Virus record (IMG/VR): IMGVR_UViG_2928510474_000005
Location: 4,425-68,424 of that record
Length of the DNA stretch: 64,000 nucleotides
Origin: a virus
Taxonomy: Duplodnaviria; Caudoviricetes
Direction: 5' to 3' (one strand)
Shown here: piece by piece, positions 1-64,000 of the stretch
How positions within the stretch are numbered: the stretch's first letter is position 1
How the letters are laid out: every line of letters starts with the position of its first letter
The notes under the pieces: model-generated
The model's input: only the letters and a program-made list of their open reading frames with translations
Databases searched by the model: none
What the model was told of the DNA's origin: nothing
Translations under genes and position numbers: made by a program

Positions 1-7
1 GATTGGT

Positions 8-844
8 TTGCGAAATAGAGAAAGGGCGGAGATACCGTTGAATGAACAGTATATCAACAAAGTTATAACGGGGGATAACGTAGAGTTAATGGGCGAGTTG
101 GCGGAGGGGAGTGTAGATTTGACGGTTACTTCGCCTCCATACGATGACCTACGGAAATATAATGGATACTCATTCAACTTTGAAGTAGTCGCGCAGGAGC
201 TGTATCGCGTAACTAAAGCCGGCGGGGTAGTCGTTTGGGTTGTAGGTGATGCGACAAAAAACGGAAGTGAAAGCGGAAACTCATTTAGGCAGGCGCTATT
301 CTTTATGGAACTCGGATTCAAACTTTACGACACGATGATATATAAGAAAGACAATCCACTGCCCCAAAATCATCGTCGCTATGAGCAAGAATTCGAATAT
401 ATGTTTATCTTATCGAAAGGCGTTCCTAAGACGTTTAATCCGGTATTGATAGAATGTAAAACAGTTGGCCAAAAATACGACTACTCCAAACGAGGCGGAG
501 TGGCCACTTTATCCGAAGTTAACCCGGCAGTTAGAAATAAGGCTGAAGTGCATACAACTAAGTCGCATAAAACTAAAGGGAACATATGGGGCTATCTCGT
601 TGGTATGCATAAGAGTACAAGCGATAAGATTGCTTTTCAACATCCGGCCATCTTCCCTGAACAGTTGGTCAACGATCATATCCTATCGTGGTCAAACGAA
701 GGAGATACCGTTCTTGACCCGTTCGGAGGAAGTGGAACAACTGCGAAGATGGCGGTAATCAACGAACGCAGATTTATCCACATCGATGTAAGTGGAGAGT
801 ATAACGAAATCGCACGTCAGAGGATAGGCGAGGTGCTAGGCTAA
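8..844 (+). CDS. Site-specific DNA methyltransferase, beta class (N4-cytosine/N6-adenine)
   Basis: Catalytic TSPPY near the N-terminus, HPAIFP, and SAM-binding VLDPFGGSGTT near the C-terminus (beta motif order). True start may be the TTG at 38. Confidence 0.92.
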   Translation: MRNRERAEIPLNEQYINKVITGDNVELMGELAEGSVDLTVTSPPYDDLRKYNGYSFNFEVVAQELYRVTKAGGVVVWVVGDATKNGSESGNSFRQALFFMELGFKLYDTMIYKKDNPLPQNHRRYEQEFEYMFILSKGVPKTFNPVLIECKTVGQKYDYSKRGGVATLSEVNPAVRNKAEVHTTKSHKTKGNIWGYLVGMHKSTSDKIAFQHPAIFPEQLVNDHILSWSNEGDTVLDPFGGSGTTAKMAVINERRFIHIDVSGEYNEIARQRIGEVLG

Positions 845-1329
845 TGACAATCGAAGAATTAACGGAAATCGCATCGACGTTCCTCCGTGATAACTACGCT
901 ATGGACCTCGACATACCCATCGTGCGGAATAATCGATTGCGGACGGTAATGGGCCGATTTATAAGCGCTTATAGAGGCGGGGCAACTAGAATCGAAATTG
1001 CCGGATTCGTCATCGAGCACGGGGATCGGGGAATCATTATAGATACGCTTTATCACGAATGCATACACTACGCGCTATTCGAACGCGGCGAGCCAAACGA
1101 CGACGGACATCCGCATTTCGAATCGGAATTACGGGAGCATAGCGTAGGATCGTCGGGAATTAATAGAGTCGGTCCGTACATCGAATATACGTGCTCCGAT
1201 TGCGGAAAAGAGGCGCAAGCACGCGGAAGACGGCTATTACGTGATTACCGCGACCGAGTGACCTTCTGCTGCGGAGCGAGCATAGAAATCGTAGGCGAAC
1301 GTATTTACAACGGAACGGAGGCGGTCTAA
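844..1329 (+). CDS. SprT-like zinc metalloprotease
   Basis: HExxH in TLYHECIHYAL, downstream GHPHF and C-terminal CxxC...CC. Confidence 0.8.
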   Translation: MTIEELTEIASTFLRDNYAMDLDIPIVRNNRLRTVMGRFISAYRGGATRIEIAGFVIEHGDRGIIIDTLYHECIHYALFERGEPNDDGHPHFESELREHSVGSSGINRVGPYIEYTCSDCGKEAQARGRRLLRDYRDRVTFCCGASIEIVGERIYNGTEAV

Positions 1330-2060
1330 TGGCGCAAAAATGTATTCTCGCTGACAAGCGGAAAGACGGTTGCTCGACGTGTGCCCCGCTATGCCAAAAC
1401 CGGATAGCCCTCGAAGGCATGAACGGCGACGGCGGACGGATTGCAGCGGCGAATCTACCGAAGGAATATCGGCATGCGACGTTAGCAAACTCGCCGGCCC
1501 GCGAAGCACAAGCGAAAGTATACACGGCGCTCGAACGGTATGCGGATTTATTTACGGAAGGAACCGACAAGTCAGCGTATTTATGGTCGGAGTCGCCCGG
1601 AACAGGAAAAACGACGTCGGCTGCGGCGCTTGCAATCGAGTGGATCACGCGGCAATATATCGGCTCACTTAGGAAAGGCGAGCAGCCGGCGCAATTGTTA
1701 GCGTATTTCTTAGACGTAAATTCGTGGCAAGAGTTATATACGGGATTCAATCGCCCGAAAATACCGGAAGCTACGGCGGAGAAGAATAGCCGGATATATT
1801 ATCGCCAGATGGAATTAGCGAAACGAGCGCCCTTCGCAGTATTCGACGATTTGGGAGTGCGTGAAGCGACCGATGGATTCAGGCAAGATTTACACTCCGT
1901 AATTAATTACCGTGTGACTAACGGATTGCCAAGCGTCTATACATCGAATCTACCGATTAAGGAGATGGCGACAGTTTTCGATTCTCGATTATACGACAGA
2001 ATTCGTGATAATTGCGGGGAGATTCATTTCGAAGGCGCGTCGAAAAGGGGGCGGAGATAA
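1329..2060 (+). CDS. DnaC/IstB-like AAA+ helicase loader
   Basis: Walker A ESPGTGKT, Walker B VFDDLG, YTSNL, RLYDRI; Cys-rich N-terminus. Confidence 0.88.
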   Translation: MAQKCILADKRKDGCSTCAPLCQNRIALEGMNGDGGRIAAANLPKEYRHATLANSPAREAQAKVYTALERYADLFTEGTDKSAYLWSESPGTGKTTSAAALAIEWITRQYIGSLRKGEQPAQLLAYFLDVNSWQELYTGFNRPKIPEATAEKNSRIYYRQMELAKRAPFAVFDDLGVREATDGFRQDLHSVINYRVTNGLPSVYTSNLPIKEMATVFDSRLYDRIRDNCGEIHFEGASKRGRR

Positions 2061-2224
2061 TCGCAATAATCATCGGAAATATAGCGGCAACCATCTGCGT
2101 AATCAGCACGGGCATAGCGCTGTACTATGTAAACGCAACGAATAACACGCGACGCAAACTACAGTGGTTCGGCGTAATGTTCGTCGCGCTGGTGATTGCG
2201 TACGCTACGATACCGTTTAGGTAA
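2012..2224 (+). CDS. Small membrane protein (2 TM)
   Basis: Two hydrophobic segments; fits operon packing; start uncertain. Confidence 0.5.
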   Translation: MRGDSFRRRVEKGAEIIAIIIGNIAATICVISTGIALYYVNATNNTRRKLQWFGVMFVALVIAYATIPFR

Positions 2225-2245
2225 ATACGAAAGGGGACGGAATAA

Positions 2246-2440
2246 ATGCCATTCTTACAGATATTCGGAACGATGGCGTTAATTATAATTATCGTAGTTG
2301 CTATCGGCTTTATAGTGCTTGGCACGTTGTATAAGGTATTTCATCTGATACTCAAACATATGCCCGAGTGGTGTGTCGTAATTTATGTAGCGGCCGTCGT
2401 ATTATTAGCGTTCTCGTCGATAATATATTTCTCACAATGA
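2246..2440 (+). CDS. Small membrane protein (2 TM)
   Basis: SD AAAGGGG upstream; hydrophobic 64 aa. Confidence 0.65.
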   Translation: MPFLQIFGTMALIIIIVVAIGFIVLGTLYKVFHLILKHMPEWCVVIYVAAVVLLAFSSIIYFSQ

Positions 2441-2459
2441 AACGAAAGGAGGTAATCGG

Positions 2460-2969
2460 ATGAATCACGAAATCAAGCCGGTAGCAACGTTCAACGACCT
2501 CGTAAATGTCGCCGGTTACGGAAATCACCTTTTCGCAGTCGAAGCGTACTATTATGAATACTACTATGAGCCTGACGCCGAATTAACCGAAGTTGTCTAC
2601 GACTTAACGTGCGTATACGGCGACAGCGGCTATATTATCGGCGACCAATCGGACGTAACGCTCGCATGTAAAGCGGGAAAAGCAGACGTGTTCTTGCAAG
2701 CGTATAAGCCAGCGCCATCAGCCGAAGTCATGCCGTCATGGATGCGTGGGATAAATTTCGCAATAGGAAACGGAGGAATCGATATGGCGAAGCCGACGAA
2801 AGTAGCGAAGGTAAAGGTGCCCACGAAGCGGCAACGAATCGATGCGCTATTGGACGAAAGAAACGACGTAGGAAGTACGGACGGATTTGTACCAACGCAG
2901 GACGCGGAATATAAACAGCGTAGGCATGACGAAATTGACGCGAAGCTGAAGGAGTTGACGGCGGGATGA
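2460..2969 (+). CDS. Hypothetical phage protein
   Basis: SD AAAGGAGG; 169 aa; operon packing. Confidence 0.75.
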   Translation: MNHEIKPVATFNDLVNVAGYGNHLFAVEAYYYEYYYEPDAELTEVVYDLTCVYGDSGYIIGDQSDVTLACKAGKADVFLQAYKPAPSAEVMPSWMRGINFAIGNGGIDMAKPTKVAKVKVPTKRQRIDALLDERNDVGSTDGFVPTQDAEYKQRRHDEIDAKLKELTAG

Positions 2970-3484
2970 ATATCGACCTAGCGAAAATACGACCGGCAGA
3001 AGACGGCGAATCCGATAAGTATAGCTAGGAATTGTTCCGATTCTTGCGCCGAGAACTCCGAACCAAACTCGCACAGGCGAATATCCGCATTTACTTTATA
3101 ACATGGAGTAAATGGGACGGTAGCCACTCGGGGTTCGACGAAAACATTCCGCTAGGAATCGGGCAGATAGCGATATCACCGCGATGGGGACGTACTGCCG
3201 GATTCTTTCTCGACTCGATAATGGGAGGACGTGGCGCTACCGAATTCTCATTAAGCGTATATCACGACGAAGAACTCGTAGATATTACGGAATGGTTCTT
3301 CGAGCGATACGAACGTATGGGACGCTGTATCTTTTGGGGACACGGTACGCGGACGTGGTTAGTCGGAGATAAGAAACGATACACCGTAATAAATAATACG
3401 CGCCGATGCGATTGGTGCGGGACTTGGCAGAAGCGCGAAGTTGTAACGAAAAAGACGATTGAACGTATCGAAACGTGGACATAA
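2966..3484 (+). pseudogene. Hypothetical gene interrupted by an in-frame TAG (3026-3028)
   Basis: ATG at 2966 overlaps the upstream stop (ATGA) and is in frame with track ORF 3032..3484; reads ...DKYS*ELFRFLRR. Confidence 0.5.
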
Positions 3485-3499
3485 AAGGAGGCGAGCACA

Positions 3500-4867
3500 A
3501 TCGAATTTGCGAAGCTTATTTTAAATAAAGTCGTAGAAGACGGCACTACTACGCCACTAACGCGCCACCAAATAACGCTTGCCGATATGCACTCGGATGT
3601 GGATCGGGCGACATATAAGTTTATTACGGAATACGCGGCGGAAAACGCCGGTAAAGCACCGTCTTACTTAATTGTCGCAGCATCTGTCGAAGGCTTCGAA
3701 TACTTACCGGAAGTCAGCGACGCATACACGCACCTAGCGAAGAAACTAAAGGAATATTCCGCGCTGCAAATGATTGTTGCGATGTTACAACGGAAAAGCG
3801 ATTCGGATTATTCACCGTTTGAACGGGCGTTAAATGATCTCGGCGCGGAACGTTTCATTAACGAATGGCTTCCGGCACAAGTAAGCGGAATACAGGCGAA
3901 GACTAACGTAATGCAATCAGTCGGAACCGATATTAAAACGCAAGGTGCCGACTTCTTGGCGGAATATCTCGACCGAAAAGCAGGCACGTCGTTTAAGCTA
4001 TGGAAATCGAAGTTTCCGCGAATCAACGATCAAATCGGCGGCTATTTCAGCGGCAATATGTATACGTGGTACGGACGGTCAGGACGCGGTAAATCCGTTT
4101 TCACAATGGAAGAAATTATCGAAAGTGCGTTTCAAGGGGCGAACGTTCTCGTATGGGCCATGGAAATGTCGCGATTCGAATGGATGGCGCGGGCCTACTC
4201 GACGATTAGCGCAAGGATCAGCGATACCATCGAGAAAGTAGATGGCGTTGATTACGAGGTAGGATTCGAGAATAGGGCGCTGCTGACCGGTAAACTATCG
4301 GAAGGCTTCGAGGCAGGGCTTCGAATATTCGTCGAGCAACTGGCGAAAGGCGAGATTTTACCGGGGAATATCGTACTGCGAGCGGCGGATGATTCCGACT
4401 TCATTAATCGCGATACGAAGCAACTAGAATCGGATATATTGACGACTAAGGCTGACGTCGTACTTATAGATCCGATATACCTCATGGACTTCGACGCTAA
4501 TACTTCGAGGGTAGCCGGTGGCGACGTAGCGAATACGTCAAAGAGAATTCGCAGACTTGCCGGAACTGAGAAAGCGGTGGTTCACGTCGTAACGCAGGCG
4601 GAAGAAGTTCGCGATGATACGGACGAGGAAGGCAATCGCGAATTGAGACCTCCGAAACGGGCGGAAATAAAGAAAACGAAAGCAGTTTTGGAGGACGCGG
4701 CGAATACTTTCGGGATAGATTCGCTCGACGGCGAGGGCATCATAGAAATTGGTAAAGGCCGAAACGGAGGCGAGGGAACGCAGATTAACGTTTTATATCT
4801 TCCTAACTTCGGAATCGTGAAGGAGATGGAAACAGGCGAAGCGGTTGCGGCAGACTTCCTGTTTTAA
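3500..4867 (+). CDS. Replicative DNA helicase (DnaB/SF4), probable ATC start
   Basis: Walker A YGRSGRGKS, AMEM, VVLIDPIY, VTQ, GKGRNG. SD AAAGGAGG at 3484-3491 precedes an in-frame ATC at 3500, 29 codons before the ATG at 3587. Confidence 0.9.
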   Translation: MEFAKLILNKVVEDGTTTPLTRHQITLADMHSDVDRATYKFITEYAAENAGKAPSYLIVAASVEGFEYLPEVSDAYTHLAKKLKEYSALQMIVAMLQRKSDSDYSPFERALNDLGAERFINEWLPAQVSGIQAKTNVMQSVGTDIKTQGADFLAEYLDRKAGTSFKLWKSKFPRINDQIGGYFSGNMYTWYGRSGRGKSVFTMEEIIESAFQGANVLVWAMEMSRFEWMARAYSTISARISDTIEKVDGVDYEVGFENRALLTGKLSEGFEAGLRIFVEQLAKGEILPGNIVLRAADDSDFINRDTKQLESDILTTKADVVLIDPIYLMDFDANTSRVAGGDVANTSKRIRRLAGTEKAVVHVVTQAEEVRDDTDEEGNRELRPPKRAEIKKTKAVLEDAANTFGIDSLDGEGIIEIGKGRNGGEGTQINVLYLPNFGIVKEMETGEAVAADFLF

Positions 4868-4944
4868 AGGTAGATTACAGTGGATGGGATTTTTGCTTTG
4901 GTAGTTCGGGAAAGGCCGTGCTACGATACATCTACCGGAAAACG

Positions 4945-5035
4945 TGTATACCCTAATTACGTCTAGATCAAACAATCTTAGGGTATACAGAGGTAAAGAC
5001 GTATCGTCCAGATTTTCTATCTATTTACGTCTAGA
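4945..5035. repeat. 12-bp inverted repeat plus 11-bp direct repeats; candidate replication origin
   Basis: TGTATACCCTAA 4945-4956 / TTAGGGTATACA 4978-4989; TTACGTCTAGA at 4957-4967 and 5025-5035; non-coding gap between helicase and primase. Confidence 0.55.
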
Positions 5036-5134
5036 ACACAACGAGTCATGATGAGAGTCCGCAAGATAAAAATAAATCGGACAGGGAAAGAATATCGAAA
5101 AACGGCGCGCTATAATAAAGGGAGGATGTAAAAA

Positions 5135-5377
5135 ATGATAAAACCTTATTTTAAAAATAAACATGACGCAACCGTAGTAGAGGTTGAAGATTTCGGCGTT
5201 ATCAGATTAGACAACTTGCCAGTTAGAGTTCGCGAAGATAGGAAGGGTAAGTATGAAATAGGTTGGGTTCTTACTCACAAAGAAGGAAAAGAAGAGCACG
5301 TTTTATCTGAATATGGCGGGAGAAGTTCTTTTGACTTTGGTGGTAGAAATCTAGGTGTTGTTCGAGAAATAGAATAA
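5135..5377 (+). CDS. Hypothetical protein
   Basis: SD AAAGGGAGG and a TATAAT upstream; more AT-rich than flanks. Confidence 0.7.
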   Translation: MIKPYFKNKHDATVVEVEDFGVIRLDNLPVRVREDRKGKYEIGWVLTHKEGKEEHVLSEYGGRSSFDFGGRNLGVVREIE

Positions 5378-5431
5378 TGGCTATTGAACATACCGAACAA
5401 ACCACGCAATAAATAAGGAGGTAATCGCAAC

Positions 5432-6433
5432 ATGCCGATAATCCGAATCGGGCCACACGAAGTTGACATCGACATAACCGCAGAACTCGAAGGCTACGAT
5501 TGGGGCTACAACGCTCGATGGTCCGCGGACAAGCTTATCGCGGACAGCCCGTTTCGCCACGATAGTACGCCGTCCTTCTACGTTAACCTTACCGGCGATT
5601 ATGCAGGCGTGTTCGGTGACTCAGGCGCAGTCGACGACGATTACGTATCGGGCGGCATCGTTAAACTACTGGCGTACTTGCGCGGCGAAGGCGAGGCTGA
5701 AACGGCGGACTACTTACTATCGGAATACGGTCGCCTCTATACTGACGCCGAAGATATCCGATTGCCGGCGCTGAATATTCGCAAGCGCACGAAATACCGA
5801 ACACTAGCGCCTGACATCGTAACGCAAGCGACTAGCCCGTATCTATTAACGCGAGGCATTTCGCCGGAAGCACAGCGGCAATACGGCGTCGGCTATGGCG
5901 CAACATTAGCCGGATACACCGCAATGCCGTGGTATTCGCCGGATGGTCGGCTTGCTAACGTTAAGTATCGATCGACGACGGGTAAACGATTCTTTTACGA
6001 AAAGGGAGCGACGCCGATACGTCAGTTAGTTTACGGGCTGAACGTTGTAAATGCGAACAGGTCGGAGATGGCCGTCATTAATGAGGCGGAAATCGATGTA
6101 CAATCGTGGGCAGTTGCGGGTGTTCCGGCGATTGCTTGCGGAGGTAGTTCGATTAGCCACGAACAGATAGACGCGATTAAGCGAAGTAGTATTCGCAAAT
6201 TGCTGCTAGGCGGCGATAATGATGCGGCGGGACAGCGGTTAAATGCAGAAGTAAAGCGGCTATTAAGCGGTTATGTCGAGCTATACGACGTGGACTACGG
6301 TAGGCACAACGACGCAAACGACATTTTGGAATCGCAAGGAACCGATGGCCTACGTCAATTGTCAAACTTTACCGTGACGAAATTGCGCGATAACGGTTTA
6401 CATTTCCGTAATCTTCCTGTAATATTATCGTAA
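5432..6433 (+). CDS. DNA primase (TOPRIM)
   Basis: SPFRHDSTPSF degenerate Zn-ribbon region, NVKYRS, INEAEIDV, GGDNDAAG, NDAND. Confidence 0.92.
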   Translation: MPIIRIGPHEVDIDITAELEGYDWGYNARWSADKLIADSPFRHDSTPSFYVNLTGDYAGVFGDSGAVDDDYVSGGIVKLLAYLRGEGEAETADYLLSEYGRLYTDAEDIRLPALNIRKRTKYRTLAPDIVTQATSPYLLTRGISPEAQRQYGVGYGATLAGYTAMPWYSPDGRLANVKYRSTTGKRFFYEKGATPIRQLVYGLNVVNANRSEMAVINEAEIDVQSWAVAGVPAIACGGSSISHEQIDAIKRSSIRKLLLGGDNDAAGQRLNAEVKRLLSGYVELYDVDYGRHNDANDILESQGTDGLRQLSNFTVTKLRDNGLHFRNLPVILS

Positions 6434-6435
6434 CG

Positions 6436-6449
6436 CTAACGTATGTTCG
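6436..6449. promoter_or_regulatory. Candidate LexA/DinR (SOS) box
   Basis: CTAACGTATGTTCG, one mismatch to Bacillus CGAAC-N4-GTTCG; just downstream of TTTACA(6397-6402)-17-TAATAT(6420-6425). Confidence 0.4.
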
Positions 6450-6514
6450 GTTGAGTGTTCGCTCACTGTTCGACTAGACGGGCGGAAAGAATCCCGTCTG
6501 CAACCGACATTATG

Positions 6515-6724
6515 TTACGCGCGCCTGTAATCGTAGAGATCATCGAGCGAACAATGCAATATAATCGCAAATTGGGCGGCAACGTCGATGGACATTACGA
6601 CTTTATTATTCTCGTACGCTGAAATACGAGAGCGGTCGACGCCCGAAATAACTTCGAGTTGACGCTGCGATAAACCTTGCGAGAGGCGCCGGTTGCGAAG
6701 TAAACAACGCAACTGAACGTCGAT
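6515..6724 (-). CDS. XRE-family HTH regulator, probable ATC start
   Basis: LSQRQLEVISGVDRSRISAYENN...CSLDDLY. SD GGAGGTG (6738-6732) lies 7 nt before an in-frame ATC at 6724; track start is the TTG at 6712. Confidence 0.85.
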   Translation of the reverse strand: MDVQLRCLLRNRRLSQGLSQRQLEVISGVDRSRISAYENNKVVMSIDVAAQFAIILHCSLDDLYDYRRA

Positions 6725-6780
6725 AGCCGTACACCTCCGAGGACTATCGTACCATAAAACGGTAATTTAGGGTGACATAA

Positions 6781-6817
6781 AAAGACGCCGGAAGCTGCGT
6801 TAGCCTCGGCGTCTTAT
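6781..6817. terminator. Intrinsic terminator between the two HTH genes
   Basis: AAGACGCCG...CGGCGTCTT stem; the A-run on the left gives a U-tail on the minus strand. Confidence 0.7.
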
Positions 6818-6830
6818 GTAGCGGGCGATA

Positions 6831-7034
6831 TTAGTCTTTCGTGATGCGGACGACCTGTTCGATTGAGAGATCGAAGTAAGTGCAGATGTTTTCGATTTGC
6901 TTCAAGTTAACCGGAACACCTTTCCGGATATGGCGTGCGGCAAAATCAGTCAATACCTCTAATTCAACGAGTTTTTGTAAAGAGTAACCTTTCTTATCAA
7001 GAAAATCATGTAATGGGCTATAAGATACGGACAA
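6831..7034 (-). CDS. Cro/C1-type HTH regulator (candidate repressor)
   Basis: SYSPL...IRKGVPVNLKQIENICTYFDLSIEQVV; SD AAGGAGGTG then TTG at 7034; divergent from the sigma gene. Confidence 0.82.
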   Translation of the reverse strand: MSVSYSPLHDFLDKKGYSLQKLVELEVLTDFAARHIRKGVPVNLKQIENICTYFDLSIEQVVRITKD

Positions 7035-7055
7035 CGTTAACACCTCCTTAATTTC

Positions 7056-7134
7056 ATTATACGTTGATAATCAACATAAGTAAATAGCTAAATAAAACAA
7101 TTTACGTTGACTTTCAACAGAATCGGAGTATACT
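7056..7134. promoter_or_regulatory. Divergent sigmaA promoters with two palindromic operators GTTGA-N3-TCAAC
   Basis: Operators 7063-7075 and 7106-7118; rightward TTGACT(7107)-16-TATACT(7129); leftward -10 TATAAT at 7061-7056. Confidence 0.72.
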
Positions 7135-7162
7135 AAAAGAAAAATAGATTATTTTATAAATA

Positions 7163-7190
7163 ACTCCGCACTACGGATTACAGAACGATA
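7163..7190 (+). promoter_or_regulatory. Putative phage-sigma promoter, copy 1
   Basis: ACTCCGCAC-N12-AACGATA upstream of the sigma gene itself. Confidence 0.75.
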
Positions 7191-7213
7191 ATACTATTAT
7201 AGGAGGCAACAAC

Positions 7214-7840
7214 ATGACAATTGAATTAGCAATGGACAAGTATCAAGCGACGAAATGCGAAGTCGCGTTCGGTGAATTATACGCGCATATATACGAAGGT
7301 AGTCGGAAGTTGGTAAGGACGTTCTCCAGAAAGTACGCGGTTGATGAATCGGATGTCGAATCGATGATAAACGAAAAGATTCTCACTATCGCCGATAAAT
7401 TCGACAGTTCCCGAGGTAAATTTAAAAACGCAGTGTTTAGCGCAGTAAAGTATGGGTGTATCGACTTAGCAAGAAAGCGAACAACGGAGGCAAAGTATCG
7501 AACCGGAGTCATGTACGAAGATGACGACGGAGTATTAAACGAAGTTTATGAAATCATCGCGGTTGCGTCAACAACCGACGAAGAGGACATTATCGCAGAA
7601 TTAAAAAAACGCGACCAGCGTCAACTGATCACGTTCCTACTATCGAATGCTAACGACCCGACTCTCACATCAGCGTCAGCATTCATTGAAACAGATTCTT
7701 ACCGAAAAGCAGCCAAGCAAATCGGAAGTACCGACAAAACAGTAAAATCGCGAATCCGTAAACTATCTAAACGATACGATGTTAATCTTCATGGAAGTTA
7801 TTACGACTACTTCACGGCGCCTACTGTATATGTCGGCTAA
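7214..7840 (+). CDS. Phage RNA polymerase sigma-70 family factor
   Basis: Region-2-like DVESMINEKILTIADKFDSSRGKFKNAV...IDLARK; region-4 HTH SYRKAAKQIGSTDKTVKSRIRK. Confidence 0.85.
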   Translation: MTIELAMDKYQATKCEVAFGELYAHIYEGSRKLVRTFSRKYAVDESDVESMINEKILTIADKFDSSRGKFKNAVFSAVKYGCIDLARKRTTEAKYRTGVMYEDDDGVLNEVYEIIAVASTTDEEDIIAELKKRDQRQLITFLLSNANDPTLTSASAFIETDSYRKAAKQIGSTDKTVKSRIRKLSKRYDVNLHGSYYDYFTAPTVYVG

Positions 7841-8028
7841 ATAATGAGGGTGTATTTAACTACGCCTTCTAACGCTAATATAACATATCTTTATTCAATC
7901 ATCAATCGATAGTTGCCAACTTTACGTTGGAAGTTGTTACTAATATATACGGATGGGACGCCGGAAGGTTTCAAATACTCGCGCCGTCCCTCGAATTAAA
8001 AATCATAATCCAATCGGGGGTTTACGAA

Positions 8029-8199
8029 ATGTCTCACGACTCTACTTATTATACACGAAACGACGACGAAGTATACGCGCAATTGCGAAATAATTTAAAC
8101 GAATCGAAATCGACGTTCCTTCTATATAACGGTGCACTCGAAACCGACGAAGATCCGGCGGACTATTCAACGCCAATTAGGGCGGTGAGAATCGCATGA
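8029..8199 (+). CDS. Small hypothetical protein
   Basis: ATG at 8029 with GGGGG SD, within track ORF 7927..8199; ATGA coupling to the next gene. Confidence 0.55.
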   Translation: MSHDSTYYTRNDDEVYAQLRNNLNESKSTFLLYNGALETDEDPADYSTPIRAVRIA

Positions 8200-8816
8200 C
8201 GCTACGTAAACTTAAATACCGTCCAGCAGCGCACGCAATCGAACGGCTACGCGAATACTTCGGCGTAAAGGAAATACACGCGTTAGACTTCTCAAATGAA
8301 TCGATGGTTAAAGCGCAGTTTGTAACGAATCAAACGGACGGTCGCCGACTATATAAAAACGACGACCTCGACGTCATGATCGTAGTCGCCGAAGATAACA
8401 CGATTATTACGTACTTGCCGGCGCCGGATAAACGTAGGGAAATCAAACGGACTGGCAAGCCGCTGAATCCGGCAGTTAAGACGCAGGAAACGCTAGTATC
8501 GATTGGCAACAATCCCGTAATCGCAGCAGCACACGCAACAATCCAACGCGAATTGGCGAAGGCTCGACGTAGTTTCACGCGAGAATATCGCCGGCTGACC
8601 GAAGAAATCGCAGTCATCGGATTGGAAATCGCAAGGCATTCGCTAAATAAAGCGCGTGCAAGGTCGCCGATTACGCAGCAACAAATCACGGAGAAGGTTT
8701 CGGAAATACACGCCGAGCAGACGCAGCTGGCGGAACAGCGCAAGCAACTGGAAACGGAATACCGCGCGATTAAGACCGAGGCGCAACAGTTTATCGGAAT
8801 GGAGGTGAGCGTATGA
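8196..8816 (+). CDS. Hypothetical protein with coiled-coil C-terminus
   Basis: 206 aa, translationally coupled at both ends. Confidence 0.75.
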   Translation: MTLRKLKYRPAAHAIERLREYFGVKEIHALDFSNESMVKAQFVTNQTDGRRLYKNDDLDVMIVVAEDNTIITYLPAPDKRREIKRTGKPLNPAVKTQETLVSIGNNPVIAAAHATIQRELAKARRSFTREYRRLTEEIAVIGLEIARHSLNKARARSPITQQQITEKVSEIHAEQTQLAEQRKQLETEYRAIKTEAQQFIGMEVSV

Positions 8817-9028
8817 AAACCGTAAATGTAACGTATTTCAAGCCGAGCGGTAAGTATTATACGAGCGAAACGGAGGAAATATCGGAGGAATTGAACGGAT
8901 ACGAAGCGCTATTTACCGAAATTCCTAAGAGACACCGGATTAAGTCGATGTACATGCACGTATCCGATAGCGACGACGGAAAAGAGCCGCATATTGTACC
9001 GCATATATTCCATCCGATTGGCGAATGA
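8813..9028 (+). CDS. Hypothetical phage protein (YFKPSGKYY type)
   Basis: SD GGAGGTG; ATGA overlap. Confidence 0.72.
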   Translation: MKTVNVTYFKPSGKYYTSETEEISEELNGYEALFTEIPKRHRIKSMYMHVSDSDDGKEPHIVPHIFHPIGE

Positions 9029-9040
9029 GAAATGCCGGCG

Positions 9041-9144
9041 ACCAACGCTGGTTATTGTACACACCGGTTGCAATTCCGACGCTATGTCGGCTGACCGCGT
9101 AAAAGAAGCGCGCCTTTCCGGTGTGTACGATAACGAGCGTTGGT
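9041..9144 (+). other. Long hairpin / three-way-junction element upstream of ssb
   Basis: ACCAACGCT 9041-49 pairs with 9136-44; GTTATTGTACACACCGG 9051-67 pairs with 9118-34 (one G-T); inner hairpin CCGAC/GTCGG. Confidence 0.7.
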
Positions 9145-9287
9145 ACGAGGATGTGGGTGGCGTCTCGGGGAGTTTCAGGACCGACCGAGGTAGCGCTGCG
9201 TAGCTAACGTATTCAAGGCGAGGGTGGACGCATCCTTTCCGTAATCCAACGCGCGAACTAAACAAACGAAAAGGGAGCGGATTATAT

Positions 9288-10094
9288 ATGAGTAACTTTA
9301 TTATCGGCGAGGACGCGTTTAACGCACCAACGGAAGCAGGCGGCGGTAACGACGTCGAATGGTCGAAGCTGAATTCCGGTATGTCGTACAAAGTCCGCGT
9401 ATTTAAAAACTATACGCAAGCGGCGATGAAGTTTCGAAATTACGGTATTTTCAAAGTCGTCAACTCATTCTCGGCGAAGAATCCGTCGACTAAGAACGCT
9501 AACGGATTTGCGGAAAGTAATTTAACGCCTTGGGACGCTGCGACAAAGTATTATACGGATTTAATGTTCAAGGCGATGGACGAAAAGAACGCGGCAGACG
9601 AGAAGAAGTATAAGCAGGAAGCCGGTAAGTATCGCGAGAAAGAACGTTTCGGCGTAGCATTCGTCGACCTTGACACAGGAACACCGGTACACTTCGATAT
9701 CTCGCCGAAACAGTGGGGCGTAATCCGAACGGCGTTACAGAAATACGCGGCGAATCTCGGATCAATCCCGTTCGAAATAGCGAAGACGGGCAGCGGTAAA
9801 GATACGGTATTATCGTTCATGCCGATTATGACGCAGCTCGAACCGCTTACCGATAAGCAACAGGCTAACTTCGATAAGTTTAACGATGTGGAATTCGATC
9901 CTAGCGTATTCGCTGGCTTCATGTACGAAATCGACGAAGCGGAACAGACGAAGTTACTTGTACAAGCGGGCTTCAACGTTAAGCTAATCGGACTTACTGC
10001 GCCGACTGACGAGGGCGAAGCGCCAGCGACGAATGATCCGTTTGCAACCGGCGGAGGGCCTATCGAAGTCGACGACGAAAGTTTGCCATTCTAA
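9288..10094 (+). CDS. Single-stranded DNA-binding protein (phage gp32/gp2.5-like)
   Basis: Acidic C-tail ending DDESLPF; OB-like core with KTGSGKDTVLSF; replication context. Confidence 0.78.
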   Translation: MSNFIIGEDAFNAPTEAGGGNDVEWSKLNSGMSYKVRVFKNYTQAAMKFRNYGIFKVVNSFSAKNPSTKNANGFAESNLTPWDAATKYYTDLMFKAMDEKNAADEKKYKQEAGKYREKERFGVAFVDLDTGTPVHFDISPKQWGVIRTALQKYAANLGSIPFEIAKTGSGKDTVLSFMPIMTQLEPLTDKQQANFDKFNDVEFDPSVFAGFMYEIDEAEQTKLLVQAGFNVKLIGLTAPTDEGEAPATNDPFATGGGPIEVDDESLPF

Positions 10095-10507
10095 TGATCG
10101 GCGGTCAAGCGCAATCAACGGGGAGCATCGGTCGCCACAGCGAACTGTTGGCGCAAACCGCTTTACTAGCGAATGGTTGGACGGTACTCGAGCCGATAGT
10201 CGCCGAGCCGTTCGACATCGCGGTAATGCGAAGAGGCGATAAGACGGCGCATTTAATCCAAGTAAAAACGATTATACGGCGTAATAAAAGCGGGCGGGAC
10301 TGGTTCGTCATCCGCGGCAAGAAGAATAACGGCGAAGTTTATACGCCCGACGACGCAGACTATTTCATAGGCGTGTACGATAACTGCGTCTATATGACGG
10401 AATGCCGGTCGATAAGTGAGTACTGGTGCGCGGTAGACGAAGTTGAAACGAAATGGACGCGGCTTTATACGACGATCGATTCTTACGATAATGCACCGAC
10501 ACTATAA
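10094..10507 (+). CDS. PD-(D/E)xK endonuclease
   Basis: EPFDIAV...IQVKT motif and DYFIGVY. Confidence 0.75.
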   Translation: MIGGQAQSTGSIGRHSELLAQTALLANGWTVLEPIVAEPFDIAVMRRGDKTAHLIQVKTIIRRNKSGRDWFVIRGKKNNGEVYTPDDADYFIGVYDNCVYMTECRSISEYWCAVDEVETKWTRLYTTIDSYDNAPTL

Positions 10508-10527
10508 CGAAATGGAGCGGATTACTT

Positions 10528-11301
10528 ATGGCGAAAATGACGATGGGTTTAGTGACATACGAAGGAACACCGGAGGAACTACGGGCGATTGTAGCGTCGT
10601 TTGAGGCGGTTGAAGACGTAACACCGGCGGAGGACACACCAGCACCTAAGACGGAAAAGCGTCACGCTAAAGTGGGTGAGAGGATTCTGATTACGAGGGA
10701 CGCTTCGTCGAATAGACAGTCCTACCGGTTAAACGATGTGCTAACGGTCACTAAGGCTGACGTCTTTTCGAAGGGCGACGTTAATGTCGAAGGTCAAGCG
10801 TCCTTTGTCGATTACTCCGAATACGAAGTAATCGTCGAAGCGGAGGAGCTAGTAGCCGAAAAACTTTCGCACAAAGGCGCCGACTACACGCTAGTGCAGC
10901 GTAAAGCACGACCGGGCGATGTCGTATATGTAACGAAGGATGCTGAAGGGACAGCAGCTATTCCGAACGATGCGAAGTATCTCGTCGACGTGGACGGCAA
11001 AATCGATGGCTACGAAGTCTACCCGAAGTATTATAAACGCACGGAAGCAAACGTCCTCGTCTACGAAGAAGTCGCGGAAGCGGACATCTTTACGAAACTC
11101 GGACGTAAGACGAATGAATACAGGGCGGGCGATATCGTAAAGGTAATAGATGGCGGGTGGGGCGAAATTAAAGACGGCGAAGTCGGCACTATCGTTAAAG
11201 ACGAGCATGACGACTTCCCATTAGTTCGCATACGAGGCTTCGAGCACTATAATTACGTCGAATTAATCGCGCCAGCCGAATCCCGAGTCGATACGAAATG
11301 A
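10528..11301 (+). CDS. Hypothetical protein with repeated KOW/SH3-like modules
   Basis: KVGERILIT, RPGDVVYVT, RAGDIVKVID; paralogous to 14621..15718 and 17776..18684. Confidence 0.75.
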   Translation: MAKMTMGLVTYEGTPEELRAIVASFEAVEDVTPAEDTPAPKTEKRHAKVGERILITRDASSNRQSYRLNDVLTVTKADVFSKGDVNVEGQASFVDYSEYEVIVEAEELVAEKLSHKGADYTLVQRKARPGDVVYVTKDAEGTAAIPNDAKYLVDVDGKIDGYEVYPKYYKRTEANVLVYEEVAEADIFTKLGRKTNEYRAGDIVKVIDGGWGEIKDGEVGTIVKDEHDDFPLVRIRGFEHYNYVELIAPAESRVDTK

Positions 11302-11465
11302 CCCCGGCAACCTGCGCCCAATGCACCGCAACAATTTCGCCTGAGGACGCGGCAGGCGACGAGCAAACGCAGGCTTACTACTGCTCGACGGACTGCTTCC
11401 GTGATTGGGCGGACGATAATTTCGAATTAATCACGGACTACTACGAACGGATGAACGTAAATTAG
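11298..11465 (+). CDS. 55-aa zinc-finger-like protein (not in ORF track)
   Basis: MTPATCAQC...YYCSTDCFRDW; CxxC plus CSxxC; ATGA overlap with the upstream gene. Confidence 0.68.
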   Translation: MTPATCAQCTATISPEDAAGDEQTQAYYCSTDCFRDWADDNFELITDYYERMNVN

Positions 11466-11481
11466 ACGAAATGGGGCGGAT
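11459..11481 (+). repeat. 23-bp direct repeat, copy 1
   Basis: AAATTAGACGAAATGGGGCGGAT, identical at 14593-14615. Confidence 0.85.
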
Positions 11482-11484
11482 AGT

Positions 11485-11727
11485 ATGACGAAAATTAGCG
11501 ATTTTATTGACGCAGAAGTCGAACGTATCGAAGCGCTAGATGGAAATCGGGTGGCGGACAACCTCGATATAATCGCGCAGAAAGTAGCGCAAAAATACGG
11601 GCATAAATGCGCGGTTGAGTATATCGGCGGCTTCGATAGTCCTGGATATGGAATCGACTGCTATGCGCTTGCCTACGTTGAGGACGGCGAGGTTAAGATT
11701 TACGCACATAACGAAATAAGCGAGTAA
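11485..11727 (+). CDS. Hypothetical protein
   Basis: 80 aa; SD within the repeat. Confidence 0.7.
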   Translation: MTKISDFIDAEVERIEALDGNRVADNLDIIAQKVAQKYGHKCAVEYIGGFDSPGYGIDCYALAYVEDGEVKIYAHNEISE

Positions 11728-11744
11728 CGCGGAGGTGATCGGAA

Positions 11745-14543
11745 ATGAACGACGTCAAACTAACGCTAAATATCCGACAGCCTCCTTCGACCAACGCCGG
11801 CGCGCTATCGAAGGCAGCTACGAAGAAACAAGCGGCGACCGAAACGATGGGCGAGGCGTGGGCGCGGATACTGGCGATGAATCTAACGGGTCCCGAGCGT
11901 GAAAAGGTCGGCGCTGGGCGCAAGGCATTTGCGGAAGGTAAAGCCGGCAGGACGCGTACCGGACGACTATCGAAAGGTGAAGCGCTCGAAATCGGAACGG
12001 TCCACCTCGAAGAAATCCGCAAGGGACAGCGCGCTGATCGTATCGCGGAAACACTTGCGACGAAGCCTGACAACTACTTCGTCATTACCGACGATGCTCA
12101 ATTAGAGTCGATGATTCAACGTCTCGACGACGAAGTACAGGCGCAACAATCTGACGAGTGGTTCCGAGGCTTGTTCGCCCAATACGACGATACGATTATC
12201 CGGCACAAACTGCTCGAGCAAGGCGTAGTCATACCAACGGTGAATTCGTTTACTGTATGGGACACGGAAACGAGCGGCACGGATATGCGCATCGATATGA
12301 CGGGCGGCTACTCGTTCTGGTTGCCGTTGCTGAACGAAGGTTATTACGTAGCTTACGGCCATTTAACGGACGATGCGCAATGTACACGATCAAAGGCGCT
12401 CGATATTGCGAAAGCATTCCTCGAAGACGCATCGCATATCAAAGCGTTTCACAACTCGCCATTTGACTATTCGATGATTCTGAACGACGGCCTAGCGCCG
12501 AAAGGATTCCGATATTGTTCGATGGATGCGTCGCAAATCATGAACGAGCACGAAGAGTCACACGGCTTGAAGTCGCTAACGGCTAAGTACAAGCGCTACA
12601 TCGGCGCCGAACACCTCGACGACTTTACATTCGAAGACTTATTCGGAAATGGATCGCCGCTGATATACTCGCCGGAAATCGTCGGCATCTACGCTATCAA
12701 GGACGTAGAAAAAGGCTGGCTACTGACGAAGTTTCAAATCGATATGATGCGCAAAACGGACAACCTCGACTATCCGTATTTCCAACTTCGGCAATATCTG
12801 ACGGAGGTTAATACGACAATCGAGCGAACAGGCTTCGTAGTCAATACGGATAAACTTGCGGAATTGGAAATCGAATTCACCGCTAAGCTCGAAGATGCTA
12901 AACGTCAGCTACACGAAGATTACGCGATCGACGCTAAGTTTCTGCGGGAAATGTCCCGGACACTTAAAGGCGATAAGATTCGCGGTTGGGTTACGGCACA
13001 ATCGGCACGCATCGATAAGCAAGCGGATATGTTAGCGAAATGCCGAACGGAGTTGAAGTCGGCAAATCCTACGACGAAGAAATACACGCAGCTCAAAGAG
13101 CGCATTCGTAAGTATGAATCGACTACGTTGCCCGAAGCAAAGCCGGAGAATGCGCCGGACTATATTCGCGAGTTTAACCTAAGTTCCGATCATCACCTCG
13201 GCTATCTAATTTACGACGTACTGAAAGTCGATGATAAGTCGAAGGTATTCGATAAGAAGAGCGAGCGGTTAACGAATAAGAAAGTCCTTGCGCTGTATTA
13301 CGAAAGGGAGCCTGCGCTAAAACCACTCGCAAAATATTCGGCGCTATCGACGTTGCTCGGGACGTTTGTAAAGAAGATTCCCCATGCGATGGATATTGAT
13401 GGGCGATTGCATACGAATCTTAAAACAGTATCAACCGGACGATATTCATCGAAGAGCTATGCCGGTAAATCGAATTCGTTATTCGTAGACAATATCACCG
13501 ACGACAATTTCCTCGATTATATTCGCGCAGTTATCGACGCGCCAAAAGGGACGAAGAAGGGGACGAACCTCCAAAACATCCCGGCGCGGACCGACGACGG
13601 TAAGCGCGTGAGGAAAGCGTTCGAACCGGCGCCCGGGTTCATATTCCTCGGTTCGGATTTATCGTCGATAGAGCCTCGGATACAGGCGCATCGAATGGCT
13701 ACGGAATTCGGCGATGAATCTTTCGCGGAAATGTTTCGTAAGGGACTCGACCCATATACGGAATTTGCTGCGATACTATTCGAAGTTTCGACGGAAGTTT
13801 GTACGGATGCCTACTATAGTAGCGTCGAAGGCACGGCAGATGCGGTGCCGGACTATCGGAAAGCGATGAAGCAGATGTTTCTTGCGATTGGGTACGGACA
13901 GGCATTCGATATGTTCCTGCAAGGCGTTATCCCATTCGGAATTGGTGAGGAACAGGCGCGGATGGCGTTCGATAAGTTCGACGAAATACTTCCCGGATTC
14001 AAAGGGATGGTTAACGCTACATTCGAACATCTAAGAGAGCACGGCTGGACGGCTTCGATATTCCACCAAAAGCGAAGGTTTCCGGGCTATGTCGAAAAAT
14101 ACAAACGGTTATGTACGTTGATGAAGCGAGCCGGCATTACGGATAAGAACGATCCCGAACTCGGCAAGAAATCGAACAAGCTTCGCAAAGGCGGTAATGG
14201 CGACGCGGTTAACGAGTTTTGGGACTTAATGCGATTTACCGGTGGCTGCGAGCGTGCGGCGTTCAACCAAACGATTCAGTCCTCCGGCGCGCAAGTGTTG
14301 CAGTTCTGCATGATACGCAGCTATTACGAATTGACGTTAGAGCGCGGATGGGAGTTCAACCTTACGTTGCATGACGAACAGAAGCATAGCTGTCCGAAAG
14401 ACCAATTGACGCCGGAAGTTGTCGAGCTGTATACGGATATCATGACGAATACGATTACGCTCGAGGTCCCGTTGAAGTCGGATACCGTAATCGAGCCGAG
14501 GTGGATGGAAGAATACGGCGCGGACGAATGGTTCCGGGAATAA
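11745..14543 (+). CDS. polA: DNA polymerase, family A (3'-5' exonuclease + polymerase)
   Basis: Exo WDTETSG and FHNSPFD; TGRYSS...NLQNIP; motif A SDLSSIEPR; motif B RKAMKQMFLAIGYG; motif C LHDE. Confidence 0.95.
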   Translation: MNDVKLTLNIRQPPSTNAGALSKAATKKQAATETMGEAWARILAMNLTGPEREKVGAGRKAFAEGKAGRTRTGRLSKGEALEIGTVHLEEIRKGQRADRIAETLATKPDNYFVITDDAQLESMIQRLDDEVQAQQSDEWFRGLFAQYDDTIIRHKLLEQGVVIPTVNSFTVWDTETSGTDMRIDMTGGYSFWLPLLNEGYYVAYGHLTDDAQCTRSKALDIAKAFLEDASHIKAFHNSPFDYSMILNDGLAPKGFRYCSMDASQIMNEHEESHGLKSLTAKYKRYIGAEHLDDFTFEDLFGNGSPLIYSPEIVGIYAIKDVEKGWLLTKFQIDMMRKTDNLDYPYFQLRQYLTEVNTTIERTGFVVNTDKLAELEIEFTAKLEDAKRQLHEDYAIDAKFLREMSRTLKGDKIRGWVTAQSARIDKQADMLAKCRTELKSANPTTKKYTQLKERIRKYESTTLPEAKPENAPDYIREFNLSSDHHLGYLIYDVLKVDDKSKVFDKKSERLTNKKVLALYYEREPALKPLAKYSALSTLLGTFVKKIPHAMDIDGRLHTNLKTVSTGRYSSKSYAGKSNSLFVDNITDDNFLDYIRAVIDAPKGTKKGTNLQNIPARTDDGKRVRKAFEPAPGFIFLGSDLSSIEPRIQAHRMATEFGDESFAEMFRKGLDPYTEFAAILFEVSTEVCTDAYYSSVEGTADAVPDYRKAMKQMFLAIGYGQAFDMFLQGVIPFGIGEEQARMAFDKFDEILPGFKGMVNATFEHLREHGWTASIFHQKRRFPGYVEKYKRLCTLMKRAGITDKNDPELGKKSNKLRKGGNGDAVNEFWDLMRFTGGCERAAFNQTIQSSGAQVLQFCMIRSYYELTLERGWEFNLTLHDEQKHSCPKDQLTPEVVELYTDIMTNTITLEVPLKSDTVIEPRWMEEYGADEWFRE

Positions 14544-14570
14544 CTCCGCACAAAGCGATTCCAAACGATA
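14543..14570 (+). promoter_or_regulatory. Putative phage-sigma promoter, copy 2
   Basis: ACTCCGCAC-N12-AACGATA. Confidence 0.75.
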
Positions 14571-14592
14571 TAACAAGTAGAAGTCGTAACGC

Positions 14593-14615
14593 AAATTAGA
14601 CGAAATGGGGCGGAT
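14593..14615 (+). repeat. 23-bp direct repeat, copy 2
   Basis: Identical to 11459-11481. Confidence 0.85.
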
Positions 14616-14620
14616 TATTA

Positions 14621-15718
14621 ATGGCGAAACTACAAAACGTAACTACGGTAAATATGATCGACGGAGAAATTACGGCAATTAAGTATAACGGCGCGGTTTA
14701 TACGAAAGTAGACGGAATCGCTTGTGGGTCCGATGTAGTGGACGGAGATATCGGACTAATTTCGGAAGAAGCTGCGCTCGCTTCGTTTCACGCAAATTCT
14801 TACTACGAGGCTAAGACGCGTACAGGATCATCAAGGTTTATACGTTTCAAAGCGGGAAATGACGGACGGGCGGACGGAATCAAACTCAATAGGGTAACGT
14901 TATTCCGCAAAGCCGAAACTACAACCGCAAGCGCTCCATTCGCCGAAATGGTCGTCAGCCGAGTAGAAGCGGTAGAAAAGCGTATGAATGCGATTGAGAC
15001 GAAGTTGGCGCCGGAAAGCGAAGCGCTGAAAGTCGGAGATTACGTCGTAATAAAGCCGTCTGGCTACTTATTAAAAACGTATAAAGTCGGCGACATACTC
15101 CTAATTACCGGATTCCGAGGGAACGGTTTTCCAATCGTCAAGGCGGACGACAGGGAGTCGGAGTTTATGAATACGGCGCAAATCCGTAAAGCAACCGACG
15201 CCGAAGTCGCGGCAGCGATGGCACCCCCGAAGCCTAAAACGGGCGACATCGTAGTCATTACGGCGAATACGAACAACAGCAACAATTACGTTGGCGATAT
15301 CGGAAAGGTTGGCGAGTGTAGAACATCCGTTGCGAGAGTCGAAGTTGTAGGTGGTCGTACCGTCGGCAACTGGACGTACTATACCGAAATGCGCCTCGCA
15401 ACGCCTGCGGAAATTAAGCAATACGAGGATGGCGTGAGGCAGGCGGAAGTAGTGGCGAAGCAGGCAGCGAAAGATTCCGTATTCACCAAAGCCGGCCGAA
15501 AGTATAAAGAACTCCGCAAAGACGATGTTGTTCGGATTACAGACGGGAGTGGTCACAATTTAGACGTAGGTGACGTCGGGATAATTACGGAATTAAGTAA
15601 CAGTTTTTATCGCGTAACTGTTTCCGGGAAGATGGACGCAGGTAACCTCACTATGGCGAAACAGCTTGAAATCGTCTGCTTTGCGGAAAATCGCGTCGAT
15701 GCGAAAGGAGCGTGCTGA
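14621..15718 (+). CDS. Hypothetical protein with repeated KOW/SH3-like modules
   Basis: LKVGDYVVI, YKVGDILLIT, PKTGDIVVIT; the C-terminal FTKAGRK...AENRVDAK resembles the end of 10528..11301. Confidence 0.78.
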   Translation: MAKLQNVTTVNMIDGEITAIKYNGAVYTKVDGIACGSDVVDGDIGLISEEAALASFHANSYYEAKTRTGSSRFIRFKAGNDGRADGIKLNRVTLFRKAETTTASAPFAEMVVSRVEAVEKRMNAIETKLAPESEALKVGDYVVIKPSGYLLKTYKVGDILLITGFRGNGFPIVKADDRESEFMNTAQIRKATDAEVAAAMAPPKPKTGDIVVITANTNNSNNYVGDIGKVGECRTSVARVEVVGGRTVGNWTYYTEMRLATPAEIKQYEDGVRQAEVVAKQAAKDSVFTKAGRKYKELRKDDVVRITDGSGHNLDVGDVGIITELSNSFYRVTVSGKMDAGNLTMAKQLEIVCFAENRVDAKGAC

Positions 15719-15719
15719 T

Positions 15720-15983
15720 ATGAAAGTAGTTCAAACGGTATTCACCGGAAATTGCTGGCGTTCGGGCGAAGATAACGTTGATCAACGTGTAGAGGTTGCG
15801 CTGATTGACGACGAAGGACTCGACGTAATGAGCGTAGGATTTTCGGAAGGTGAGCCGGAAGATATGACGCTTAATCGCGATTTGAACGACGCTTATAGTA
15901 TAGCGGATTTAGTCGAGAAGGTTTACGAATTAGGGCGCGGTGGCGTCGTAGTTACGTTCGAAAGTAATACGGAAGAATACTGA
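15720..15983 (+). CDS. Hypothetical acidic protein
   Basis: ATG at 15720 (MKVVQTV) with SD AAAGGAG, in frame with track ORF 15666..15983. Confidence 0.65.
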   Translation: MKVVQTVFTGNCWRSGEDNVDQRVEVALIDDEGLDVMSVGFSEGEPEDMTLNRDLNDAYSIADLVEKVYELGRGGVVVTFESNTEEY

Positions 15984-15990
15984 CGGAATA

Positions 15991-16018
15991 ACTCCGCACT
16001 TGCGGGTGCCGAACGATA
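15991..16018 (+). promoter_or_regulatory. Putative phage-sigma promoter, copy 3
   Basis: ACTCCGCAC-N12-AACGATA. Confidence 0.75.
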
Positions 16019-16040
16019 TTACTATTATGGAGGCGATAAT

Positions 16041-17054
16041 TTGACGGTAAATATGACGGAATTAGCGCAAGACTTTACGGACTACCTCAACGAGTGGCAT
16101 TCGCACCAACAACCTTATGATGATCTTATGGATGCGGAAGTTTACGAACAGTTCGCGGCTGAATTACGCAAGCAGTCGAAATGGGGTTATTACGATTGGT
16201 CGAAACCGCGACCACACTTCGGACCATCCTCGGCAGCACGGAGCGAGCGGGAACTGTACGAAAAGGCACGGAAGGCGCCACGCGATACTAGGCCGGCAGC
16301 CCCTCACCAACGCAGATGGACGGCGCTAGGCGAATCAATTGGCGGAATGCTACAGCGTGAAATACTGCTCGCCGAACGACATTATCCGAAGCTTACCGGC
16401 AAGCCGGCGAGATTCCGATTCGCACGAACGCCGGCAGGAGCGCCAATGTACGAGCATTTTACGAAGAAGATGCACGAGGTTGCGTATGACGGCGAAGACT
16501 TCGCTATCTTCGGTCTGGGTGACGGCATCCTCGAATATGTGGCGCAATCTGGCGAAGTAACGCGCATCGGACTCGAGATTAAATCGCGTCAGACATCGTA
16601 TGCAGAGACCGGCCCATTCCGCATGAAAGACGTTAATCCCGATCACTACTTGCAAACCGTTTGCTATTCCGAGATGTACGGCCTCGATTATTTCCTCACC
16701 GTATATGTGAATTCGTCGAAGAAGGCGTGGAATATGACGGACGAGGAACGCGTTAAATCGCCTGACTTCCGTGTCTTCGGGTATGAAATCAGCGAGGACG
16801 CTAGGAACGAAGTCAAGGCGAAGTTTGCTCGAGTTACGAAGGCAGCTCGCGAAGGCAATGCGCCGAAAGTCGACCTCGATAGTTGGTCATTCAACGATTA
16901 TAAGGCGCAGATTGCACGGACTATCAGCGAAGATGACTTCGAGGAATTACGCTCACAGGCGATTCGTATGCAACATTCGTCATTACCGGATTGGCAGAAG
17001 CGGAAATATGCGGAAGCGGTCGACTATATTACGGGGGTGAGGTCGAGTGCCTAA
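16041..17054 (+). CDS. PD-(D/E)xK exonuclease (RecB/Cas4-like phage recombination nuclease)
   Basis: FGPSSA, GLGDGIL...GLEIKS, HYLQTVCYS. Confidence 0.8.
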   Translation: MTVNMTELAQDFTDYLNEWHSHQQPYDDLMDAEVYEQFAAELRKQSKWGYYDWSKPRPHFGPSSAARSERELYEKARKAPRDTRPAAPHQRRWTALGESIGGMLQREILLAERHYPKLTGKPARFRFARTPAGAPMYEHFTKKMHEVAYDGEDFAIFGLGDGILEYVAQSGEVTRIGLEIKSRQTSYAETGPFRMKDVNPDHYLQTVCYSEMYGLDYFLTVYVNSSKKAWNMTDEERVKSPDFRVFGYEISEDARNEVKAKFARVTKAAREGNAPKVDLDSWSFNDYKAQIARTISEDDFEELRSQAIRMQHSSLPDWQKRKYAEAVDYITGVRSSA

Positions 17055-17772
17055 AAAACTAACATTCGAAGATGTCAAAAAAGAATTTGATAGCCGAGGC
17101 TGCACTCTTCTTTCTACTGAATACAAAAACCAATCAACCAAACTAGACTATATTTGCGAGTGCGGGCACACAACAACTACTCGATTCTCTAACTTTAAAA
17201 GGGGTCATAAGTGCAAACAATGTCGATCGGCTATGGTATCGAAAGCACGAAAATTCACTCATGAACAAGTCAAAGAGATGTTCGAGGTTGAGGGTTGCGT
17301 ACTCATTAGCTTAGAATATCACGGTAATTCCATACCCCTTGAATACAAGTGCGTTTGTGGAAATTTATCTAGGATTGCCCTTTCTAACTTTCGTAGAGGT
17401 ACGCGGTGTATGAATTGTGGGATGGATAAGTTACGGGGCGAGAATAATCATCAATGGAACCCTGATAAGGCCCATGACACTCGGAATACACGGGAATATA
17501 GGGAGTGGCGGAAATCTGTCCTAGAGAGGGATGAATATTACTGTCAGAAGTGCGGGGAACGACATTGGGCAATGACCGCACATCACGTGGTTAATTTCGG
17601 AGAGGATGCGAGTATGAGATACGACATAGATAACGGCATCTCATTATGTCGAAAGTGTCATGTCGATTTCCACACTCAATTCGGTTTTAAAAAGAATGAC
17701 GGCGAGCAGATTTTGGAGTATCTTTCAGAAGTTTCTGCTGACCCGTGGTATGCGGGCGAAACATTCGATTGA
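17047..17772 (+). CDS. HNH endonuclease with two N-terminal Zn-ribbon repeats
   Basis: Tandem repeats (STEYKN...DYICECGH...FSNFKRGHKCKQC and SLEYHG...EYKCVCGN...LSNFRRGTRCMNC); C-terminal CQKCG...AHHV...DNGISLCRKCHVDFH. Confidence 0.88.
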   Translation: MPKKLTFEDVKKEFDSRGCTLLSTEYKNQSTKLDYICECGHTTTTRFSNFKRGHKCKQCRSAMVSKARKFTHEQVKEMFEVEGCVLISLEYHGNSIPLEYKCVCGNLSRIALSNFRRGTRCMNCGMDKLRGENNHQWNPDKAHDTRNTREYREWRKSVLERDEYYCQKCGERHWAMTAHHVVNFGEDASMRYDIDNGISLCRKCHVDFHTQFGFKKNDGEQILEYLSEVSADPWYAGETFD

Positions 17773-17775
17773 CAT

Positions 17776-18684
17776 ATGAAAGGGGACGTTACAATGACGA
17801 AGTTTAAGACGGTAAAGCGCAAGGCTAACGTAGGGGAGCGCATTCTAATTACGTATGGTTTTCCTACGCACGACTATAAAGACGGAGATATTCTGACGGT
17901 GGGGGACAAAGATAGCGTTGGAGTTTATGCAATTGGAGCGGAATGCCACATCGGACACGACGAATACGAAGTCATCGAAGTTAAGCCGGACACCTACCGC
18001 AGGCTCTCCGAAGCCGAGGCGAAGATTGCAACGCTCGAAGCGGAAGTTAAGGCGTTGAAGACGTCGAAAGAACCCCGCGTTGATATCGATATGATCGCTA
18101 GTGCGCTATCAGCGCGATTGGCAAACGAAACATCGGTACCGAGAGGACATTCGAAGTCGCGATATATGGAGGAACTCGCTAAAGCGTCAATTACGCCAAA
18201 TCAGCGCAGAGCCGACGTAATCAAGCGAGCGCAGGCGTTTGTGGCTGACTTGGAAGAGCGTGCAGTAGGCATCGGTAATAATGAAGGCGGTAACGCTACG
18301 TTCAGACAGCGGACAACGCATATTAAGTTCTATGTTAACGCCGAGAAACGCGTAGTGACCGCACTCGCGCTCGGAAGATATAGCGGAAAATTATATGAAA
18401 AAGCCTTCGCCAAATGCTCGCCTGGCGACGTATTCAACGCCGATATCGGAAAGGCAGTCGCATTAGGTCGAGCACTCGGCGTCATGGTGCCGAAGGAATT
18501 TACGGATGCGGTAAAGCCGACGGAGGTTGTCGTTGGGATGGTCGCGGAAGTTGAAGGTAACGCGCACCCGTATAAGGAACGTATCATCTCGGGAGACGGT
18601 AAGATGCACAGCGTGACTAAGATACGTAACAACCCGCGAAATCTGCGCAAAATACTTGACGACACCGACGCGGTTTACGTATGA
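17776..18684 (+). CDS. Hypothetical protein (KOW/SH3-like N-terminus, coiled coil, conserved phage C-domain)
   Basis: KRKANVGERILIT...HDEYEVI; AKCSPGDVFNADIGKAVALGRA. True start may be the ATG of MTKFKT. Confidence 0.75.
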   Translation: MKGDVTMTKFKTVKRKANVGERILITYGFPTHDYKDGDILTVGDKDSVGVYAIGAECHIGHDEYEVIEVKPDTYRRLSEAEAKIATLEAEVKALKTSKEPRVDIDMIASALSARLANETSVPRGHSKSRYMEELAKASITPNQRRADVIKRAQAFVADLEERAVGIGNNEGGNATFRQRTTHIKFYVNAEKRVVTALALGRYSGKLYEKAFAKCSPGDVFNADIGKAVALGRALGVMVPKEFTDAVKPTEVVVGMVAEVEGNAHPYKERIISGDGKMHSVTKIRNNPRNLRKILDDTDAVYV

Positions 18685-19232
18685 CGAGTGTCCTAGCGTT
18701 TGACACATCACTTTCGTCGCCAGGCGCAGCGATCGTCACCGTAAGCAGCCGAGGCAAGCCGGTCATTACCGCAATGTCCCACGTTAAGCCGGACGGTAAA
18801 TCGCCGTACGCACTACGCGCCGACATCGTTGAATCGTGGGCGACGCTGTTTATTGCGGATAACACGCCAGCAGGCGCCACAGCCGACTTCACCTACGTAG
18901 TGCGCGAGGATTTCCACGGCATGTCATCGGCGCAAAACTATCCGGTATTTGCGGCGTGGACCGGCACGGAGTTTGCGGCGCATAAATTCGGCTTGGCGTT
19001 CGATAAGCACGTTACGACGACGAAGGCTGGACGTAAGAAGACAACGCACGGCATGTCGCAATCGGCGATTAAGCTGGCGGTCGTCGGGAAGGGAACGGCA
19101 AGCAAGGACGAGGTTGCCGATGCTGTGCGTAGATGGACCGGATATACAGGCGAGTTTGCTACGGACGATTGCTCGGATGCCGTGGCGGTAGGTTTGGCGA
19201 AACTAATATTCGAAGGAGTGATCGCGAAATGA
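18681..19232 (+). CDS. ruvC: RuvC-like Holliday junction resolvase
   Basis: LAFDTSLSSPG, VVRED, SAIKLAVVGKGTASKDEV, DDCSDAVAVG. Confidence 0.85.
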   Translation: MTSVLAFDTSLSSPGAAIVTVSSRGKPVITAMSHVKPDGKSPYALRADIVESWATLFIADNTPAGATADFTYVVREDFHGMSSAQNYPVFAAWTGTEFAAHKFGLAFDKHVTTTKAGRKKTTHGMSQSAIKLAVVGKGTASKDEVADAVRRWTGYTGEFATDDCSDAVAVGLAKLIFEGVIAK

Positions 19233-19702
19233 CGAAATACACAGACGAGGAAATCATCGCATATCTAAAGACTTTGCGCGAGGGTGACGTACTGACAGCG
19301 GTTAAGAGTTTCAACGAGGCATCCGTTTTTAAGTCGGGGCGTAGGTACGAAGTTAGAGCGGATATGGCCGGAGATTTATTCGTGTATTGCGATTCTAGGC
19401 ACTCGAAACACTTCGTTAATATCGGAGTCGATTACGGGAGGTACGTTGCAAGTATTTTCAGTCGCGGCATATTCGAAATCCCGGCGCCAGCCACCGTCGA
19501 TAAGCCGTTCCTCATCGATATCTCATCGTATACAGTCAGTCCATATAACGGGACGTATAGCATCGAAATACAGGCGGATGGTGCAGGATTAGCGCAACTA
19601 TTCGAATTGGAGGCGCGAGGCAATACGTCCCGTAATCTCGCGGCACTCTACGCCAAACGCGCCGAATTGCAGGTGGAAATCGACCGCTTGGAGGCGAAGT
19701 AA
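19229..19702 (+). CDS. Hypothetical protein
   Basis: ATGA overlap at 19229 (MTKYTDEE), in frame with track ORF 19133..19702. Confidence 0.68.
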   Translation: MTKYTDEEIIAYLKTLREGDVLTAVKSFNEASVFKSGRRYEVRADMAGDLFVYCDSRHSKHFVNIGVDYGRYVASIFSRGIFEIPAPATVDKPFLIDISSYTVSPYNGTYSIEIQADGAGLAQLFELEARGNTSRNLAALYAKRAELQVEIDRLEAK

Positions 19703-19830
19703 TGTCGAAGAAAATCGGAGAGTTCATCGGCTACTCGATTATCGCGCTGTTCCTACTTGCGCTAGTAGTCGGAAGCTTCTTCGCACATATCGCGCTAATC
19801 CGATGGGGATTACGTATATGGCCACTATGA
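19702..19830 (+). CDS. 42-aa single-TM protein (not in ORF track)
   Basis: MSKKIGEFIGYSIIALFLLALVVGSFF...; SD GGAGG; coupled at both ends. Confidence 0.6.
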   Translation: MSKKIGEFIGYSIIALFLLALVVGSFFAHIALIRWGLRIWPL

Positions 19831-19994
19831 TGGACGCGAACAGAAAGGCGCAGATGCTACGATTGCTCAAGGAACAGCGCGGCGACTTGCTATACGATTT
19901 AAGCCGAGTGAAAGTCGGGCAGGCACGGATGGAAGCGGAGCTGCTACGGATTGAGGACGCAATAAGCGAATTGAAAGCGGAAGGAGACGATTGA
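19827..19994 (+). CDS. Small coiled-coil protein
   Basis: ATGA overlap; within track ORF 19803..19994. Confidence 0.6.
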   Translation: MMDANRKAQMLRLLKEQRGDLLYDLSRVKVGQARMEAELLRIEDAISELKAEGDD

Positions 19995-22262
19995 ATGACG
20001 AATATTACAAAAGACGGCGGTAAGCGGTGTTTACCATACGATCCGAAACGATTGGAGGCGTCACTAGAGAGCGCGGGGGCTTCGGAGATATTTGTTAGTC
20101 TGGACCGCTCGATTACGGCACAAGGCGAGTATAAGGCGGAGGCGATTACGGACGGCGCCATTAAGGGCATGCTCGCTGAAATGGACGAAAGTAATCCGCA
20201 AGCAACGTTCGCAGCAGCTCGCATTTACTTATCGCGACTATACAAAAAAGCGGCAGCAAATCGCGTGTATGACGCTGATAAGAAATACGGCGACTACTAC
20301 GGATTACAGAAGACGCTTGCAAGTAAGGGCGTCTTCAGCGGCGCAATACTGGCGAAGTATTCCCGCGAAGAAATTGAACAGGCTTCACAACTTATCGAGC
20401 CCGAGCGCGACCTACTCTTTACGTATCCGGGATTACAAACGCTGACCTCGCGATATCTTGCTACGGACCACGCAAAGAATCCGTTTGAACTTCCCCAAGA
20501 GCGCTGGCTTACGATTGCGCTATTCCTGATGCAGGATGATGCAGAGGCCGACCGCATGAAACACGTTGCAGACGCTTATTGGGCGCTAAGTAACCTGTAT
20601 ATGACGGTAGCAACGCCTACACTCGCAAATGCCGGCAAATCGCACGGACAATTATCGTCATGCTTTATCGATACTACGGATGATAGTTTACGTGATATTT
20701 ACGGAACGAATACGGATGTGGCGATGCTATCGAAATCGGGCGGCGGAATAGGTGTTTATAAAGGCAAGGTGCGTGCGAAAGGGTCGTCGATTCGCGGCTA
20801 CAAAGGCGCAAGCAGTGGTGTGATTCCGTGGATTAAGCAGTTGAATAATACGGCAGTCAGCGTCGATCAGTTAGGCAACCGTCAAGGCGCAATCGCGATT
20901 TATCTTGATGTGTGGCACGCGGACATCCTGCCGTTCCTCGACATTAAGCTGAACAACGGGGACGAACGACTGCGAGCGCATGACATATTTACTGGCGTAT
21001 GCCTACCGGATATATTCATGGAAGCGGTCGATAAGCGAGGCGACTGGCATCTATTTGATCCGCACGAAGTCCGCGAAGTAATGGGCTTTTCGCTCGAAGA
21101 CTACTACGACGAAACACGCGGCGCTGGCTCATTCCGTGATAAATACGAAGAATGCGTACAGTCGAACGACTTGACGAAAACACGCGTCCCGGCCATCGAC
21201 GTTATGAAACGAATAATGAAAAGCCAACTCGAAACGGGCACGCCATATATGTTCTATCGCGACGAAGTAAACCGTACGAATCCGAATAAGCATGAAGGTA
21301 TGATTTACTCATCGAATCTCTGCACGGAGATAACGCAAAACATGAGTCCGACGCAGTTCATATCGTCCAAACTCGAAGACGACACGATTGTCACTCGTTC
21401 AAAGCCAGGCGACTTCGTAGTATGTAACCTATCGTCAATCAACTTAGGACGTGCGGTTCCTGCCGGAGTGTTACCGAGATTAATCGCGATTCAAGTCCGA
21501 ATGCTCGATAACGTAATCGACCTTAACACAATCGAAGTACCCCAGGCACAGCGCACGAATCAACGTTATCGCGGTATTGGCCTCGGAACATTCGGCTGGC
21601 ACCACTTACTGGCGCTGAACGGAATCGAGTGGGAAACGGAGCGCGCCGTCGAAGTTGCGGACGAGCTATACGAAGAAATAGCGTTCCTTACGATTCATGC
21701 GAGCCTAGCGCTTGCGAAGGAAAAAGGCGCGTATCCGCTGTTCGAAGGCAGCGACTGGCAAACGGGCGCGTACTTCGAACAGCGCGGCTACATCTCGGAA
21801 GTAGGCGAAAACTTAGGCGCGTTCAATTGGGCGGACTTAATGCACAATGTAGCGGAACACGGTTTGCGTAACGGCTACTTGATGGCGGTCGCACCAAACG
21901 CAAGCACGTCGGTAATCGCCGGCAGTACAGCGTCCATAGACCCCGTATTCAAACCGTTCTATCACGAGGAAAAGAAAGACTACAAACTTCCGATTGCTGC
22001 GCCCGACCTCGACCATAATACGTATAACATATACAGACGTTCAGCGTATGTCCTCGACCAACGATGGTCAGTCCGACAGAATATCGCAAGACAGCGCCAC
22101 ATCGACCAAGCAATTTCGTTTAATATCTACGTCCCGAATACGATTACGGCGGGGGTATTGCTCAGCCTACATTTACAGGCGTGGAAAGGCGGAATGAAGA
22201 CGACTTACTATACACGCTCGACGGCGAACGAAGTGGAGGACTGTGTTTGGTGCAGTTCATAA
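19995..22262 (+). CDS. nrdA: Class I ribonucleotide reductase alpha subunit
   Basis: ATPTLANAG, LSSCF, SGGGIG, SNLCTEI, VCNLSSINL, APNAST, C-terminal CVWCSS; no intron or intein apparent. Confidence 0.97.
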   Translation: MTNITKDGGKRCLPYDPKRLEASLESAGASEIFVSLDRSITAQGEYKAEAITDGAIKGMLAEMDESNPQATFAAARIYLSRLYKKAAANRVYDADKKYGDYYGLQKTLASKGVFSGAILAKYSREEIEQASQLIEPERDLLFTYPGLQTLTSRYLATDHAKNPFELPQERWLTIALFLMQDDAEADRMKHVADAYWALSNLYMTVATPTLANAGKSHGQLSSCFIDTTDDSLRDIYGTNTDVAMLSKSGGGIGVYKGKVRAKGSSIRGYKGASSGVIPWIKQLNNTAVSVDQLGNRQGAIAIYLDVWHADILPFLDIKLNNGDERLRAHDIFTGVCLPDIFMEAVDKRGDWHLFDPHEVREVMGFSLEDYYDETRGAGSFRDKYEECVQSNDLTKTRVPAIDVMKRIMKSQLETGTPYMFYRDEVNRTNPNKHEGMIYSSNLCTEITQNMSPTQFISSKLEDDTIVTRSKPGDFVVCNLSSINLGRAVPAGVLPRLIAIQVRMLDNVIDLNTIEVPQAQRTNQRYRGIGLGTFGWHHLLALNGIEWETERAVEVADELYEEIAFLTIHASLALAKEKGAYPLFEGSDWQTGAYFEQRGYISEVGENLGAFNWADLMHNVAEHGLRNGYLMAVAPNASTSVIAGSTASIDPVFKPFYHEEKKDYKLPIAAPDLDHNTYNIYRRSAYVLDQRWSVRQNIARQRHIDQAISFNIYVPNTITAGVLLSLHLQAWKGGMKTTYYTRSTANEVEDCVWCSS

Positions 22263-22279
22263 CGAAAGGAAGCGATACT

Positions 22280-23329
22280 TTGACGAAGACTAACGAAATG
22301 CTATCACGCGTCACCGTACTAAAACCGGCGAATCCGAATAAAGCTACGGCAATATTCGGAGGTAAGGCGTCGGGTATTCTCAACTGGAACGACTTAAAAC
22401 ACCCGCATTTTTACACGCTGCGGCAGCAAATCCGCGCAATGTTTTGGACGGCGAACGAGGTCGATCTTACGCAAGACGTTAAGCAGTTTCCGAAGCTGAC
22501 CGTGCGCGAGCAGGACGCCTTCCTGAAGGTGATCGGCTTACTGGCGACGCTCGACGGCCCACAAACGGACATAGCGTCGAAGTTAGCGGCGATTACAACC
22601 GACCCGTCCGTAAAGTCGATAATGGCGACCATCGCCGACCAAGAATCGGAACACAATCATTCGTACGCTTACGTATTGTCGTCGGTAACTACGCTCGTTA
22701 AGCAGAACGCATCGTTCGAAATGGGACGCACGGACGCCGTACTAATGCGACGTAACGAGCGCATCGTCGAAGTGTACAACGCTTTCGCCGAAACGCCTAC
22801 GATTGAAACGGCGCTTAAAGCGATGGTATATACGACGCTACTCGAAGGCTTATTCTTCTACAGCGGATTCGCGTTCTTCTATAATCTAGCGCGCAATCAG
22901 AAGATGGTCGGAACGTCTACGATGGTTTCGTATATTAATCGCGATGAGCTGCAGCACGGGAAAGCGGTTAGCGATATATTCCGCGCAGCACTCGCCGAGA
23001 ATCCGACGCAGAATACGGAAGCATTTACGGAATGGATCTACGAAAACTACCGTCACAGCGTCGAGCAGGAAATCGAATGGTCGCGTTATGTGCTCGCAGG
23101 CATCGACGGAATCGACCTCGAAGAGATGGCAGGCTACGTTAAATATCGCGCTAATAAGATGCTGCGAATGCTGGGCCTGTCCGAAATCTATCCGGACTAT
23201 ACTGAGAATCCGATGAAGTGGATACGCGCTTATGTCGACAACTTCGACGATACAAAGACGGATTTCTTCGAGCAATCTTCGCGCCAATACGTTAAAACGA
23301 GCGACTTGAACGGGTTTGACGATTTGTGA
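22280..23329 (+). CDS. nrdB: Class I ribonucleotide reductase beta subunit
   Basis: FWTANEV, QESEHNHSY, LEGLFFYSGF, RDELQH, KTDFFE; TTG at 22280 follows SD AAAGGA. Confidence 0.95.
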   Translation: MTKTNEMLSRVTVLKPANPNKATAIFGGKASGILNWNDLKHPHFYTLRQQIRAMFWTANEVDLTQDVKQFPKLTVREQDAFLKVIGLLATLDGPQTDIASKLAAITTDPSVKSIMATIADQESEHNHSYAYVLSSVTTLVKQNASFEMGRTDAVLMRRNERIVEVYNAFAETPTIETALKAMVYTTLLEGLFFYSGFAFFYNLARNQKMVGTSTMVSYINRDELQHGKAVSDIFRAALAENPTQNTEAFTEWIYENYRHSVEQEIEWSRYVLAGIDGIDLEEMAGYVKYRANKMLRMLGLSEIYPDYTENPMKWIRAYVDNFDDTKTDFFEQSSRQYVKTSDLNGFDDL

Positions 23330-23330
23330 T

Positions 23331-23359
23331 ACTCCGCACTAAGCCGATTCAAAACGATA
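23331..23359 (+). promoter_or_regulatory. Putative phage-sigma promoter, copy 4
   Basis: ACTCCGCAC-N13-AACGATA upstream of dut. Confidence 0.72.
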
Positions 23360-23382
23360 TTACTTCTATAGGAGGCGATTGA

Positions 23383-23940
23383 ATGGACGGAACAACAGCG
23401 CAAGCAATCGAAATAGAACTCGCCAAAGAAGCGATAATACAAGTCGGATTCAAACGGCTATCTCCGGACGCCGTAATCCCAACGAAAGCACACGCAAGCG
23501 ATTCCGGCTTTGATCTCGTAGCAAGCGCCGACGTAATTATCGAGCCGGGCGAAACGGTAGTCGTGCCTACGGGGATTGCCGTTCAGCTTCCGGCGGGATA
23601 CGAAGCGACGGTGAGACCGAGGTCGGGTGTTACGAGTAAGACGAAATTACGCGTTCAGCTTGGGACGATTGATAATGGATATGTCGGAGATATCGGTGTT
23701 ATTGTCGATAACGTTTCGAGCGTCTGGCGATCGCGATTACGGAGTTATCCGATGTATTTAACCGGCAAGAAAGCGCTGGTCAAGCACGGGCTACACGCTA
23801 GCGGTACGTACTTAATCCGCAAAGGCGACCGCATCGCGCAGCTAGTTATCACACGCCTGCCTGACGTTGAAGCTGTCGAAGTGTTTGACGTGGGGGAGAC
23901 GCAGCGTGGGGCGAATGGCTTCGGATCGAGCGGGGTATGA
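23383..23940 (+). CDS. dut: Trimeric dUTPase
   Basis: SGFDL, RPRSG, GTIDNGYVGDIG, GDRIAQL, RGANGFGSSG. Confidence 0.95.
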   Translation: MDGTTAQAIEIELAKEAIIQVGFKRLSPDAVIPTKAHASDSGFDLVASADVIIEPGETVVVPTGIAVQLPAGYEATVRPRSGVTSKTKLRVQLGTIDNGYVGDIGVIVDNVSSVWRSRLRSYPMYLTGKKALVKHGLHASGTYLIRKGDRIAQLVITRLPDVEAVEVFDVGETQRGANGFGSSGV

Positions 23941-24155
23941 GGGCGTATACCTTTGACTATGAGGCGTCAGACGGTAAGGTGTGTTGCTTCTACGCCGATA
24001 CTCGTAAGCGACGACTACTTATCGCGTGGGCATCGGGAAATTGGAGCACGAAAGGGAAGGAGCGTAAAATTCCGCTTTGGATTACGCGTAAAGGTGAGTT
24101 ATTCGCGTGGCGTCTTGCCGTGCGGTTTGGAAAACGAAAGGAAGCGATTGAATGA
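23937..24155 (+). CDS. Hypothetical protein
   Basis: ATGA coupling at both ends. Confidence 0.55.
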   Translation: MRAYTFDYEASDGKVCCFYADTRKRRLLIAWASGNWSTKGKERKIPLWITRKGELFAWRLAVRFGKRKEAIE

Positions 24156-24916
24156 CGCAAACACAACGTAAAGTAACGCTCATAGCACATACGCAATTAT
24201 CGAAGGAATTTCGCAGTCAAGTCAGCGTATTACTGGACGACTTACACTTTCGCGGGAATCAAGTAACTGACGGACAAGCCGTAGCACTAACCGCAATTCG
24301 CACATGCTATTCGCCGAATAAACCGTCGGAAATCGTCGCAAAGGAAGGCGCACGCTACTTCGGTAAGAAGGCGACAGATGGCGAAGGCGGTACGGAAGCT
24401 GACCGATTGATCCGATTCATTATGCGTAGCGGTCATACGAGTACTACGGAGCACATTTCGTTCACCTTTGCGATTGAAGGCGTTAGCCGGGCGTTACTGG
24501 CGCAACTCACACGCCACCGAGTCGGCTTTTCATTTAGCGTTCAGTCACAGCGTTATGTGCGGTTTGGCAGTGGAGATAAGTCGGGAGGCTTCGATTATGT
24601 ATTACCAGATTCTGCCCGAGATAACGGAGGAGCGGAAGCTATTTTCAAGGCGACTATGGCGCATGCACAGAGTACCTACGATTACTTACGGAAAAACGGC
24701 GTCCCATCCGAAGATGCCCGTGCAGTCCTACCGAATGCAGCGGCGTGTAACCTCGTATTGACTGGCAACCTACGATCAATCATCGAATTCTATGGTAAGC
24801 GCAAAGCGGGCAACGGAGCGCAGGCGGAAATAGCCGGACTCGCCGAAGATTTACGAGCTGCAGTCGTCAAGGTAGAGCCGTGGACCGGCGCTTTCTTCGA
24901 GGGAGGCCGTAAATAA
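24152..24916 (+). CDS. thyX: Flavin-dependent thymidylate synthase
   Basis: GHTSTTEH, SRALLAQLTRHR, SVQSQRYV, EDARAVLPNA, AQAEI. Confidence 0.96.
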   Translation: MTQTQRKVTLIAHTQLSKEFRSQVSVLLDDLHFRGNQVTDGQAVALTAIRTCYSPNKPSEIVAKEGARYFGKKATDGEGGTEADRLIRFIMRSGHTSTTEHISFTFAIEGVSRALLAQLTRHRVGFSFSVQSQRYVRFGSGDKSGGFDYVLPDSARDNGGAEAIFKATMAHAQSTYDYLRKNGVPSEDARAVLPNAAACNLVLTGNLRSIIEFYGKRKAGNGAQAEIAGLAEDLRAAVVKVEPWTGAFFEGGRK

Positions 24917-25536
24917 TGCGGAGGCTAATCGTCGCAGCAATCATCGCCTCAACGATATTCCTAACGGCCAGCTTCGGCAAGCCAGACCCCGACGAAGACG
25001 CCCGACCCAATGCGCTCGCTGACGTAAACGCGACTATTGCCGCAGTTGAAGCGGAAGCGAGCGACAGAAATTATAAGGCGCTAGTTGCGGCAGTATTAGC
25101 GGAGCGGAAACGCCTAGCAGCAGTCGAGGCAAAACGTAAGCAGGCGTTACTGGCGAAAGCTCAATCGGTCCAATCGGCCCAAAGTAAGCAACCGTCGCGC
25201 TCGCAGGATTACGTTGGCAAGGCGCAGGCATTTACTGCCACGGCGTATACTGCGGGGTGTTCGGGCTGCTCTGGCATTACGAAGACCGGCGTCAATTTGC
25301 GCCAATCGATATATCACGAAGGCAAGCGTGTAATCGCAGTCGATCCTCGGTACATTCCGTTGGGGTCAATCGTGAGGGTTACGTTAGCAGACGGCAGTAG
25401 TTTCGAGGCAATCGCCGAAGATGTGGGCGGGGCCATTCGCGGAAGTATTATCGACGTGGCGCATGAAACGAAGGCAGACGCAAATAGATTCGGCAGGCAA
25501 TCGGTTGAGGTACGGATGATACGGAAGGGGCGATAG
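24916..25536 (+). CDS. Secreted/membrane-anchored 3D-domain (MltA-like) cell-wall protein
   Basis: N-terminal signal/TM, coiled coil, FTATAY, VIAVDPRYIPLGS, AEDVGGAIRGSIIDV. Confidence 0.88.
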   Translation: MRRLIVAAIIASTIFLTASFGKPDPDEDARPNALADVNATIAAVEAEASDRNYKALVAAVLAERKRLAAVEAKRKQALLAKAQSVQSAQSKQPSRSQDYVGKAQAFTATAYTAGCSGCSGITKTGVNLRQSIYHEGKRVIAVDPRYIPLGSIVRVTLADGSSFEAIAEDVGGAIRGSIIDVAHETKADANRFGRQSVEVRMIRKGR

Positions 25537-25538
25537 TT

Positions 25539-26135
25539 ATGTTGAGGAAAACACCGGAAGTTGGCGAGAAGGTTCGCTTTATTGGATGCGTTGTGGGTTA
25601 TGGCGCTATTACATTCGGAGGAGAGTATGAAGTGATTCAAAGAAGCGAAGAATACGCCGTTATATTAGACGATAAGCAGAAGAGGCGCTTCTTAAAGGAA
25701 GGGAACGAGAAGTATGAGATTGTGGCGGACGTATACGCTTTAATCGCGAATCTTGGACGCAGGCTACACGAAGTCGAAACGGCGCTTGAGACGGCTAAGG
25801 AACGCGATTACTATGTCGGTATGGTCGAGGCGTACTCGGATATGAGCGAAGAACCCGTAGATGTTAAAGTCGCTGATAGGCCGGCACAAATCGGAGCGGT
25901 CTGCGATAAGGTGCGCGACCTACTGATACGTAAGAACCACGATTATGGCGATAGTTTCGCGCAACAATACGCAAAGTACGGCCTGCAATCGGCCCTCATT
26001 CGCATGGACGATAAAATGCGTCGACTCGAAACGCTGGCGGACGGTGAGCAGGCGCAAGTAGCGGAATCAATCGAGGATACGCTTATGGATTTAGCGGGTT
26101 ATGCGTTGCTTGCGCTAGTCGAGGCGTCCGAATGA
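25539..26135 (+). CDS. Protein with C-terminal DUF1599 / nucleotide-modification-associated domain
   Basis: RKNHDYGDSF...IRMDDKMRRL...ESIEDTLMDLAGYALL. Confidence 0.75.
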   Translation: MLRKTPEVGEKVRFIGCVVGYGAITFGGEYEVIQRSEEYAVILDDKQKRRFLKEGNEKYEIVADVYALIANLGRRLHEVETALETAKERDYYVGMVEAYSDMSEEPVDVKVADRPAQIGAVCDKVRDLLIRKNHDYGDSFAQQYAKYGLQSALIRMDDKMRRLETLADGEQAQVAESIEDTLMDLAGYALLALVEASE

Positions 26136-26374
26136 AGCACGTCCCATACAATCCGCAAACCAGAGCGGATTCCTTCGCGCAGCTAACAGCCGAAGGCATG
26201 GACGCAGACAGGGCATTCGTTGTGCTGACGATTGTGGCCGCGAATATGGCGCCCGGCATGCTGGACGGCGAGCATATGGCGGGCATTCGAGAGCTGGCGC
26301 GGGTTTATACGGAGTATACCGGGCAGGAATCGTTGTTGGTGGGCGGAACTACCGAAAGGGGAGCGATAATATGA
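26132..26374 (+). CDS. Hypothetical protein
   Basis: ATGA coupling at both ends. Confidence 0.6.
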   Translation: MKHVPYNPQTRADSFAQLTAEGMDADRAFVVLTIVAANMAPGMLDGEHMAGIRELARVYTEYTGQESLLVGGTTERGAII

Positions 26375-27030
26375 CGAAGTTGAAGGTACTCGAATTATTC
26401 GCAGGCACGCGGAGCATCGGAAAGGCGTTCGAAGCGCAAGGCCACGAAGTATTTTCCGTCGAGATTGACACGCAGCATAGTGATATCGATTGGTACGCTG
26501 ACATCGGCAAGATTAGCGCGGCGGATATCCTCGAAAGGTTCGGCCGTCCCGACGTAATATGGGCATCGCCGGACTGCACATCGTATTCGATCGCAGCTAT
26601 ATCGCATCACCGGACACGCGAAGAAGACGGCAACCTAGCGCCTAAATCGGATTATGCGAAGCTGTCGGACGATGTAAACGCGAATGTTCTGAAGCTAATC
26701 CGCGATTTGGCGCCGGACTACTACTTTATCGAGAATCCGCGCGGTGGCATGCGGAAAATGGCGTTCATGGCCGGCTTACCGCGCTATACCGTCTGGTACT
26801 GCACGTATGGCGATACGCGAGCCAAGCCGACGGATATATGGACGAATCATCCCGATCCGCAGTTTAAGCCGGTATGCAAGAACGGCAATAAAGACTGCCA
26901 CCATCAACCGGCACCGCGAGGCAGCCAAGGAGGCACGCAAGGACTCAAGGGAAGCGTCGAAAGGTCACGGATTCCAGCGGAGTTATGCGAGCATATCGTG
27001 GCTATTTCGAATTTACATCCGTCAACTTAA
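26371..27030 (+). CDS. Compact C5-cytosine DNA methyltransferase
   Basis: VLELFAG (motif I), IWASPDC (motif IV), IENP (motif VI), K-x-T motif VIII variant, RSRIP (motif X); no obvious TRD. Confidence 0.85.
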   Translation: MTKLKVLELFAGTRSIGKAFEAQGHEVFSVEIDTQHSDIDWYADIGKISAADILERFGRPDVIWASPDCTSYSIAAISHHRTREEDGNLAPKSDYAKLSDDVNANVLKLIRDLAPDYYFIENPRGGMRKMAFMAGLPRYTVWYCTYGDTRAKPTDIWTNHPDPQFKPVCKNGNKDCHHQPAPRGSQGGTQGLKGSVERSRIPAELCEHIVAISNLHPST

Positions 27031-27394
27031 ACAGAAACACGCCGGCAGCCGTCCCACTGCGCTGCAGCTCGAATGTAAACGGCGCTAAGTCGATGTCATA
27101 ACGGTATTCAGCGACAAATCGGCGCGCACTCATATAATGGCGCTTGTCCACGAAGTAATTCGTCGATGAAACGGCGCTCGCTGCGTTACCTGTCAGTATG
27201 GCAAGCGTATGTTCAGCGGGATTATACGCTAAAGACACGCGATCATGCGCCTTGATGCCGATTAATTTGCGCAAAGTAGCGTTCAGGTAAAATCGTTTGT
27301 GCTTATCGAGCGTAATAAACGGGATGCCATCGCTGGGAACCGATTCAAAGCCGGCAAGTAGCGGGTCGATGTCGGATAAAGTGGCGTTAGTCAT
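27002..27394 (-). CDS. AbrB/MraZ-like swapped-hairpin DNA-binding protein (putative)
   Basis: ITLDKHKRFYLNATLRKLIGIKAHDRVSLAYN pattern; ATG at 27394. Confidence 0.5.
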   Translation of the reverse strand: MTNATLSDIDPLLAGFESVPSDGIPFITLDKHKRFYLNATLRKLIGIKAHDRVSLAYNPAEHTLAILTGNAASAVSSTNYFVDKRHYMSARRFVAEYRYDIDLAPFTFELQRSGTAAGVFLFKLTDVNSK

Positions 27395-27491
27395 TGGGAA
27401 CACGTCCAATCTACGAATATTTAACGTAATTATAACGCAAGTATGGGCGTGTTGCAACGATATTAAACGTTAACAGCGAAAAAGACGCCGG

Positions 27492-27710
27492 TTAGGGCGC
27501 CTTTATTACGGCTTGGTACGTATAATCCGCATCCTCGACGAAATGATGTCCGGGGACATTCGCCAGTATTGCGCCGACGACCTCGGCATTATCGCGGATC
27601 AGCCGCGCGGTTAACAGGCCGATTAAAGCCGCAGCAGACTCGCAATTGCGGGTTGACACGAGGACGCTCGACGATTTGTAGCGTTTGTGCGTGAGTAATA
27701 CGTATTTCAT
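27492..27710 (-). CDS. Hypothetical protein
   Basis: ATG at 27710 with SD GGAGGT; within track ORF 27492..27812. Confidence 0.6.
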   Translation of the reverse strand: MKYVLLTHKRYKSSSVLVSTRNCESAAALIGLLTARLIRDNAEVVGAILANVPGHHFVEDADYTYQAVIKAP

Positions 27711-27777
27711 TCGATGACCTCCGTTTTTTAGTTTATATCGATAGTATACGCAAGGGTGAACGAAATAGAACCGAAGG

Positions 27778-27981
27778 GTGGACGATATAATGACGAAGGA
27801 GATATGCGGCAATTGTGCGTACTGGAAATCGACGGTGTACGACTACGGCGAATGTTCCGAGATAGGTGGCGCGATGGAACTCGACGTTATCGCTGGATGG
27901 GATGGTGGATACGTCCGTACTATTGAAACGGAAAAGAGCTTCGGATGCGTTCTATTCGTGGCTGACGGTGTAAACGAATGA
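27778..27981 (+). CDS. Small Cys-containing hypothetical protein
   Basis: CGNCAYW...GEC...FGC; ATGA coupling to the next gene. Confidence 0.6.
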   Translation: MDDIMTKEICGNCAYWKSTVYDYGECSEIGGAMELDVIAGWDGGYVRTIETEKSFGCVLFVADGVNE

Positions 27982-28271
27982 CCGAAGCACGCGCAATCCT
28001 AACGAATTACCACGCCCTCACCGAGCGCCAATACGTAGGCGACACCGATGCCATCTGCGCCTTGCTAGACCTCGCTACGGCGGTTGCAAAGGCGCAGCTG
28101 ACCGATAGGCAGGCGCAAGCACTTCGGCTTATTTACGGCGAGGGAATGACGCAGAAGGACGCGGGGTTGGCGATGGGGATATCGCAAGATAACGTAAGTA
28201 GACTCGCTTTAACTGCGTTAACGAAAGTACAGGCGCAAATCGATCTTATAGAAGCGGAGGAAATCGGATGA
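27978..28271 (+). CDS. Sigma-70 region-4-like HTH regulator (candidate late activator)
   Basis: LTDRQAQALRLIYGEGMTQKDAGLAMGISQDNVSRL. Confidence 0.8.
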   Translation: MTEARAILTNYHALTERQYVGDTDAICALLDLATAVAKAQLTDRQAQALRLIYGEGMTQKDAGLAMGISQDNVSRLALTALTKVQAQIDLIEAEEIG

Positions 28272-28828
28272 CATATATTACGCAGTTAGAACGCTCAATT
28301 AAGGACATTCGCAAACGGACGAGGGCAGGTGCATTGCCGCTAGAACAGCGTGCCGTAGAAATCCTCGCAGCAGTCGATCAATACGCGCTGGCACACGCCG
28401 ATGCGAACGCGGCTAAACGCGAGGACGCAATCGCTAATGGGCGAGACTTTCCGTTTAATCCTACGGACTCGGCGCTATTGACGCGACTAGCCGACTTAAT
28501 CCTCCACGAAGATTTAACGGACAGCACGGCATGGAAGTCGCGCCAATCGGAATACCCGTTCCTTAGCGAGTTTCAGTTAGCGCGCAGGCGTGACGGCGTC
28601 CATCAGCGCAAGAACGAAGGCGGTACCGGTGAGGCTACGATGGGTTTCGCAGAGGAATATTTAGCGACGGACGGACGTAATTACAGCGTGCCGATACGCA
28701 GGCAGCGCAGCATCAAAGAAGGCATAATCGTAGATGAAAACGCCAAGATTCGCAACAAAGAGCGACGTAAACGGTACGTCGAATTTACGAAAGTACAGCC
28801 GGTTATTACGTATAGGGCGCAGATGTAA
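28268..28828 (+). CDS. Hypothetical phage protein
   Basis: 186 aa, coupled to the HTH gene; directly precedes the structured non-coding region. Confidence 0.75.
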   Translation: MTYITQLERSIKDIRKRTRAGALPLEQRAVEILAAVDQYALAHADANAAKREDAIANGRDFPFNPTDSALLTRLADLILHEDLTDSTAWKSRQSEYPFLSEFQLARRRDGVHQRKNEGGTGEATMGFAEEYLATDGRNYSVPIRRQRSIKEGIIVDENAKIRNKERRKRYVEFTKVQPVITYRAQM

Positions 28829-28859
28829 CATATTATGTGCGGAATTGTATCTGGAATAG

Positions 28860-29332
28860 TGGAAAGTCCCGATCGGATTTCACCTAGGCGAGCACACTCC
28901 GGCATAATCGATGGCTTACACCATTACTATCCGGCAAGGCTCGCAGATACATAGCGCAGAGGACGGAAAGGTTCCCGTCGCGCAGCCGCATATTAGCGCC
29001 TGTTACCAGAGATGCGAGGCACGCCGTCTCGCCTGCGGGATTAAGTTACACTTCGCGCAGATACTTGCGCCATAGACCGGCGATTAAGCAAACGGACAGA
29101 CTTCGGTTAATGTGCGTTTGTCGTCGGGATACATTATACGATGCTACAACGAAGTCCGTCCGATGTGGCGGAACATTATCTCGGCTGCATTGCGCAGTCA
29201 ACAACGGATTTACGTCGCACCGTAGACGTTAAATATGCGGCTGATCGGGCGGTTTCATAACGCCAACATATCGCCCTTACGCCGAAAGCAGTCGAGGGCA
29301 TACGGGGTCGAGGCGTAGTTGCTTCGGCTTTT
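28860..29332 (+). ncRNA. Candidate large structured non-coding RNA (~470 nt)
   Basis: 550-nt gap with no ORF of 60 aa or more. 12-bp long-range helix 28983-94/29232-43 encloses about six hairpins, including a C(UUCG)G-capped arm 29078-29126; outer pairing 28868-74/29243-49; terminator-like 3' end. Confidence 0.7.
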
Positions 29333-29380
29333 ATACATAGCGGCACAGGCCGACTTAAAAATCGAAAGCAGGCGTTGTAA

Positions 29381-29815
29381 ATGGCTGATAAGCAATCGAA
29401 ATCGCGCGAATTAAGCGTAAAGATCGACGTAGATGTATCGGAAGCCTTAACGGGGCTGAAAGCGGTCGAACGGCAGGCGAAGACAGCTACTCAGGCTTTA
29501 CGAGTATTAGAAACGCAGGGCAACGTAATTAATGTCATGACTGCAGATTCTCGCGAATTAATAGCGTCAATTGGCGAGGGTAATGCGATTGTGCATAACG
29601 ATTTCTTAGTCGAATACGGCAAGCAGGCGATGCGCTCCGACATTTCCTCGTTTTCTACGAAGGCGCTATCGGAAGAATTGGCGAAGCGTGAAGGCGTTAC
29701 GGAATACTACGTAGCACCTCACGGAGCGCACGCGGAGTTATGGATAAGGGACGCGGATGCCGGCGTAAAGCACGATCTCGGCGGAGGCGCGATAATTCTC
29801 GTTAATAGGGATTAA
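29381..29815 (+). CDS. Hypothetical phage protein (C-terminus resembles the BC1881 family)
   Basis: STKALSEELAKREGVTEYYVAPH; family name from recall only. Confidence 0.65.
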   Translation: MADKQSKSRELSVKIDVDVSEALTGLKAVERQAKTATQALRVLETQGNVINVMTADSRELIASIGEGNAIVHNDFLVEYGKQAMRSDISSFSTKALSEELAKREGVTEYYVAPHGAHAELWIRDADAGVKHDLGGGAIILVNRD

Positions 29816-29820
29816 TACTG

Positions 29821-29849
29821 AGGGCGTCCGCTAGTTGGGCGTCTTTTTG
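29821..29849. terminator. Intrinsic terminator between convergent genes
   Basis: AGGGCGTCC/GGGCGTCTT stem followed by a T-run. Confidence 0.65.
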
Positions 29850-29862
29850 ATTGCGCGAGAGA

Positions 29863-30138
29863 TTAGTTTCTAGCGCGGATAGTGCGGATTTTAGTAGCGA
29901 CTAGGTTTCTGAACTCGTCTAGTAGTGTCAATTCGATAGGATTAACGATAGCTTCGTCTAGTAGTGATGGATTATTTACCCATACGATTTCAGCGTTTAA
30001 AGTGATGTAGTCGATTGCGTGGTTAGATTGCTTAATGTTTACGTTGAATTTGATTTCGTCGTTAATGTAACCTTCGACTACTACGTTTCCTGCTAGGTTT
30101 GAAGGTGCTACTTCTGTGATTTCGAATGAGTTTGTCAT
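29863..30138 (-). CDS. AT-rich moron gene, 91 aa, unknown function
   Basis: Opposite strand, own promoter and SD AAGGGG; composition differs from flanks. Confidence 0.75.
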   Translation of the reverse strand: MTNSFEITEVAPSNLAGNVVVEGYINDEIKFNVNIKQSNHAIDYITLNAEIVWVNNPSLLDEAIVNPIELTLLDEFRNLVATKIRTIRARN

Positions 30139-30193
30139 TTTGATTATCCCCTTTTGGTTTAGTTTTTTGTGTTGCTCTTTTCTTATTACCTTA

Positions 30194-30222
30194 ATAATAC
30201 CATGACTCGTTTAAGGTGTCAA
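30194..30222 (-). promoter_or_regulatory. Strong sigmaA promoter for the moron gene
   Basis: TTGACA (30222-30217), 17 nt, extended TG-G-TATTAT (30199-30194). Confidence 0.75.
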
Positions 30223-30230
30223 CACTTTTG

Positions 30231-30428
30231 TTAAACTATTTTCAAAAGTTCGCCAATTTCTATTTCTAAGTAAGTACAAACGCGGTACAACAAGTCTTTT
30301 GGCAGTCTCTCCATATCATCATTATATAAGTTACGCACCGATTCGAACCGGTAATCTATCGCTTGGGACAACTGCCTAATCGATATTTCGCGTTCATCAA
30401 GTATCGCCTTTAAGTTGGATACGATCAT
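30231..30428 (-). CDS. XRE-family HTH regulator
   Basis: [33 protein letters not shown]...[12 protein letters not shown]. Confidence 0.85.
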
Positions 30429-30506
30429 TTAATCACCTCAGATTCTTCGAATTAGAAAGAGTAAACCATCTTCATATAAATGTCATATTAATCGGAGGAG
30501 AGTGCG

Positions 30507-31145
30507 CTGTCAATAAAAGATGATTACGAGGTTCTTCCTATTTCCAATCGCGAAGCTTTAGCTGTAGTTATAGAAAAACACTATCTACACCGCAAAGCGC
30601 CGTGCAAACATTCCTTCGGCTTATTTAGGAAGTGGGACTCTAAACTTCTAGGGGTAATTATATTCGGAGCCCCTGCAATGATTGATGTAGCAAAAGGTAT
30701 TTGTGGTGACGACGAAAAACATAATGTTTTAGAGTTAACACGATTGTGGGTGGACGACTTAGTTCCTCGTAATGGTGAGAGTTTTCTGATAAGTTCGGGC
30801 ATCAGATTACTTGACTCTGAGATAATAATCTCATACGCAGACAGTGGCCAGAGTCATGTTGGTACAGTTTACCAAGCTACTAATTTTATATATGCTGGGC
30901 TGACTCACAAGTCTGGGGGTTATATGATAGATGGCGATTCATCCATGCTCAAGAGGACAATAAGTGACCTATACGGATCTATCGCTAAAGCTCGAGAGGT
31001 GTTGGGCGATAGGATCACTACTTACGATATGCCACGTAAGCATCGATATATTTTCTTTAACGCCAGCAAGCGGAGAAAACGCGAATTGTTGGCGAAGTTA
31101 AAGTTTGAAATTGAGGAGTATCCGAAGCTGAGTAAATCGGCTTAA
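30507..31145 (+). CDS. Mom-like (GNAT-fold) DNA adenine-modification enzyme, probable CTG start
   Basis: EKHYLHR, GVIIFGAP, LELTRLWV, ESFLIS, ISYADSGQSHVGTVYQATNFIYAG, KHRYI. SD GGAGGAG at 30494-30500 then in-frame CTG at 30507; the track ATG at 30678 truncates the HYLH motif. Confidence 0.82.
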   Translation: MSIKDDYEVLPISNREALAVVIEKHYLHRKAPCKHSFGLFRKWDSKLLGVIIFGAPAMIDVAKGICGDDEKHNVLELTRLWVDDLVPRNGESFLISSGIRLLDSEIIISYADSGQSHVGTVYQATNFIYAGLTHKSGGYMIDGDSSMLKRTISDLYGSIAKAREVLGDRITTYDMPRKHRYIFFNASKRRKRELLAKLKFEIEEYPKLSKSA

Positions 31146-31197
31146 TGCGCTACAGTCGGCGGACTATAAGCGACAAACTGACGAGGATGATGACGAT

Positions 31198-31572
31198 ATG
31201 ACGAATTTACAGCCGGCAATGCACGATTACACGCGAGTAGGAAACTTATTGGCGTATATGGATCGATTGATTGCGCTAGAGAACGGCGACTCTTTCCGCT
31301 GTGGTCGAGAGATTGGCGAGTCTATTGCCGAGGTACGCGCAGAGTTAGATATCGGATTGGGCGTAGAGTTTAATCGCAAAGGCGGCTGGCATGTCGTACA
31401 GGCGGCGAAAGAAGAGGGCGTCGCTCCTAAGTATGTCGATACGTTTATCGTGAGATTCGACGAATCAGTCCCAGACAAAATTACCGATTTAAAGGCGCAA
31501 GGCTATCGCATCTTTTATGTGGCGAGGGGTATCGGGATCGTTGACGGATTCATTGAGGGTGCTCGAAAATGA
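31198..31572 (+). CDS. Hypothetical protein
   Basis: SD GAGGA; ATGA coupling to the rep-like gene. Confidence 0.65.
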   Translation: MTNLQPAMHDYTRVGNLLAYMDRLIALENGDSFRCGREIGESIAEVRAELDIGLGVEFNRKGGWHVVQAAKEEGVAPKYVDTFIVRFDESVPDKITDLKAQGYRIFYVARGIGIVDGFIEGARK

Positions 31573-32363
31573 CTAACGCATGGGCGATGATTCACCGCGA
31601 GACAGGCGAAATTAAAGAACTGCAATCCTCCGCGAATCGTGACGCGGGCTATCATCAGCACAAGTCGAAGGAACGTCGTGCCGGTCGTGCTATCGATTTT
31701 ACTAACGCTAACATGCGCTATTTGCACGAAGTATACGACGCGCTTACAACGGCGCAATGCGGCTATCTGATGCTGCTACAGTGTTACGTAGACTACGACG
31801 ACGGAACGATTATTAACCCGGATAAGACGCCGATGACTGCCGCAAATATGCTCGCGGCTTTGCAGTTAAAGCGGAAGCGATCGACTTACCACGATTTCAT
31901 GAGCGCGTGCATTGCTTGCGGCTTTATTATCGAGGCCGAAGACGGTAGCTTTGCGATTAACAGGCGCTATCACTTTAAAGGCGCAATGGCCGACACATAC
32001 GCAATTAAGACGTATACGGCGAAGGTTAAGCGAGTTTATAGCGAGGTCAAAGCGGCTGACATCGGTTTGATTTACCGCATGTTACCGCTAGTCCATATGT
32101 CGACGAACGCCCTTTGCGATAATCCTTTCGAGAAGAATCCGAAGAAAGTCCGCTGGCTTAATCGCAAGGAATTAGCGGAAGCAATCGGCGTTGATCCTTC
32201 GACATTGGGACGTAGGTTGCCTGGCATGAGATTCGACGGCGAATACGTAGTGGCGCGCATAAAACTCGGCAGCGAGCCGGAGCGATATACGATGAATCCT
32301 AGCGTGTTTTATCGGCAAGATAACGAGCCGGGTGGTACTTTACAGGCGATGTTTAACGTCTAA
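31569..32363 (+). CDS. Plasmid-type replication initiator-like protein (RepL-like, tandem winged HTH)
   Basis: Two wHTH-like units (STYHDFMSAC...FAINRRYHFKG; NRKELAEAIGVDPSTLGRRL...YTMNPSVFYR), immediately followed by 21-bp direct repeats. Confidence 0.65.
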   Translation: MTNAWAMIHRETGEIKELQSSANRDAGYHQHKSKERRAGRAIDFTNANMRYLHEVYDALTTAQCGYLMLLQCYVDYDDGTIINPDKTPMTAANMLAALQLKRKRSTYHDFMSACIACGFIIEAEDGSFAINRRYHFKGAMADTYAIKTYTAKVKRVYSEVKAADIGLIYRMLPLVHMSTNALCDNPFEKNPKKVRWLNRKELAEAIGVDPSTLGRRLPGMRFDGEYVVARIKLGSEPERYTMNPSVFYRQDNEPGGTLQAMFNV

Positions 32364-32383
32364 TTGAGAACAGACTGATAACG

Positions 32384-32435
32384 AGTGTGACCTTATTCGG
32401 ACATATCGGCGAAAAGTGTGACCTTATTCGGACAT
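32384..32435 (+). repeat. Iteron-like 21-bp direct repeats (candidate ori)
   Basis: AGTGTGACCTTATTCGGACAT at 32384-32404 and 32415-32435; 31-bp period, about 3 helical turns. Confidence 0.8.
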
Positions 32436-32754
32436 GCGAAAAGCGCCGTCAGCCTATACGTACCAATGGTTACAGCCGTTTTGGGCACGGAATTATCTCT
32501 TAGTCTTTGTTAACGGAGATTATCGCCTATTACAGTAATAGTAACGAGTGCCTTAAACATGCGCCTCAATGACTAAGGGCGTGTCATTTCGGCGGGGTAT
32601 TCTCTTATAAAGATATTGGCGCCAGATGATAAGTAATAGATAATCCCGACGGCGTAAGCCGGAGGTATGTCTTATCTCTCGCACTTATCTTTATTAACGA
32701 TACTAACCGGAATAGCTACTGACACGTAGCGGAATATAGGCGGAGGTGTAGACG

Positions 32755-32919
32755 ATGGAAAAAGGTATTAAGATACTATCGGACTTATTCGGAATGACTA
32801 CCGAGGAATTAACGCAAATGACACCGGACGAAATAGGCGCTAAGTGGCGTAATCACTGTAAGGCGAAACATGACGCATCTATACAGCGGATGAGAGACAT
32901 CGGAGGTGCTACGGAATGA
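32755..32919 (+). CDS. 54-aa hypothetical protein (not in ORF track)
   Basis: SD GGAGGTG; MEKGIKILSDLFG...; ATGA overlap with the next gene. Confidence 0.65.
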   Translation: MEKGIKILSDLFGMTTEELTQMTPDEIGAKWRNHCKAKHDASIQRMRDIGGATE

Positions 32920-33158
32920 AATCGTATATAGGCGAACAGAACGCTAAGCTCGTAACATTCGGCGATAAATACGCAATGGTATTCGATGATGTTCCGTCAT
33001 TAATATTCGTTAGTTACGACGGTAATGGGCGTATGGATCAGACGTTTTATAAAGGCGAGCAATTAACGAATGTTAAGGCGATAGAAATCCGTAGTGGACT
33101 CGAAGAGGTAACGGAATATATGACGACTAATTATGCAATTGATATAGACGTTAAATAG
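32916..33158 (+). CDS. Hypothetical protein
   Basis: SD GGAGGTG; 80 aa. Confidence 0.65.
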   Translation: MKSYIGEQNAKLVTFGDKYAMVFDDVPSLIFVSYDGNGRMDQTFYKGEQLTNVKAIEIRSGLEEVTEYMTTNYAIDIDVK

Positions 33159-33372
33159 GCGGTTATATAGCGGTACACCTTACGCCAGCAAATAACGCCT
33201 GATTAACGACGCTCTTATATAGAAGGAACTCGGATATAGTCGATTGACCTACGGTGAGACTGCGTTACTAGGCGAAGGGGAATCCGTCGGGCAGACGCTC
33301 CTGCCGGGGATGACCTCGCCAAACTCACGGGGCTAAGTCGATTCCAAAGCGTTTTTAAGAGTATACCTTCGC

Positions 33373-33464
33373 AGACGCACCGAATCAGCGTCTTTATAAT
33401 CGTAATATCGACTTATAAGAACGTCTATATAATAGTTGACTTTTACAGACGATTTCCGTATACT
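33373..33464. promoter_or_regulatory. Resolvase promoter and candidate res subsites
   Basis: TTGACT(33436)-17-TATACT(33459); inverted half-sites AGACGC-N9-GCGTCT 33373-93 and CGTCT(33422)...AGACG(33447). Confidence 0.55.
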
Positions 33465-33497
33465 TAACTTAACGATAAGACAACGGAGGCGTTCGAT

Positions 33498-34121
33498 ATG
33501 AAATTCGCATACATTCGCGTAAGTAGCAAGGATCAGAACGAAGCACGGCAAGTCGATACGATGGTGGCGCAAGGCGTGCCGGAAGCTAACGTATATATCG
33601 ACAAGGCAAGCGGCAAGGATACGGACCGAGCACAGTATCAGGCGTTGAAAGGTAAACTACGAGCAGGCGATATCGTCGTATTCGATAGTATAAGCCGAAT
33701 GAGCCGTAGTATGGACGATACTAAGCGCGAGTATGAATGGTACATAACGAAAGGCATAGCGCTTGAGTTCGTTAAGGAGCCGATGCTTAATACGACAGGT
33801 ACAGCGCAGGACGACGTGTTGCAGCGGGCTATAGGCGATATCATACTTACGATACTATCAGCATTCGCGGAGAAGGAGCGGGATGATATACGGGTTAGGC
33901 AAGCGGAGGGTATAGCGGCAGCCAAGAGTAGGGGCCAACGCCTAGGCCGACCAGCTATCACATGGCAGACGCTTGACACCGATACAAGACGCCTATTCAT
34001 AGCGCAATATAGCCGATGGAAAGCAGGAGAACAGACGGCTGTCGAAACGTTTAAGAACGTAGGCATGACTAAATCAACGTTCTATAAGATAGCGAAGGAG
34101 TACGAAGCGGTAGCACATTGA
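33498..34121 (+). CDS. Small serine recombinase (resolvase/invertase)
   Basis: YIRVSSKDQ, DKASGK...R, SISRMSRS, AEKER...RQAEGIAAAK..G.RLGRP; C-terminal HTH. Confidence 0.93.
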   Translation: MKFAYIRVSSKDQNEARQVDTMVAQGVPEANVYIDKASGKDTDRAQYQALKGKLRAGDIVVFDSISRMSRSMDDTKREYEWYITKGIALEFVKEPMLNTTGTAQDDVLQRAIGDIILTILSAFAEKERDDIRVRQAEGIAAAKSRGQRLGRPAITWQTLDTDTRRLFIAQYSRWKAGEQTAVETFKNVGMTKSTFYKIAKEYEAVAH

Positions 34122-34486
34122 TACAGCGTCACATAAGAACGATACGAACCGTTGTTACTACGTAGATACATTGCGTATGGCAACGGTTTTAATGCGCATA
34201 TAAATAACGATTAATAAACGTAATTTAAACGCAATTGTGTACGTTGTTCAAACAAACGTGAATGTCGAATTGTTTCCCCCAACGGCACTATTAGAAAACG
34301 CTGCAACTGCCGTACGGAATTAGCGTAGCATTTTTTGAACTCAGGGGCATAGACGGAGGCCGCGCGCAAGCATAACGATTCACACGCGTTACGCACGTCG
34401 TTTTAAGCGTCCTAGCACCCCGCAGGTGTATTCGTATGGGTAGACGCTACAACGGCTTTAAACAAGGCGCAAAGGAGGCGAATTAG

Positions 34487-36241
34487 ATGGCGTGGATAAA
34501 CGAAGAATGGATGGAGCGCGGACAGCGGGCGGAACGTATCGCAGTCTTAACGGAGGTGGTCCGCAAGCTGGCCGACGTAATTAAAGCCGGCAAGGCTACG
34601 GATTATCATATCGATATGTTTAAACGGAATCGTGCGGAACTCGTCAAGCTGAAACGCGTACATCGCGCCGAGGTCGACGTTGCCTACTTCGCCTACGAAT
34701 ATTTATCCGACATACATAACGGTGAGAACGAAGACAACATAATAATGCACGCGGACACCGGCGTAATGCACCACGATATCGACGAAGTTGCGCCAATACA
34801 TCACGAGTTCTACGACTTATGCGATCACGTAAACGATGCGGAACGAAATGCCCGGCTTGCAATCGCTGCAGCACGTGGTCATTCGAAATCCGGCGTATTC
34901 TCGAACGGCTTTCCACTGCACCAAGTAGTATTCCGCAAGCGACGGTATATCTTAGTGATCTCGGAAACCGACTCGCTATCGAAGAAGTTAATCGGTTGGG
35001 TTAATAAGCAGCTTAAATTCAACGCTAAGCTAACGGAAGACTTCGGGCCATTAATGCACGAAACGCCGAGTCGAAACGAAAAGGATAACGAAGAGGCGTT
35101 TATTACACTTAGCGGCGCATTAATAGAGGCGTCAAGTTCCGGCAAGCAATTGCGCGGGAAGCGCCACGGAGCCCATCGTCCGGATCTCGTCATCATAGAC
35201 GACCCTTCATCGCAGAATAACGAAGGAACGAAGGAGGCGCGGGAGAAGCTCGTTCACTGGTTCAACTCCGTAGTTATGCCGATTGGGTCAGCGTCAACGG
35301 CGTTCGTGCTAGTCGGAACAATGGTCAGCGCGACGGGGCTTCTAAACCATGTACTGAAACGGAAGGACTTTAAGTCGTCATTTCATGGCGCAGTAATCAG
35401 CGAGCCTACGTATCCCAAGCTATGGGACGAATATTGCGAGCTATACGCGAGGGCGGAAACGGTCGAAGAGGTTGACGAATTCTACGAAGCCAACCGGCAA
35501 ACCCTCGACGATGGCGTTGAATTGGCGTGGTCGTGGCGATGGACATATCGGGCGCTAATGCACGAAAAAGTTAATATGGGGACGCGCTCTTATAACTCGG
35601 AGTATCGAAACTTAGCGTTCAGCGAAGACGAGCAATTCTTCTTCCCGGAGAAATACGCGTACTATCATTATCTCCATGAGAACGGAGTGCCGCACGTAGT
35701 CTACAACGAATTACGCATCCCGTTCAGCGAATTAACGATAGGCGGCGCGTGGGACATCGCGATGGGCAAGAACTCGCGGTCATGCTACAACGCGGTCATT
35801 ACGCTAGGCAAGCACGAACCGACCGGCTATATCTTCGTACTCGACGAATATGCGACGAAAGAACCTGCGCATGTATACATCGATTTAATCGTTAAGAAAA
35901 TCAAGCAGTACCGACACAGCGTATTCAACGTTGAAACAATTAACGCGCAACACGAATACTACCGCCAATTGCAGGAGGCGCTACGTCTTGCGGGCGTATA
36001 TTCGACGAGGATTAACGATATAAAGTCGCACAGATCCTCGAAAGATGAGCGGATAGAGTCGTTAGAGCCGTTATGCCACAACAAAACGCTGATATTCAAC
36101 GACAAGCACACGATATTGCTCGATCAGATGGCGCAATATCCGTTCGGCGACTACGTAGATTCGATTGACGCACTGCAACTAGCGGTCGACAACATATTCA
36201 AGCCGAAAGCAAGGGTAACTACGAAACCAAGTTTCTTATAG
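34487..36241 (+). CDS. terL: Terminase large subunit
   Basis: AARGHSKS Walker A, RGKRHGAHRPDLVIIDD, VGT coupling motif, nuclease AWDIAMG and DYVDSIDA. Confidence 0.93.
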   Translation: MAWINEEWMERGQRAERIAVLTEVVRKLADVIKAGKATDYHIDMFKRNRAELVKLKRVHRAEVDVAYFAYEYLSDIHNGENEDNIIMHADTGVMHHDIDEVAPIHHEFYDLCDHVNDAERNARLAIAAARGHSKSGVFSNGFPLHQVVFRKRRYILVISETDSLSKKLIGWVNKQLKFNAKLTEDFGPLMHETPSRNEKDNEEAFITLSGALIEASSSGKQLRGKRHGAHRPDLVIIDDPSSQNNEGTKEAREKLVHWFNSVVMPIGSASTAFVLVGTMVSATGLLNHVLKRKDFKSSFHGAVISEPTYPKLWDEYCELYARAETVEEVDEFYEANRQTLDDGVELAWSWRWTYRALMHEKVNMGTRSYNSEYRNLAFSEDEQFFFPEKYAYYHYLHENGVPHVVYNELRIPFSELTIGGAWDIAMGKNSRSCYNAVITLGKHEPTGYIFVLDEYATKEPAHVYIDLIVKKIKQYRHSVFNVETINAQHEYYRQLQEALRLAGVYSTRINDIKSHRSSKDERIESLEPLCHNKTLIFNDKHTILLDQMAQYPFGDYVDSIDALQLAVDNIFKPKARVTTKPSFL

Positions 36242-36255
36242 GAGGAGGTAAACGA

Positions 36256-36690
36256 ATGAGCAACCGAAAGAAGCAATTAGAAGCGAAACTAGACGCAAGA
36301 CAACGCAAGGCAGCGTACTTACTCGTCGAAAACGAATTACGTGAAACAGGAGAACGTAAGTCATACGAAGAAATCGCAGCAGAAATCGGCGTACATTATA
36401 AAACTATATGGGAATGGCGTACGAAGAATCGCAATTTTATCGCATACAAGAACGAAATTGCAGACGACTTCCTAGCGGACAAGCGCGATCAAGTATATGC
36501 ACAACTAATGAAGCTAATCACCGCACCGCAACCGTCGGTCAAGGCGATCGACTTATTTATGCGTAGGCACGGTATGTTAACCGACCGACAAATCACGCAA
36601 ACAGAAAATGGCGACGAGAACCGATCTACTGCCGACCTCGCTGACGTATTAGAAGGGCTAGACGAATTACTGGACGGTGACGACGATTGA
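36256..36690 (+). CDS. HTH protein, probable terminase small subunit (phBC6A51-type)
   Basis: SYEEIAAEIGVHYKTIWEWRTKN; PSVKAIDLF; located between TerL and portal. Confidence 0.7.
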   Translation: MSNRKKQLEAKLDARQRKAAYLLVENELRETGERKSYEEIAAEIGVHYKTIWEWRTKNRNFIAYKNEIADDFLADKRDQVYAQLMKLITAPQPSVKAIDLFMRRHGMLTDRQITQTENGDENRSTADLADVLEGLDELLDGDDD

Positions 36691-38216
36691 CGCTATTTAA
36701 AGCGGGCGCACAATTTCCCCCGCAAGACTCAATCGAACGCCTTTCACGCTATGAACGGATGCGTAAGCTATTCGAAGGCAATCCGCTAGAAGTATACGAA
36801 CGCGCGACGGAAATCCTAAAAGATTCGCCACACGCGGCGCAACTGCGGAAGCTATATATCGCCGTTAACCTCGCAGATATACTTGCGACGAAGCCTGCGG
36901 ACTTATTGGTAGGAGAACCTCCGAATTACGAAAGCGGCGAAGACGACGCAAGCCCGGAACAAATCGCACTCAATCAGTACGTCGAAGAGAACGACTTGAA
37001 TCAGCTAATACACGAAAGCGCGACGGCGAACGGCTATCGCGGCGATGCTTGGATTAAAACGCGGTTCGGCTACGTACAGGATTACAGCGAATTGACGCGA
37101 CTTGACCTCGACTTACCTAGCGGCGTACTAATGGAGCCGGTCATCGAGCACGTCGACGCAACAACGGTATTCCCGGAGACATCGCGCGGCAACGTCAAGC
37201 GGTTCAAGGTGGTAAATATCGCAACAGTCGAATGGGTGTCGGCGCGCAAGCGAGATATTCCGTATCTCAACGTAGAGCGACATATTCCCGGCTACATCCA
37301 ATATTCGCGGTATCTACTTACGCCAAGCGATATTATAACGCAATATGGCGCAATGATTCAGGCGTTTATCATCGTGGAGCAGGTCGAAACTGGCCGAGAA
37401 CAATCGATAGTAGCGACGGGATTACCGCACATTCCCGTATTCCACGTGCCGTATAAATCGGTAGATGATTCGTGGGAAGGAATCGGCGGACTCGAAAAGA
37501 TTGAATCGAAGCTGGCGGCAATTAACGACCGACTCGTGCAAATCGACTTTATCCTGTGGAAGCACGCAGACCCTACGGCGTACGGGCCGGATTTAGAGGG
37601 AGTAAGTGGTAACGCCGTTCAGTTTGGCGGTAAATACATTCCGATCGCTAAAGACGACGTTACGCCGGGCTATATGACGTGGAACGCGCAACTTGACGCA
37701 GCATTCCGCGAACTCGACTTGCTAATATCGGCGGTCTTCATTATGTCGGAAACTCCGCAATGGTTATTCGGAACTACGATGGCAGGCGGAGGACAAGGCG
37801 GAACAGGAACGTCGCACACAGACGGTGGCGCGATTAAGTCGAGATTCATGCCTATTATTTCGAAGGTACGCCGAATTAAAACGCATTACGACCGCGCTAT
37901 TCGTGACGCGCTATATACGTGCTACTTATTCGATAAGGAATTCGGCGACTATAAAGGCGCTACGGAATACCCCGTAATCGAATGGTCCGACGGATTACCG
38001 AAAGATGATAAGATTGAAGCCGAAATCGCGGCAATTCGCACAGGCGGAAAAGCAACGCTCGATGTTCAGTCGTCAATCAAACGGATGGATGGCGTAGACG
38101 ATAGTAAGGCCAACGAAATCATACGCCGTATTGTAGAAGACGGTGATCGCGAATTAGGAACGGTAGAAGCTTCGATATTTAACTCGGAGGTGGACGCTAA
38201 TGATACCGAGGATTAA
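36687..38216 (+). CDS. Portal protein (SPP1-like)
   Basis: 509 aa after terminase; TKPADLLVGE, IEWSDGLPKDD. Confidence 0.88.
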   Translation: MTLFKAGAQFPPQDSIERLSRYERMRKLFEGNPLEVYERATEILKDSPHAAQLRKLYIAVNLADILATKPADLLVGEPPNYESGEDDASPEQIALNQYVEENDLNQLIHESATANGYRGDAWIKTRFGYVQDYSELTRLDLDLPSGVLMEPVIEHVDATTVFPETSRGNVKRFKVVNIATVEWVSARKRDIPYLNVERHIPGYIQYSRYLLTPSDIITQYGAMIQAFIIVEQVETGREQSIVATGLPHIPVFHVPYKSVDDSWEGIGGLEKIESKLAAINDRLVQIDFILWKHADPTAYGPDLEGVSGNAVQFGGKYIPIAKDDVTPGYMTWNAQLDAAFRELDLLISAVFIMSETPQWLFGTTMAGGGQGGTGTSHTDGGAIKSRFMPIISKVRRIKTHYDRAIRDALYTCYLFDKEFGDYKGATEYPVIEWSDGLPKDDKIEAEIAAIRTGGKATLDVQSSIKRMDGVDDSKANEIIRRIVEDGDRELGTVEASIFNSEVDANDTED

Positions 38217-38278
38217 ACGAATTCTGTTAATCGGATATATCGCCGGCAAATTACGATACAACGTTTGGCGCGCTGGAT

Positions 38279-39118
38279 GTGAATAAGTTCCGCGAGGCAC
38301 CTCGACCTAATTACGATTACGACGTCAAACGTCTTACCCGCGAATATGAACGGTCCTTAAAGTCGGTGCAAGCCGAACTCAACTCGCTATTTCTAACGAA
38401 TTTTGAGCGGGCGCAAATCGTAGCCGTCGAAGCTAACATTCGTGTAATACTCCGAGACTTACGCAAATACGGCGATGAATGGGCGCAAGTAGCGGTCACT
38501 AAATCAGCGCGTGACGGCGTAGCAAGTACGATCTATACGTTAGGCCTTACGGATACCTACGCCGACGCATTAAAAATAGCGAAGTTTAATGGTATGAATA
38601 AGCGACTCGTTGAAGCAGTAATCGCCGATACGCAAGCGGATTTACTCGCAGTAACGCAGAACGTCGAGCGCAAGACGCGAGCAGCGGTACGGCAAGTTAC
38701 GGCCGACGTATTGCGGGCGAAAACATCAGCCGGCATCAATGGTACCCGAACGCTTCAACAGGCTATGACTAAGGGATTACGCGACAAACTCGGCAGCTCT
38801 GCGGATACGGCGATAGTAGATGCGGCGGGGCGACGTTGGAAATTAAAGACGTACACCGAAATGCTCGCCCGAACGAAGATGCTCGAGGCGCATAAAGAGG
38901 CGACGAGGAACGAAGCGCTCGATGAGGGATCGCAATACGCGGTAGTTAGTCGGCACGGCGCTACGGATGCCTGCGCGGGTTGGGAAGGGCGGATAATCTC
39001 GCTTGTACCGGATGCGCCCGGCGATTATCCGTACATTGACGATATACCGCGAAGCCAACTATTTCATCCTTGCTGTAAACACGTAATAACTCCGGTGCGC
39101 AATCCGGAACGAGTTTAG
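38279..39118 (+). CDS. Minor capsid / head morphogenesis protein
   Basis: DAAGRRWKLKTYTEM, CAGWEG, LFHPCCKH. Confidence 0.85.
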   Translation: MNKFREAPRPNYDYDVKRLTREYERSLKSVQAELNSLFLTNFERAQIVAVEANIRVILRDLRKYGDEWAQVAVTKSARDGVASTIYTLGLTDTYADALKIAKFNGMNKRLVEAVIADTQADLLAVTQNVERKTRAAVRQVTADVLRAKTSAGINGTRTLQQAMTKGLRDKLGSSADTAIVDAAGRRWKLKTYTEMLARTKMLEAHKEATRNEALDEGSQYAVVSRHGATDACAGWEGRIISLVPDAPGDYPYIDDIPRSQLFHPCCKHVITPVRNPERV

Positions 39119-39210
39119 TAAACGCAACAGGACCGAACGTATACGTCTTTAAAACTGCTACGGCATTAACAAAATTATGTGCGACGGCACTCAAACGGCG
39201 GAGGTACAAT

Positions 39211-39909
39211 ATGACACAAACAAACGAACTATTAACGCTAGATTTACAATTCTTTTCGGAAGATCCTACGGAACCTATTACGCCAACAGAGCCAGTAGAA
39301 ACACCCGCACAACCCGAAGCTAAGACGTTTTCACAGACAGAGTTGGACGAGTTAATCGCCAAGAGAATCGACCGTGAGCGCAAGAAATATGAAAAGTATG
39401 CGGACTACGACGAAATCAAAACGAAGGCGTCCGAATATGAAAAGGTACTTGAAGAAAAACGACTTGCGGAATTATCTGAGGCTGAACGCGCGCAAGACCA
39501 AGCGAAGAAATTCGAGGAAGAAAAGAACGAATTAACGGCTCAACTCGATGCCGTTCGTAAGCAAGCGGACTCAGAAAAGATACGCAACGAGTTTAATAAG
39601 GTCGCTACTAGCGCAAATGTTGCTTATTTAGATGACGCAATCGCACTCGCAGACTTATCCGCGGTAAGTATCGACGAGGACGGCAGAGTGGTCGGAATGG
39701 ACGACGTTGTAAAAGCGCTAGTTGACAATAAGCCGTTTTTAGTCGGCAAGAAGGCGCAACAACCTATCGGCGAACCGTCAAACGGCGGCAAGCAAGATAA
39801 CGAAAAGACTTCGGAACAATTGCTTGAAGAGGCGGCAGATAAGGCGAAGAAGAGCGGACGTATTGAAGACCGCGTAGCCTTCGACAAGTTGAAACGCCAG
39901 TTAGGTTAA
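39211..39909 (+). CDS. Capsid scaffolding protein
   Basis: LDLQFFSE, KTFSQTELDELIAKRIDRERKK; coiled coil; directly before the MCP. Confidence 0.9.
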   Translation: MTQTNELLTLDLQFFSEDPTEPITPTEPVETPAQPEAKTFSQTELDELIAKRIDRERKKYEKYADYDEIKTKASEYEKVLEEKRLAELSEAERAQDQAKKFEEEKNELTAQLDAVRKQADSEKIRNEFNKVATSANVAYLDDAIALADLSAVSIDEDGRVVGMDDVVKALVDNKPFLVGKKAQQPIGEPSNGGKQDNEKTSEQLLEEAADKAKKSGRIEDRVAFDKLKRQLG

Positions 39910-39950
39910 TGCACCACAAAACTATAAAACATAAAAGGGGATAATTAAAA

Positions 39951-41045
39951 ATGACACAAATTTCACAGAATCTAATTGTCGGTAAAAGAGAAGACGTAAC
40001 AGAAAACATGCTACTACTAAGCCCATCCGAAACGCCGATGGTCGACCTACTCGGGTACGGCGAAGCGGTAACACAAGTTGAACCGACGTGGTTCGAAGAC
40101 GAAGCTTACTCGGATAAAACGAAAGCGACTGCGGAAGCGATAGTCGGAGCATCAAAAGTAACGGTAGCCGACGGCAGTGTGTTCGAGGCAAATTACGTTG
40201 TTAAAATCAACGATGAGCTATTACTAGTAACGGCGGTAGCAGGAAACGAACTTACGGTAACTCGCGGATACGCAGGAACTACAGCAGCGGCGGTAGCGGA
40301 CGAAGACGAAGTAGTATTCCAATTCGTAGAAGGTAAAGAGGGCGCAGACGCTCGTCCGGCACGTTTCAAAGCTCGCACTCGCCACACTAACTTTACGCAA
40401 ATCTTCGACGGAACGATTTCAATCTCCGGCACATCTGCAGCAACGTCACAGCACGGAATCGACGACCTGTACGCGTACGAAAAGGCGAAGAAAGAGAAAG
40501 AAATCGCGCTGCAACTTGAAAAGGCGGTTATCAACGGAGTTAAATACGAAGCGGCTAACGGTCTAGTACGTCAAATGGGCGGAATTAAACACTTCGTACA
40601 AACTAATGTATTTGTTAAAGCAGGCGCAACTATCGACGGCGACACTATCAACGACGCTTTCCAAGCGATCGCAGAGAAGACAGGCCAAAACGTAGGCGCG
40701 GGCTACAAGATCATCGTATCTCCGAAACAGAAACGCGCAATCTCGAAAATGGACGTAGACAAAATCAGCCTTGATCGCAAGGATAACGGACGTGGACAAG
40801 TTGTCGACTACTTCATCGGGGACTTCGGCGAAGCAGAAATCGTTGTTAACCCGAACCTATCGGCTGACGAAATCTTCCTTATCGATTCTAACCGCGTTAA
40901 GATTCGCCCACTACAAGGCCGTACGTTCACACATGAATTCCTCGGGAAAACTGGTGATTACTTCACGGGTATGATCGTAGGCGAATATACAATCGAATTC
41001 CACGAAGAAAAAGCGCACGCACGCATCAAAGGGTTGAAGAAGTAA
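39951..41045 (+). CDS. Major capsid protein (HK97 fold, SU10/DUF5309-like) with an inserted domain
   Basis: ETPM, WFED, NFTQIF, EIALQLEKAVING, GEYTIEF; ~70-aa beta-rich insert after WFED. Confidence 0.88.
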   Translation: MTQISQNLIVGKREDVTENMLLLSPSETPMVDLLGYGEAVTQVEPTWFEDEAYSDKTKATAEAIVGASKVTVADGSVFEANYVVKINDELLLVTAVAGNELTVTRGYAGTTAAAVADEDEVVFQFVEGKEGADARPARFKARTRHTNFTQIFDGTISISGTSAATSQHGIDDLYAYEKAKKEKEIALQLEKAVINGVKYEAANGLVRQMGGIKHFVQTNVFVKAGATIDGDTINDAFQAIAEKTGQNVGAGYKIIVSPKQKRAISKMDVDKISLDRKDNGRGQVVDYFIGDFGEAEIVVNPNLSADEIFLIDSNRVKIRPLQGRTFTHEFLGKTGDYFTGMIVGEYTIEFHEEKAHARIKGLKK

Positions 41046-41076
41046 TACGGAATTAACAGCGAGGAGGTGACGCAGC

Positions 41077-41280
41077 TTGGCGCAATACAAATCGAAGTTT
41101 AAAGAACTCGGCTTTTACGTCGACGGCGAACTGAAACGTTTTAGTAACGGTGTTTTCAGTACCGACGACAAAGCCGATATTACTGTACTTGATACGCTAT
41201 CAGACGCAACAAAGACGGAAGAAGTAATTCCGGTGGAGAAGCCTAAGCCAGCCGCTAAAGCGAAGCCCTCCGGTAAATAA
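41077..41280 (+). CDS. Small head-associated protein
   Basis: SD GGAGGTG, TTG start; position after the MCP. Confidence 0.65.
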   Translation: MAQYKSKFKELGFYVDGELKRFSNGVFSTDDKADITVLDTLSDATKTEEVIPVEKPKPAAKAKPSGK

Positions 41281-41296
41281 AACGGAGGTGCTGTAA

Positions 41297-41662
41297 ATGT
41301 GGAATCTCGACGATGCAACGGCGTATATCCGACTTAACACGCTCGACAACGAGGACTTTATCGACGGTGAAGACGAACGCAAAACGGCGCTATTAAACGT
41401 AGCAAGCCGAACACTGACACGAAAATACAGCGGATATACCATACCGGACGAAGCCGTTTACCTTTTCAGCGCAGTATTGGCAGCAGCGTATAACGACACG
41501 AATAAACTGGCGCAACAGGGCGTCGCATCGTTCAGTGTGCGCGGGATTGCGTTCTCGTTTAAAGACTGGTCGAAAAAAGGGCTCGACGAATTAATCCCGG
41601 CAGAAGTCGCGGATATGATCGGCGCACCAAGCGGACGTCAAGCGAAATGGACGGTGATGTGA
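41297..41662 (+). CDS. Head-tail adaptor
   Basis: Position and size; GVASFSVRGIAFSF. Confidence 0.7.
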   Translation: MWNLDDATAYIRLNTLDNEDFIDGEDERKTALLNVASRTLTRKYSGYTIPDEAVYLFSAVLAAAYNDTNKLAQQGVASFSVRGIAFSFKDWSKKGLDELIPAEVADMIGAPSGRQAKWTVM

Positions 41663-41994
41663 CCGTGGCATTAATTCCTTTAAAACAAACGGTTCTCGTA
41701 CACAAGCCGGAGACTACTAACGATTGGGGCGAAACAACTTCGCTTCCTCCGATTACGCTAAAATGTCGCGCGGACGAAAAGGTTGAATACGTAAAGAATT
41801 TCGCGAGCACCACGCTAAATGCGGAGGTACTTTCCAGCGTTCAGCTCCTGTTCAATAAGTTACCGGATATACGCTACGACGACGTAATCGAATTTACAAA
41901 CGAATTAGACGTGACAGTCAAGCGTAAACCGCTACTTATCGAACCTATCCGCATGATAAACGGCAAACCCACGCTAACGGCGGTGTATTTATAA
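41647..41994 (+). CDS. Head closure protein
   Basis: Position; NDWGE...LKCRADEK beta-rich pattern; start may be the GTG near 41665. Confidence 0.65.
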   Translation: MDGDVTVALIPLKQTVLVHKPETTNDWGETTSLPPITLKCRADEKVEYVKNFASTTLNAEVLSSVQLLFNKLPDIRYDDVIEFTNELDVTVKRKPLLIEPIRMINGKPTLTAVYL

Positions 41995-42413
41995 TGGCGG
42001 CAGACTTCCGAATCGACATGCGACAATTTGACGCGGCTATGCATCGATCCCCGTCGGCGGTAAACGCAGGTGCACGGATAGCGCTTGGCGACATTAAAAA
42101 CGATTGGCTGGCGAAGTCGCGCGATATTGCGCCGTTGGATACGTCGAATTTGAGAAGGCAGATTACAGCAGCGGTCTTCAATCCGGGCGCAAGCGGCTAC
42201 ATTGACATCGAAGGAAACGCAACACAAGGCGGCGGAGGCGGGCGATTTAACTACGGCTATTGGATACACGAACAGAACGCCGGAGGATATTCGCTAAAGA
42301 CGCCAGGCACCGAAAAGAAGTTCCTCGACAAATCGGCGGAAGCGCAAATCGAGGATTGGGCGAAGTGGCTCGAAGAAGAAGTTAAATCGGAATTACGGAA
42401 AGCGGGGTGGTAG
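41994..42413 (+). CDS. HK97 gp10-like neck/tail completion protein
   Basis: APLDTSNLR, NYGYWIHE, KFLDKS. Confidence 0.78.
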   Translation: MAADFRIDMRQFDAAMHRSPSAVNAGARIALGDIKNDWLAKSRDIAPLDTSNLRRQITAAVFNPGASGYIDIEGNATQGGGGGRFNYGYWIHEQNAGGYSLKTPGTEKKFLDKSAEAQIEDWAKWLEEEVKSELRKAGW

Positions 42414-42414
42414 C

Positions 42415-43026
42415 GTGGCGGATATTGTAACGGAGATTGAAAGCCTACGCGATTTCGTCGTTGACCCGACGCTGTACTCGCGTATTTGGATGCAGACGAT
42501 GCCTGCGAAATATACGGCGGGCGAGCTGTCAATTCGATTCACGGGCGGAGGTACAGCGAGTGAAACCGGCTACCACTACCGACTTGACCGCGAATATCAA
42601 TTCGTATATTTCGGGACGTCGGAACTCGACTGCATTCGCAAGGCAACGGCGTTACAGCGTAAATTAAATAGTAAACACGCAATCCAACTGAAAGGCTCCG
42701 AACGGTATATCCGCGTCGGGCCTTTTTCGTTGTCGCAACCTTTCAAAACGGAGGGCGGCGAGGTGTTCGCGATTATCGGAATGTTACAGGTGGCGATGCG
42801 TGAGGCACGCGATTTCTCGGCGGAAGAAGTACCGAAGATGGGCGGAATTACGATAGAAGTTAAGCCGAAGCCTCCGGGAAGTGAATCAGAAATACCTAAA
42901 GAAGCACCCGAAGAAGACCGAGGCATTCCCGGCGTAAATGATGAACCGGGAGAAACCGTGCTGGATGGCAAAGAGTATCCAGAAAAAGAATACGAAATAA
43001 AAGAAGGAAATGGAGCGTGTATATAA
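42415..43026 (+). CDS. Tail terminator / sheath stabiliser with acidic Pro-rich extension
   Basis: Directly before the sheath gene; C-terminal KPKPPGSESEIPKEAPEED. Confidence 0.6.
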   Translation: MADIVTEIESLRDFVVDPTLYSRIWMQTMPAKYTAGELSIRFTGGGTASETGYHYRLDREYQFVYFGTSELDCIRKATALQRKLNSKHAIQLKGSERYIRVGPFSLSQPFKTEGGEVFAIIGMLQVAMREARDFSAEEVPKMGGITIEVKPKPPGSESEIPKEAPEEDRGIPGVNDEPGETVLDGKEYPEKEYEIKEGNGACI

Positions 43027-44088
43027 ATGGCGACAGGCGGACAGTGGGACCCGATATCTTTACCGATTCGACCCGGCTTATATCTTAATTTCGTAGAAAG
43101 AGCGTTAGCACAAATCGCAGGAGGACCGCGCGGCGTCGTAGGACTTCCGATTTTCGACTACTCAGGCGGCGAACTTACCGCGGGCAGTTTTTACGTTGTT
43201 GCAACGGAAAAGGAAGCGAACGAACAAGTCGGAAAAGCTAACGCGGCACCAATTCTACGCGTACTATCCGGGGGAGCAGCCGAAGTCTTAATCTACGCAG
43301 TACCGGAAGAAGTCGATTACGCAGCAATGCGCGACGCATTCGAAGCACGTCCGTTTAACGTCTTCGTATATCCGGGCGAAGTTGATTCCGTTGAACAGGA
43401 CGCAACAGTGGCGTGGGTCGCACGCAATCGTAAAGAAGGCAAGCATTTCTCGGCAGTATTCGGCGGTTCAGCATCGGACGATCAAGACCCTGCGGTAGGT
43501 AACGCGCGTTCAATCCGATTGTCGGACGAATACGTAGTTAACCTAATTACGGGCGCAGTCCTCGGGGATGGCACGGAATTAACATCGGCGGAATATGCGT
43601 CAGTAATTGCGGGACTTATCGCAGGCACGGGCATTAACAAGTCGATTACCTACGTGGCATTACCGATTGCAGACGTAACTAAACGACTACGAAATAGCGA
43701 AATTAACACGGCGCTAACGTCAGGCTCGCTCGTACTAGTTCATGACGGACGCAGCGTTAAAGTCGAGCAAGGGATTACAACGAAATCCGACGCTACGGCA
43801 CGCGGCAAGATACGTATTATGCGCGCGCGACAAGCTGTGGCAACGGACATTCCGGCAACAGCGAAAGATCGTTACATCGGTAAAATCGACAACAATCCGG
43901 CAGGACAAGTGTCGCTGATTGCGGCGATTAAGGCGTACCTCGAAACGCTAGAAGTTAACAATGTGTTAATGGAACCGGAAGTTACGCTCGATCCACAACG
44001 TGAATCAAAAGGCGATTGCGTATTCTTATCGGTCAGCTATATCGAAGTCGATTCGATGGAGCGCATCTTCCTTACTATCAATGTATAA
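43027..44088 (+). CDS. xkdK: Contractile tail sheath protein (XkdK-like, compact)
   Basis: RPGLYLNF, RGVVGLP, KVEQGITT, KIRIMR, GKIDNN. Confidence 0.9.
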   Translation: MATGGQWDPISLPIRPGLYLNFVERALAQIAGGPRGVVGLPIFDYSGGELTAGSFYVVATEKEANEQVGKANAAPILRVLSGGAAEVLIYAVPEEVDYAAMRDAFEARPFNVFVYPGEVDSVEQDATVAWVARNRKEGKHFSAVFGGSASDDQDPAVGNARSIRLSDEYVVNLITGAVLGDGTELTSAEYASVIAGLIAGTGINKSITYVALPIADVTKRLRNSEINTALTSGSLVLVHDGRSVKVEQGITTKSDATARGKIRIMRARQAVATDIPATAKDRYIGKIDNNPAGQVSLIAAIKAYLETLEVNNVLMEPEVTLDPQRESKGDCVFLSVSYIEVDSMERIFLTINV

Positions 44089-44121
44089 ACAACGACAAAG
44101 AGGCGAAAGGGTGACGTATAA

Positions 44122-44544
44122 ATGCTAGACGCAACTAGGACAATACAGGGAGTTTTCGGAAAGTTACACCACGAGGGCGAGTGGCTTACAAACGTGACTG
44201 GAATCGAGTTGAATGCCGATATCAACTACGAAGAAATCTCTCGAGCAGGGACGCGCGTAATAGGGCATAAAGCAGGGACTATATCGATGTCAGGAACAAT
44301 CTCTAGTTACAAACTTACATCGAAATTCGTAGACGCAATCAGTCAGATTCTCGACGATAAAAAAGGCGCTTTTGTCACTGAATTAATGGCTGAACTTGAC
44401 GACCCAGAAAACCCAGAGATGAAAGGGTTCTACCGTGTTAAGGGCGTGCAATTTAACACTATTCCAATTCTGAGTTACGAGCATGGATCAATCGTTGAAG
44501 AAGAATTGCAATTTGTATTTACAGGCTACGAACGCATGAAATAA
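44122..44544 (+). CDS. xkdM: Tail tube protein (XkdM-like)
   Basis: Follows the sheath gene; GTISSYK, LDDPE, VEEELQFVF. Confidence 0.88.
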   Translation: MLDATRTIQGVFGKLHHEGEWLTNVTGIELNADINYEEISRAGTRVIGHKAGTISMSGTISSYKLTSKFVDAISQILDDKKGAFVTELMAELDDPENPEMKGFYRVKGVQFNTIPILSYEHGSIVEEELQFVFTGYERMK

Positions 44545-44615
44545 AGACCTATGGCGGCGCTACGTCAGGTCGCCACTACTTACGAAAATAAACCCGTAAA
44601 GGCGGATGATTATAG

Positions 44616-45014
44616 ATGGCTGAAATGAACGCATTGGACGCACTACTAGGCGCAAGCATCGAAGTAGAGGACATGGTTTACATCAAACGTTTGAAAACGA
44701 ACTTCCGAGTTAAAGCGCTGACTGGCGACAGAATTAATAAGCTACGCGAGCAATGTACGTATTCCGAAGGCAAGGGAAGCGGGCGCAAGATGGTCGTCAA
44801 CGAAGAAGAACTCGGCGGTCTTATGATTTCGGAATCCTGTATTGAACCGGATTTCAACAATCCTAAACTCCTCGAAAAGTATGGCGCACGTGACGCGGGT
44901 GATTGCGTACAAAAGGCGCTACTTGCCGGCGAAGTTGCGACGCTTTCACACGCAGTATTGGATGTGAGCGGATTTGACCGCGGAGAAGACGATGTAGAAG
45001 AAGTAAAAAACTAA
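44616..45014 (+). CDS. Tail assembly chaperone (XkdN-like)
   Basis: CIEPDFNNPKLLEKYG, LLAGEVATL; ends in the slippery A AAA AAC. Confidence 0.85.
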   Translation: MAEMNALDALLGASIEVEDMVYIKRLKTNFRVKALTGDRINKLREQCTYSEGKGSGRKMVVNEEELGGLMISESCIEPDFNNPKLLEKYGARDAGDCVQKALLAGEVATLSHAVLDVSGFDRGEDDVEEVKN

Positions 45015-45193
45015 TAAAAGCCGGCGGAGAAGCTGCGATGCTCCATCGGCTATTTCAAACGCATCACATTCCCCCTGACGAAGTTTACGCGAAGGATTGG
45101 CGTCATCGCCGGTTTATGTATGCGTCGGAGGAACTCGTAATCGAAGAAGAAATAGCAGACGCGAAACGAAGAAAACGGAAAGGAGGTAAATAA
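45005..45193 (+). CDS. -1 frameshift extension of the tail assembly chaperone
   Basis: Heptamer AAAAAAC at 45005-45011; the -1 frame is open to the TAA at 45193 (KLIKAGGEAAMLHRLF...KRKGGK). Confidence 0.78.
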   Translation, partial: KKLIKAGGEAAMLHRLFQTHHIPPDEVYAKDWRHRRFMYASEELVIEEEIADAKRRKRKGGK

Positions 45194-45198
45194 GCAAT

Positions 45199-47796
45199 AT
45201 GGCAATCGATTTAGTGGCTCGGTTATCCCTCGACGACCAACTGTCGAAACGGATGGGTAAAGTTACAAAAGGCGTAATGGCTGGTATGGCCGTAATCGGC
45301 GTTGGTGTCGGTGTAGCAATCAATAAATTCGTCGAATTCGATAATCAGATGCGGAAGGCGGGCGCAATAGCCGGCGCGACCACTACGGAATTTAACACTA
45401 TGAAAGAGGCAGCAATTGATATGGGCGCACAGACATCGAAAAATGCTACGGAAGTTGCGGAGTCAATGGCAGAACTTGCGGCGAAAGGATTCGACGCTAA
45501 TCAAACAATCGCAGCTATGCCGGGTATTATCGCAGCATCCGAAGCATCCGGTGAATCACTCGCAATCGCGGCAGACACCGTTTCGTCAGCGCTTAACATT
45601 TGGGGACTCGAAGCAGCGGAAGCGGGACACGTTGCGGATGTTCTTGCGATGGCGGCGAACGTATCGGCGGCGGGCATTGGTGATTTACAGCAGGCGTTTA
45701 AATACGCAGGTGCCCCGGCGGCGGCGCTCGGAATCACAATGGAAGAAGTCGCGGCTTCGATCGGAATCATGACGGATGCAGGACTCGACGGAAGTGGCGC
45801 GGGTACATCATTACGGACTTCGTTGTTGAAATTAAACAACCCGGCAAAAGCGCAATTGAAGATTATGGATAAACTCGGATTCTCGCTGACCGACAGCGCA
45901 GGCGAAGCGAAATCTCTGTCGCAGATGGTCGGGGATTTAACGAAATCTACTAAAGGGCTATCAGACGCGGATAAAGTCGCCACGATAGGTAAACTAGTGG
46001 GCACCGAAGCGGTATCCGGATTCCTTGCGCTTATGGCGGCTGGCCCGAAGGTAATCGACGAAATGTCGGCAGCACTCGTCAACTCCGACGGTGCTGCCGC
46101 TAAAACTGCTGCAGAAATGATGGCGGGAATAGGCGGAGCACTCGAAGCGCTCGGTGGAGCAATAGATTCCTTTGCGTTACGGATAGGCGATAAGTTGGCG
46201 CCTTACATTACGATACTAGCGAATAAGTTGTCGGACGTAGATATAATGCCGTTTATCGACGGATTCACAAAAGCGGTCGATGTGGCGGTAGCATTCGCGA
46301 AAGCAATCGCAGGTAGTTGGGGATCGATTAAGGGCGTAGTACTGCCGATTGTCAAGGCGCTAGTAATATTCGGCGCTATTATCGCAACAATCGCAGTAGG
46401 AACATCTGTTTTCGCAGCTATCGGTACGGCAATAGCGTTCCTTGTGTCGCCGGTTGCCTTAGTAGCGCTAGGAATTACGGCGTTAGTCCTCGGATTCCAA
46501 GCCGCATACAAACATTCGGAGGGATTCCGAAAAGCTATTGACGGCGTAATCGGAACGATAAAAGGACTATTCGCTATCCTCTCCGGAAATAGCCAGGAAG
46601 GCTCCGACATCATGCGTGCGGCCGGACTAGACATATCAAAGGTCCGGGGTATTCACGACTTCGCTAAAGGCGTAAAAGACGCTTTCGGAAAAGTTAGCGC
46701 AGTATTCAGCGGAGTTTCGAAAATCTTCGGGGGAGAGCATAAGGGCGCTATCGACGTTCTAGCTGGCGCAGGCTTTTCGGCGAATCAAATTGAGGTCGTC
46801 CGAGCATTTGGGTACGGATTGAAAACTGCATTCGACCGCATTAAGACAGTACTCGACGGGCTCGGTACATTAATTTCCGGTGGCGGTTCGTCGAATTTAC
46901 TTGAAGCTCTCGGATTCTCTCCGGCGGCAATTGCGAGTATTCAATCATTCGTCGAGATGGTCAAAACGAAGATTGGCGAATTTGCAATGTTTCTTGCGGC
47001 GAAATGGGAAGTAATTAAGCCCGGCGTAATGTCGTTACTGGCGGCATTTATGAGCCTCAAAGATACGGCCATAAGCATATTCACGACGTTATGGGGCGTT
47101 CTTTCACCGATATTTAGCGCCGTTATGAATGCCTTGACGATAGTCGCGGACATTGCAGTAATGGTGTTCAAAAATATCATCGTGCCGGCAGTCTTGTATG
47201 TAATTTCGGTATTTCAAATGTGGTGGAAAATCGTTGGCCCGATACTTGCGTTGATCGGGTCGGCTATTGGCGTCGCATTCGCAATATTAAAGGTCGCGTG
47301 GGATACCATAATTGCGCCATTCGCTAACTTCCTAACAACGATTTTCAAAGCTGCGCTAGAATCCGTATCACCGTTAATCGAAGGCATCGGAGGTATGTTC
47401 GACTGGCTTGGCGGAATCATCAAAACAATCGCAGGATGGTTCGATACTTTTACGTCAGCACTCGGAAAGTTTAAGGTCCCGAACTGGCTATCGAAACTAG
47501 GCGGCGGAGGAACTGTTAAATTCGAAGAAACAACGACGGAAGCGAAAGGTAAATCGAATTATCACGGCATCGACTACGTTCCTAAAAATAATTACTCTGC
47601 CGATTTGCATCGCGGGGAAGCCGTCCTGACTGCAGCGGAGAATAAAGAACGTAAGCAAGGTGGTGGCGGAAGTAATGACGGAGGGCTAACGGTCGTCTAC
47701 CAAGGCGGCCCGAAATTAGACGAGTCGGATATGCATAGATTCAGCGACTTCCTACTCAATCAACTAACAGCAGCGGAAGGAGGCGGAGGGTATTGA
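45199..47796 (+). CDS. Tape measure protein (TP901 type)
   Basis: EFDNQMRKAGAIAGAT, ADVLAMAAN, FKYAG, GTSLR; Ala/Gly-rich amphipathic repeats. Confidence 0.93.
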   Translation: MAIDLVARLSLDDQLSKRMGKVTKGVMAGMAVIGVGVGVAINKFVEFDNQMRKAGAIAGATTTEFNTMKEAAIDMGAQTSKNATEVAESMAELAAKGFDANQTIAAMPGIIAASEASGESLAIAADTVSSALNIWGLEAAEAGHVADVLAMAANVSAAGIGDLQQAFKYAGAPAAALGITMEEVAASIGIMTDAGLDGSGAGTSLRTSLLKLNNPAKAQLKIMDKLGFSLTDSAGEAKSLSQMVGDLTKSTKGLSDADKVATIGKLVGTEAVSGFLALMAAGPKVIDEMSAALVNSDGAAAKTAAEMMAGIGGALEALGGAIDSFALRIGDKLAPYITILANKLSDVDIMPFIDGFTKAVDVAVAFAKAIAGSWGSIKGVVLPIVKALVIFGAIIATIAVGTSVFAAIGTAIAFLVSPVALVALGITALVLGFQAAYKHSEGFRKAIDGVIGTIKGLFAILSGNSQEGSDIMRAAGLDISKVRGIHDFAKGVKDAFGKVSAVFSGVSKIFGGEHKGAIDVLAGAGFSANQIEVVRAFGYGLKTAFDRIKTVLDGLGTLISGGGSSNLLEALGFSPAAIASIQSFVEMVKTKIGEFAMFLAAKWEVIKPGVMSLLAAFMSLKDTAISIFTTLWGVLSPIFSAVMNALTIVADIAVMVFKNIIVPAVLYVISVFQMWWKIVGPILALIGSAIGVAFAILKVAWDTIIAPFANFLTTIFKAALESVSPLIEGIGGMFDWLGGIIKTIAGWFDTFTSALGKFKVPNWLSKLGGGGTVKFEETTTEAKGKSNYHGIDYVPKNNYSADLHRGEAVLTAAENKERKQGGGGSNDGGLTVVYQGGPKLDESDMHRFSDFLLNQLTAAEGGGGY

Positions 47797-48452
47797 CGGT
47801 TGAATTTTGGCTATCGTATAACAGCGGAGCGGAAAAGCTTCGGCTACCCGTCAACCCTCCGTCGCTCGAAGTATCGTCGCCATTTGGCATAACCGACGTA
47901 GACATAACGCAGCTAGGCGAATTTAGCGTATTCGGAGAGCGTGGTCTTGCGGAGTTTTCGCTAGCTGCGTTCTTTCCGAATATATACAACCCGTCTTACT
48001 GCGAATATGCCGATTTCCCATTGCCTTCGGAATGCGTCCGAATCATCGAAGGTTGGCGCGATAAACGTAAGCCACTTCGCCTAGTCGTAACAGGCTCCGA
48101 TATTAATTACGCGGTAACGATTCGCGACTTTTCCTACGACGTTCAGCGCGCAGGCTCGGGCGGCGATATTTACTACTCGCTGTCGCTAAAGGAATACCGA
48201 TTCCTCGACGCCAAGAAAAGCGTAGCCGTAGCGGAGAAAGCGAAGCCAGCAGCAGCGAAAGCAGCAAAGCGTCCTCCTGTCGTAAATAAGGGCGCGGCTA
48301 AAAAAGCAACGTCGTACACTGTCAAATCGGGCGACACATTATCGAAGGCATTCGGCAAGGATTGGCGGAAAGTTTACGATGCCAATCGCAAGGTAATCGG
48401 CGCTAATCCGAATAAAATAGCGGTTGGCACGAAGCTGGTGATTCCGAAATGA
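47793..48452 (+). CDS. LysM-domain tail/baseplate protein (XkdP-like)
   Basis: RLPVNP, YSLSLKEYR, C-terminal YTVKSGDTLS...NPNKIAVGTKLVIP. Confidence 0.88.
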   Translation: MTVEFWLSYNSGAEKLRLPVNPPSLEVSSPFGITDVDITQLGEFSVFGERGLAEFSLAAFFPNIYNPSYCEYADFPLPSECVRIIEGWRDKRKPLRLVVTGSDINYAVTIRDFSYDVQRAGSGGDIYYSLSLKEYRFLDAKKSVAVAEKAKPAAAKAAKRPPVVNKGAAKKATSYTVKSGDTLSKAFGKDWRKVYDANRKVIGANPNKIAVGTKLVIPK

Positions 48453-49552
48453 CTTCGCGAATTATCTACTATCTAAACGGTAAAATGACGCCACTGGACG
48501 GACGCATAAAGTCGTTCGAAATCACCGGCGAAACAGCGACGGCATATCGGTCGTGCTCCGTATCGCTCAACAATACGACGGACGGGCGCAATCGCTCGCT
48601 AACGTTTAAGAATGGCGGCGAGATCCGCGTATTCGTTAATAACGTCGAACAGTTTCGAGGTGTCGTCTTCGATTTGGCGTTGAATACTAGCGGCGAGCAA
48701 TCACTAAAGGCGCACGACTATAACGTTTATCTGACGAAGAATAGCGATACGGTAAACATTCCCGACAAAACGGCGACGCAGATTGTTTCGATGATTTGCG
48801 GTAAATTCGGCATTAAGACAGGCGCACTCGCAAATACGCGCCACGTTATTCCGAAGTTTATTATGCGGGGCAAGACTGCCTACGACATCATCGTTACGGC
48901 GCTGACTATTACGCAGAAGGCGACTGGCAAGCGATATCGGCTGCGGAATCGCGCGGGATTGCTCGAACTCGTCGAAGTATCGGCGCAAGTTAAGCGGCTG
49001 TCGCTTGAGAACAAACGCAACATAATGAGCGCCAGTTATACGGAATCTATCGAGGACGTAAAGACGCGCGTTAAGCTGACTGGCGGCGACGAGAATAAGC
49101 CGGTTACAGTCGAAGTATCGGCGAGCAATGCGTCAACCTACGGAATCATGCAGCACTACGAGCACAACGGGGATGTTAAAACGGCGGCAAAGTTAAAGCC
49201 GTTGGCGCAGCAGTTACTCGCGGAACTTAATAAGCCGAAACAGGAATATACAATCGAAGCACTCGGCGACACCGACATAATCAGCGGTACATCCGTAATC
49301 GTCAGCGAATCCCTAACCGGAATGACTGGCGTTTTTTACGTTGCGCAAGATACGCACAAACACGAAGCAAACGGCTTTCACACGATGTCGCTCCGATTAT
49401 CGCGCGAACTCGAATTGCCTACGCAAGAGTACGATGCTCCGGAAGAACCGAAGCCTAAAAAGCCGAAGAAGAAAAAGAAATCGAAGAAGCTTACGAAGAA
49501 AGAAAAGGTGGCCAAGGCGAAAGCAAAGAAAGCGGAAGCCGCTAAAAAATAA
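48449..49552 (+). CDS. Baseplate hub (XkdQ/YqbQ-like) with Lys-rich tail
   Basis: YLTKNSD, SIEDVKTRVK, YGIMQHYE, HTMSLRL. Confidence 0.85.
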   Translation: MTSRIIYYLNGKMTPLDGRIKSFEITGETATAYRSCSVSLNNTTDGRNRSLTFKNGGEIRVFVNNVEQFRGVVFDLALNTSGEQSLKAHDYNVYLTKNSDTVNIPDKTATQIVSMICGKFGIKTGALANTRHVIPKFIMRGKTAYDIIVTALTITQKATGKRYRLRNRAGLLELVEVSAQVKRLSLENKRNIMSASYTESIEDVKTRVKLTGGDENKPVTVEVSASNASTYGIMQHYEHNGDVKTAAKLKPLAQQLLAELNKPKQEYTIEALGDTDIISGTSVIVSESLTGMTGVFYVAQDTHKHEANGFHTMSLRLSRELELPTQEYDAPEEPKPKKPKKKKKSKKLTKKEKVAKAKAKKAEAAKK

Positions 49553-49565
49553 CGGAGGTGATCGA

Positions 49566-50021
49566 ATGGAAAAGCGAGTATCGCCGGAAGGCTCGCAGTA
49601 TTCGCAAATATTGCAAATGATGAAGCGTAGAGGCGCGAGCAAGCCGGTGAGTATCGAACTTGCAACGGTCACTGCGGCGGTCCCGAATCTACAAATAACG
49701 TTGGATGCGGACGGCTTACCCCTCGAAAAAGCCGACTTAGTAGTCGCAGAACACTTAACGCGGCATGATCGAATAGTTTCGATTAACTACGAATATCCGA
49801 AAACGTGGACGAAAGCGGAAATAGGCGACGAGGCTAAAGATGCCGATTCCACGCGAAATAATATCGGATCCGATGCGATAACGCAGTTCGAAAATTACTC
49901 GATGAATTACGCAAGTATGACGTTTGAAGACGTTCTCAAAGTCGGCGACCGAGTTGTAGTCGCCTGCCTCGACGACGATATGGTCTACGTCATCCTCGAC
50001 AGGGCGGTGTGGTACGCATGA
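49566..50021 (+). CDS. Baseplate spike-like protein (XkdR/DUF2577-like)
   Basis: ATG at 49566 after SD GGAGGTG; LKVGDRVVV...YVILDR. Confidence 0.8.
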   Translation: MEKRVSPEGSQYSQILQMMKRRGASKPVSIELATVTAAVPNLQITLDADGLPLEKADLVVAEHLTRHDRIVSINYEYPKTWTKAEIGDEAKDADSTRNNIGSDAITQFENYSMNYASMTFEDVLKVGDRVVVACLDDDMVYVILDRAVWYA

Positions 50022-50440
50022 GCCTATTGCCAGATAACAAACCGGAACTACTCGACGCATATCTCGACGACGAAACGACAGCCGAGGCAGAACCCGCGTT
50101 TACCTACCGGATTAACTTCGGATCATCGCGGCTCGGCGGAATGGTCGACGGCAAGGACGCACTGAAACAATTCGTCGTCAAAGCGATATTAACGTGCCGT
50201 GCTCGCCATCGCATTTATACCGACGGCTACGGTTGCGAAATCGAAGACTTAATCGGCTCGGACGTTACGGAAGCCTTTATCCAAGCGGAAATCCCTCGAA
50301 TGGTCCGCGAAGCACTAATCTACGACGACCGCATCGACGACGTAACGAATATCCAAGTCACGCGGAAAGCGGACGCTATTTATATCATCGCTATGGTCGA
50401 ATCTATTTACGGCGATTTCACGCAGGAGGTGACGCTATGA
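50018..50440 (+). CDS. Baseplate wedge / sheath initiator (XkdS/DUF2634-like)
   Basis: DGKDALKQFVVKAI...RHRIYTDGYG...REALIYDDRI. Confidence 0.85.
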   Translation: MSLLPDNKPELLDAYLDDETTAEAEPAFTYRINFGSSRLGGMVDGKDALKQFVVKAILTCRARHRIYTDGYGCEIEDLIGSDVTEAFIQAEIPRMVREALIYDDRIDDVTNIQVTRKADAIYIIAMVESIYGDFTQEVTL

Positions 50441-51495
50441 CGGAAATATACGGTAACAGAACAGCCGAGGAAATACTCGACGAAATGCTGACGGCAGCAC
50501 GCGACGACGTTGACAAGCGCGAAGGCTCGATAGTCTTCGACATGCTTGCGCCACCGTCGGAAGAATTCGAAATGCTAGGCTACGAACTCGATGCGATATT
50601 TGCGCTCGGCTACGTAGATACTTCGGAAGGCGATGAGTTAAAACGGCGTACGAGCGAAATGGGCGTCGATTGGAAAGCGCCCATCGAGGCAGTCGGCGCG
50701 GTAACGATTTCAGGCGCGGATGGAACGGTTATTCCCGTCGGTTATACCGTATTTACTGACGGTGCCGAGCCGGTTTATTTCGAAGTAACAACGGCGGCTA
50801 CGATTACAGGCGGCTTTGCGACGGCGACAGTACGCGCGTTAGTCGGTGGTATCGCCGGCAATATTACGATTGGTGAGATTACGCAATTTACGGCGACTGT
50901 CGCAGGCATTACGTCGGTCACAAATAACGCGATATTTACAGGCGGCATTGACGGCGAAACAGACGACGAGTTGCGCGCTCGCTACTTGCATAAAGTCCGC
51001 AAGCCGATTACGTCAGGCAACGCATATCACTACGAATTATGGGCGACGGAAATCGAAGGTGTCGCAGCGGCGAAGATATTCCCGATTTGGAACGGTAACG
51101 GAACGGTGAAAGTCGTTGTTATCTCATCGGACGGACGAGCGCCTGACCAAACGGTACTAGACGCTGTGACAGCTTATATCGAAGAACAGCGACCAATTGG
51201 TGCAACGGTAACGGTTATTGCGATTAACGAAGTAGCGCTAGACATCGACGTAACGCTCGCACTCGAAGGCGACTTATTGCCGGCTGACGTTTTGAGCGCA
51301 ATTACATCGAGCATCGGCGCATATCTGCTAAGCGAAGCCGAGTCGGGCATCATCCGGTATCACCGCGTAGGTGAGGCGATTCTTGCCGTGGATGGCGTTA
51401 CGGATTACGAGTCGTTGGCAGTTAACGGAGGCACGTCGAACATTACGATAGACGCGGAATCCGTCGCAATTGTCGGCGAGGTGACGCTTGTATGA
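50437..51495 (+). CDS. xkdT: Baseplate J-like protein (XkdT)
   Basis: DKREGSIVFD, GGIDGETDDELRAR, SGNAYHYELWA, WNGNGTVKV; ATG at 50437. Confidence 0.92.
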   Translation: MTEIYGNRTAEEILDEMLTAARDDVDKREGSIVFDMLAPPSEEFEMLGYELDAIFALGYVDTSEGDELKRRTSEMGVDWKAPIEAVGAVTISGADGTVIPVGYTVFTDGAEPVYFEVTTAATITGGFATATVRALVGGIAGNITIGEITQFTATVAGITSVTNNAIFTGGIDGETDDELRARYLHKVRKPITSGNAYHYELWATEIEGVAAAKIFPIWNGNGTVKVVVISSDGRAPDQTVLDAVTAYIEEQRPIGATVTVIAINEVALDIDVTLALEGDLLPADVLSAITSSIGAYLLSEAESGIIRYHRVGEAILAVDGVTDYESLAVNGGTSNITIDAESVAIVGEVTLV

Positions 51496-52349
51496 CGAAA
51501 ATGAAACGTGAATTACTCGATTTGCTTCCGAGATTCTACGACGAGTCGCCGGAAGTTGACGCGATTATGGGCGCGAATGCAGTCGAGATTGATCGAGTTA
51601 GATCGGGCGCACGCGATGTATTAGCGCAATTCTTCGTGACATCGGCAGGCGCACACGGACTCGACGCATGGGAACGGGTTTTAGCGTTATCGCCACGACC
51701 GAACTCGACGGTAGACTTTCGTAGAAACCGAATACTCGCACGACTGAACGGCACAGCGCCGGCGACCGTGCGGAATCTGACGGACGTAGTTAACGCTCAC
51801 GTTGCCGGTAGGGACGCGCGGATTGTCGAGTATAACGGCGAGTATCGGTTTGAGGCGGAAATCCCCGCGGATAACGCGATTGATATGGCGCTGATATATC
51901 GGGCGGTCAACGAAGTAAAGCCGGCGCATTTGGCGTTCGGGATTACGGCGATTGTGCGTGAAGTTATTCGTCTGACTACGAAGCAATACGATTTTCCGGT
52001 GACATACCGAATTACGAATACGTTTAGAACGGCGGATATAACCGGCGGATTGGCGCGATTTGGCGTTGGTTTCGAAGTGAAGCCGTATGCGTTCGAGGTT
52101 ATATATCCGATTGCGAATATGTTTACGGTCGACGGCTATGCGGCGCAATTTAAAGAGGCTATCGGCATGGATGCGACGGCGAATAGCAACAAGGTAACGT
52201 ATGCGCGCGTGGGCGTTGCAACGGCGTGGGGCGGAGATTTAACGGCTACGGTGTTCGCTGATATCGGCGGGATTAAGGCATCGTCGAGCGGTAACGGGGT
52301 TTTATATCCGCGCGTAGGCGAGGCGGACGTAAGAAAGGGGATTAACTAA
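51492..52349 (+). CDS. Baseplate wedge protein (XkdU/DUF2313-like) with C-terminal extension
   Basis: LPRFY, QFFVTSA..GLDAWE, EVKPAHL. Confidence 0.85.
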   Translation: MTKMKRELLDLLPRFYDESPEVDAIMGANAVEIDRVRSGARDVLAQFFVTSAGAHGLDAWERVLALSPRPNSTVDFRRNRILARLNGTAPATVRNLTDVVNAHVAGRDARIVEYNGEYRFEAEIPADNAIDMALIYRAVNEVKPAHLAFGITAIVREVIRLTTKQYDFPVTYRITNTFRTADITGGLARFGVGFEVKPYAFEVIYPIANMFTVDGYAAQFKEAIGMDATANSNKVTYARVGVATAWGGDLTATVFADIGGIKASSSGNGVLYPRVGEADVRKGIN

Positions 52350-52648
52350 TGGCGATTATACAACCGATACTTATTGACCGCTTAATCAACTACTTGGACG
52401 AGCTAGTATTCCGAGGGAAAGTTAAATTAAACGGGCAGTTCGTGACGTACGACATATTTAAGACGGTTAGGGACGGCAACAAGCTACGGAAATACATCTA
52501 CTTGACGACGGAAATCGGGCTAGTCGAAGAGGCGCAGTTGCTAAGTAATAGCGGCGATGTGCTTGCGATTAAGCCGTTTTCTATCGAGAAATCGGATGAC
52601 GGATTGATACTAGCGTTCGAGTTTACGATTACAGTACAGGAGGGATAA
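52349..52648 (+). CDS. Baseplate-associated protein
   Basis: Position between XkdU-like and tailspike genes; coupled. Confidence 0.65.
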   Translation: MAIIQPILIDRLINYLDELVFRGKVKLNGQFVTYDIFKTVRDGNKLRKYIYLTTEIGLVEEAQLLSNSGDVLAIKPFSIEKSDDGLILAFEFTITVQEG

Positions 52649-52649
52649 C

Positions 52650-54605
52650 GTGGCTAACAACTATATACCGACGGATTGGAAAGACGAAATCGTGGATGGC
52701 GCAGGTAACGTTGTCCAAAAAGGTACGCCATTATCGGCGGCTAATTTAAAGAAGCTAGAGGCGGGCGTTGAAGGCGCAGTCGCAGCGGTTGTCGACAAGG
52801 TTGACGGGGCGGTATTCGAGCAATTTAAGACGGCGACTACTTCGCAGTTGGCGGATACTGCGTATTTTCCTGAACAATTCGCAGGTGCGACAGATAAAGA
52901 AAAAATAACAAATGCTTTTAGTTTTTTACAGGCGGGTAACACTTTAAAGTTAAAACCAAATAAATTTTATACGATTGACTCCCTAACTATTTCAAACAAG
53001 AGTGGGATTATTATAGATGGTCAAGGTTCTGAAATCCATTTAACAGATACTAGCAAAAGCGTGAAAGTAATCAACAGTACAGACGTTGTAATAAAAAATC
53101 TAAAAGTAAAAATGGTAACATCTGCGAGAAATTACGCTTCGGGAATTACACTTGAAAACGTAGATAATTTCATTGTAGAAGATTGTGAAATTGATGGGAG
53201 TAATGCGACAGGTATTATTTGTTGGAAGTGCAGTGAGGGCGTGATAAGAAACAATAAAGTAAAAAACACTTTAGCAGATGGTATTCACCTCACTAGGGGG
53301 TCTAGTAATATAGATGTTTATGGAAACACAGTCACGAATACCGGCGATGACGGGATAGCTGTCATATCATACCAATCTGATGGTGTGCCGAATAAAGAAA
53401 TAAATATCTATTCGAATAAAGTAGAGAAAACCGGTGCAAGAGGAATCACTGTTGGCGGAGGACAAGATATATCTGTATTCCTCAATGATGTAAAAGATAC
53501 GTATGTAAACGGAATATTAGTAATGTGCGAACAAGATTACCCCTTATTCGGATTTAACAACATTCATGTTTTTGGGAATAAGGTTAAAGGTGCAGGGGAA
53601 TACGGTAGCAACCCTTTACCTGTAGCTTCGATTTACATTCGAAACGACATTCTTTCTAACGGTTCATCTACCGTAACGGTTGGGGGAAATCAAACTAAAG
53701 GGGGAACTGGCGAAGGATTTAGAGCAATAAATGTGTCTAACCTTATTGTGTTTGATAATGTATTCGAAAATCTAGTTTATTTATTCAGTGACATATTTAA
53801 ATGTTCTGATGTTAACATGCATGACAATGTTTTTAAAGGTGTTGGGGGAGCCGTTATGCAAAATGGGCTAAATATTCGATATTGTTACGATGTAGACATC
53901 CACCATAACGGAATAGAAAACGCTGGACAAACTGGAATTTATGTAGTAGGTTCCGGGGCAGATATGTCACAAAATATCTCAGTTGACCACAACAAAATAA
54001 TTAATCCTAATACTTCTACAACTGCAATTAAAGATGGAATTGCTTTAGAGTATGTAAATGATTTGTCTATTGTTGGAAATGACATTAAAGTTGGAAACGC
54101 GTTGCGAACAGCTGTCATTGTCGCAAATAATTGTGCAGGAAGTATAGTTGTTGAAAACAACGGTTATACACCAGATGCAATATTTACTGGATCAATACCT
54201 ATTTTGGTGTCTGCTAATTCTATAAAGTCGCAACGTTCCAAAATAGGATATGGTGCTACTATTCCTACATCCGGTACTTGGCAACGTGGGGATATTATAT
54301 ATAATACAGTACCAGCAGCAAGTGGTTATCTTGGCTGGGTATGTACAACATTCGGAACAAACGGAAGCCTATTTAGTGTAACTGGTAGCATCACTACGGG
54401 GAGTAATGCCCTAACTGTTAATAATGTAACGGGCTTAACAATAGGGCGGTATATAACGATTGTCGGAGTTGCAGGGAAATTTAGAATAACAAAGATAAAC
54501 GATTTGACTGTAACACTAGATAATACCGCAAATGCAACAGTTGTAGGTGCTTCAGTTAGCTATTCAGCAGCCACCTTTAAAGGTTTCGGTTTAATAGAAG
54601 CTTAG
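52650..54605 (+). CDS. Tailspike / receptor-binding protein with right-handed parallel beta-helix (depolymerase-like)
   Basis: Baseplate-anchor N-terminus, TTSQLAD junction, then repeats such as NTLADGIHL, NTGDDGIAV, TGARGITV; AT-rich from ~52865. Confidence 0.85.
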   Translation: MANNYIPTDWKDEIVDGAGNVVQKGTPLSAANLKKLEAGVEGAVAAVVDKVDGAVFEQFKTATTSQLADTAYFPEQFAGATDKEKITNAFSFLQAGNTLKLKPNKFYTIDSLTISNKSGIIIDGQGSEIHLTDTSKSVKVINSTDVVIKNLKVKMVTSARNYASGITLENVDNFIVEDCEIDGSNATGIICWKCSEGVIRNNKVKNTLADGIHLTRGSSNIDVYGNTVTNTGDDGIAVISYQSDGVPNKEINIYSNKVEKTGARGITVGGGQDISVFLNDVKDTYVNGILVMCEQDYPLFGFNNIHVFGNKVKGAGEYGSNPLPVASIYIRNDILSNGSSTVTVGGNQTKGGTGEGFRAINVSNLIVFDNVFENLVYLFSDIFKCSDVNMHDNVFKGVGGAVMQNGLNIRYCYDVDIHHNGIENAGQTGIYVVGSGADMSQNISVDHNKIINPNTSTTAIKDGIALEYVNDLSIVGNDIKVGNALRTAVIVANNCAGSIVVENNGYTPDAIFTGSIPILVSANSIKSQRSKIGYGATIPTSGTWQRGDIIYNTVPAASGYLGWVCTTFGTNGSLFSVTGSITTGSNALTVNNVTGLTIGRYITIVGVAGKFRITKINDLTVTLDNTANATVVGASVSYSAATFKGFGLIEA

Positions 54606-54624
54606 AATAGGTATTTTATTCCTG

Positions 54625-54657
54625 TTTATTGTGGTATTTTAGTTATATCACAATAAA
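54625..54657. promoter_or_regulatory. 9-bp inverted repeat (operator or hairpin) containing an extended -10-like TGGTATTTT
   Basis: TTTATTGTG 54625-33 / CACAATAAA 54649-57, upstream of the acetyltransferase. Confidence 0.45.
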
Positions 54658-54667
54658 AGGATGGGGA

Positions 54668-55315
54668 ATGTTAATGAATAGCATAGATGAATTAAAAAAG
54701 TTGAGCTTGTTTAAATCTTTATTGTTTAATTTTAAGTATGTAAGAAACAATACCAGCAGTAGAATCGCCTGTTTTTTATATAAAAAGACAGTATTCGAAT
54801 TTGATAAGAGTAGTAAAATTATCATTAATAAGGGTAGATTAACTTTTAATAAATCTTTTCAGAAGAAAAATCCATTCTCAACGCTAGTAACCCTAAGGGA
54901 AAATTCTAAAATTGTAGTTAATGGTAGATTTCATTTTTATCGTGGTTCAGTAATTAGTATCGGAAACGATGCAACATTAGAGCTTGGAGATGCAAGCTAT
55001 TTGAATAGTCATTGCAAAATAATCTGTCAGGAAAAAATAACTATCGGAGATGGTGTTTTAATTGCTGACAATGTAGTAATTAGAGATTCAGATATGCATA
55101 AAATAATCGGTCAAAAGTCTGAAATATCAAAACCTATTCATATTGGGGATCACGTTTGGATTGGTGATGGCGCAAGAATCATGAAAGGCGTAACTATCGG
55201 CAATGGTGCTGTTGTTGCCGCTGGCGCAATTGTAACAAAAGATGTCCCTCCTAAAACACTAGTGGCTGGCGTACCCGCAAAAGTGGTAAGAAAGGATATT
55301 GAGTGGGAAGCATAA
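54668..55315 (+). CDS. Hexapeptide-repeat (left-handed beta-helix) sugar O-acyltransferase
   Basis: ITIGDGVLIADNVVIRDSDMH, IHIGDHVWIG, GVTIGNGAVVAAGAIVTKDVPP..LVAGVPAKVVR; AT-rich. Confidence 0.92.
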   Translation: MLMNSIDELKKLSLFKSLLFNFKYVRNNTSSRIACFLYKKTVFEFDKSSKIIINKGRLTFNKSFQKKNPFSTLVTLRENSKIVVNGRFHFYRGSVISIGNDATLELGDASYLNSHCKIICQEKITIGDGVLIADNVVIRDSDMHKIIGQKSEISKPIHIGDHVWIGDGARIMKGVTIGNGAVVAAGAIVTKDVPPKTLVAGVPAKVVRKDIEWEA

Positions 55316-55365
55316 ACAGAACAGTAGGAAGGAAACGGCGTAGTAAGCAATTTAATAAAATGAGA

Positions 55366-55398
55366 AGAAGTTCGCGAGGTATCTTGCGGGCTTTTTTG
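55366..55398 (+). terminator. Intrinsic terminator after the acetyltransferase
   Basis: AAGTTCGCGAG-GTAT-CTTGCGGGCTT followed by TTTT. Confidence 0.75.
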
Positions 55399-55415
55399 TA
55401 TTGGAGGCGATTCTT

Positions 55416-56144
55416 CTGTACGGTATTATCTACCAAGCCGTCAACAGAATTAACGGACTTTCGTATATCGGACTTACTAAGCGTTGTTTAAATACTCGTC
55501 GGGTCGGACATCTCTACGCAACTTTCTCGAAGAACTCGGAACTATACTTTCATCGCGCAATACGGAAGTACGGAGCGGACGCCTTCGAATGGACGGAAAT
55601 TGATCGCGCTGATTCACTTGAAGAATTAAACCGTTTGGAATCGCATCATATTAAACGCCTCGGAACTTACGGTAGTAACGGATACAATTTAACACTCGGA
55701 GGCGATGGTACTTCAGTCGTCGCAATGCCCCGCATAACTAGAGAACGGATGGCTCGCTCAAAAGGCGGCCGTCCCTTTTTGGTTTTCGATTTATCCGGCA
55801 ACTATGTATCGTCCGAAACAATACAGAATGAATTCGCCGTCGCCAACGATATTTCGGTTACAAACGTCGGTAGCGTTCTTCACGGGCGCAAGAACTCAAT
55901 CGGCGGCTTCATTCTCTTTTTCGTGGCCGAGTTTTCTTTTCCGGCTTTACAGACGAAGTTATCACGCGTCCGTAACGTATGGGAATTCGATGTACATTGC
56001 GTATCCTCGGGTGAATTAATCGGCACATGGGCAAATCAAACGCATTGCGCGGACGAAATCGGAATACCTCGCGACGGAATCGGAAGGTGTCTGACCGGTC
56101 GCCAAAAAGCAACACAAGGCTACGCATTTAACTACGTAGCATAA
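55416..56144 (+). CDS. GIY-YIG homing endonuclease with NUMOD-like repeats, probable CTG start
   Basis: YGIIYQAVNRINGLSYIGLT, FHRAIRKYG, GYNLTLGG. SD GGAGG at 55403-07, CTG at 55416 (track start TTG 55401). Confidence 0.9.
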   Translation: MYGIIYQAVNRINGLSYIGLTKRCLNTRRVGHLYATFSKNSELYFHRAIRKYGADAFEWTEIDRADSLEELNRLESHHIKRLGTYGSNGYNLTLGGDGTSVVAMPRITRERMARSKGGRPFLVFDLSGNYVSSETIQNEFAVANDISVTNVGSVLHGRKNSIGGFILFFVAEFSFPALQTKLSRVRNVWEFDVHCVSSGELIGTWANQTHCADEIGIPRDGIGRCLTGRQKATQGYAFNYVA

Positions 56145-56163
56145 ACGCAATAAATACGAAGGA

Positions 56164-56793
56164 GTGAGCGCATTGAATCAGAATCCATACTTAAAAACGG
56201 ATTGGTCGGACCACATCATCGACCCCACGCAATACGAAAAAGACGCAAATGGCGCCGTAGTCATCGACCCGCTAACCGGCAAGCCGAAGCCTTACGTTAT
56301 CCAGGAGGGTACGCGCTTCACAGCCGGTCGCGCCAATAACATCGAGGACGGCATTTACGGCGCATACGGCTGGCTCGTCCAGTATTACGAAGAAATCGCA
56401 AAGCTGCGCGTGCAACTCGAAATGGTCGGGCGCGTGCCGATTAATAACGGGACATTCTTCGATACGCTCGACAACGATACTCCGAAGCAGCTGACGCGAT
56501 TACGTAGCGCGGCGGTGGCGCAAACGGCGCTTACGGTAGGCGCGACGGAGATTACGCTTGATTCGACGCCATTTACGGTCGGGCAGTATGTTACCGTGTT
56601 TGACGATGCTAATCAGGAATCGGTTAAGGTTACGGCGATAGTAGGCGGTAAGATAACGGTTGGGGCGCTGGCGAAGGCGTATAAGAAAGGCGCGGTCGTG
56701 GCGTTATCGAACGCGGAACTAGGCTTGGCAAGACAGCGGATATTATTCGGCAATTGGGGTACTTATTCCATTGCAGTTAGCGAGGCGGTTTAA
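56164..56793 (+). CDS. Second tail fibre / adaptor subunit
   Basis: N-terminus PYLKTDWSDHI...QEGTRFTAGRANNIEDGI resembles the tailspike anchor. Confidence 0.7.
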   Translation: MSALNQNPYLKTDWSDHIIDPTQYEKDANGAVVIDPLTGKPKPYVIQEGTRFTAGRANNIEDGIYGAYGWLVQYYEEIAKLRVQLEMVGRVPINNGTFFDTLDNDTPKQLTRLRSAAVAQTALTVGATEITLDSTPFTVGQYVTVFDDANQESVKVTAIVGGKITVGALAKAYKKGAVVALSNAELGLARQRILFGNWGTYSIAVSEAV

Positions 56794-56795
56794 AG

Positions 56796-58199
56796 ATGGT
56801 TAAGTATTATTATGATAAATACAATTCAACGCCCATAATCCGTTACAATGACGACTCGACTTTTGCTGGTACAGGCCTAAAAAATATGTATTTTACTGAC
56901 ATGGCAAAAACGTACCTCTTCAATCCTATCCTAAACAGTTACAGTATTGGTTCGGATTTGTGGCAACGAAACGAATCGATAGCTAAGGGCGCTTTCGGAT
57001 ATTCTGTCGACCAACATGGGCAACTATCGAGGGGTGATGCAGAGAAAAGCGGCACTGTATCTATCACAGTAAGTGCGTATTCATCTTATAAGACACCCGT
57101 TTCTAATACGTCGTTCATAAATGGTTATAATCAAGGAACTTTAGTGCAAAGTAATATCTCAGCGGAAAACGGAACCTACCCGACAGACGGAAGACACACC
57201 GACGACTATTGGTACGTCCGCGGCGCACTTACTAACGTAGCGCCAACGATTTCACTAAGCACATCGGACAATCGCACGCTATACGAAAACGACTCGTTCG
57301 GCATTTCCGGTTCAGCAACGGATTCCGACAGCGGTAACGTAGTCAGCGTTAAGTATCAACTAAACGGCGGCACGGAGCGCGCTATCGTTTCCGGCATTAG
57401 TACTGGCGCATCAATTCCGTTTAACCGCGCGCTTACGTTTAAAGGCGGAATGCTTTTCGACGGATCAAACGCAGTCACACCGGCTTTAGTGGAAGGTACA
57501 ACGCATTCACTCCGAGTTTGGGCGGAAGACGATAAAGGCGGAAAGTCAGCGGCACAAACTCGACTGTTTACCGTAGTCGCTAACCGACCTGCGGCGCTAA
57601 CTATCGAACCTTTCGTCACTGCCGGCAACCTAATCGACTCCGACACCATGACGATTAAAGGTAGCGTAGCAGACCCGGAAGGCAATGCGGTAATAGTCCG
57701 ATACAAAATCGGCAGCGGCTCATATATCGAGATACTCAACGGAGTCGGCGGCCCGTTTTCGATACCGATTAAGTTATCTGCACTGAAAGCTGGCGCGAAT
57801 GCAGTAACGATACAGGCGACCGATAGCTACGGAGCAGTATCGAGCAAGACGTTAAACGTTGTGAAGTCGGGAAATGTACTACCGCTAAAAACGTCGGTCA
57901 CGCGATATAAAATCAACCCTCCGAATGGCTCGGCGAAAGGCGTCCTGTTATGGATCGAGCGCGAAGTCGGCGACCTAATCGTTGACGTAGAAATCTCGGC
58001 GACTATGGCTGGCGAAGCGGAATCGTTTGTGCCGATGACTAAAACGAGCACGGCGTTTGTTATCGACGGTATCGAGGAAGACGAGTTCACGCATGACGCA
58101 GTAACGCCGAAGGAAAACATCGTAATTAAACTAACGATGACACGCGCAAGCACGGCAACAAATAACGGAATTAAATTAATCTCGGGGGTGTTATCATGA
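56796..58199 (+). CDS. Tail fibre protein with Ig-like repeats
   Basis: NVAPTISL...SGSATDSDSG...LRVWAEDDKG; NRPAALT...GSVADPEGN...IQATDSYG. Confidence 0.75.
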   Translation: MVKYYYDKYNSTPIIRYNDDSTFAGTGLKNMYFTDMAKTYLFNPILNSYSIGSDLWQRNESIAKGAFGYSVDQHGQLSRGDAEKSGTVSITVSAYSSYKTPVSNTSFINGYNQGTLVQSNISAENGTYPTDGRHTDDYWYVRGALTNVAPTISLSTSDNRTLYENDSFGISGSATDSDSGNVVSVKYQLNGGTERAIVSGISTGASIPFNRALTFKGGMLFDGSNAVTPALVEGTTHSLRVWAEDDKGGKSAAQTRLFTVVANRPAALTIEPFVTAGNLIDSDTMTIKGSVADPEGNAVIVRYKIGSGSYIEILNGVGGPFSIPIKLSALKAGANAVTIQATDSYGAVSSKTLNVVKSGNVLPLKTSVTRYKINPPNGSAKGVLLWIEREVGDLIVDVEISATMAGEAESFVPMTKTSTAFVIDGIEEDEFTHDAVTPKENIVIKLTMTRASTATNNGIKLISGVLS

Positions 58200-58414
58200 C
58201 GGCTATTCTACGACGCAAGCGCCTGCCGGACGGAACCTTCGGCGAACTCGAAAAGGTGTTCGAAGGCGAAACGGCGGACGAAGTTATCGCTCGCCTTGAA
58301 AACGATAACGCGGCGCTCGTACTCGAATCTATCGCGAAGGAAATGCGCCTTGCTGACGTTGAACAAGCGCAGGCATCGCTATTACTGCAACTAATCGAAA
58401 AGGGGGCGCTATAA
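58196..58414 (+). CDS. XkdW-like fibre-associated small protein
   Basis: Position before the XkdX-like gene; LENDNAALVL. Confidence 0.6.
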   Translation: MTAILRRKRLPDGTFGELEKVFEGETADEVIARLENDNAALVLESIAKEMRLADVEQAQASLLLQLIEKGAL

Positions 58415-58554
58415 TGGACGATTTCTACTTCCGCGCAGCAAGCAATTATTACCCGCGATTTTACACGAAGGATAACGTTAAGACTTTCGTACTCGCCGGC
58501 AAGATTACGGAAGCGCAATACAAGACGATTACCGGCGATAAATACGTCGCGTAA
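58414..58554 (+). CDS. xkdX: XkdX-family protein (not in ORF track)
   Basis: YTKDNVKTFVLAGKITEAQYKTITGDKY. Confidence 0.85.
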   Translation: MDDFYFRAASNYYPRFYTKDNVKTFVLAGKITEAQYKTITGDKYVA

Positions 58555-58573
58555 CCGAAAGGAGGCACGTATT

Positions 58574-58987
58574 ATGCTACGAAATTACAACGAACACGAC
58601 TACATCGCCCGCGTGTCGCTAATATGCAACGCGCTATATCTCGTAATAACTGGCGGCTTTCTGCTGACGCTCGATAGCATCGCGTATTCAACTCCGACTT
58701 ACGACTTAATGTCGAACGTCCTATCGCTGGGCGCATTCGGCGTTCTGTTTATCGTTGCCGGCTTGCTAATCGGACTCGCAGCGTTACAGGAGGGCACGCG
58801 TCGCTCATGGTCGCTATTAATCGGCGGACTGCTCGGCGCGCTTATGCTCGGCTTATATACGATGGCATCATTCGAAGGCTCGCTGAACGATATGTTACCG
58901 CTACGATACGCAGTCGTCACGGGATTTAACGTCATTATCGCGGGCGTAGGAGGAATCGGCTTATGGATCAACAAGCGCCGTACGTAA
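58574..58987 (+). CDS. Multi-TM membrane protein (lysis cassette)
   Basis: Four hydrophobic segments; SD AAAGGAGG. Confidence 0.7.
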   Translation: MLRNYNEHDYIARVSLICNALYLVITGGFLLTLDSIAYSTPTYDLMSNVLSLGAFGVLFIVAGLLIGLAALQEGTRRSWSLLIGGLLGALMLGLYTMASFEGSLNDMLPLRYAVVTGFNVIIAGVGGIGLWINKRRT

Positions 58988-59361
58988 CGCGGCTCGAATT
59001 AATAGAATCGCAGCACCGGCTGAAAGAAGACGTATCGAAGCGCATCGACGTCGTAGACGAAAAGGTCGACACCCTTCGCGACTTAGTGTTACCGATGGGC
59101 GAATCGTTGAAACAGACGGCGGAGAACACGCGCAAGATGGCGGAATCGATGGATCGCTTTACCGAAGCGCAGCGCGGCACAAACGGTCGCATCTACGAGA
59201 AGATGAACGGACACGACGTCGAGTTCGCGCGGCTTAACGTTATTGCCGGCTCGCAAACTGAGAATAAGAAAACGAACGCAAAAGTACTCGTGGCGGTAAT
59301 TGGTGGAATCGTTACGATTATAACAGGGCTATTTGCGCTGGCTCCGTATCTATTTAACTAA
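58963..59361 (+). CDS. XhlA-like / coiled-coil protein with C-terminal TM
   Basis: Coiled coil then VLVAVIGGIVTIITGLF; precedes holin and endolysin. Confidence 0.7.
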   Translation: MDQQAPYVTRLELIESQHRLKEDVSKRIDVVDEKVDTLRDLVLPMGESLKQTAENTRKMAESMDRFTEAQRGTNGRIYEKMNGHDVEFARLNVIAGSQTENKKTNAKVLVAVIGGIVTIITGLFALAPYLFN

Positions 59362-59380
59362 ACGAAAGGTGGGCGTAATA

Positions 59381-59620
59381 ATGACGAAAGATATTGTAAT
59401 TCTAGTAACCGGCTTCTTAACGGCGGTCCTTCTATTTCTCGGAACAATCAACGTATATTTCGAGTGGTTTACGACAGACTCGATTAACGCATTCGGCGTG
59501 CTTCTTGGCGCAGGCATCGCATTAGCAGGCGCGCTGTATGCCGTCTATAAAAATACGTATGCCGTGACGAAGAAGGCGCGCAAGCAAGCGGAGGAACTCG
59601 AACGCAAGGGGCTGAAATAA
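59381..59620 (+). CDS. Holin
   Basis: Two TM segments, YAVYKNTY, basic C-tail; directly before the amidase. Confidence 0.8.
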   Translation: MTKDIVILVTGFLTAVLLFLGTINVYFEWFTTDSINAFGVLLGAGIALAGALYAVYKNTYAVTKKARKQAEELERKGLK

Positions 59621-60321
59621 TGGCGTATGAACTCGTTAATCGGCTAATACCTCCGTCGCTATATTCGTTGAAAGCGCCATACGCAATGACGCCGGAATAT
59701 ATCACGATTCACAATACGTATAACGACGCCACGGCAGCGAATGAAATCGCCTATATGACGCGCAATACGGCAGCTACGTCCTATCACGTCGCTATCGACG
59801 ACAAGCAGGCGATACAGGCGGTTCCGTTCGGGCGCAACGCTTGGCACGCAGGCGACGGGCAGGGCGCGGGCAATCGGAAGTCTATCGGCATTGAAATCTG
59901 CTACAGCAAATCCGGCGGCAAGCGCTATTACGATGCCGAGGACAATGCAGTTATTTACGTGGCGCACGTCCTTAAACAATATGGATGGGGCGTCGATAGG
60001 ATTCGCTGGCATCGCGATTGGAGCGGTAAGCTGTGCCCACACCGCATGATCGCGGAAGGTCGGCTGGACTCATTTAAAGAGCGGGTGCAAGCGGAATTAT
60101 CCGGTAAGCCCGGCAGCAATCCCGTAGCTAAATCGGAAGGAGGCGCGCGCATGTTTAAGCCTACATCGGCGACACTCAACGATGCTTATGCAAAATTCCT
60201 GCAAGACGCGATTGCCGGCGGACATCTTAACGCTAAGTGGCTCGCGGATTTCAAAGCGGGCAAACTATCGCTAGACGACGCATTGGCGTTATTTGTAATC
60301 GAATCACAACGTAAGAAATAA
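59620..60321 (+). CDS. Endolysin, N-acetylmuramoyl-L-alanine amidase (Amidase_2, XlyA/CwlA-like)
   Basis: YITIHNTYND, SYHVAID, AWHAGDG, SIGIEIC, HRDWSGKLCP. Confidence 0.95.
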   Translation: MAYELVNRLIPPSLYSLKAPYAMTPEYITIHNTYNDATAANEIAYMTRNTAATSYHVAIDDKQAIQAVPFGRNAWHAGDGQGAGNRKSIGIEICYSKSGGKRYYDAEDNAVIYVAHVLKQYGWGVDRIRWHRDWSGKLCPHRMIAEGRLDSFKERVQAELSGKPGSNPVAKSEGGARMFKPTSATLNDAYAKFLQDAIAGGHLNAKWLADFKAGKLSLDDALALFVIESQRKK

Positions 60322-60323
60322 GT

Positions 60324-60369
60324 AAAGGCGACCTATCTGCGTAATTGCGGACGGGTCGCCTTTTCTTTT
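60324..60369. terminator. Intrinsic terminator after the endolysin
   Basis: AAAGGCGACC...GGTCGCCTTTT stem. Confidence 0.85.
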
Positions 60370-60371
60370 GC

Positions 60372-60400
60372 TTTACATACGAACGCGCATTCGATATACT
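60372..60400 (+). promoter_or_regulatory. SigmaA promoter with a LexA/DinR box in the spacer
   Basis: TTTACA(60372)-17-TATACT(60395); CGAACGCGCATTCG at 60380-93, one mismatch to CGAAC-N4-GTTCG. Confidence 0.78.
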
Positions 60401-60422
60401 AATTCGAAAGGAGGGAACGAAT

Positions 60423-60764
60423 GTGCGTAATCATGATATTAAAGATCGCGGAATAATGAAGTGGCAAGGTTTGATGTTAACGGACCACGTTAAGTTAATC
60501 CGCAAGCAAGGAGAAGAAATTAACTACATACAACAGACGCTTCTCGACGATTGGGAGCTGCAGCAAATTCAGGAGGAATTAGAAATCGCATATAAACGGC
60601 AATGTGCAGCACAGGTTACCGTTTGGCGAAAAGGCGAGCATATAACGTACATTGGAAAAATATCGGAACTCAATTACCGACTTAGCTTCTTATCAGTCGA
60701 AGGACCATTCGGACACGACCGAATTCCCGTTGCAGATATAATAAAGGTACATTGCGTAGACTAA
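60423..60764 (+). CDS. yolD: YolD-like protein
   Basis: DRGIMKWQGLMLTDH...LDDWELQQI; GTG at 60423 after SD AAAGGAGG. Confidence 0.85.
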   Translation: MRNHDIKDRGIMKWQGLMLTDHVKLIRKQGEEINYIQQTLLDDWELQQIQEELEIAYKRQCAAQVTVWRKGEHITYIGKISELNYRLSFLSVEGPFGHDRIPVADIIKVHCVD

Positions 60765-60802
60765 AGGCGACCACTTCCGTAATTGGAGGCGGTCGCCTTT
60801 TT
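60763..60802. terminator. Bidirectional terminator, near-copy of 60324-60369
   Basis: AAAGGCGACC...CGTAATTG...GGTCGCCTTTTT. Confidence 0.85.
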
Positions 60803-60806
60803 GTGT

Positions 60807-61460
60807 TTACTTATCGCGCCAATTTTTAACGATGAAATCCGTCGCAGCATCGGCAACCTTCGCCGTAACCTCGCGCACCTCGTCGATCATAAGCGATAGT
60901 AGTGAAACCCACGTATACTCTTCGCCATACGGATTATCGGCGTTTACATAGCGTAGTATCTTCTTCAATTCGCGCACCCGTTCAGCGTCGAGATTAGCTT
61001 CGAGGTATTTCCGAACGAACTCGTTGATAAAGTCGCCGTCGCGCACGCTGGCGTCGAGCAGTAGAGCACACGTCCGCGATACCGTGCAGTCGAGCGCGTA
61101 GGCAATGGCGCTGATAGTATCGTATGTTTCCGACTTGAAGCGGATGGTTATGCGCGCAGTCTGGCCTGCTAAAGCGCGGCGACTTATCGGCATGCAATTC
61201 GGATTACTTCTATAAATCGTATTCATATTCGTATTCGTAAACCGGATGTCTCGCCGAAAGTATTGCGAAAGATGCCCGATAACTTTCGGCGTGTGAATAC
61301 CGTTAATGCAGACTGCTTCGGCAACGTCCTTAACGGGCGTATCCGTAATATAGGCGAGCCTGTAAATGCATTCGCGTAATTCGTGTGGCACCGTCGGCTT
61401 AATGTCGCGCTTGCGGTCGCTGCGAACCTTTCGTTGCTTACTTGCTCCCCCACTGCCCAA
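60807..61460 (-). CDS. Putative DNA-binding protein with two RHH-like units
   Basis: RDIKPTVPHELRECIYRLAYITDTPVKDVAE and ITIRFKSETYDTISAIAYALDCTVSRTC. Confidence 0.65.
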   Translation of the reverse strand: MGSGGASKQRKVRSDRKRDIKPTVPHELRECIYRLAYITDTPVKDVAEAVCINGIHTPKVIGHLSQYFRRDIRFTNTNMNTIYRSNPNCMPISRRALAGQTARITIRFKSETYDTISAIAYALDCTVSRTCALLLDASVRDGDFINEFVRKYLEANLDAERVRELKKILRYVNADNPYGEEYTWVSLLSLMIDEVREVTAKVADAATDFIVKNWRDK

Positions 61461-61560
61461 TCCCCCACCGTCCTATTCGCAGTTTATGCCGGGGACACTA
61501 GCGTGCTGTCCCTAGTCTTACTACTGTATGGTGCGGCAGGGTCGTCCTATTCCAACGTTA

Positions 61561-61659
61561 TTACTTCGTCGACTTCGGCTTCTTTTTAACGGGAATACCG
61601 TACTTCTTCGAATTCGTGCGCAATTTATCCGCGAGCTCTTTCGCCTTATCCTTTGCCAA
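61561..61659 (-). CDS. 32-aa basic peptide (not in ORF track)
   Basis: TTG start; MAKDKAKELADKLRTNSKKYGIPVKKKPKSTK; weak SD AAGTGAG. Confidence 0.45.
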   Translation of the reverse strand: MAKDKAKELADKLRTNSKKYGIPVKKKPKSTK

Positions 61660-61742
61660 TGTGCGTCTCACTTCACTTTCGTTTAATTTACGTTAGCTTG
61701 CGCATATCCTCCGAATCTTAAACGTAGGATGTATTACTAGAA

Positions 61743-61801
61743 CATTGCAGGCGCATTGCAGACGGAGCCTATACGTAGCTAAAGCATTGCCCGCGCATTG
61801 C
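61743..61801 (+). repeat. Four phased CATTGC repeats (candidate parC/operator)
   Basis: CATTGC at 61743, 61754, 61785 and 61796 (11-bp pairs, 42 bp apart), just upstream of the parM SD. Confidence 0.6.
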
Positions 61802-61819
61802 AAAATAGGAGGGATTCGG

Positions 61820-62695
61820 ATGGGTAAAGAAACGAACACGCTGGTACTCGGAATTGACGCGGGGAATTATCGCGCAAAGGTGGCGGGACCTTACGGGGTG
61901 GATTCGTATCGCACGGCTATATGCGATTGGTTCGAACGCGACATCGTAGAGGATTTCGGCAAAGGTGACGATATGGAATTCGCGCTAAAGGGTCGCAGAG
62001 GTTTTGCGGGCACACTCGCAAGTTACGAGGATCAATACGGCGGAGGCGCAATGTACGGCGAATCGAAGGCGCATGAGGATACGTTGATTCGCGTCTTGCT
62101 CGCAATCAACCGTTATCGTGCGCTCTATTGTCCGGGATTCAGCCGATTCAAGATAGTCGCAGGCCAGCCGATTATATCGCACAGCGTCGACGAGAAAACG
62201 AAACTAGCGGACTTACTTCGCGGCGAGCACGTAATAACTGTCAACGGCGTTCGGCAACGGATTACTATAGAAGAAGTCGGCATCGCAGCGGAAGGTACCG
62301 GCGCATTTATGAGTCAGCCGCAAGTTGGTGTGGTTCGTATTATCGACGTAGGTAGCGGTACAGTAAATTGCGCCACGGTCGCAGATAAGCGCCACATCAA
62401 TAACGCAAGCAAGACGTTTAACTACGGAGTTGAAACGTCTGGTGGACGCGATAACATCGACGGAATCGCACGCGGAATAATTCGGTCGACTACGCAGCTT
62501 AAATGGAAACGAACGGATAAAGTTTTCGTATGTGGTGGAGTTACCGAGGAATTGCTGCCGTTGCTCGCCGAACATTATCCGTCTGCGCAAGCGATCATTC
62601 CGCAGCTAAATGCGCTCGACGGTGTCCATCAGCATCTACCGACATTCGCCAACGCAATCGGCTTTTATGAAATCGCAAGGCTGACGTATGGATGA
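61820..62695 (+). CDS. parM: ParM/StbA-family actin-like ATPase
   Basis: Phosphate-1 VLGIDAGN, connect AEGTGA, phosphate-2 IIDVGSGTVN, VFVCGG, FANAIGF; ATG at 61820. Confidence 0.88.
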   Translation: MGKETNTLVLGIDAGNYRAKVAGPYGVDSYRTAICDWFERDIVEDFGKGDDMEFALKGRRGFAGTLASYEDQYGGGAMYGESKAHEDTLIRVLLAINRYRALYCPGFSRFKIVAGQPIISHSVDEKTKLADLLRGEHVITVNGVRQRITIEEVGIAAEGTGAFMSQPQVGVVRIIDVGSGTVNCATVADKRHINNASKTFNYGVETSGGRDNIDGIARGIIRSTTQLKWKRTDKVFVCGGVTEELLPLLAEHYPSAQAIIPQLNALDGVHQHLPTFANAIGFYEIARLTYG

Positions 62696-62922
62696 AAGAC
62701 CGGACAAACAAAACGATATCCTTCGCCCATTACGACGCTTATGAACTCGACTTGATGACGTATGCGCTCGACCCGGCGCGGGGGAAGTTTGGCCCGTATA
62801 TTAAACGACTAATAGAACGCGACCGTGACGGAGGGCAGGCGCAGGTAGTGGCGGACATACCGAAGCCGGCGGCGGGCGGGGGTACTAAAGCGGATAAAGC
62901 GTCGGTCGCCGGGTTTCTGTGA
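62692..62922 (+). CDS. ParR-like adaptor (RHH N-terminus, flexible C-tail)
   Basis: Coupled downstream of parM; strand-helix-helix pattern, Gly/Ala/Pro linker, terminal KASVAGFL. Confidence 0.62.
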   Translation: MKDRTNKTISFAHYDAYELDLMTYALDPARGKFGPYIKRLIERDRDGGQAQVVADIPKPAAGGGTKADKASVAGFL

Positions 62923-62965
62923 CGACAAAAACGGTCAATCCCGAAGGAAAGACCGCTGCAGCTTA

Positions 62966-64000
62966 TTATTGAAACTTAACGCTACCTTTCCGTTTCTGAC
63001 GCGAATTAATTAACGCTTCAACCGGCGACGCCTTGTCGTGTATCTCCTTAATATCGGCGCTGGCGAACTGGACGTAGCGCTGCGTCATCGATATGTCCGT
63101 ATGTCCGAGTATCTTCATTAGCGCGAATGGGTCGCCACCATTACGAAGAAACTTAACAGCGAAATAGTGTCGGAATGTGTGCGGACTTACGCGGGCCTTG
63201 ATCGGCGATACTGCTCGATTTGCGTATTTTTTAAGCATCTTCGCGAATGTATCTCCGTAGTAACGCTCGCCATACTGTGTTAAAAATATAAACTCGGCGT
63301 CATCCTCGTCGCCAACGCCTGTGTAATCGAACAGACTACGTAGTAAATCGGCAGTCGAGCGACTCATCGGAACAATGCGAGCGCGGCGATTCTTCGTTAT
63401 TTCCGCACGTAAGGATATTTGACGGTAAATTAAGTCGACGTCACCACGCACCAACGCGGACATTTCGCCGATGCGCATTCCTGTGTCCGTCATGAGTATC
63501 ATCATTACGTAATCGCGCAGTCCTGTATAGGTTCTCCGACGAGGGGACGCAAGCAACGTTTCGATTTCTTCGTCCGTAAATATCTCGAAAGTTTCGATAT
63601 CTTCCGTCTGTAGCCCGACATCTTGCGCCGGATTAATGCCGATGTGCTTCTTCGCGATTGCCCAATTGTAAAATACGCGCAGGACTCGGATTGCGTTATT
63701 AGCTGTCCTCGCTGACACGCCAACAACCTCGGATACATTCGTCGGGTGATCGTCCCATTTCGTTTTGTCGAACGTCAAGTAACGCACATACTCGCGCACA
63801 CAGTCGCCCTCATTTCCGTTGTATCCCTGCGTTGCGCAATATTTCGCAAAGTGGGAAAGTGTCTGCCTATACGTCCGTATCGTATCGGGACTCCGTTTCT
63901 GCAACATCTTATCATCGATGAATAGTTCGACCGTAGCGTCATAGTTGAAATTGCGCCCTAACTCCGACGAATTTCGATTCTTAAATTCAAACTTCCGCAT
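62966..64000 (-). CDS. int: Tyrosine recombinase / phage integrase
   Basis: SAM-like N-domain; DTGMRIGE, ITKNRRAR, HTFRH, LGHTDISMTQRYV. Confidence 0.95.
   Translation of the reverse strand: MRKFEFKNRNSSELGRNFNYDATVELFIDDKMLQKRSPDTIRTYRQTLSHFAKYCATQGYNGNEGDCVREYVRYLTFDKTKWDDHPTNVSEVVGVSARTANNAIRVLRVFYNWAIAKKHIGINPAQDVGLQTEDIETFEIFTDEEIETLLASPRRRTYTGLRDYVMMILMTDTGMRIGEMSALVRGDVDLIYRQISLRAEITKNRRARIVPMSRSTADLLRSLFDYTGVGDEDDAEFIFLTQYGERYYGDTFAKMLKKYANRAVSPIKARVSPHTFRHYFAVKFLRNGGDPFALMKILGHTDISMTQRYVQFASADIKEIHDKASPVEALINSRQKRKGSVKFQ

Follow-up and report, generated by a model that had tools for sequence, protein, structure and literature searches.

A temperate Sporosarcina psychrophila myovirus integrated at spo0A encodes a ParMRC-like cassette and a candidate Rep-like protein

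The 64,000-nt stretch of phage DNA analysed here (hereinafter the window) encodes both a tyrosine recombinase and several genes of the kinds that maintain plasmids, which raises the question of how the phage persists in its host. The initial annotation offered lysogeny either in the integrated state or as an actively partitioned plasmid, segregation of excised circles by ParMR, or, alternatively, an element that never integrates and whose tyrosine recombinase is a Xer-like dimer resolvase.

The source record, IMGVR_UViG_2928510474_000005, is a 68.4-kb prophage trimmed at gene boundaries, so that the two att sites and one small XRE gene fall just beyond its ends. Both the integrase protein and the record's first gene locate to one 371,784-bp Sporosarcina psychrophila NCBI contig, which holds the prophage DNA. 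Inspection beyond the window, which the initial annotation had suggested, revealed host genes on both sides and att repeats. Specifically, the prophage is inserted in the chromosome between spo0A and a FapA-family gene, with xseAB-ispA-dxs-ahrC-recN-spoIVB-spo0A on the left and FapA-GDPD-DUF2627-bkdR-ptb-bcd-buk on the right. It is bracketed by a 188-bp exact direct repeat that corresponds to the 3' end of spo0A, and attR lies 117–304 bp past the window end. The site is empty in four other Sporosarcina records, where the FapA-family gene directly follows spo0A. The attR side differs from three of the four by 4–9 mismatches per 1500 nt; the remaining record, L100, belongs to a strain that has diverged further, and a fixed-offset comparison with it gives 329 mismatches. 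On the attL side, similarity to the empty sites ends right past the spo0A stop codon. The element is a temperate phage integrated in the S. psychrophila chromosome at the end of spo0A, and the window covers most of this ~69-kb myovirus prophage.

What is newest here is the use of spo0A for attachment. The integrase has recombined attP, of which 188 bp are identical to the spo0A 3' end, with host spo0A; integration has restored an intact spo0A at attL and left a 3' fragment of the gene at attR. The Spo0A protein beside the prophage is identical to a multispecies Sporosarcina protein. spo0A is the master gene of sporulation.

The tyrosine recombinase (344 aa; 62966–64000, minus strand), whose ATG is the final triplet of the record, matches Pfam Phage_integrase (2.5e-33), SAM-like N-domains and phrog_1 integrase (1.4e-52), and its catalytic R, HxxR, H and Y are legible in the translation, in agreement with the initial assignment. 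It is Xer-like in sequence, with NCBIfam XerA/XerD-like matches of 1e-42 to 1e-44 that fall under the curated cut-offs. Because the prophage sits between spo0A and FapA with 188-bp repeats, and because the site is empty in sister strains, the enzyme is a working integrase; the same observations rule out a Xer-like dimer resolvase alone on an element that never integrates. The integrated state is the only one observed for this phage.

Next to the integrase gene lies a cassette centred on an actin-like (ParM/AlfA-type) ATPase (ALP). The ALP gene (291 aa; 61820–62695, plus strand) matches ALP_N (4.3e-10), phrog_691 'partition protein' (2.4e-33) and, in the PDB, AlfA (4.2e-5), confirming the ParM call; its true start, 61820, is preceded by an AGGAGG site. 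All 30 homologues keep the phosphate-binding motifs D13-G15-N16 and D176-G178-S179-G180-T181 unchanged. An ORF for a putative 76-aa ParR-like adaptor (62692–62922, plus strand; phrog_8966) overlaps the ALP stop by 4 nt, consistent with the ParR-like gene proposed initially. The adaptor has a ribbon-helix-helix (RHH)-like N-terminal segment, to which only weak Atlas leads point, a linker that varies and a C-terminal G/A-F-L tail that does not; S10, F11, K38, R39, F75 and L76 are invariant in an alignment of five homologues. The phased repeats noted earlier are also present. Four CATTGC(A/C) heptamers (starting at 61743, 61754, 61785 and 61796) are grouped in pairs, 11 bp separating the heptamers of a pair and 42 bp the two pairs; 0.19 occurrences of such a paired unit would be expected in the window, where two are found. 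This candidate parC-like operator or centromere (61743–61802) ends 8 nt ahead of the ALP ribosome-binding site. A two-unit architecture 5' of the ALP gene is found in relatives too, with lineage-specific repeat sequences; L102, PVJ1, pSP10-266k and L089 show the 42-bp spacing explicitly, and Lietuvens, L088 and L091 are less regular.

Two genes are transcribed divergently from the ALP operon. One, called in the NCBI record, encodes a conserved 32-aa lysine-rich peptide (61561–61659, minus strand) that is 86% identical to Lietuvens ORF33. The other, a conserved member of the cassette, encodes a 217-aa protein (60807–61460, minus strand) that fold prediction and homologues identify as a tandem RHH DNA-binding protein with a helical C-terminal domain; it is 70% identical to Lietuvens ORF32, 49% to its pSP10-266k homologue and 33% to PVJ1_41. 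The best Foldseek rows for its AF2 model (pLDDT 79.6) are chains of about 105–120 residues in the F-plasmid relaxosome entries 9f0x–9f12 (probability 1.00, TM by target 0.62–0.75, E 0.015–0.06), which we take to be TraY, a tandem-RHH protein. The protein is likely a regulator or second DNA binder of the cassette. The cassette is under purifying selection, with dN/dS of about 0.1 against the closest relative (0.11 for ALP, 0.10 for the adaptor and 0.14 for the 217-aa protein). Judged from its sequence, it is organised like a type II ParMRC system.

The cassette, which neighbours YolD, fills a moron-like slot that separates the lysis genes from the att site. By blastp, its genes are 33–86% identical to those of Lietuvens, PVJ1 and the genuine 266-kb S. 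psychrophila plasmid pSP10-266k, with ALP identities of 50% to PVJ1 and 56% to Lietuvens. Four other chromosomally integrated Sporosarcina prophages carry a homologous cassette: it is the final module before host genes in contigs of 2.0, 3.7 and 2.8 Mb, and in one more prophage it lies between int and a cI-like repressor, adjoining host sdhAB-racE-rph. Together with the present phage, it is thus found in at least five independent integrated prophages with differing integration sites. In the integrase-less Lietuvens and L105, the cassette abuts an HTH_36 Rep-like gene; in the present prophage, the homologues of these two are separated by precisely int, attP and the small XRE gene. Because integrated prophages, integrase-less phages and a 266-kb plasmid alike carry it, the cassette is not diagnostic of plasmid lysogeny, although its presence on the plasmid and beside the HTH_36 gene indicates that it can partition autonomous replicons.

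The 'Rep' and 'iterons' of the initial annotation are located 28 kb from this cassette. A gene for a 264-aa protein (31569–32363, plus strand; phrog_9501, function unknown), the last early gene ahead of the packaging region, is predicted to fold as a tandem winged-helix DNA-binding protein of the RepE/pi/RepL type. The AF2 model (pLDDT 80.8) has two winged helices over residues 40–254. Its whole-length structural matches are to iteron-binding initiators only, with modest scores: Foldseek returns 8ac8_A 'Rep with DUE ssDNA' (probability 0.97) and RepE54, with E about 0.01, and VIA-align returns the pi initiator 2nra_C (Z 6.4 over 176 residues). At threshold, the protein has no match in Pfam or NCBIfam; 12 of 41 relatives give weak RepL Pfam matches (best 7.8e-6), and the Atlas clusters are 'Replication protein'/RepL. 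Two exact 21-nt direct repeats (AGTGTGACCTTATTCGGACAT; 32384–32404 and 32415–32435; none expected) are spaced 31 bp start to start, the first beginning 21 nt past the stop codon. In the relative L106 (70% protein identity), a pair of exact 23-nt repeats shares the core, 31-bp spacing and position, and is followed by about 110 nt of conserved non-coding DNA. The repeats were not found behind the homologous genes of phi18-2 and B. paralicheniformis p1, and neither DnaA boxes nor an AT-rich unwinding element was found beside the present pair. The initial claim is thus borne out in part, as two exact repeats behind a tandem winged-helix protein that is a candidate Rep-family member. The model and the conserved repeats point to a site-specific DNA binder near the packaging region and probable genome terminus, which could act in initiation, in regulation or in both.

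The resolvase call holds. The 207-aa protein (33498–34121, plus strand) is a small serine recombinase in the resolvase/invertase class (Pfam Resolvase 1.6e-26; phrog_125 1.8e-47) with an N-terminal YIRVSSKDQ catalytic motif, and its phage relatives are at most 40% identical. The upstream region (33373–33497), the putative 'res' of the initial annotation, contains several TATATAG-type motifs, and an imperfect 30-bp dyad can be read there (TCTTTATAATCG-TAATAT-CGACTTATAAGA; 33391–33420), a candidate crossover or operator site. No long inverted repeats marking an invertible segment were found. The same slot holds a small tyrosine recombinase in Lietuvens and in a B. mycoides plasmid, and the serine recombinase probably monomerises or cyclises phage DNA.

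Integration combined with plasmid-style segregation and Rep-like genes is already known from other integrated prophages and is not proof of a plasmid lifestyle. We lean towards the reading that the plasmid-like genes serve a free, circular phase of an integrative Lietuvens/PVJ1-like myovirus, by analogy with AlpAC in prophage CGP3. Since purifying selection keeps the ALP cassette in phages that demonstrably integrate, it most likely serves an extrachromosomal phase. As with all gene activities discussed here, we infer that the adaptor binds the CATTGC heptamers and so links circles of phage DNA with filaments of ALP; the cassette would then position or segregate circular phage DNA after infection or induction or, alternatively, stop the loss of unintegrated circles at division. 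Of the initial lifestyle proposal, the coexistence of integrase and ParMRC-like cassette is retained, and the comparative evidence agrees best with ParMR acting on circles that are excised or free; stable plasmid lysogeny finds no support, only the integrated state having been seen. Against the free-phase reading, a RepE/pi-like protein with conserved iteron-like repeats plus a resolvase is what a plasmid replicon needs, and the cassette is also carried by a plasmid and by integrase-less phages.

These points favour a facultative phage-plasmid, which would normally integrate at spo0A. Ahead of integration, or in hosts whose attB is missing or already taken, it could also be kept as a low-copy circle, with replication from the winged-helix protein and its repeat pair, partition by the ALP cassette and monomerisation by the serine recombinase. 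Every functional class of the plasmid kit is present and apparently intact, the repeat pair is conserved together with its protein, and integrated P1-like elements that retain rep and par genes are documented (PMC10879196). Relatives of the winged-helix gene are found on many stand-alone 55–66-kb contigs and on three circular 63–68-kb PLSDB 'plasmids'; however, the B. paralicheniformis 'plasmid' p1 lacks par genes but encodes an integrase and the arbitrium receptor AimR, and could simply be phage DNA that was assembled into a circle. With the sparse origin features described above, and with the cassette routine in integrated prophages, we regard this dual lifestyle as unlikely. Less probable still is that the genes are roleless leftovers of a phage-plasmid ancestor that turned integrative by gaining an int-attP-xre cassette. 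The position of these three elements between the two homologues fits such a history, and conversion of this kind is documented (PMC10879196), but all three cassette genes are under purifying selection, the ALP catalytic motifs and operator architecture are maintained, and independent prophages share the cassette. A lysogenic-conversion or exclusion function, for example incompatibility that disturbs partition of incoming phages or plasmids sharing the centromere, is slightly more doubtful still. The moron-like slot, the cassette's own divergent regulator and the homologous cassette on a plasmid of the same host species agree with it, but it is pure inference, and cross-interference would be limited because the centromere-like repeats differ between lineages.

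The cassette shares with the type II systems R1 ParMRC and, from Bacillus, AlfA/AlfB of pLS32 and Alp7A/Alp7R of pLS20 the order of repeats, ALP and small adaptor, 11-bp-phased repeats in two blocks around the operon start and, at 291 aa, an AlfA-like ATPase size. R1 parC has ten 11-bp iterons, whereas the present phage has four heptamers, and the present cassette sits on an integrative phage. With RepE, pi, RepA and the Firmicute RepL (PF05732), the winged-helix protein shares the predicted two-winged-helix fold and direct repeats that follow right after and co-vary with the protein. In contrast to RepE, pi and RepA, its scores are modest (Z 6.4; Foldseek E about 0.01), it has only two repeats and no Pfam match, DnaA boxes or AT-rich element, and its gene type always lies just ahead of phage packaging genes.

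PVJ1, a Psychrobacillus phage, and Lietuvens, a Sporosarcina phage, carry the homologous cassette after the lysis genes, as here. PVJ1 is a mitomycin C-inducible temperate myovirus whose integration at the 3' end of host deoD has been demonstrated by experiment, with int adjoining the cassette (PMC8779076); its core is 42 bp, compared with 188 bp at spo0A. Lietuvens is colinear with the present phage through most of the genome, and its protein matches span the modules for replication, head, sheath, tube and baseplate. Unlike the present phage, it has 437-bp terminal repeats, no large integrase and a small tyrosine recombinase in place of the serine recombinase; the tandem winged-helix and Mom-like genes are likewise not shared. 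The TerL is 57–59% identical to that of 60–65-kb B. cereus-group plasmids. Prophages of that group (IEBH, vB_BtS_B83, pBtic235-like) persist in plasmid form, and dimer resolution is the role proposed for their Xer-like enzymes (PMC8026635), whereas the present Xer-like enzyme demonstrably carried out chromosomal integration of the phage. The integrated P1-like elements (PMC10879196) are also chromosomal and still encode replication-initiator-like and partition genes, but they belong to an unrelated phage lineage and host phylum; here, integrase and att are the phage's own and the boundaries are clean.

CGP3 of Corynebacterium glutamicum is likewise an integrated prophage with an actin-like ATPase, AlpC, and a co-transcribed DNA-binding adaptor, AlpA (PMC4446434, PMC5539076). 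The likeness is one of gene type, and the present ALP is, distantly, nearest AlfA among solved structures. The present adaptor is RHH-like with a C-terminal FL tail, and the cassette adds the divergent tandem-RHH protein and the 32-aa peptide. In CGP3, the adaptor binds the region upstream of the operon, and the excised prophage depends on both proteins to replicate efficiently (PMC4446434).

The full record (source assembly GCA_040545605.1) comprises 68,424 bp, of which the window covers bases 4425–68424. The record starts at the exact ATG of a gene and ends at the exact reverse-strand ATG of the integrase gene, and no terminal repeat is present in its 68,424 bp. Such ends are typical of a prophage trimmed at its gene boundaries. 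By exact protein identity, both end genes were located on a single NCBI contig (371,784 bp), at positions 267,918–336,341. The left flank contains xseA, xseB, ispA, dxs, ahrC, recN, spoIVB, and spo0A, and the right flank contains a FapA-family gene, a GDPD gene, DUF2627, a sigma-54 activator, and ptb-bcd-buk-type genes. This gene set is the spo0A neighbourhood known from Bacillus subtilis. The host is Sporosarcina psychrophila, as identified from its RecN and Spo0A.

Within the host contig, the element is flanked by a 188-bp exact direct repeat, made up of the final 186 nt of spo0A and 2 further nt. Specifically, the attL-side copy lies 600–787 bp left of the record, at the end of an intact spo0A (compared stretch L005:9214-9401), and the second copy (attR) lies 117–304 bp past the integrase ATG (compared stretch L004:9697-9884). 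The 188-bp att core is perfectly identical to the spo0A 3' end and far exceeds the 42-bp core of the Psychrobacillus phage PVJ1. Four other Sporosarcina records contain the empty site, in which the same Spo0A protein is followed by a 1.25-kb ORF-free stretch and then by the FapA-family gene. Nucleotide comparison of the attR side with the empty sites gives 4–9 mismatches per 1500 nt in three of the four records; the more diverged strain (L100) gives 329 mismatches in a fixed-offset comparison. On the attL side, similarity to the empty sites collapses directly past the spo0A stop codon. Because the empty-site junctions match at the nucleotide level, the insertion is real and precisely bounded. 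The phage carries a faithful substitute for the spo0A 3' end, and the gene is rebuilt from 188 bp of phage DNA.

The integrase (62966–64000, minus strand, 344 aa) matches Pfam PF00589 (2.5e-33) and contains the catalytic R, HxxR, H, and Y; the motifs TGMRIGE, HTFRH, LGHTD, and QRY are legible in its translation. No excisionase was identified for the phage. The initial annotation had called an integrase and proposed looking beyond the window for host genes or att repeats. The call is borne out by the catalytic residues, the 188-bp direct repeats, and the uninterrupted attB in relatives, together with the host genes that the search found on both flanks. Its alternative, that the element never integrates, is refuted by the att repeats and the empty sites.

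The insertion has replaced the native spo0A terminator region with phage DNA, and a convergent XRE gene lies ~250 bp downstream of spo0A. This gene encodes 71 aa on the minus strand, in the interval that separates attL from the record's first gene. In the empty-site host, the interval from spo0A to the FapA-family gene (L097:5793-7043) is 1.25 kb without called genes, ~99.5% conserved between strains. The predicted gene order of the circular form is actin-like cassette, int (leftward), attP, xre (leftward), and the HTH_36 gene (rightward). Two short motifs of the GCAATGAA(A/T)TGCC type separate the att core from the start of the integrase (L004:9885-10000), and a third, inverted, lies on the other arm (L005:9402-9650); they are possible arm-type integrase sites.

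The results document the 3' end of spo0A, the sporulation master regulator gene, as a phage attachment site. A limited literature search for prophages at spo0A gave only elements in other sporulation genes, and a scan of genome contigs with the integrase found no second spo0A-integrating relative, only Xer-like proteins of at most 30% identity. Megablast of both record ends against the phage collection gave no match, and no public sequencing run contained more than 12% of the words of the stretch. A link through Spo0A boxes was considered and dropped, as TGTCGAA is not enriched (17 observed versus 11.3 ± 3.4 expected).

Next to the integrase lies a conserved four-gene cassette, comprising a tandem ribbon-helix-helix (RHH) protein, a 32-aa peptide, an actin-like ATPase (ALP), and a putative RHH-like adaptor; a compact set of 2+2 repeats is its candidate operator. 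The ALP (61820–62695, plus strand, 291 aa) starts at 61820 behind AGGAGG, matches ALP_N (4.3e-10) and phrog_691 and, distantly, AlfA (4e-5), and has nucleotide-binding motifs DxGxN and DxGSGT that are invariant in 30 homologues. Directly downstream, and overlapping the ALP stop, a conserved 76-aa ORF (62692–62922, plus strand) encodes the putative adaptor, whose N-terminus shows a conserved strand-helix-helix pattern and whose C-terminal G/A-F-L tail is invariant. Divergent from the ALP gene and upstream of it are the genes for the 32-aa basic peptide (61561–61659, minus strand) and the 217-aa protein (60807–61460, minus strand). The predicted structure of the latter (pLDDT 79.6) best matches the ~105–120-residue chains of the F-plasmid relaxosome entries 9f0x–9f12, with probability 1.00, TM by target of 0.62–0.75, and E of 0.015–0.06; these small chains are presumably TraY, a tandem RHH protein.

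All four genes are conserved in the Sporosarcina phage Lietuvens, with identities of 70% (tandem-RHH protein), 86% (32-aa peptide), 56% (ALP), and 43% (adaptor), and three of the four also in PVJ1 and in the 266-kb S. psychrophila plasmid pSP10-266k. Comparison with the closest relative gives dN/dS values of 0.11 (ALP), 0.14 (tandem-RHH protein), and 0.10 (adaptor). The operon start carries two repeat units at a distance of 42 bp, and each unit comprises a pair of CATTGC(A/C) heptamers spaced by 11 bp; the paired unit occurs nowhere else in the window (0.19 expected). A similar arrangement stands at this position in relatives, each with a motif of its own, for example TCATAC (Lietuvens), an 18-bp palindrome (PVJ1), and GTATTAC/GTAATAC (others). 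PVJ1, pSP10-266k, the FA9 prophage (L089), and the relative L102 show the 42-bp spacing of the units explicitly; in Lietuvens and two further relatives (L088, L091) it is less regular. These 2+2 repeats look like a co-evolving operator or a candidate centromere. A sigma-70 promoter scan, which did not rise above shuffles, made no call at the operon start. The ParM and the phased repeats of the initial annotation stand; its ParR-like protein corresponds to the conserved 76-aa putative adaptor, for which the sequence pattern and weak protein Atlas leads to RHH families suggest a possible RHH fold.

The cassette occurs in several genomic contexts. Three Sporosarcina chromosomes (contigs of 2.0, 3.7, and 2.8 Mb) carry prophages whose final module, with host genes after it, runs in the order YolD, divergent protein, ALP, and small ORF. 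A further strain has the cassette flanked by an integrase and a cI-like repressor, beside host sdhAB-racE-rph. A metagenomic siphovirus contig has the cassette followed directly by an HTH_36 gene without an integrase, the same as Lietuvens, and in pSP10-266k the context is non-phage. PVJ1 was shown to integrate at the deoD 3' end with a 42-bp core and to be mitomycin C-inducible (PMC8779076). The contig of the closest ALP homologue (93% identical, L102) ends just past the adaptor gene and is therefore uninformative on int or att. Judged from these contexts, the cassette is mobile and serves autonomous replicons as well as integrating phages. In Sporosarcina and Psychrobacillus, it moves between phages that integrate, phages lacking an integrase, and a megaplasmid, which makes it tractable for asking what a phage actin does. 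One of the three chromosomal prophages, that of Sporosarcina sp. FA9, ends beside a 96-aa remnant (L089:9197-9487) of a comGA-type (T2SSE) gene, with comGB-GF after it, which suggests insertion within the competence gene comGA.

The 264-aa winged-helix protein (31569–32363, plus strand) and the 21-nt repeats behind it (32384–32435) had been annotated as Rep plus iterons. No Pfam or NCBIfam model matched the protein, and its PHROG has no assigned function. The AlphaFold model contains two winged-helix domains (pLDDT 80.8), and its whole-length structural matches are only iteron-binding initiators, with modest scores: Foldseek gives probability 0.97 for a Rep-ssDNA complex and 0.6 for RepE54 (E ~0.01–0.1), and VIA-align gives Z of 6.4 over 176 residues for pi protein. 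Weak RepL matches occur in 12 of 41 relatives, in agreement with the protein Atlas; a PDB profile search with the family returned only an AsnC HTH (E 0.22). A relative with a 70% identical protein has two exact 23-nt repeats in place of the two 21-nt repeats, with a common core, the same 31-bp spacing, and the same position, followed by ~110 nt of conserved non-coding DNA. This retention of core, spacing, and position argues that the repeat pair is functional. The repeats number only two, no DnaA box or AT-rich tract is present at the gene or the repeat pair, and the homologues in phi18-2 and B. paralicheniformis p1 have no such repeats behind them. A conserved repeat pair and an initiator-like predicted fold speak for the earlier claim; the lack of a family-model match, of more than two repeats, of a DnaA box, and of an AT-rich tract speaks against it.

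In virion-derived genomes (for example Tripp, Halcyone, and phi18-2), the winged-helix gene is always at the end of the early region, right before the genome terminus and terminase. Relatives are found in chromosomes, on many 55–66-kb stand-alone contigs, and on three circular 'plasmids'. One of these, a 65-kb circular B. paralicheniformis 'plasmid' (L107; NZ_CP126497.1, 18400-65049), is a complete siphovirus with an integrase, an AimR arbitrium receptor, its own polymerase, and a tandem winged-helix gene but no par genes, and may be phage DNA filed as a plasmid. We read the winged-helix protein as a site-specific DNA binder, a candidate Rep-family member that may initiate replication or regulate late functions.

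The serine recombinase (33498–34121, plus strand) is intact and small, with the catalytic serine and a C-terminal HTH; PF00239 matches residues 3–147 of 207 (1.6e-26), and YIRVSSKDQ is legible. The resolvase of the initial annotation is thus sound, and its res site is a candidate only, consisting of one imperfect 30-bp dyad (33391–33420) and scattered TATATAG motifs nearby. No close phage relatives were found (at most 40% identity, not syntenic). In the same slot, from the terminal repeat to TerL, Lietuvens and B. mycoides pl62 instead have a small tyrosine recombinase (~182 aa, opposite strand; L094:590-1138 and L006:6907-7455 in these two elements), which looks like non-homologous replacement. 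P1 Cre-lox offers a comparison for cyclising or monomerising phage DNA, and by this analogy we infer that the serine recombinase would cyclise or monomerise the phage DNA. A role in inverting a segment was rejected, since no convincing long inverted repeats flank the gene or bound any segment.

The rest of the genome is that of a complete phage, with TerL, portal, capsid, sheath, tube, baseplate, holin, and amidase covering structure, packaging, and lysis. Protein-by-protein tblastn against Lietuvens gave colinear matches across the loader, helicase, primase, polymerase, RNR, terminase, portal, capsid, sheath, tube, tape measure, and baseplate modules. The 64.5-kb genome of this myovirus has 437-bp terminal repeats and, unlike that of the phage studied here, no large integrase. 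By analogy, a terminal repeat of the present phage would be expected near 32.4–33.5 kb. The first gene of the phage record, an HTH_36 gene with PHROG matches to replication-initiation and O-like proteins, shares 52% identity with ORF36 of Lietuvens. Whereas ORF36 directly follows the ALP cassette in Lietuvens, int, attP, and xre stand between them here. Upstream of the window, past the HTH_36 Rep-like gene and its neighbour, lies a 1.2-kb ORF-poor tract (phage record L001:1537-2765), in which GC dips to 0.38–0.39 and a 17-nt palindrome (2156–2204) is nested in a 24-nt inverted repeat; the tract is a candidate origin for the helicase-loader replisome of the phage. A full-length match to the Rfam skipping-rope RNA (RF02924; 55.3 bits versus a gathering score of 36.7) sits within an ORF-free gap at 28952–29040 (plus strand).

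The plasmid-like genes are genuine and conserved, and they are probably active. Their presence in several integrative phages argues for service in the free phase of the phage genome. The initial annotation had proposed, as one possibility, lysogeny in two modes. The integrated mode is established; for the extrachromosomal one, the only record of the phage is an integrated one, and a cassette common to autonomous replicons and integrating phages gives no basis for inferring plasmid lysogeny. A facultative plasmid state alongside integration is possible but unlikely. In its full form, the phage would integrate at the spo0A 3' end if the site is available and otherwise persist as a low-copy circle, replicated from the winged-helix protein and repeat pair, with the actin-like cassette partitioning it and the serine recombinase resolving it to monomers. 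This reading as a whole is improbable; if it were true, choice or retention might be tied to sporulation via the position at spo0A.

ParM-type genes plus a Xer-like recombinase are usually taken as the signature of Bacillus-type plasmid prophages, and here they occur in a demonstrably integrated phage, which pipelines that call phage-plasmids from these genes would misfile. The literature on B. cereus plasmid-prophages agrees that the ALP is non-diagnostic, citing the Corynebacterium glutamicum prophage CGP3 (PMC8026635). The CGP3 ALP and adaptor work on the prophage once it is excised, and efficient replication requires them (PMC4446434); the likeness to CGP3 AlpAC is one of layout and lifestyle only. 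Integrated elements with retained rep and par genes have been described before (PMC10879196). The attachment site of the present phage is unusual; the rest of the case resembles these known elements.
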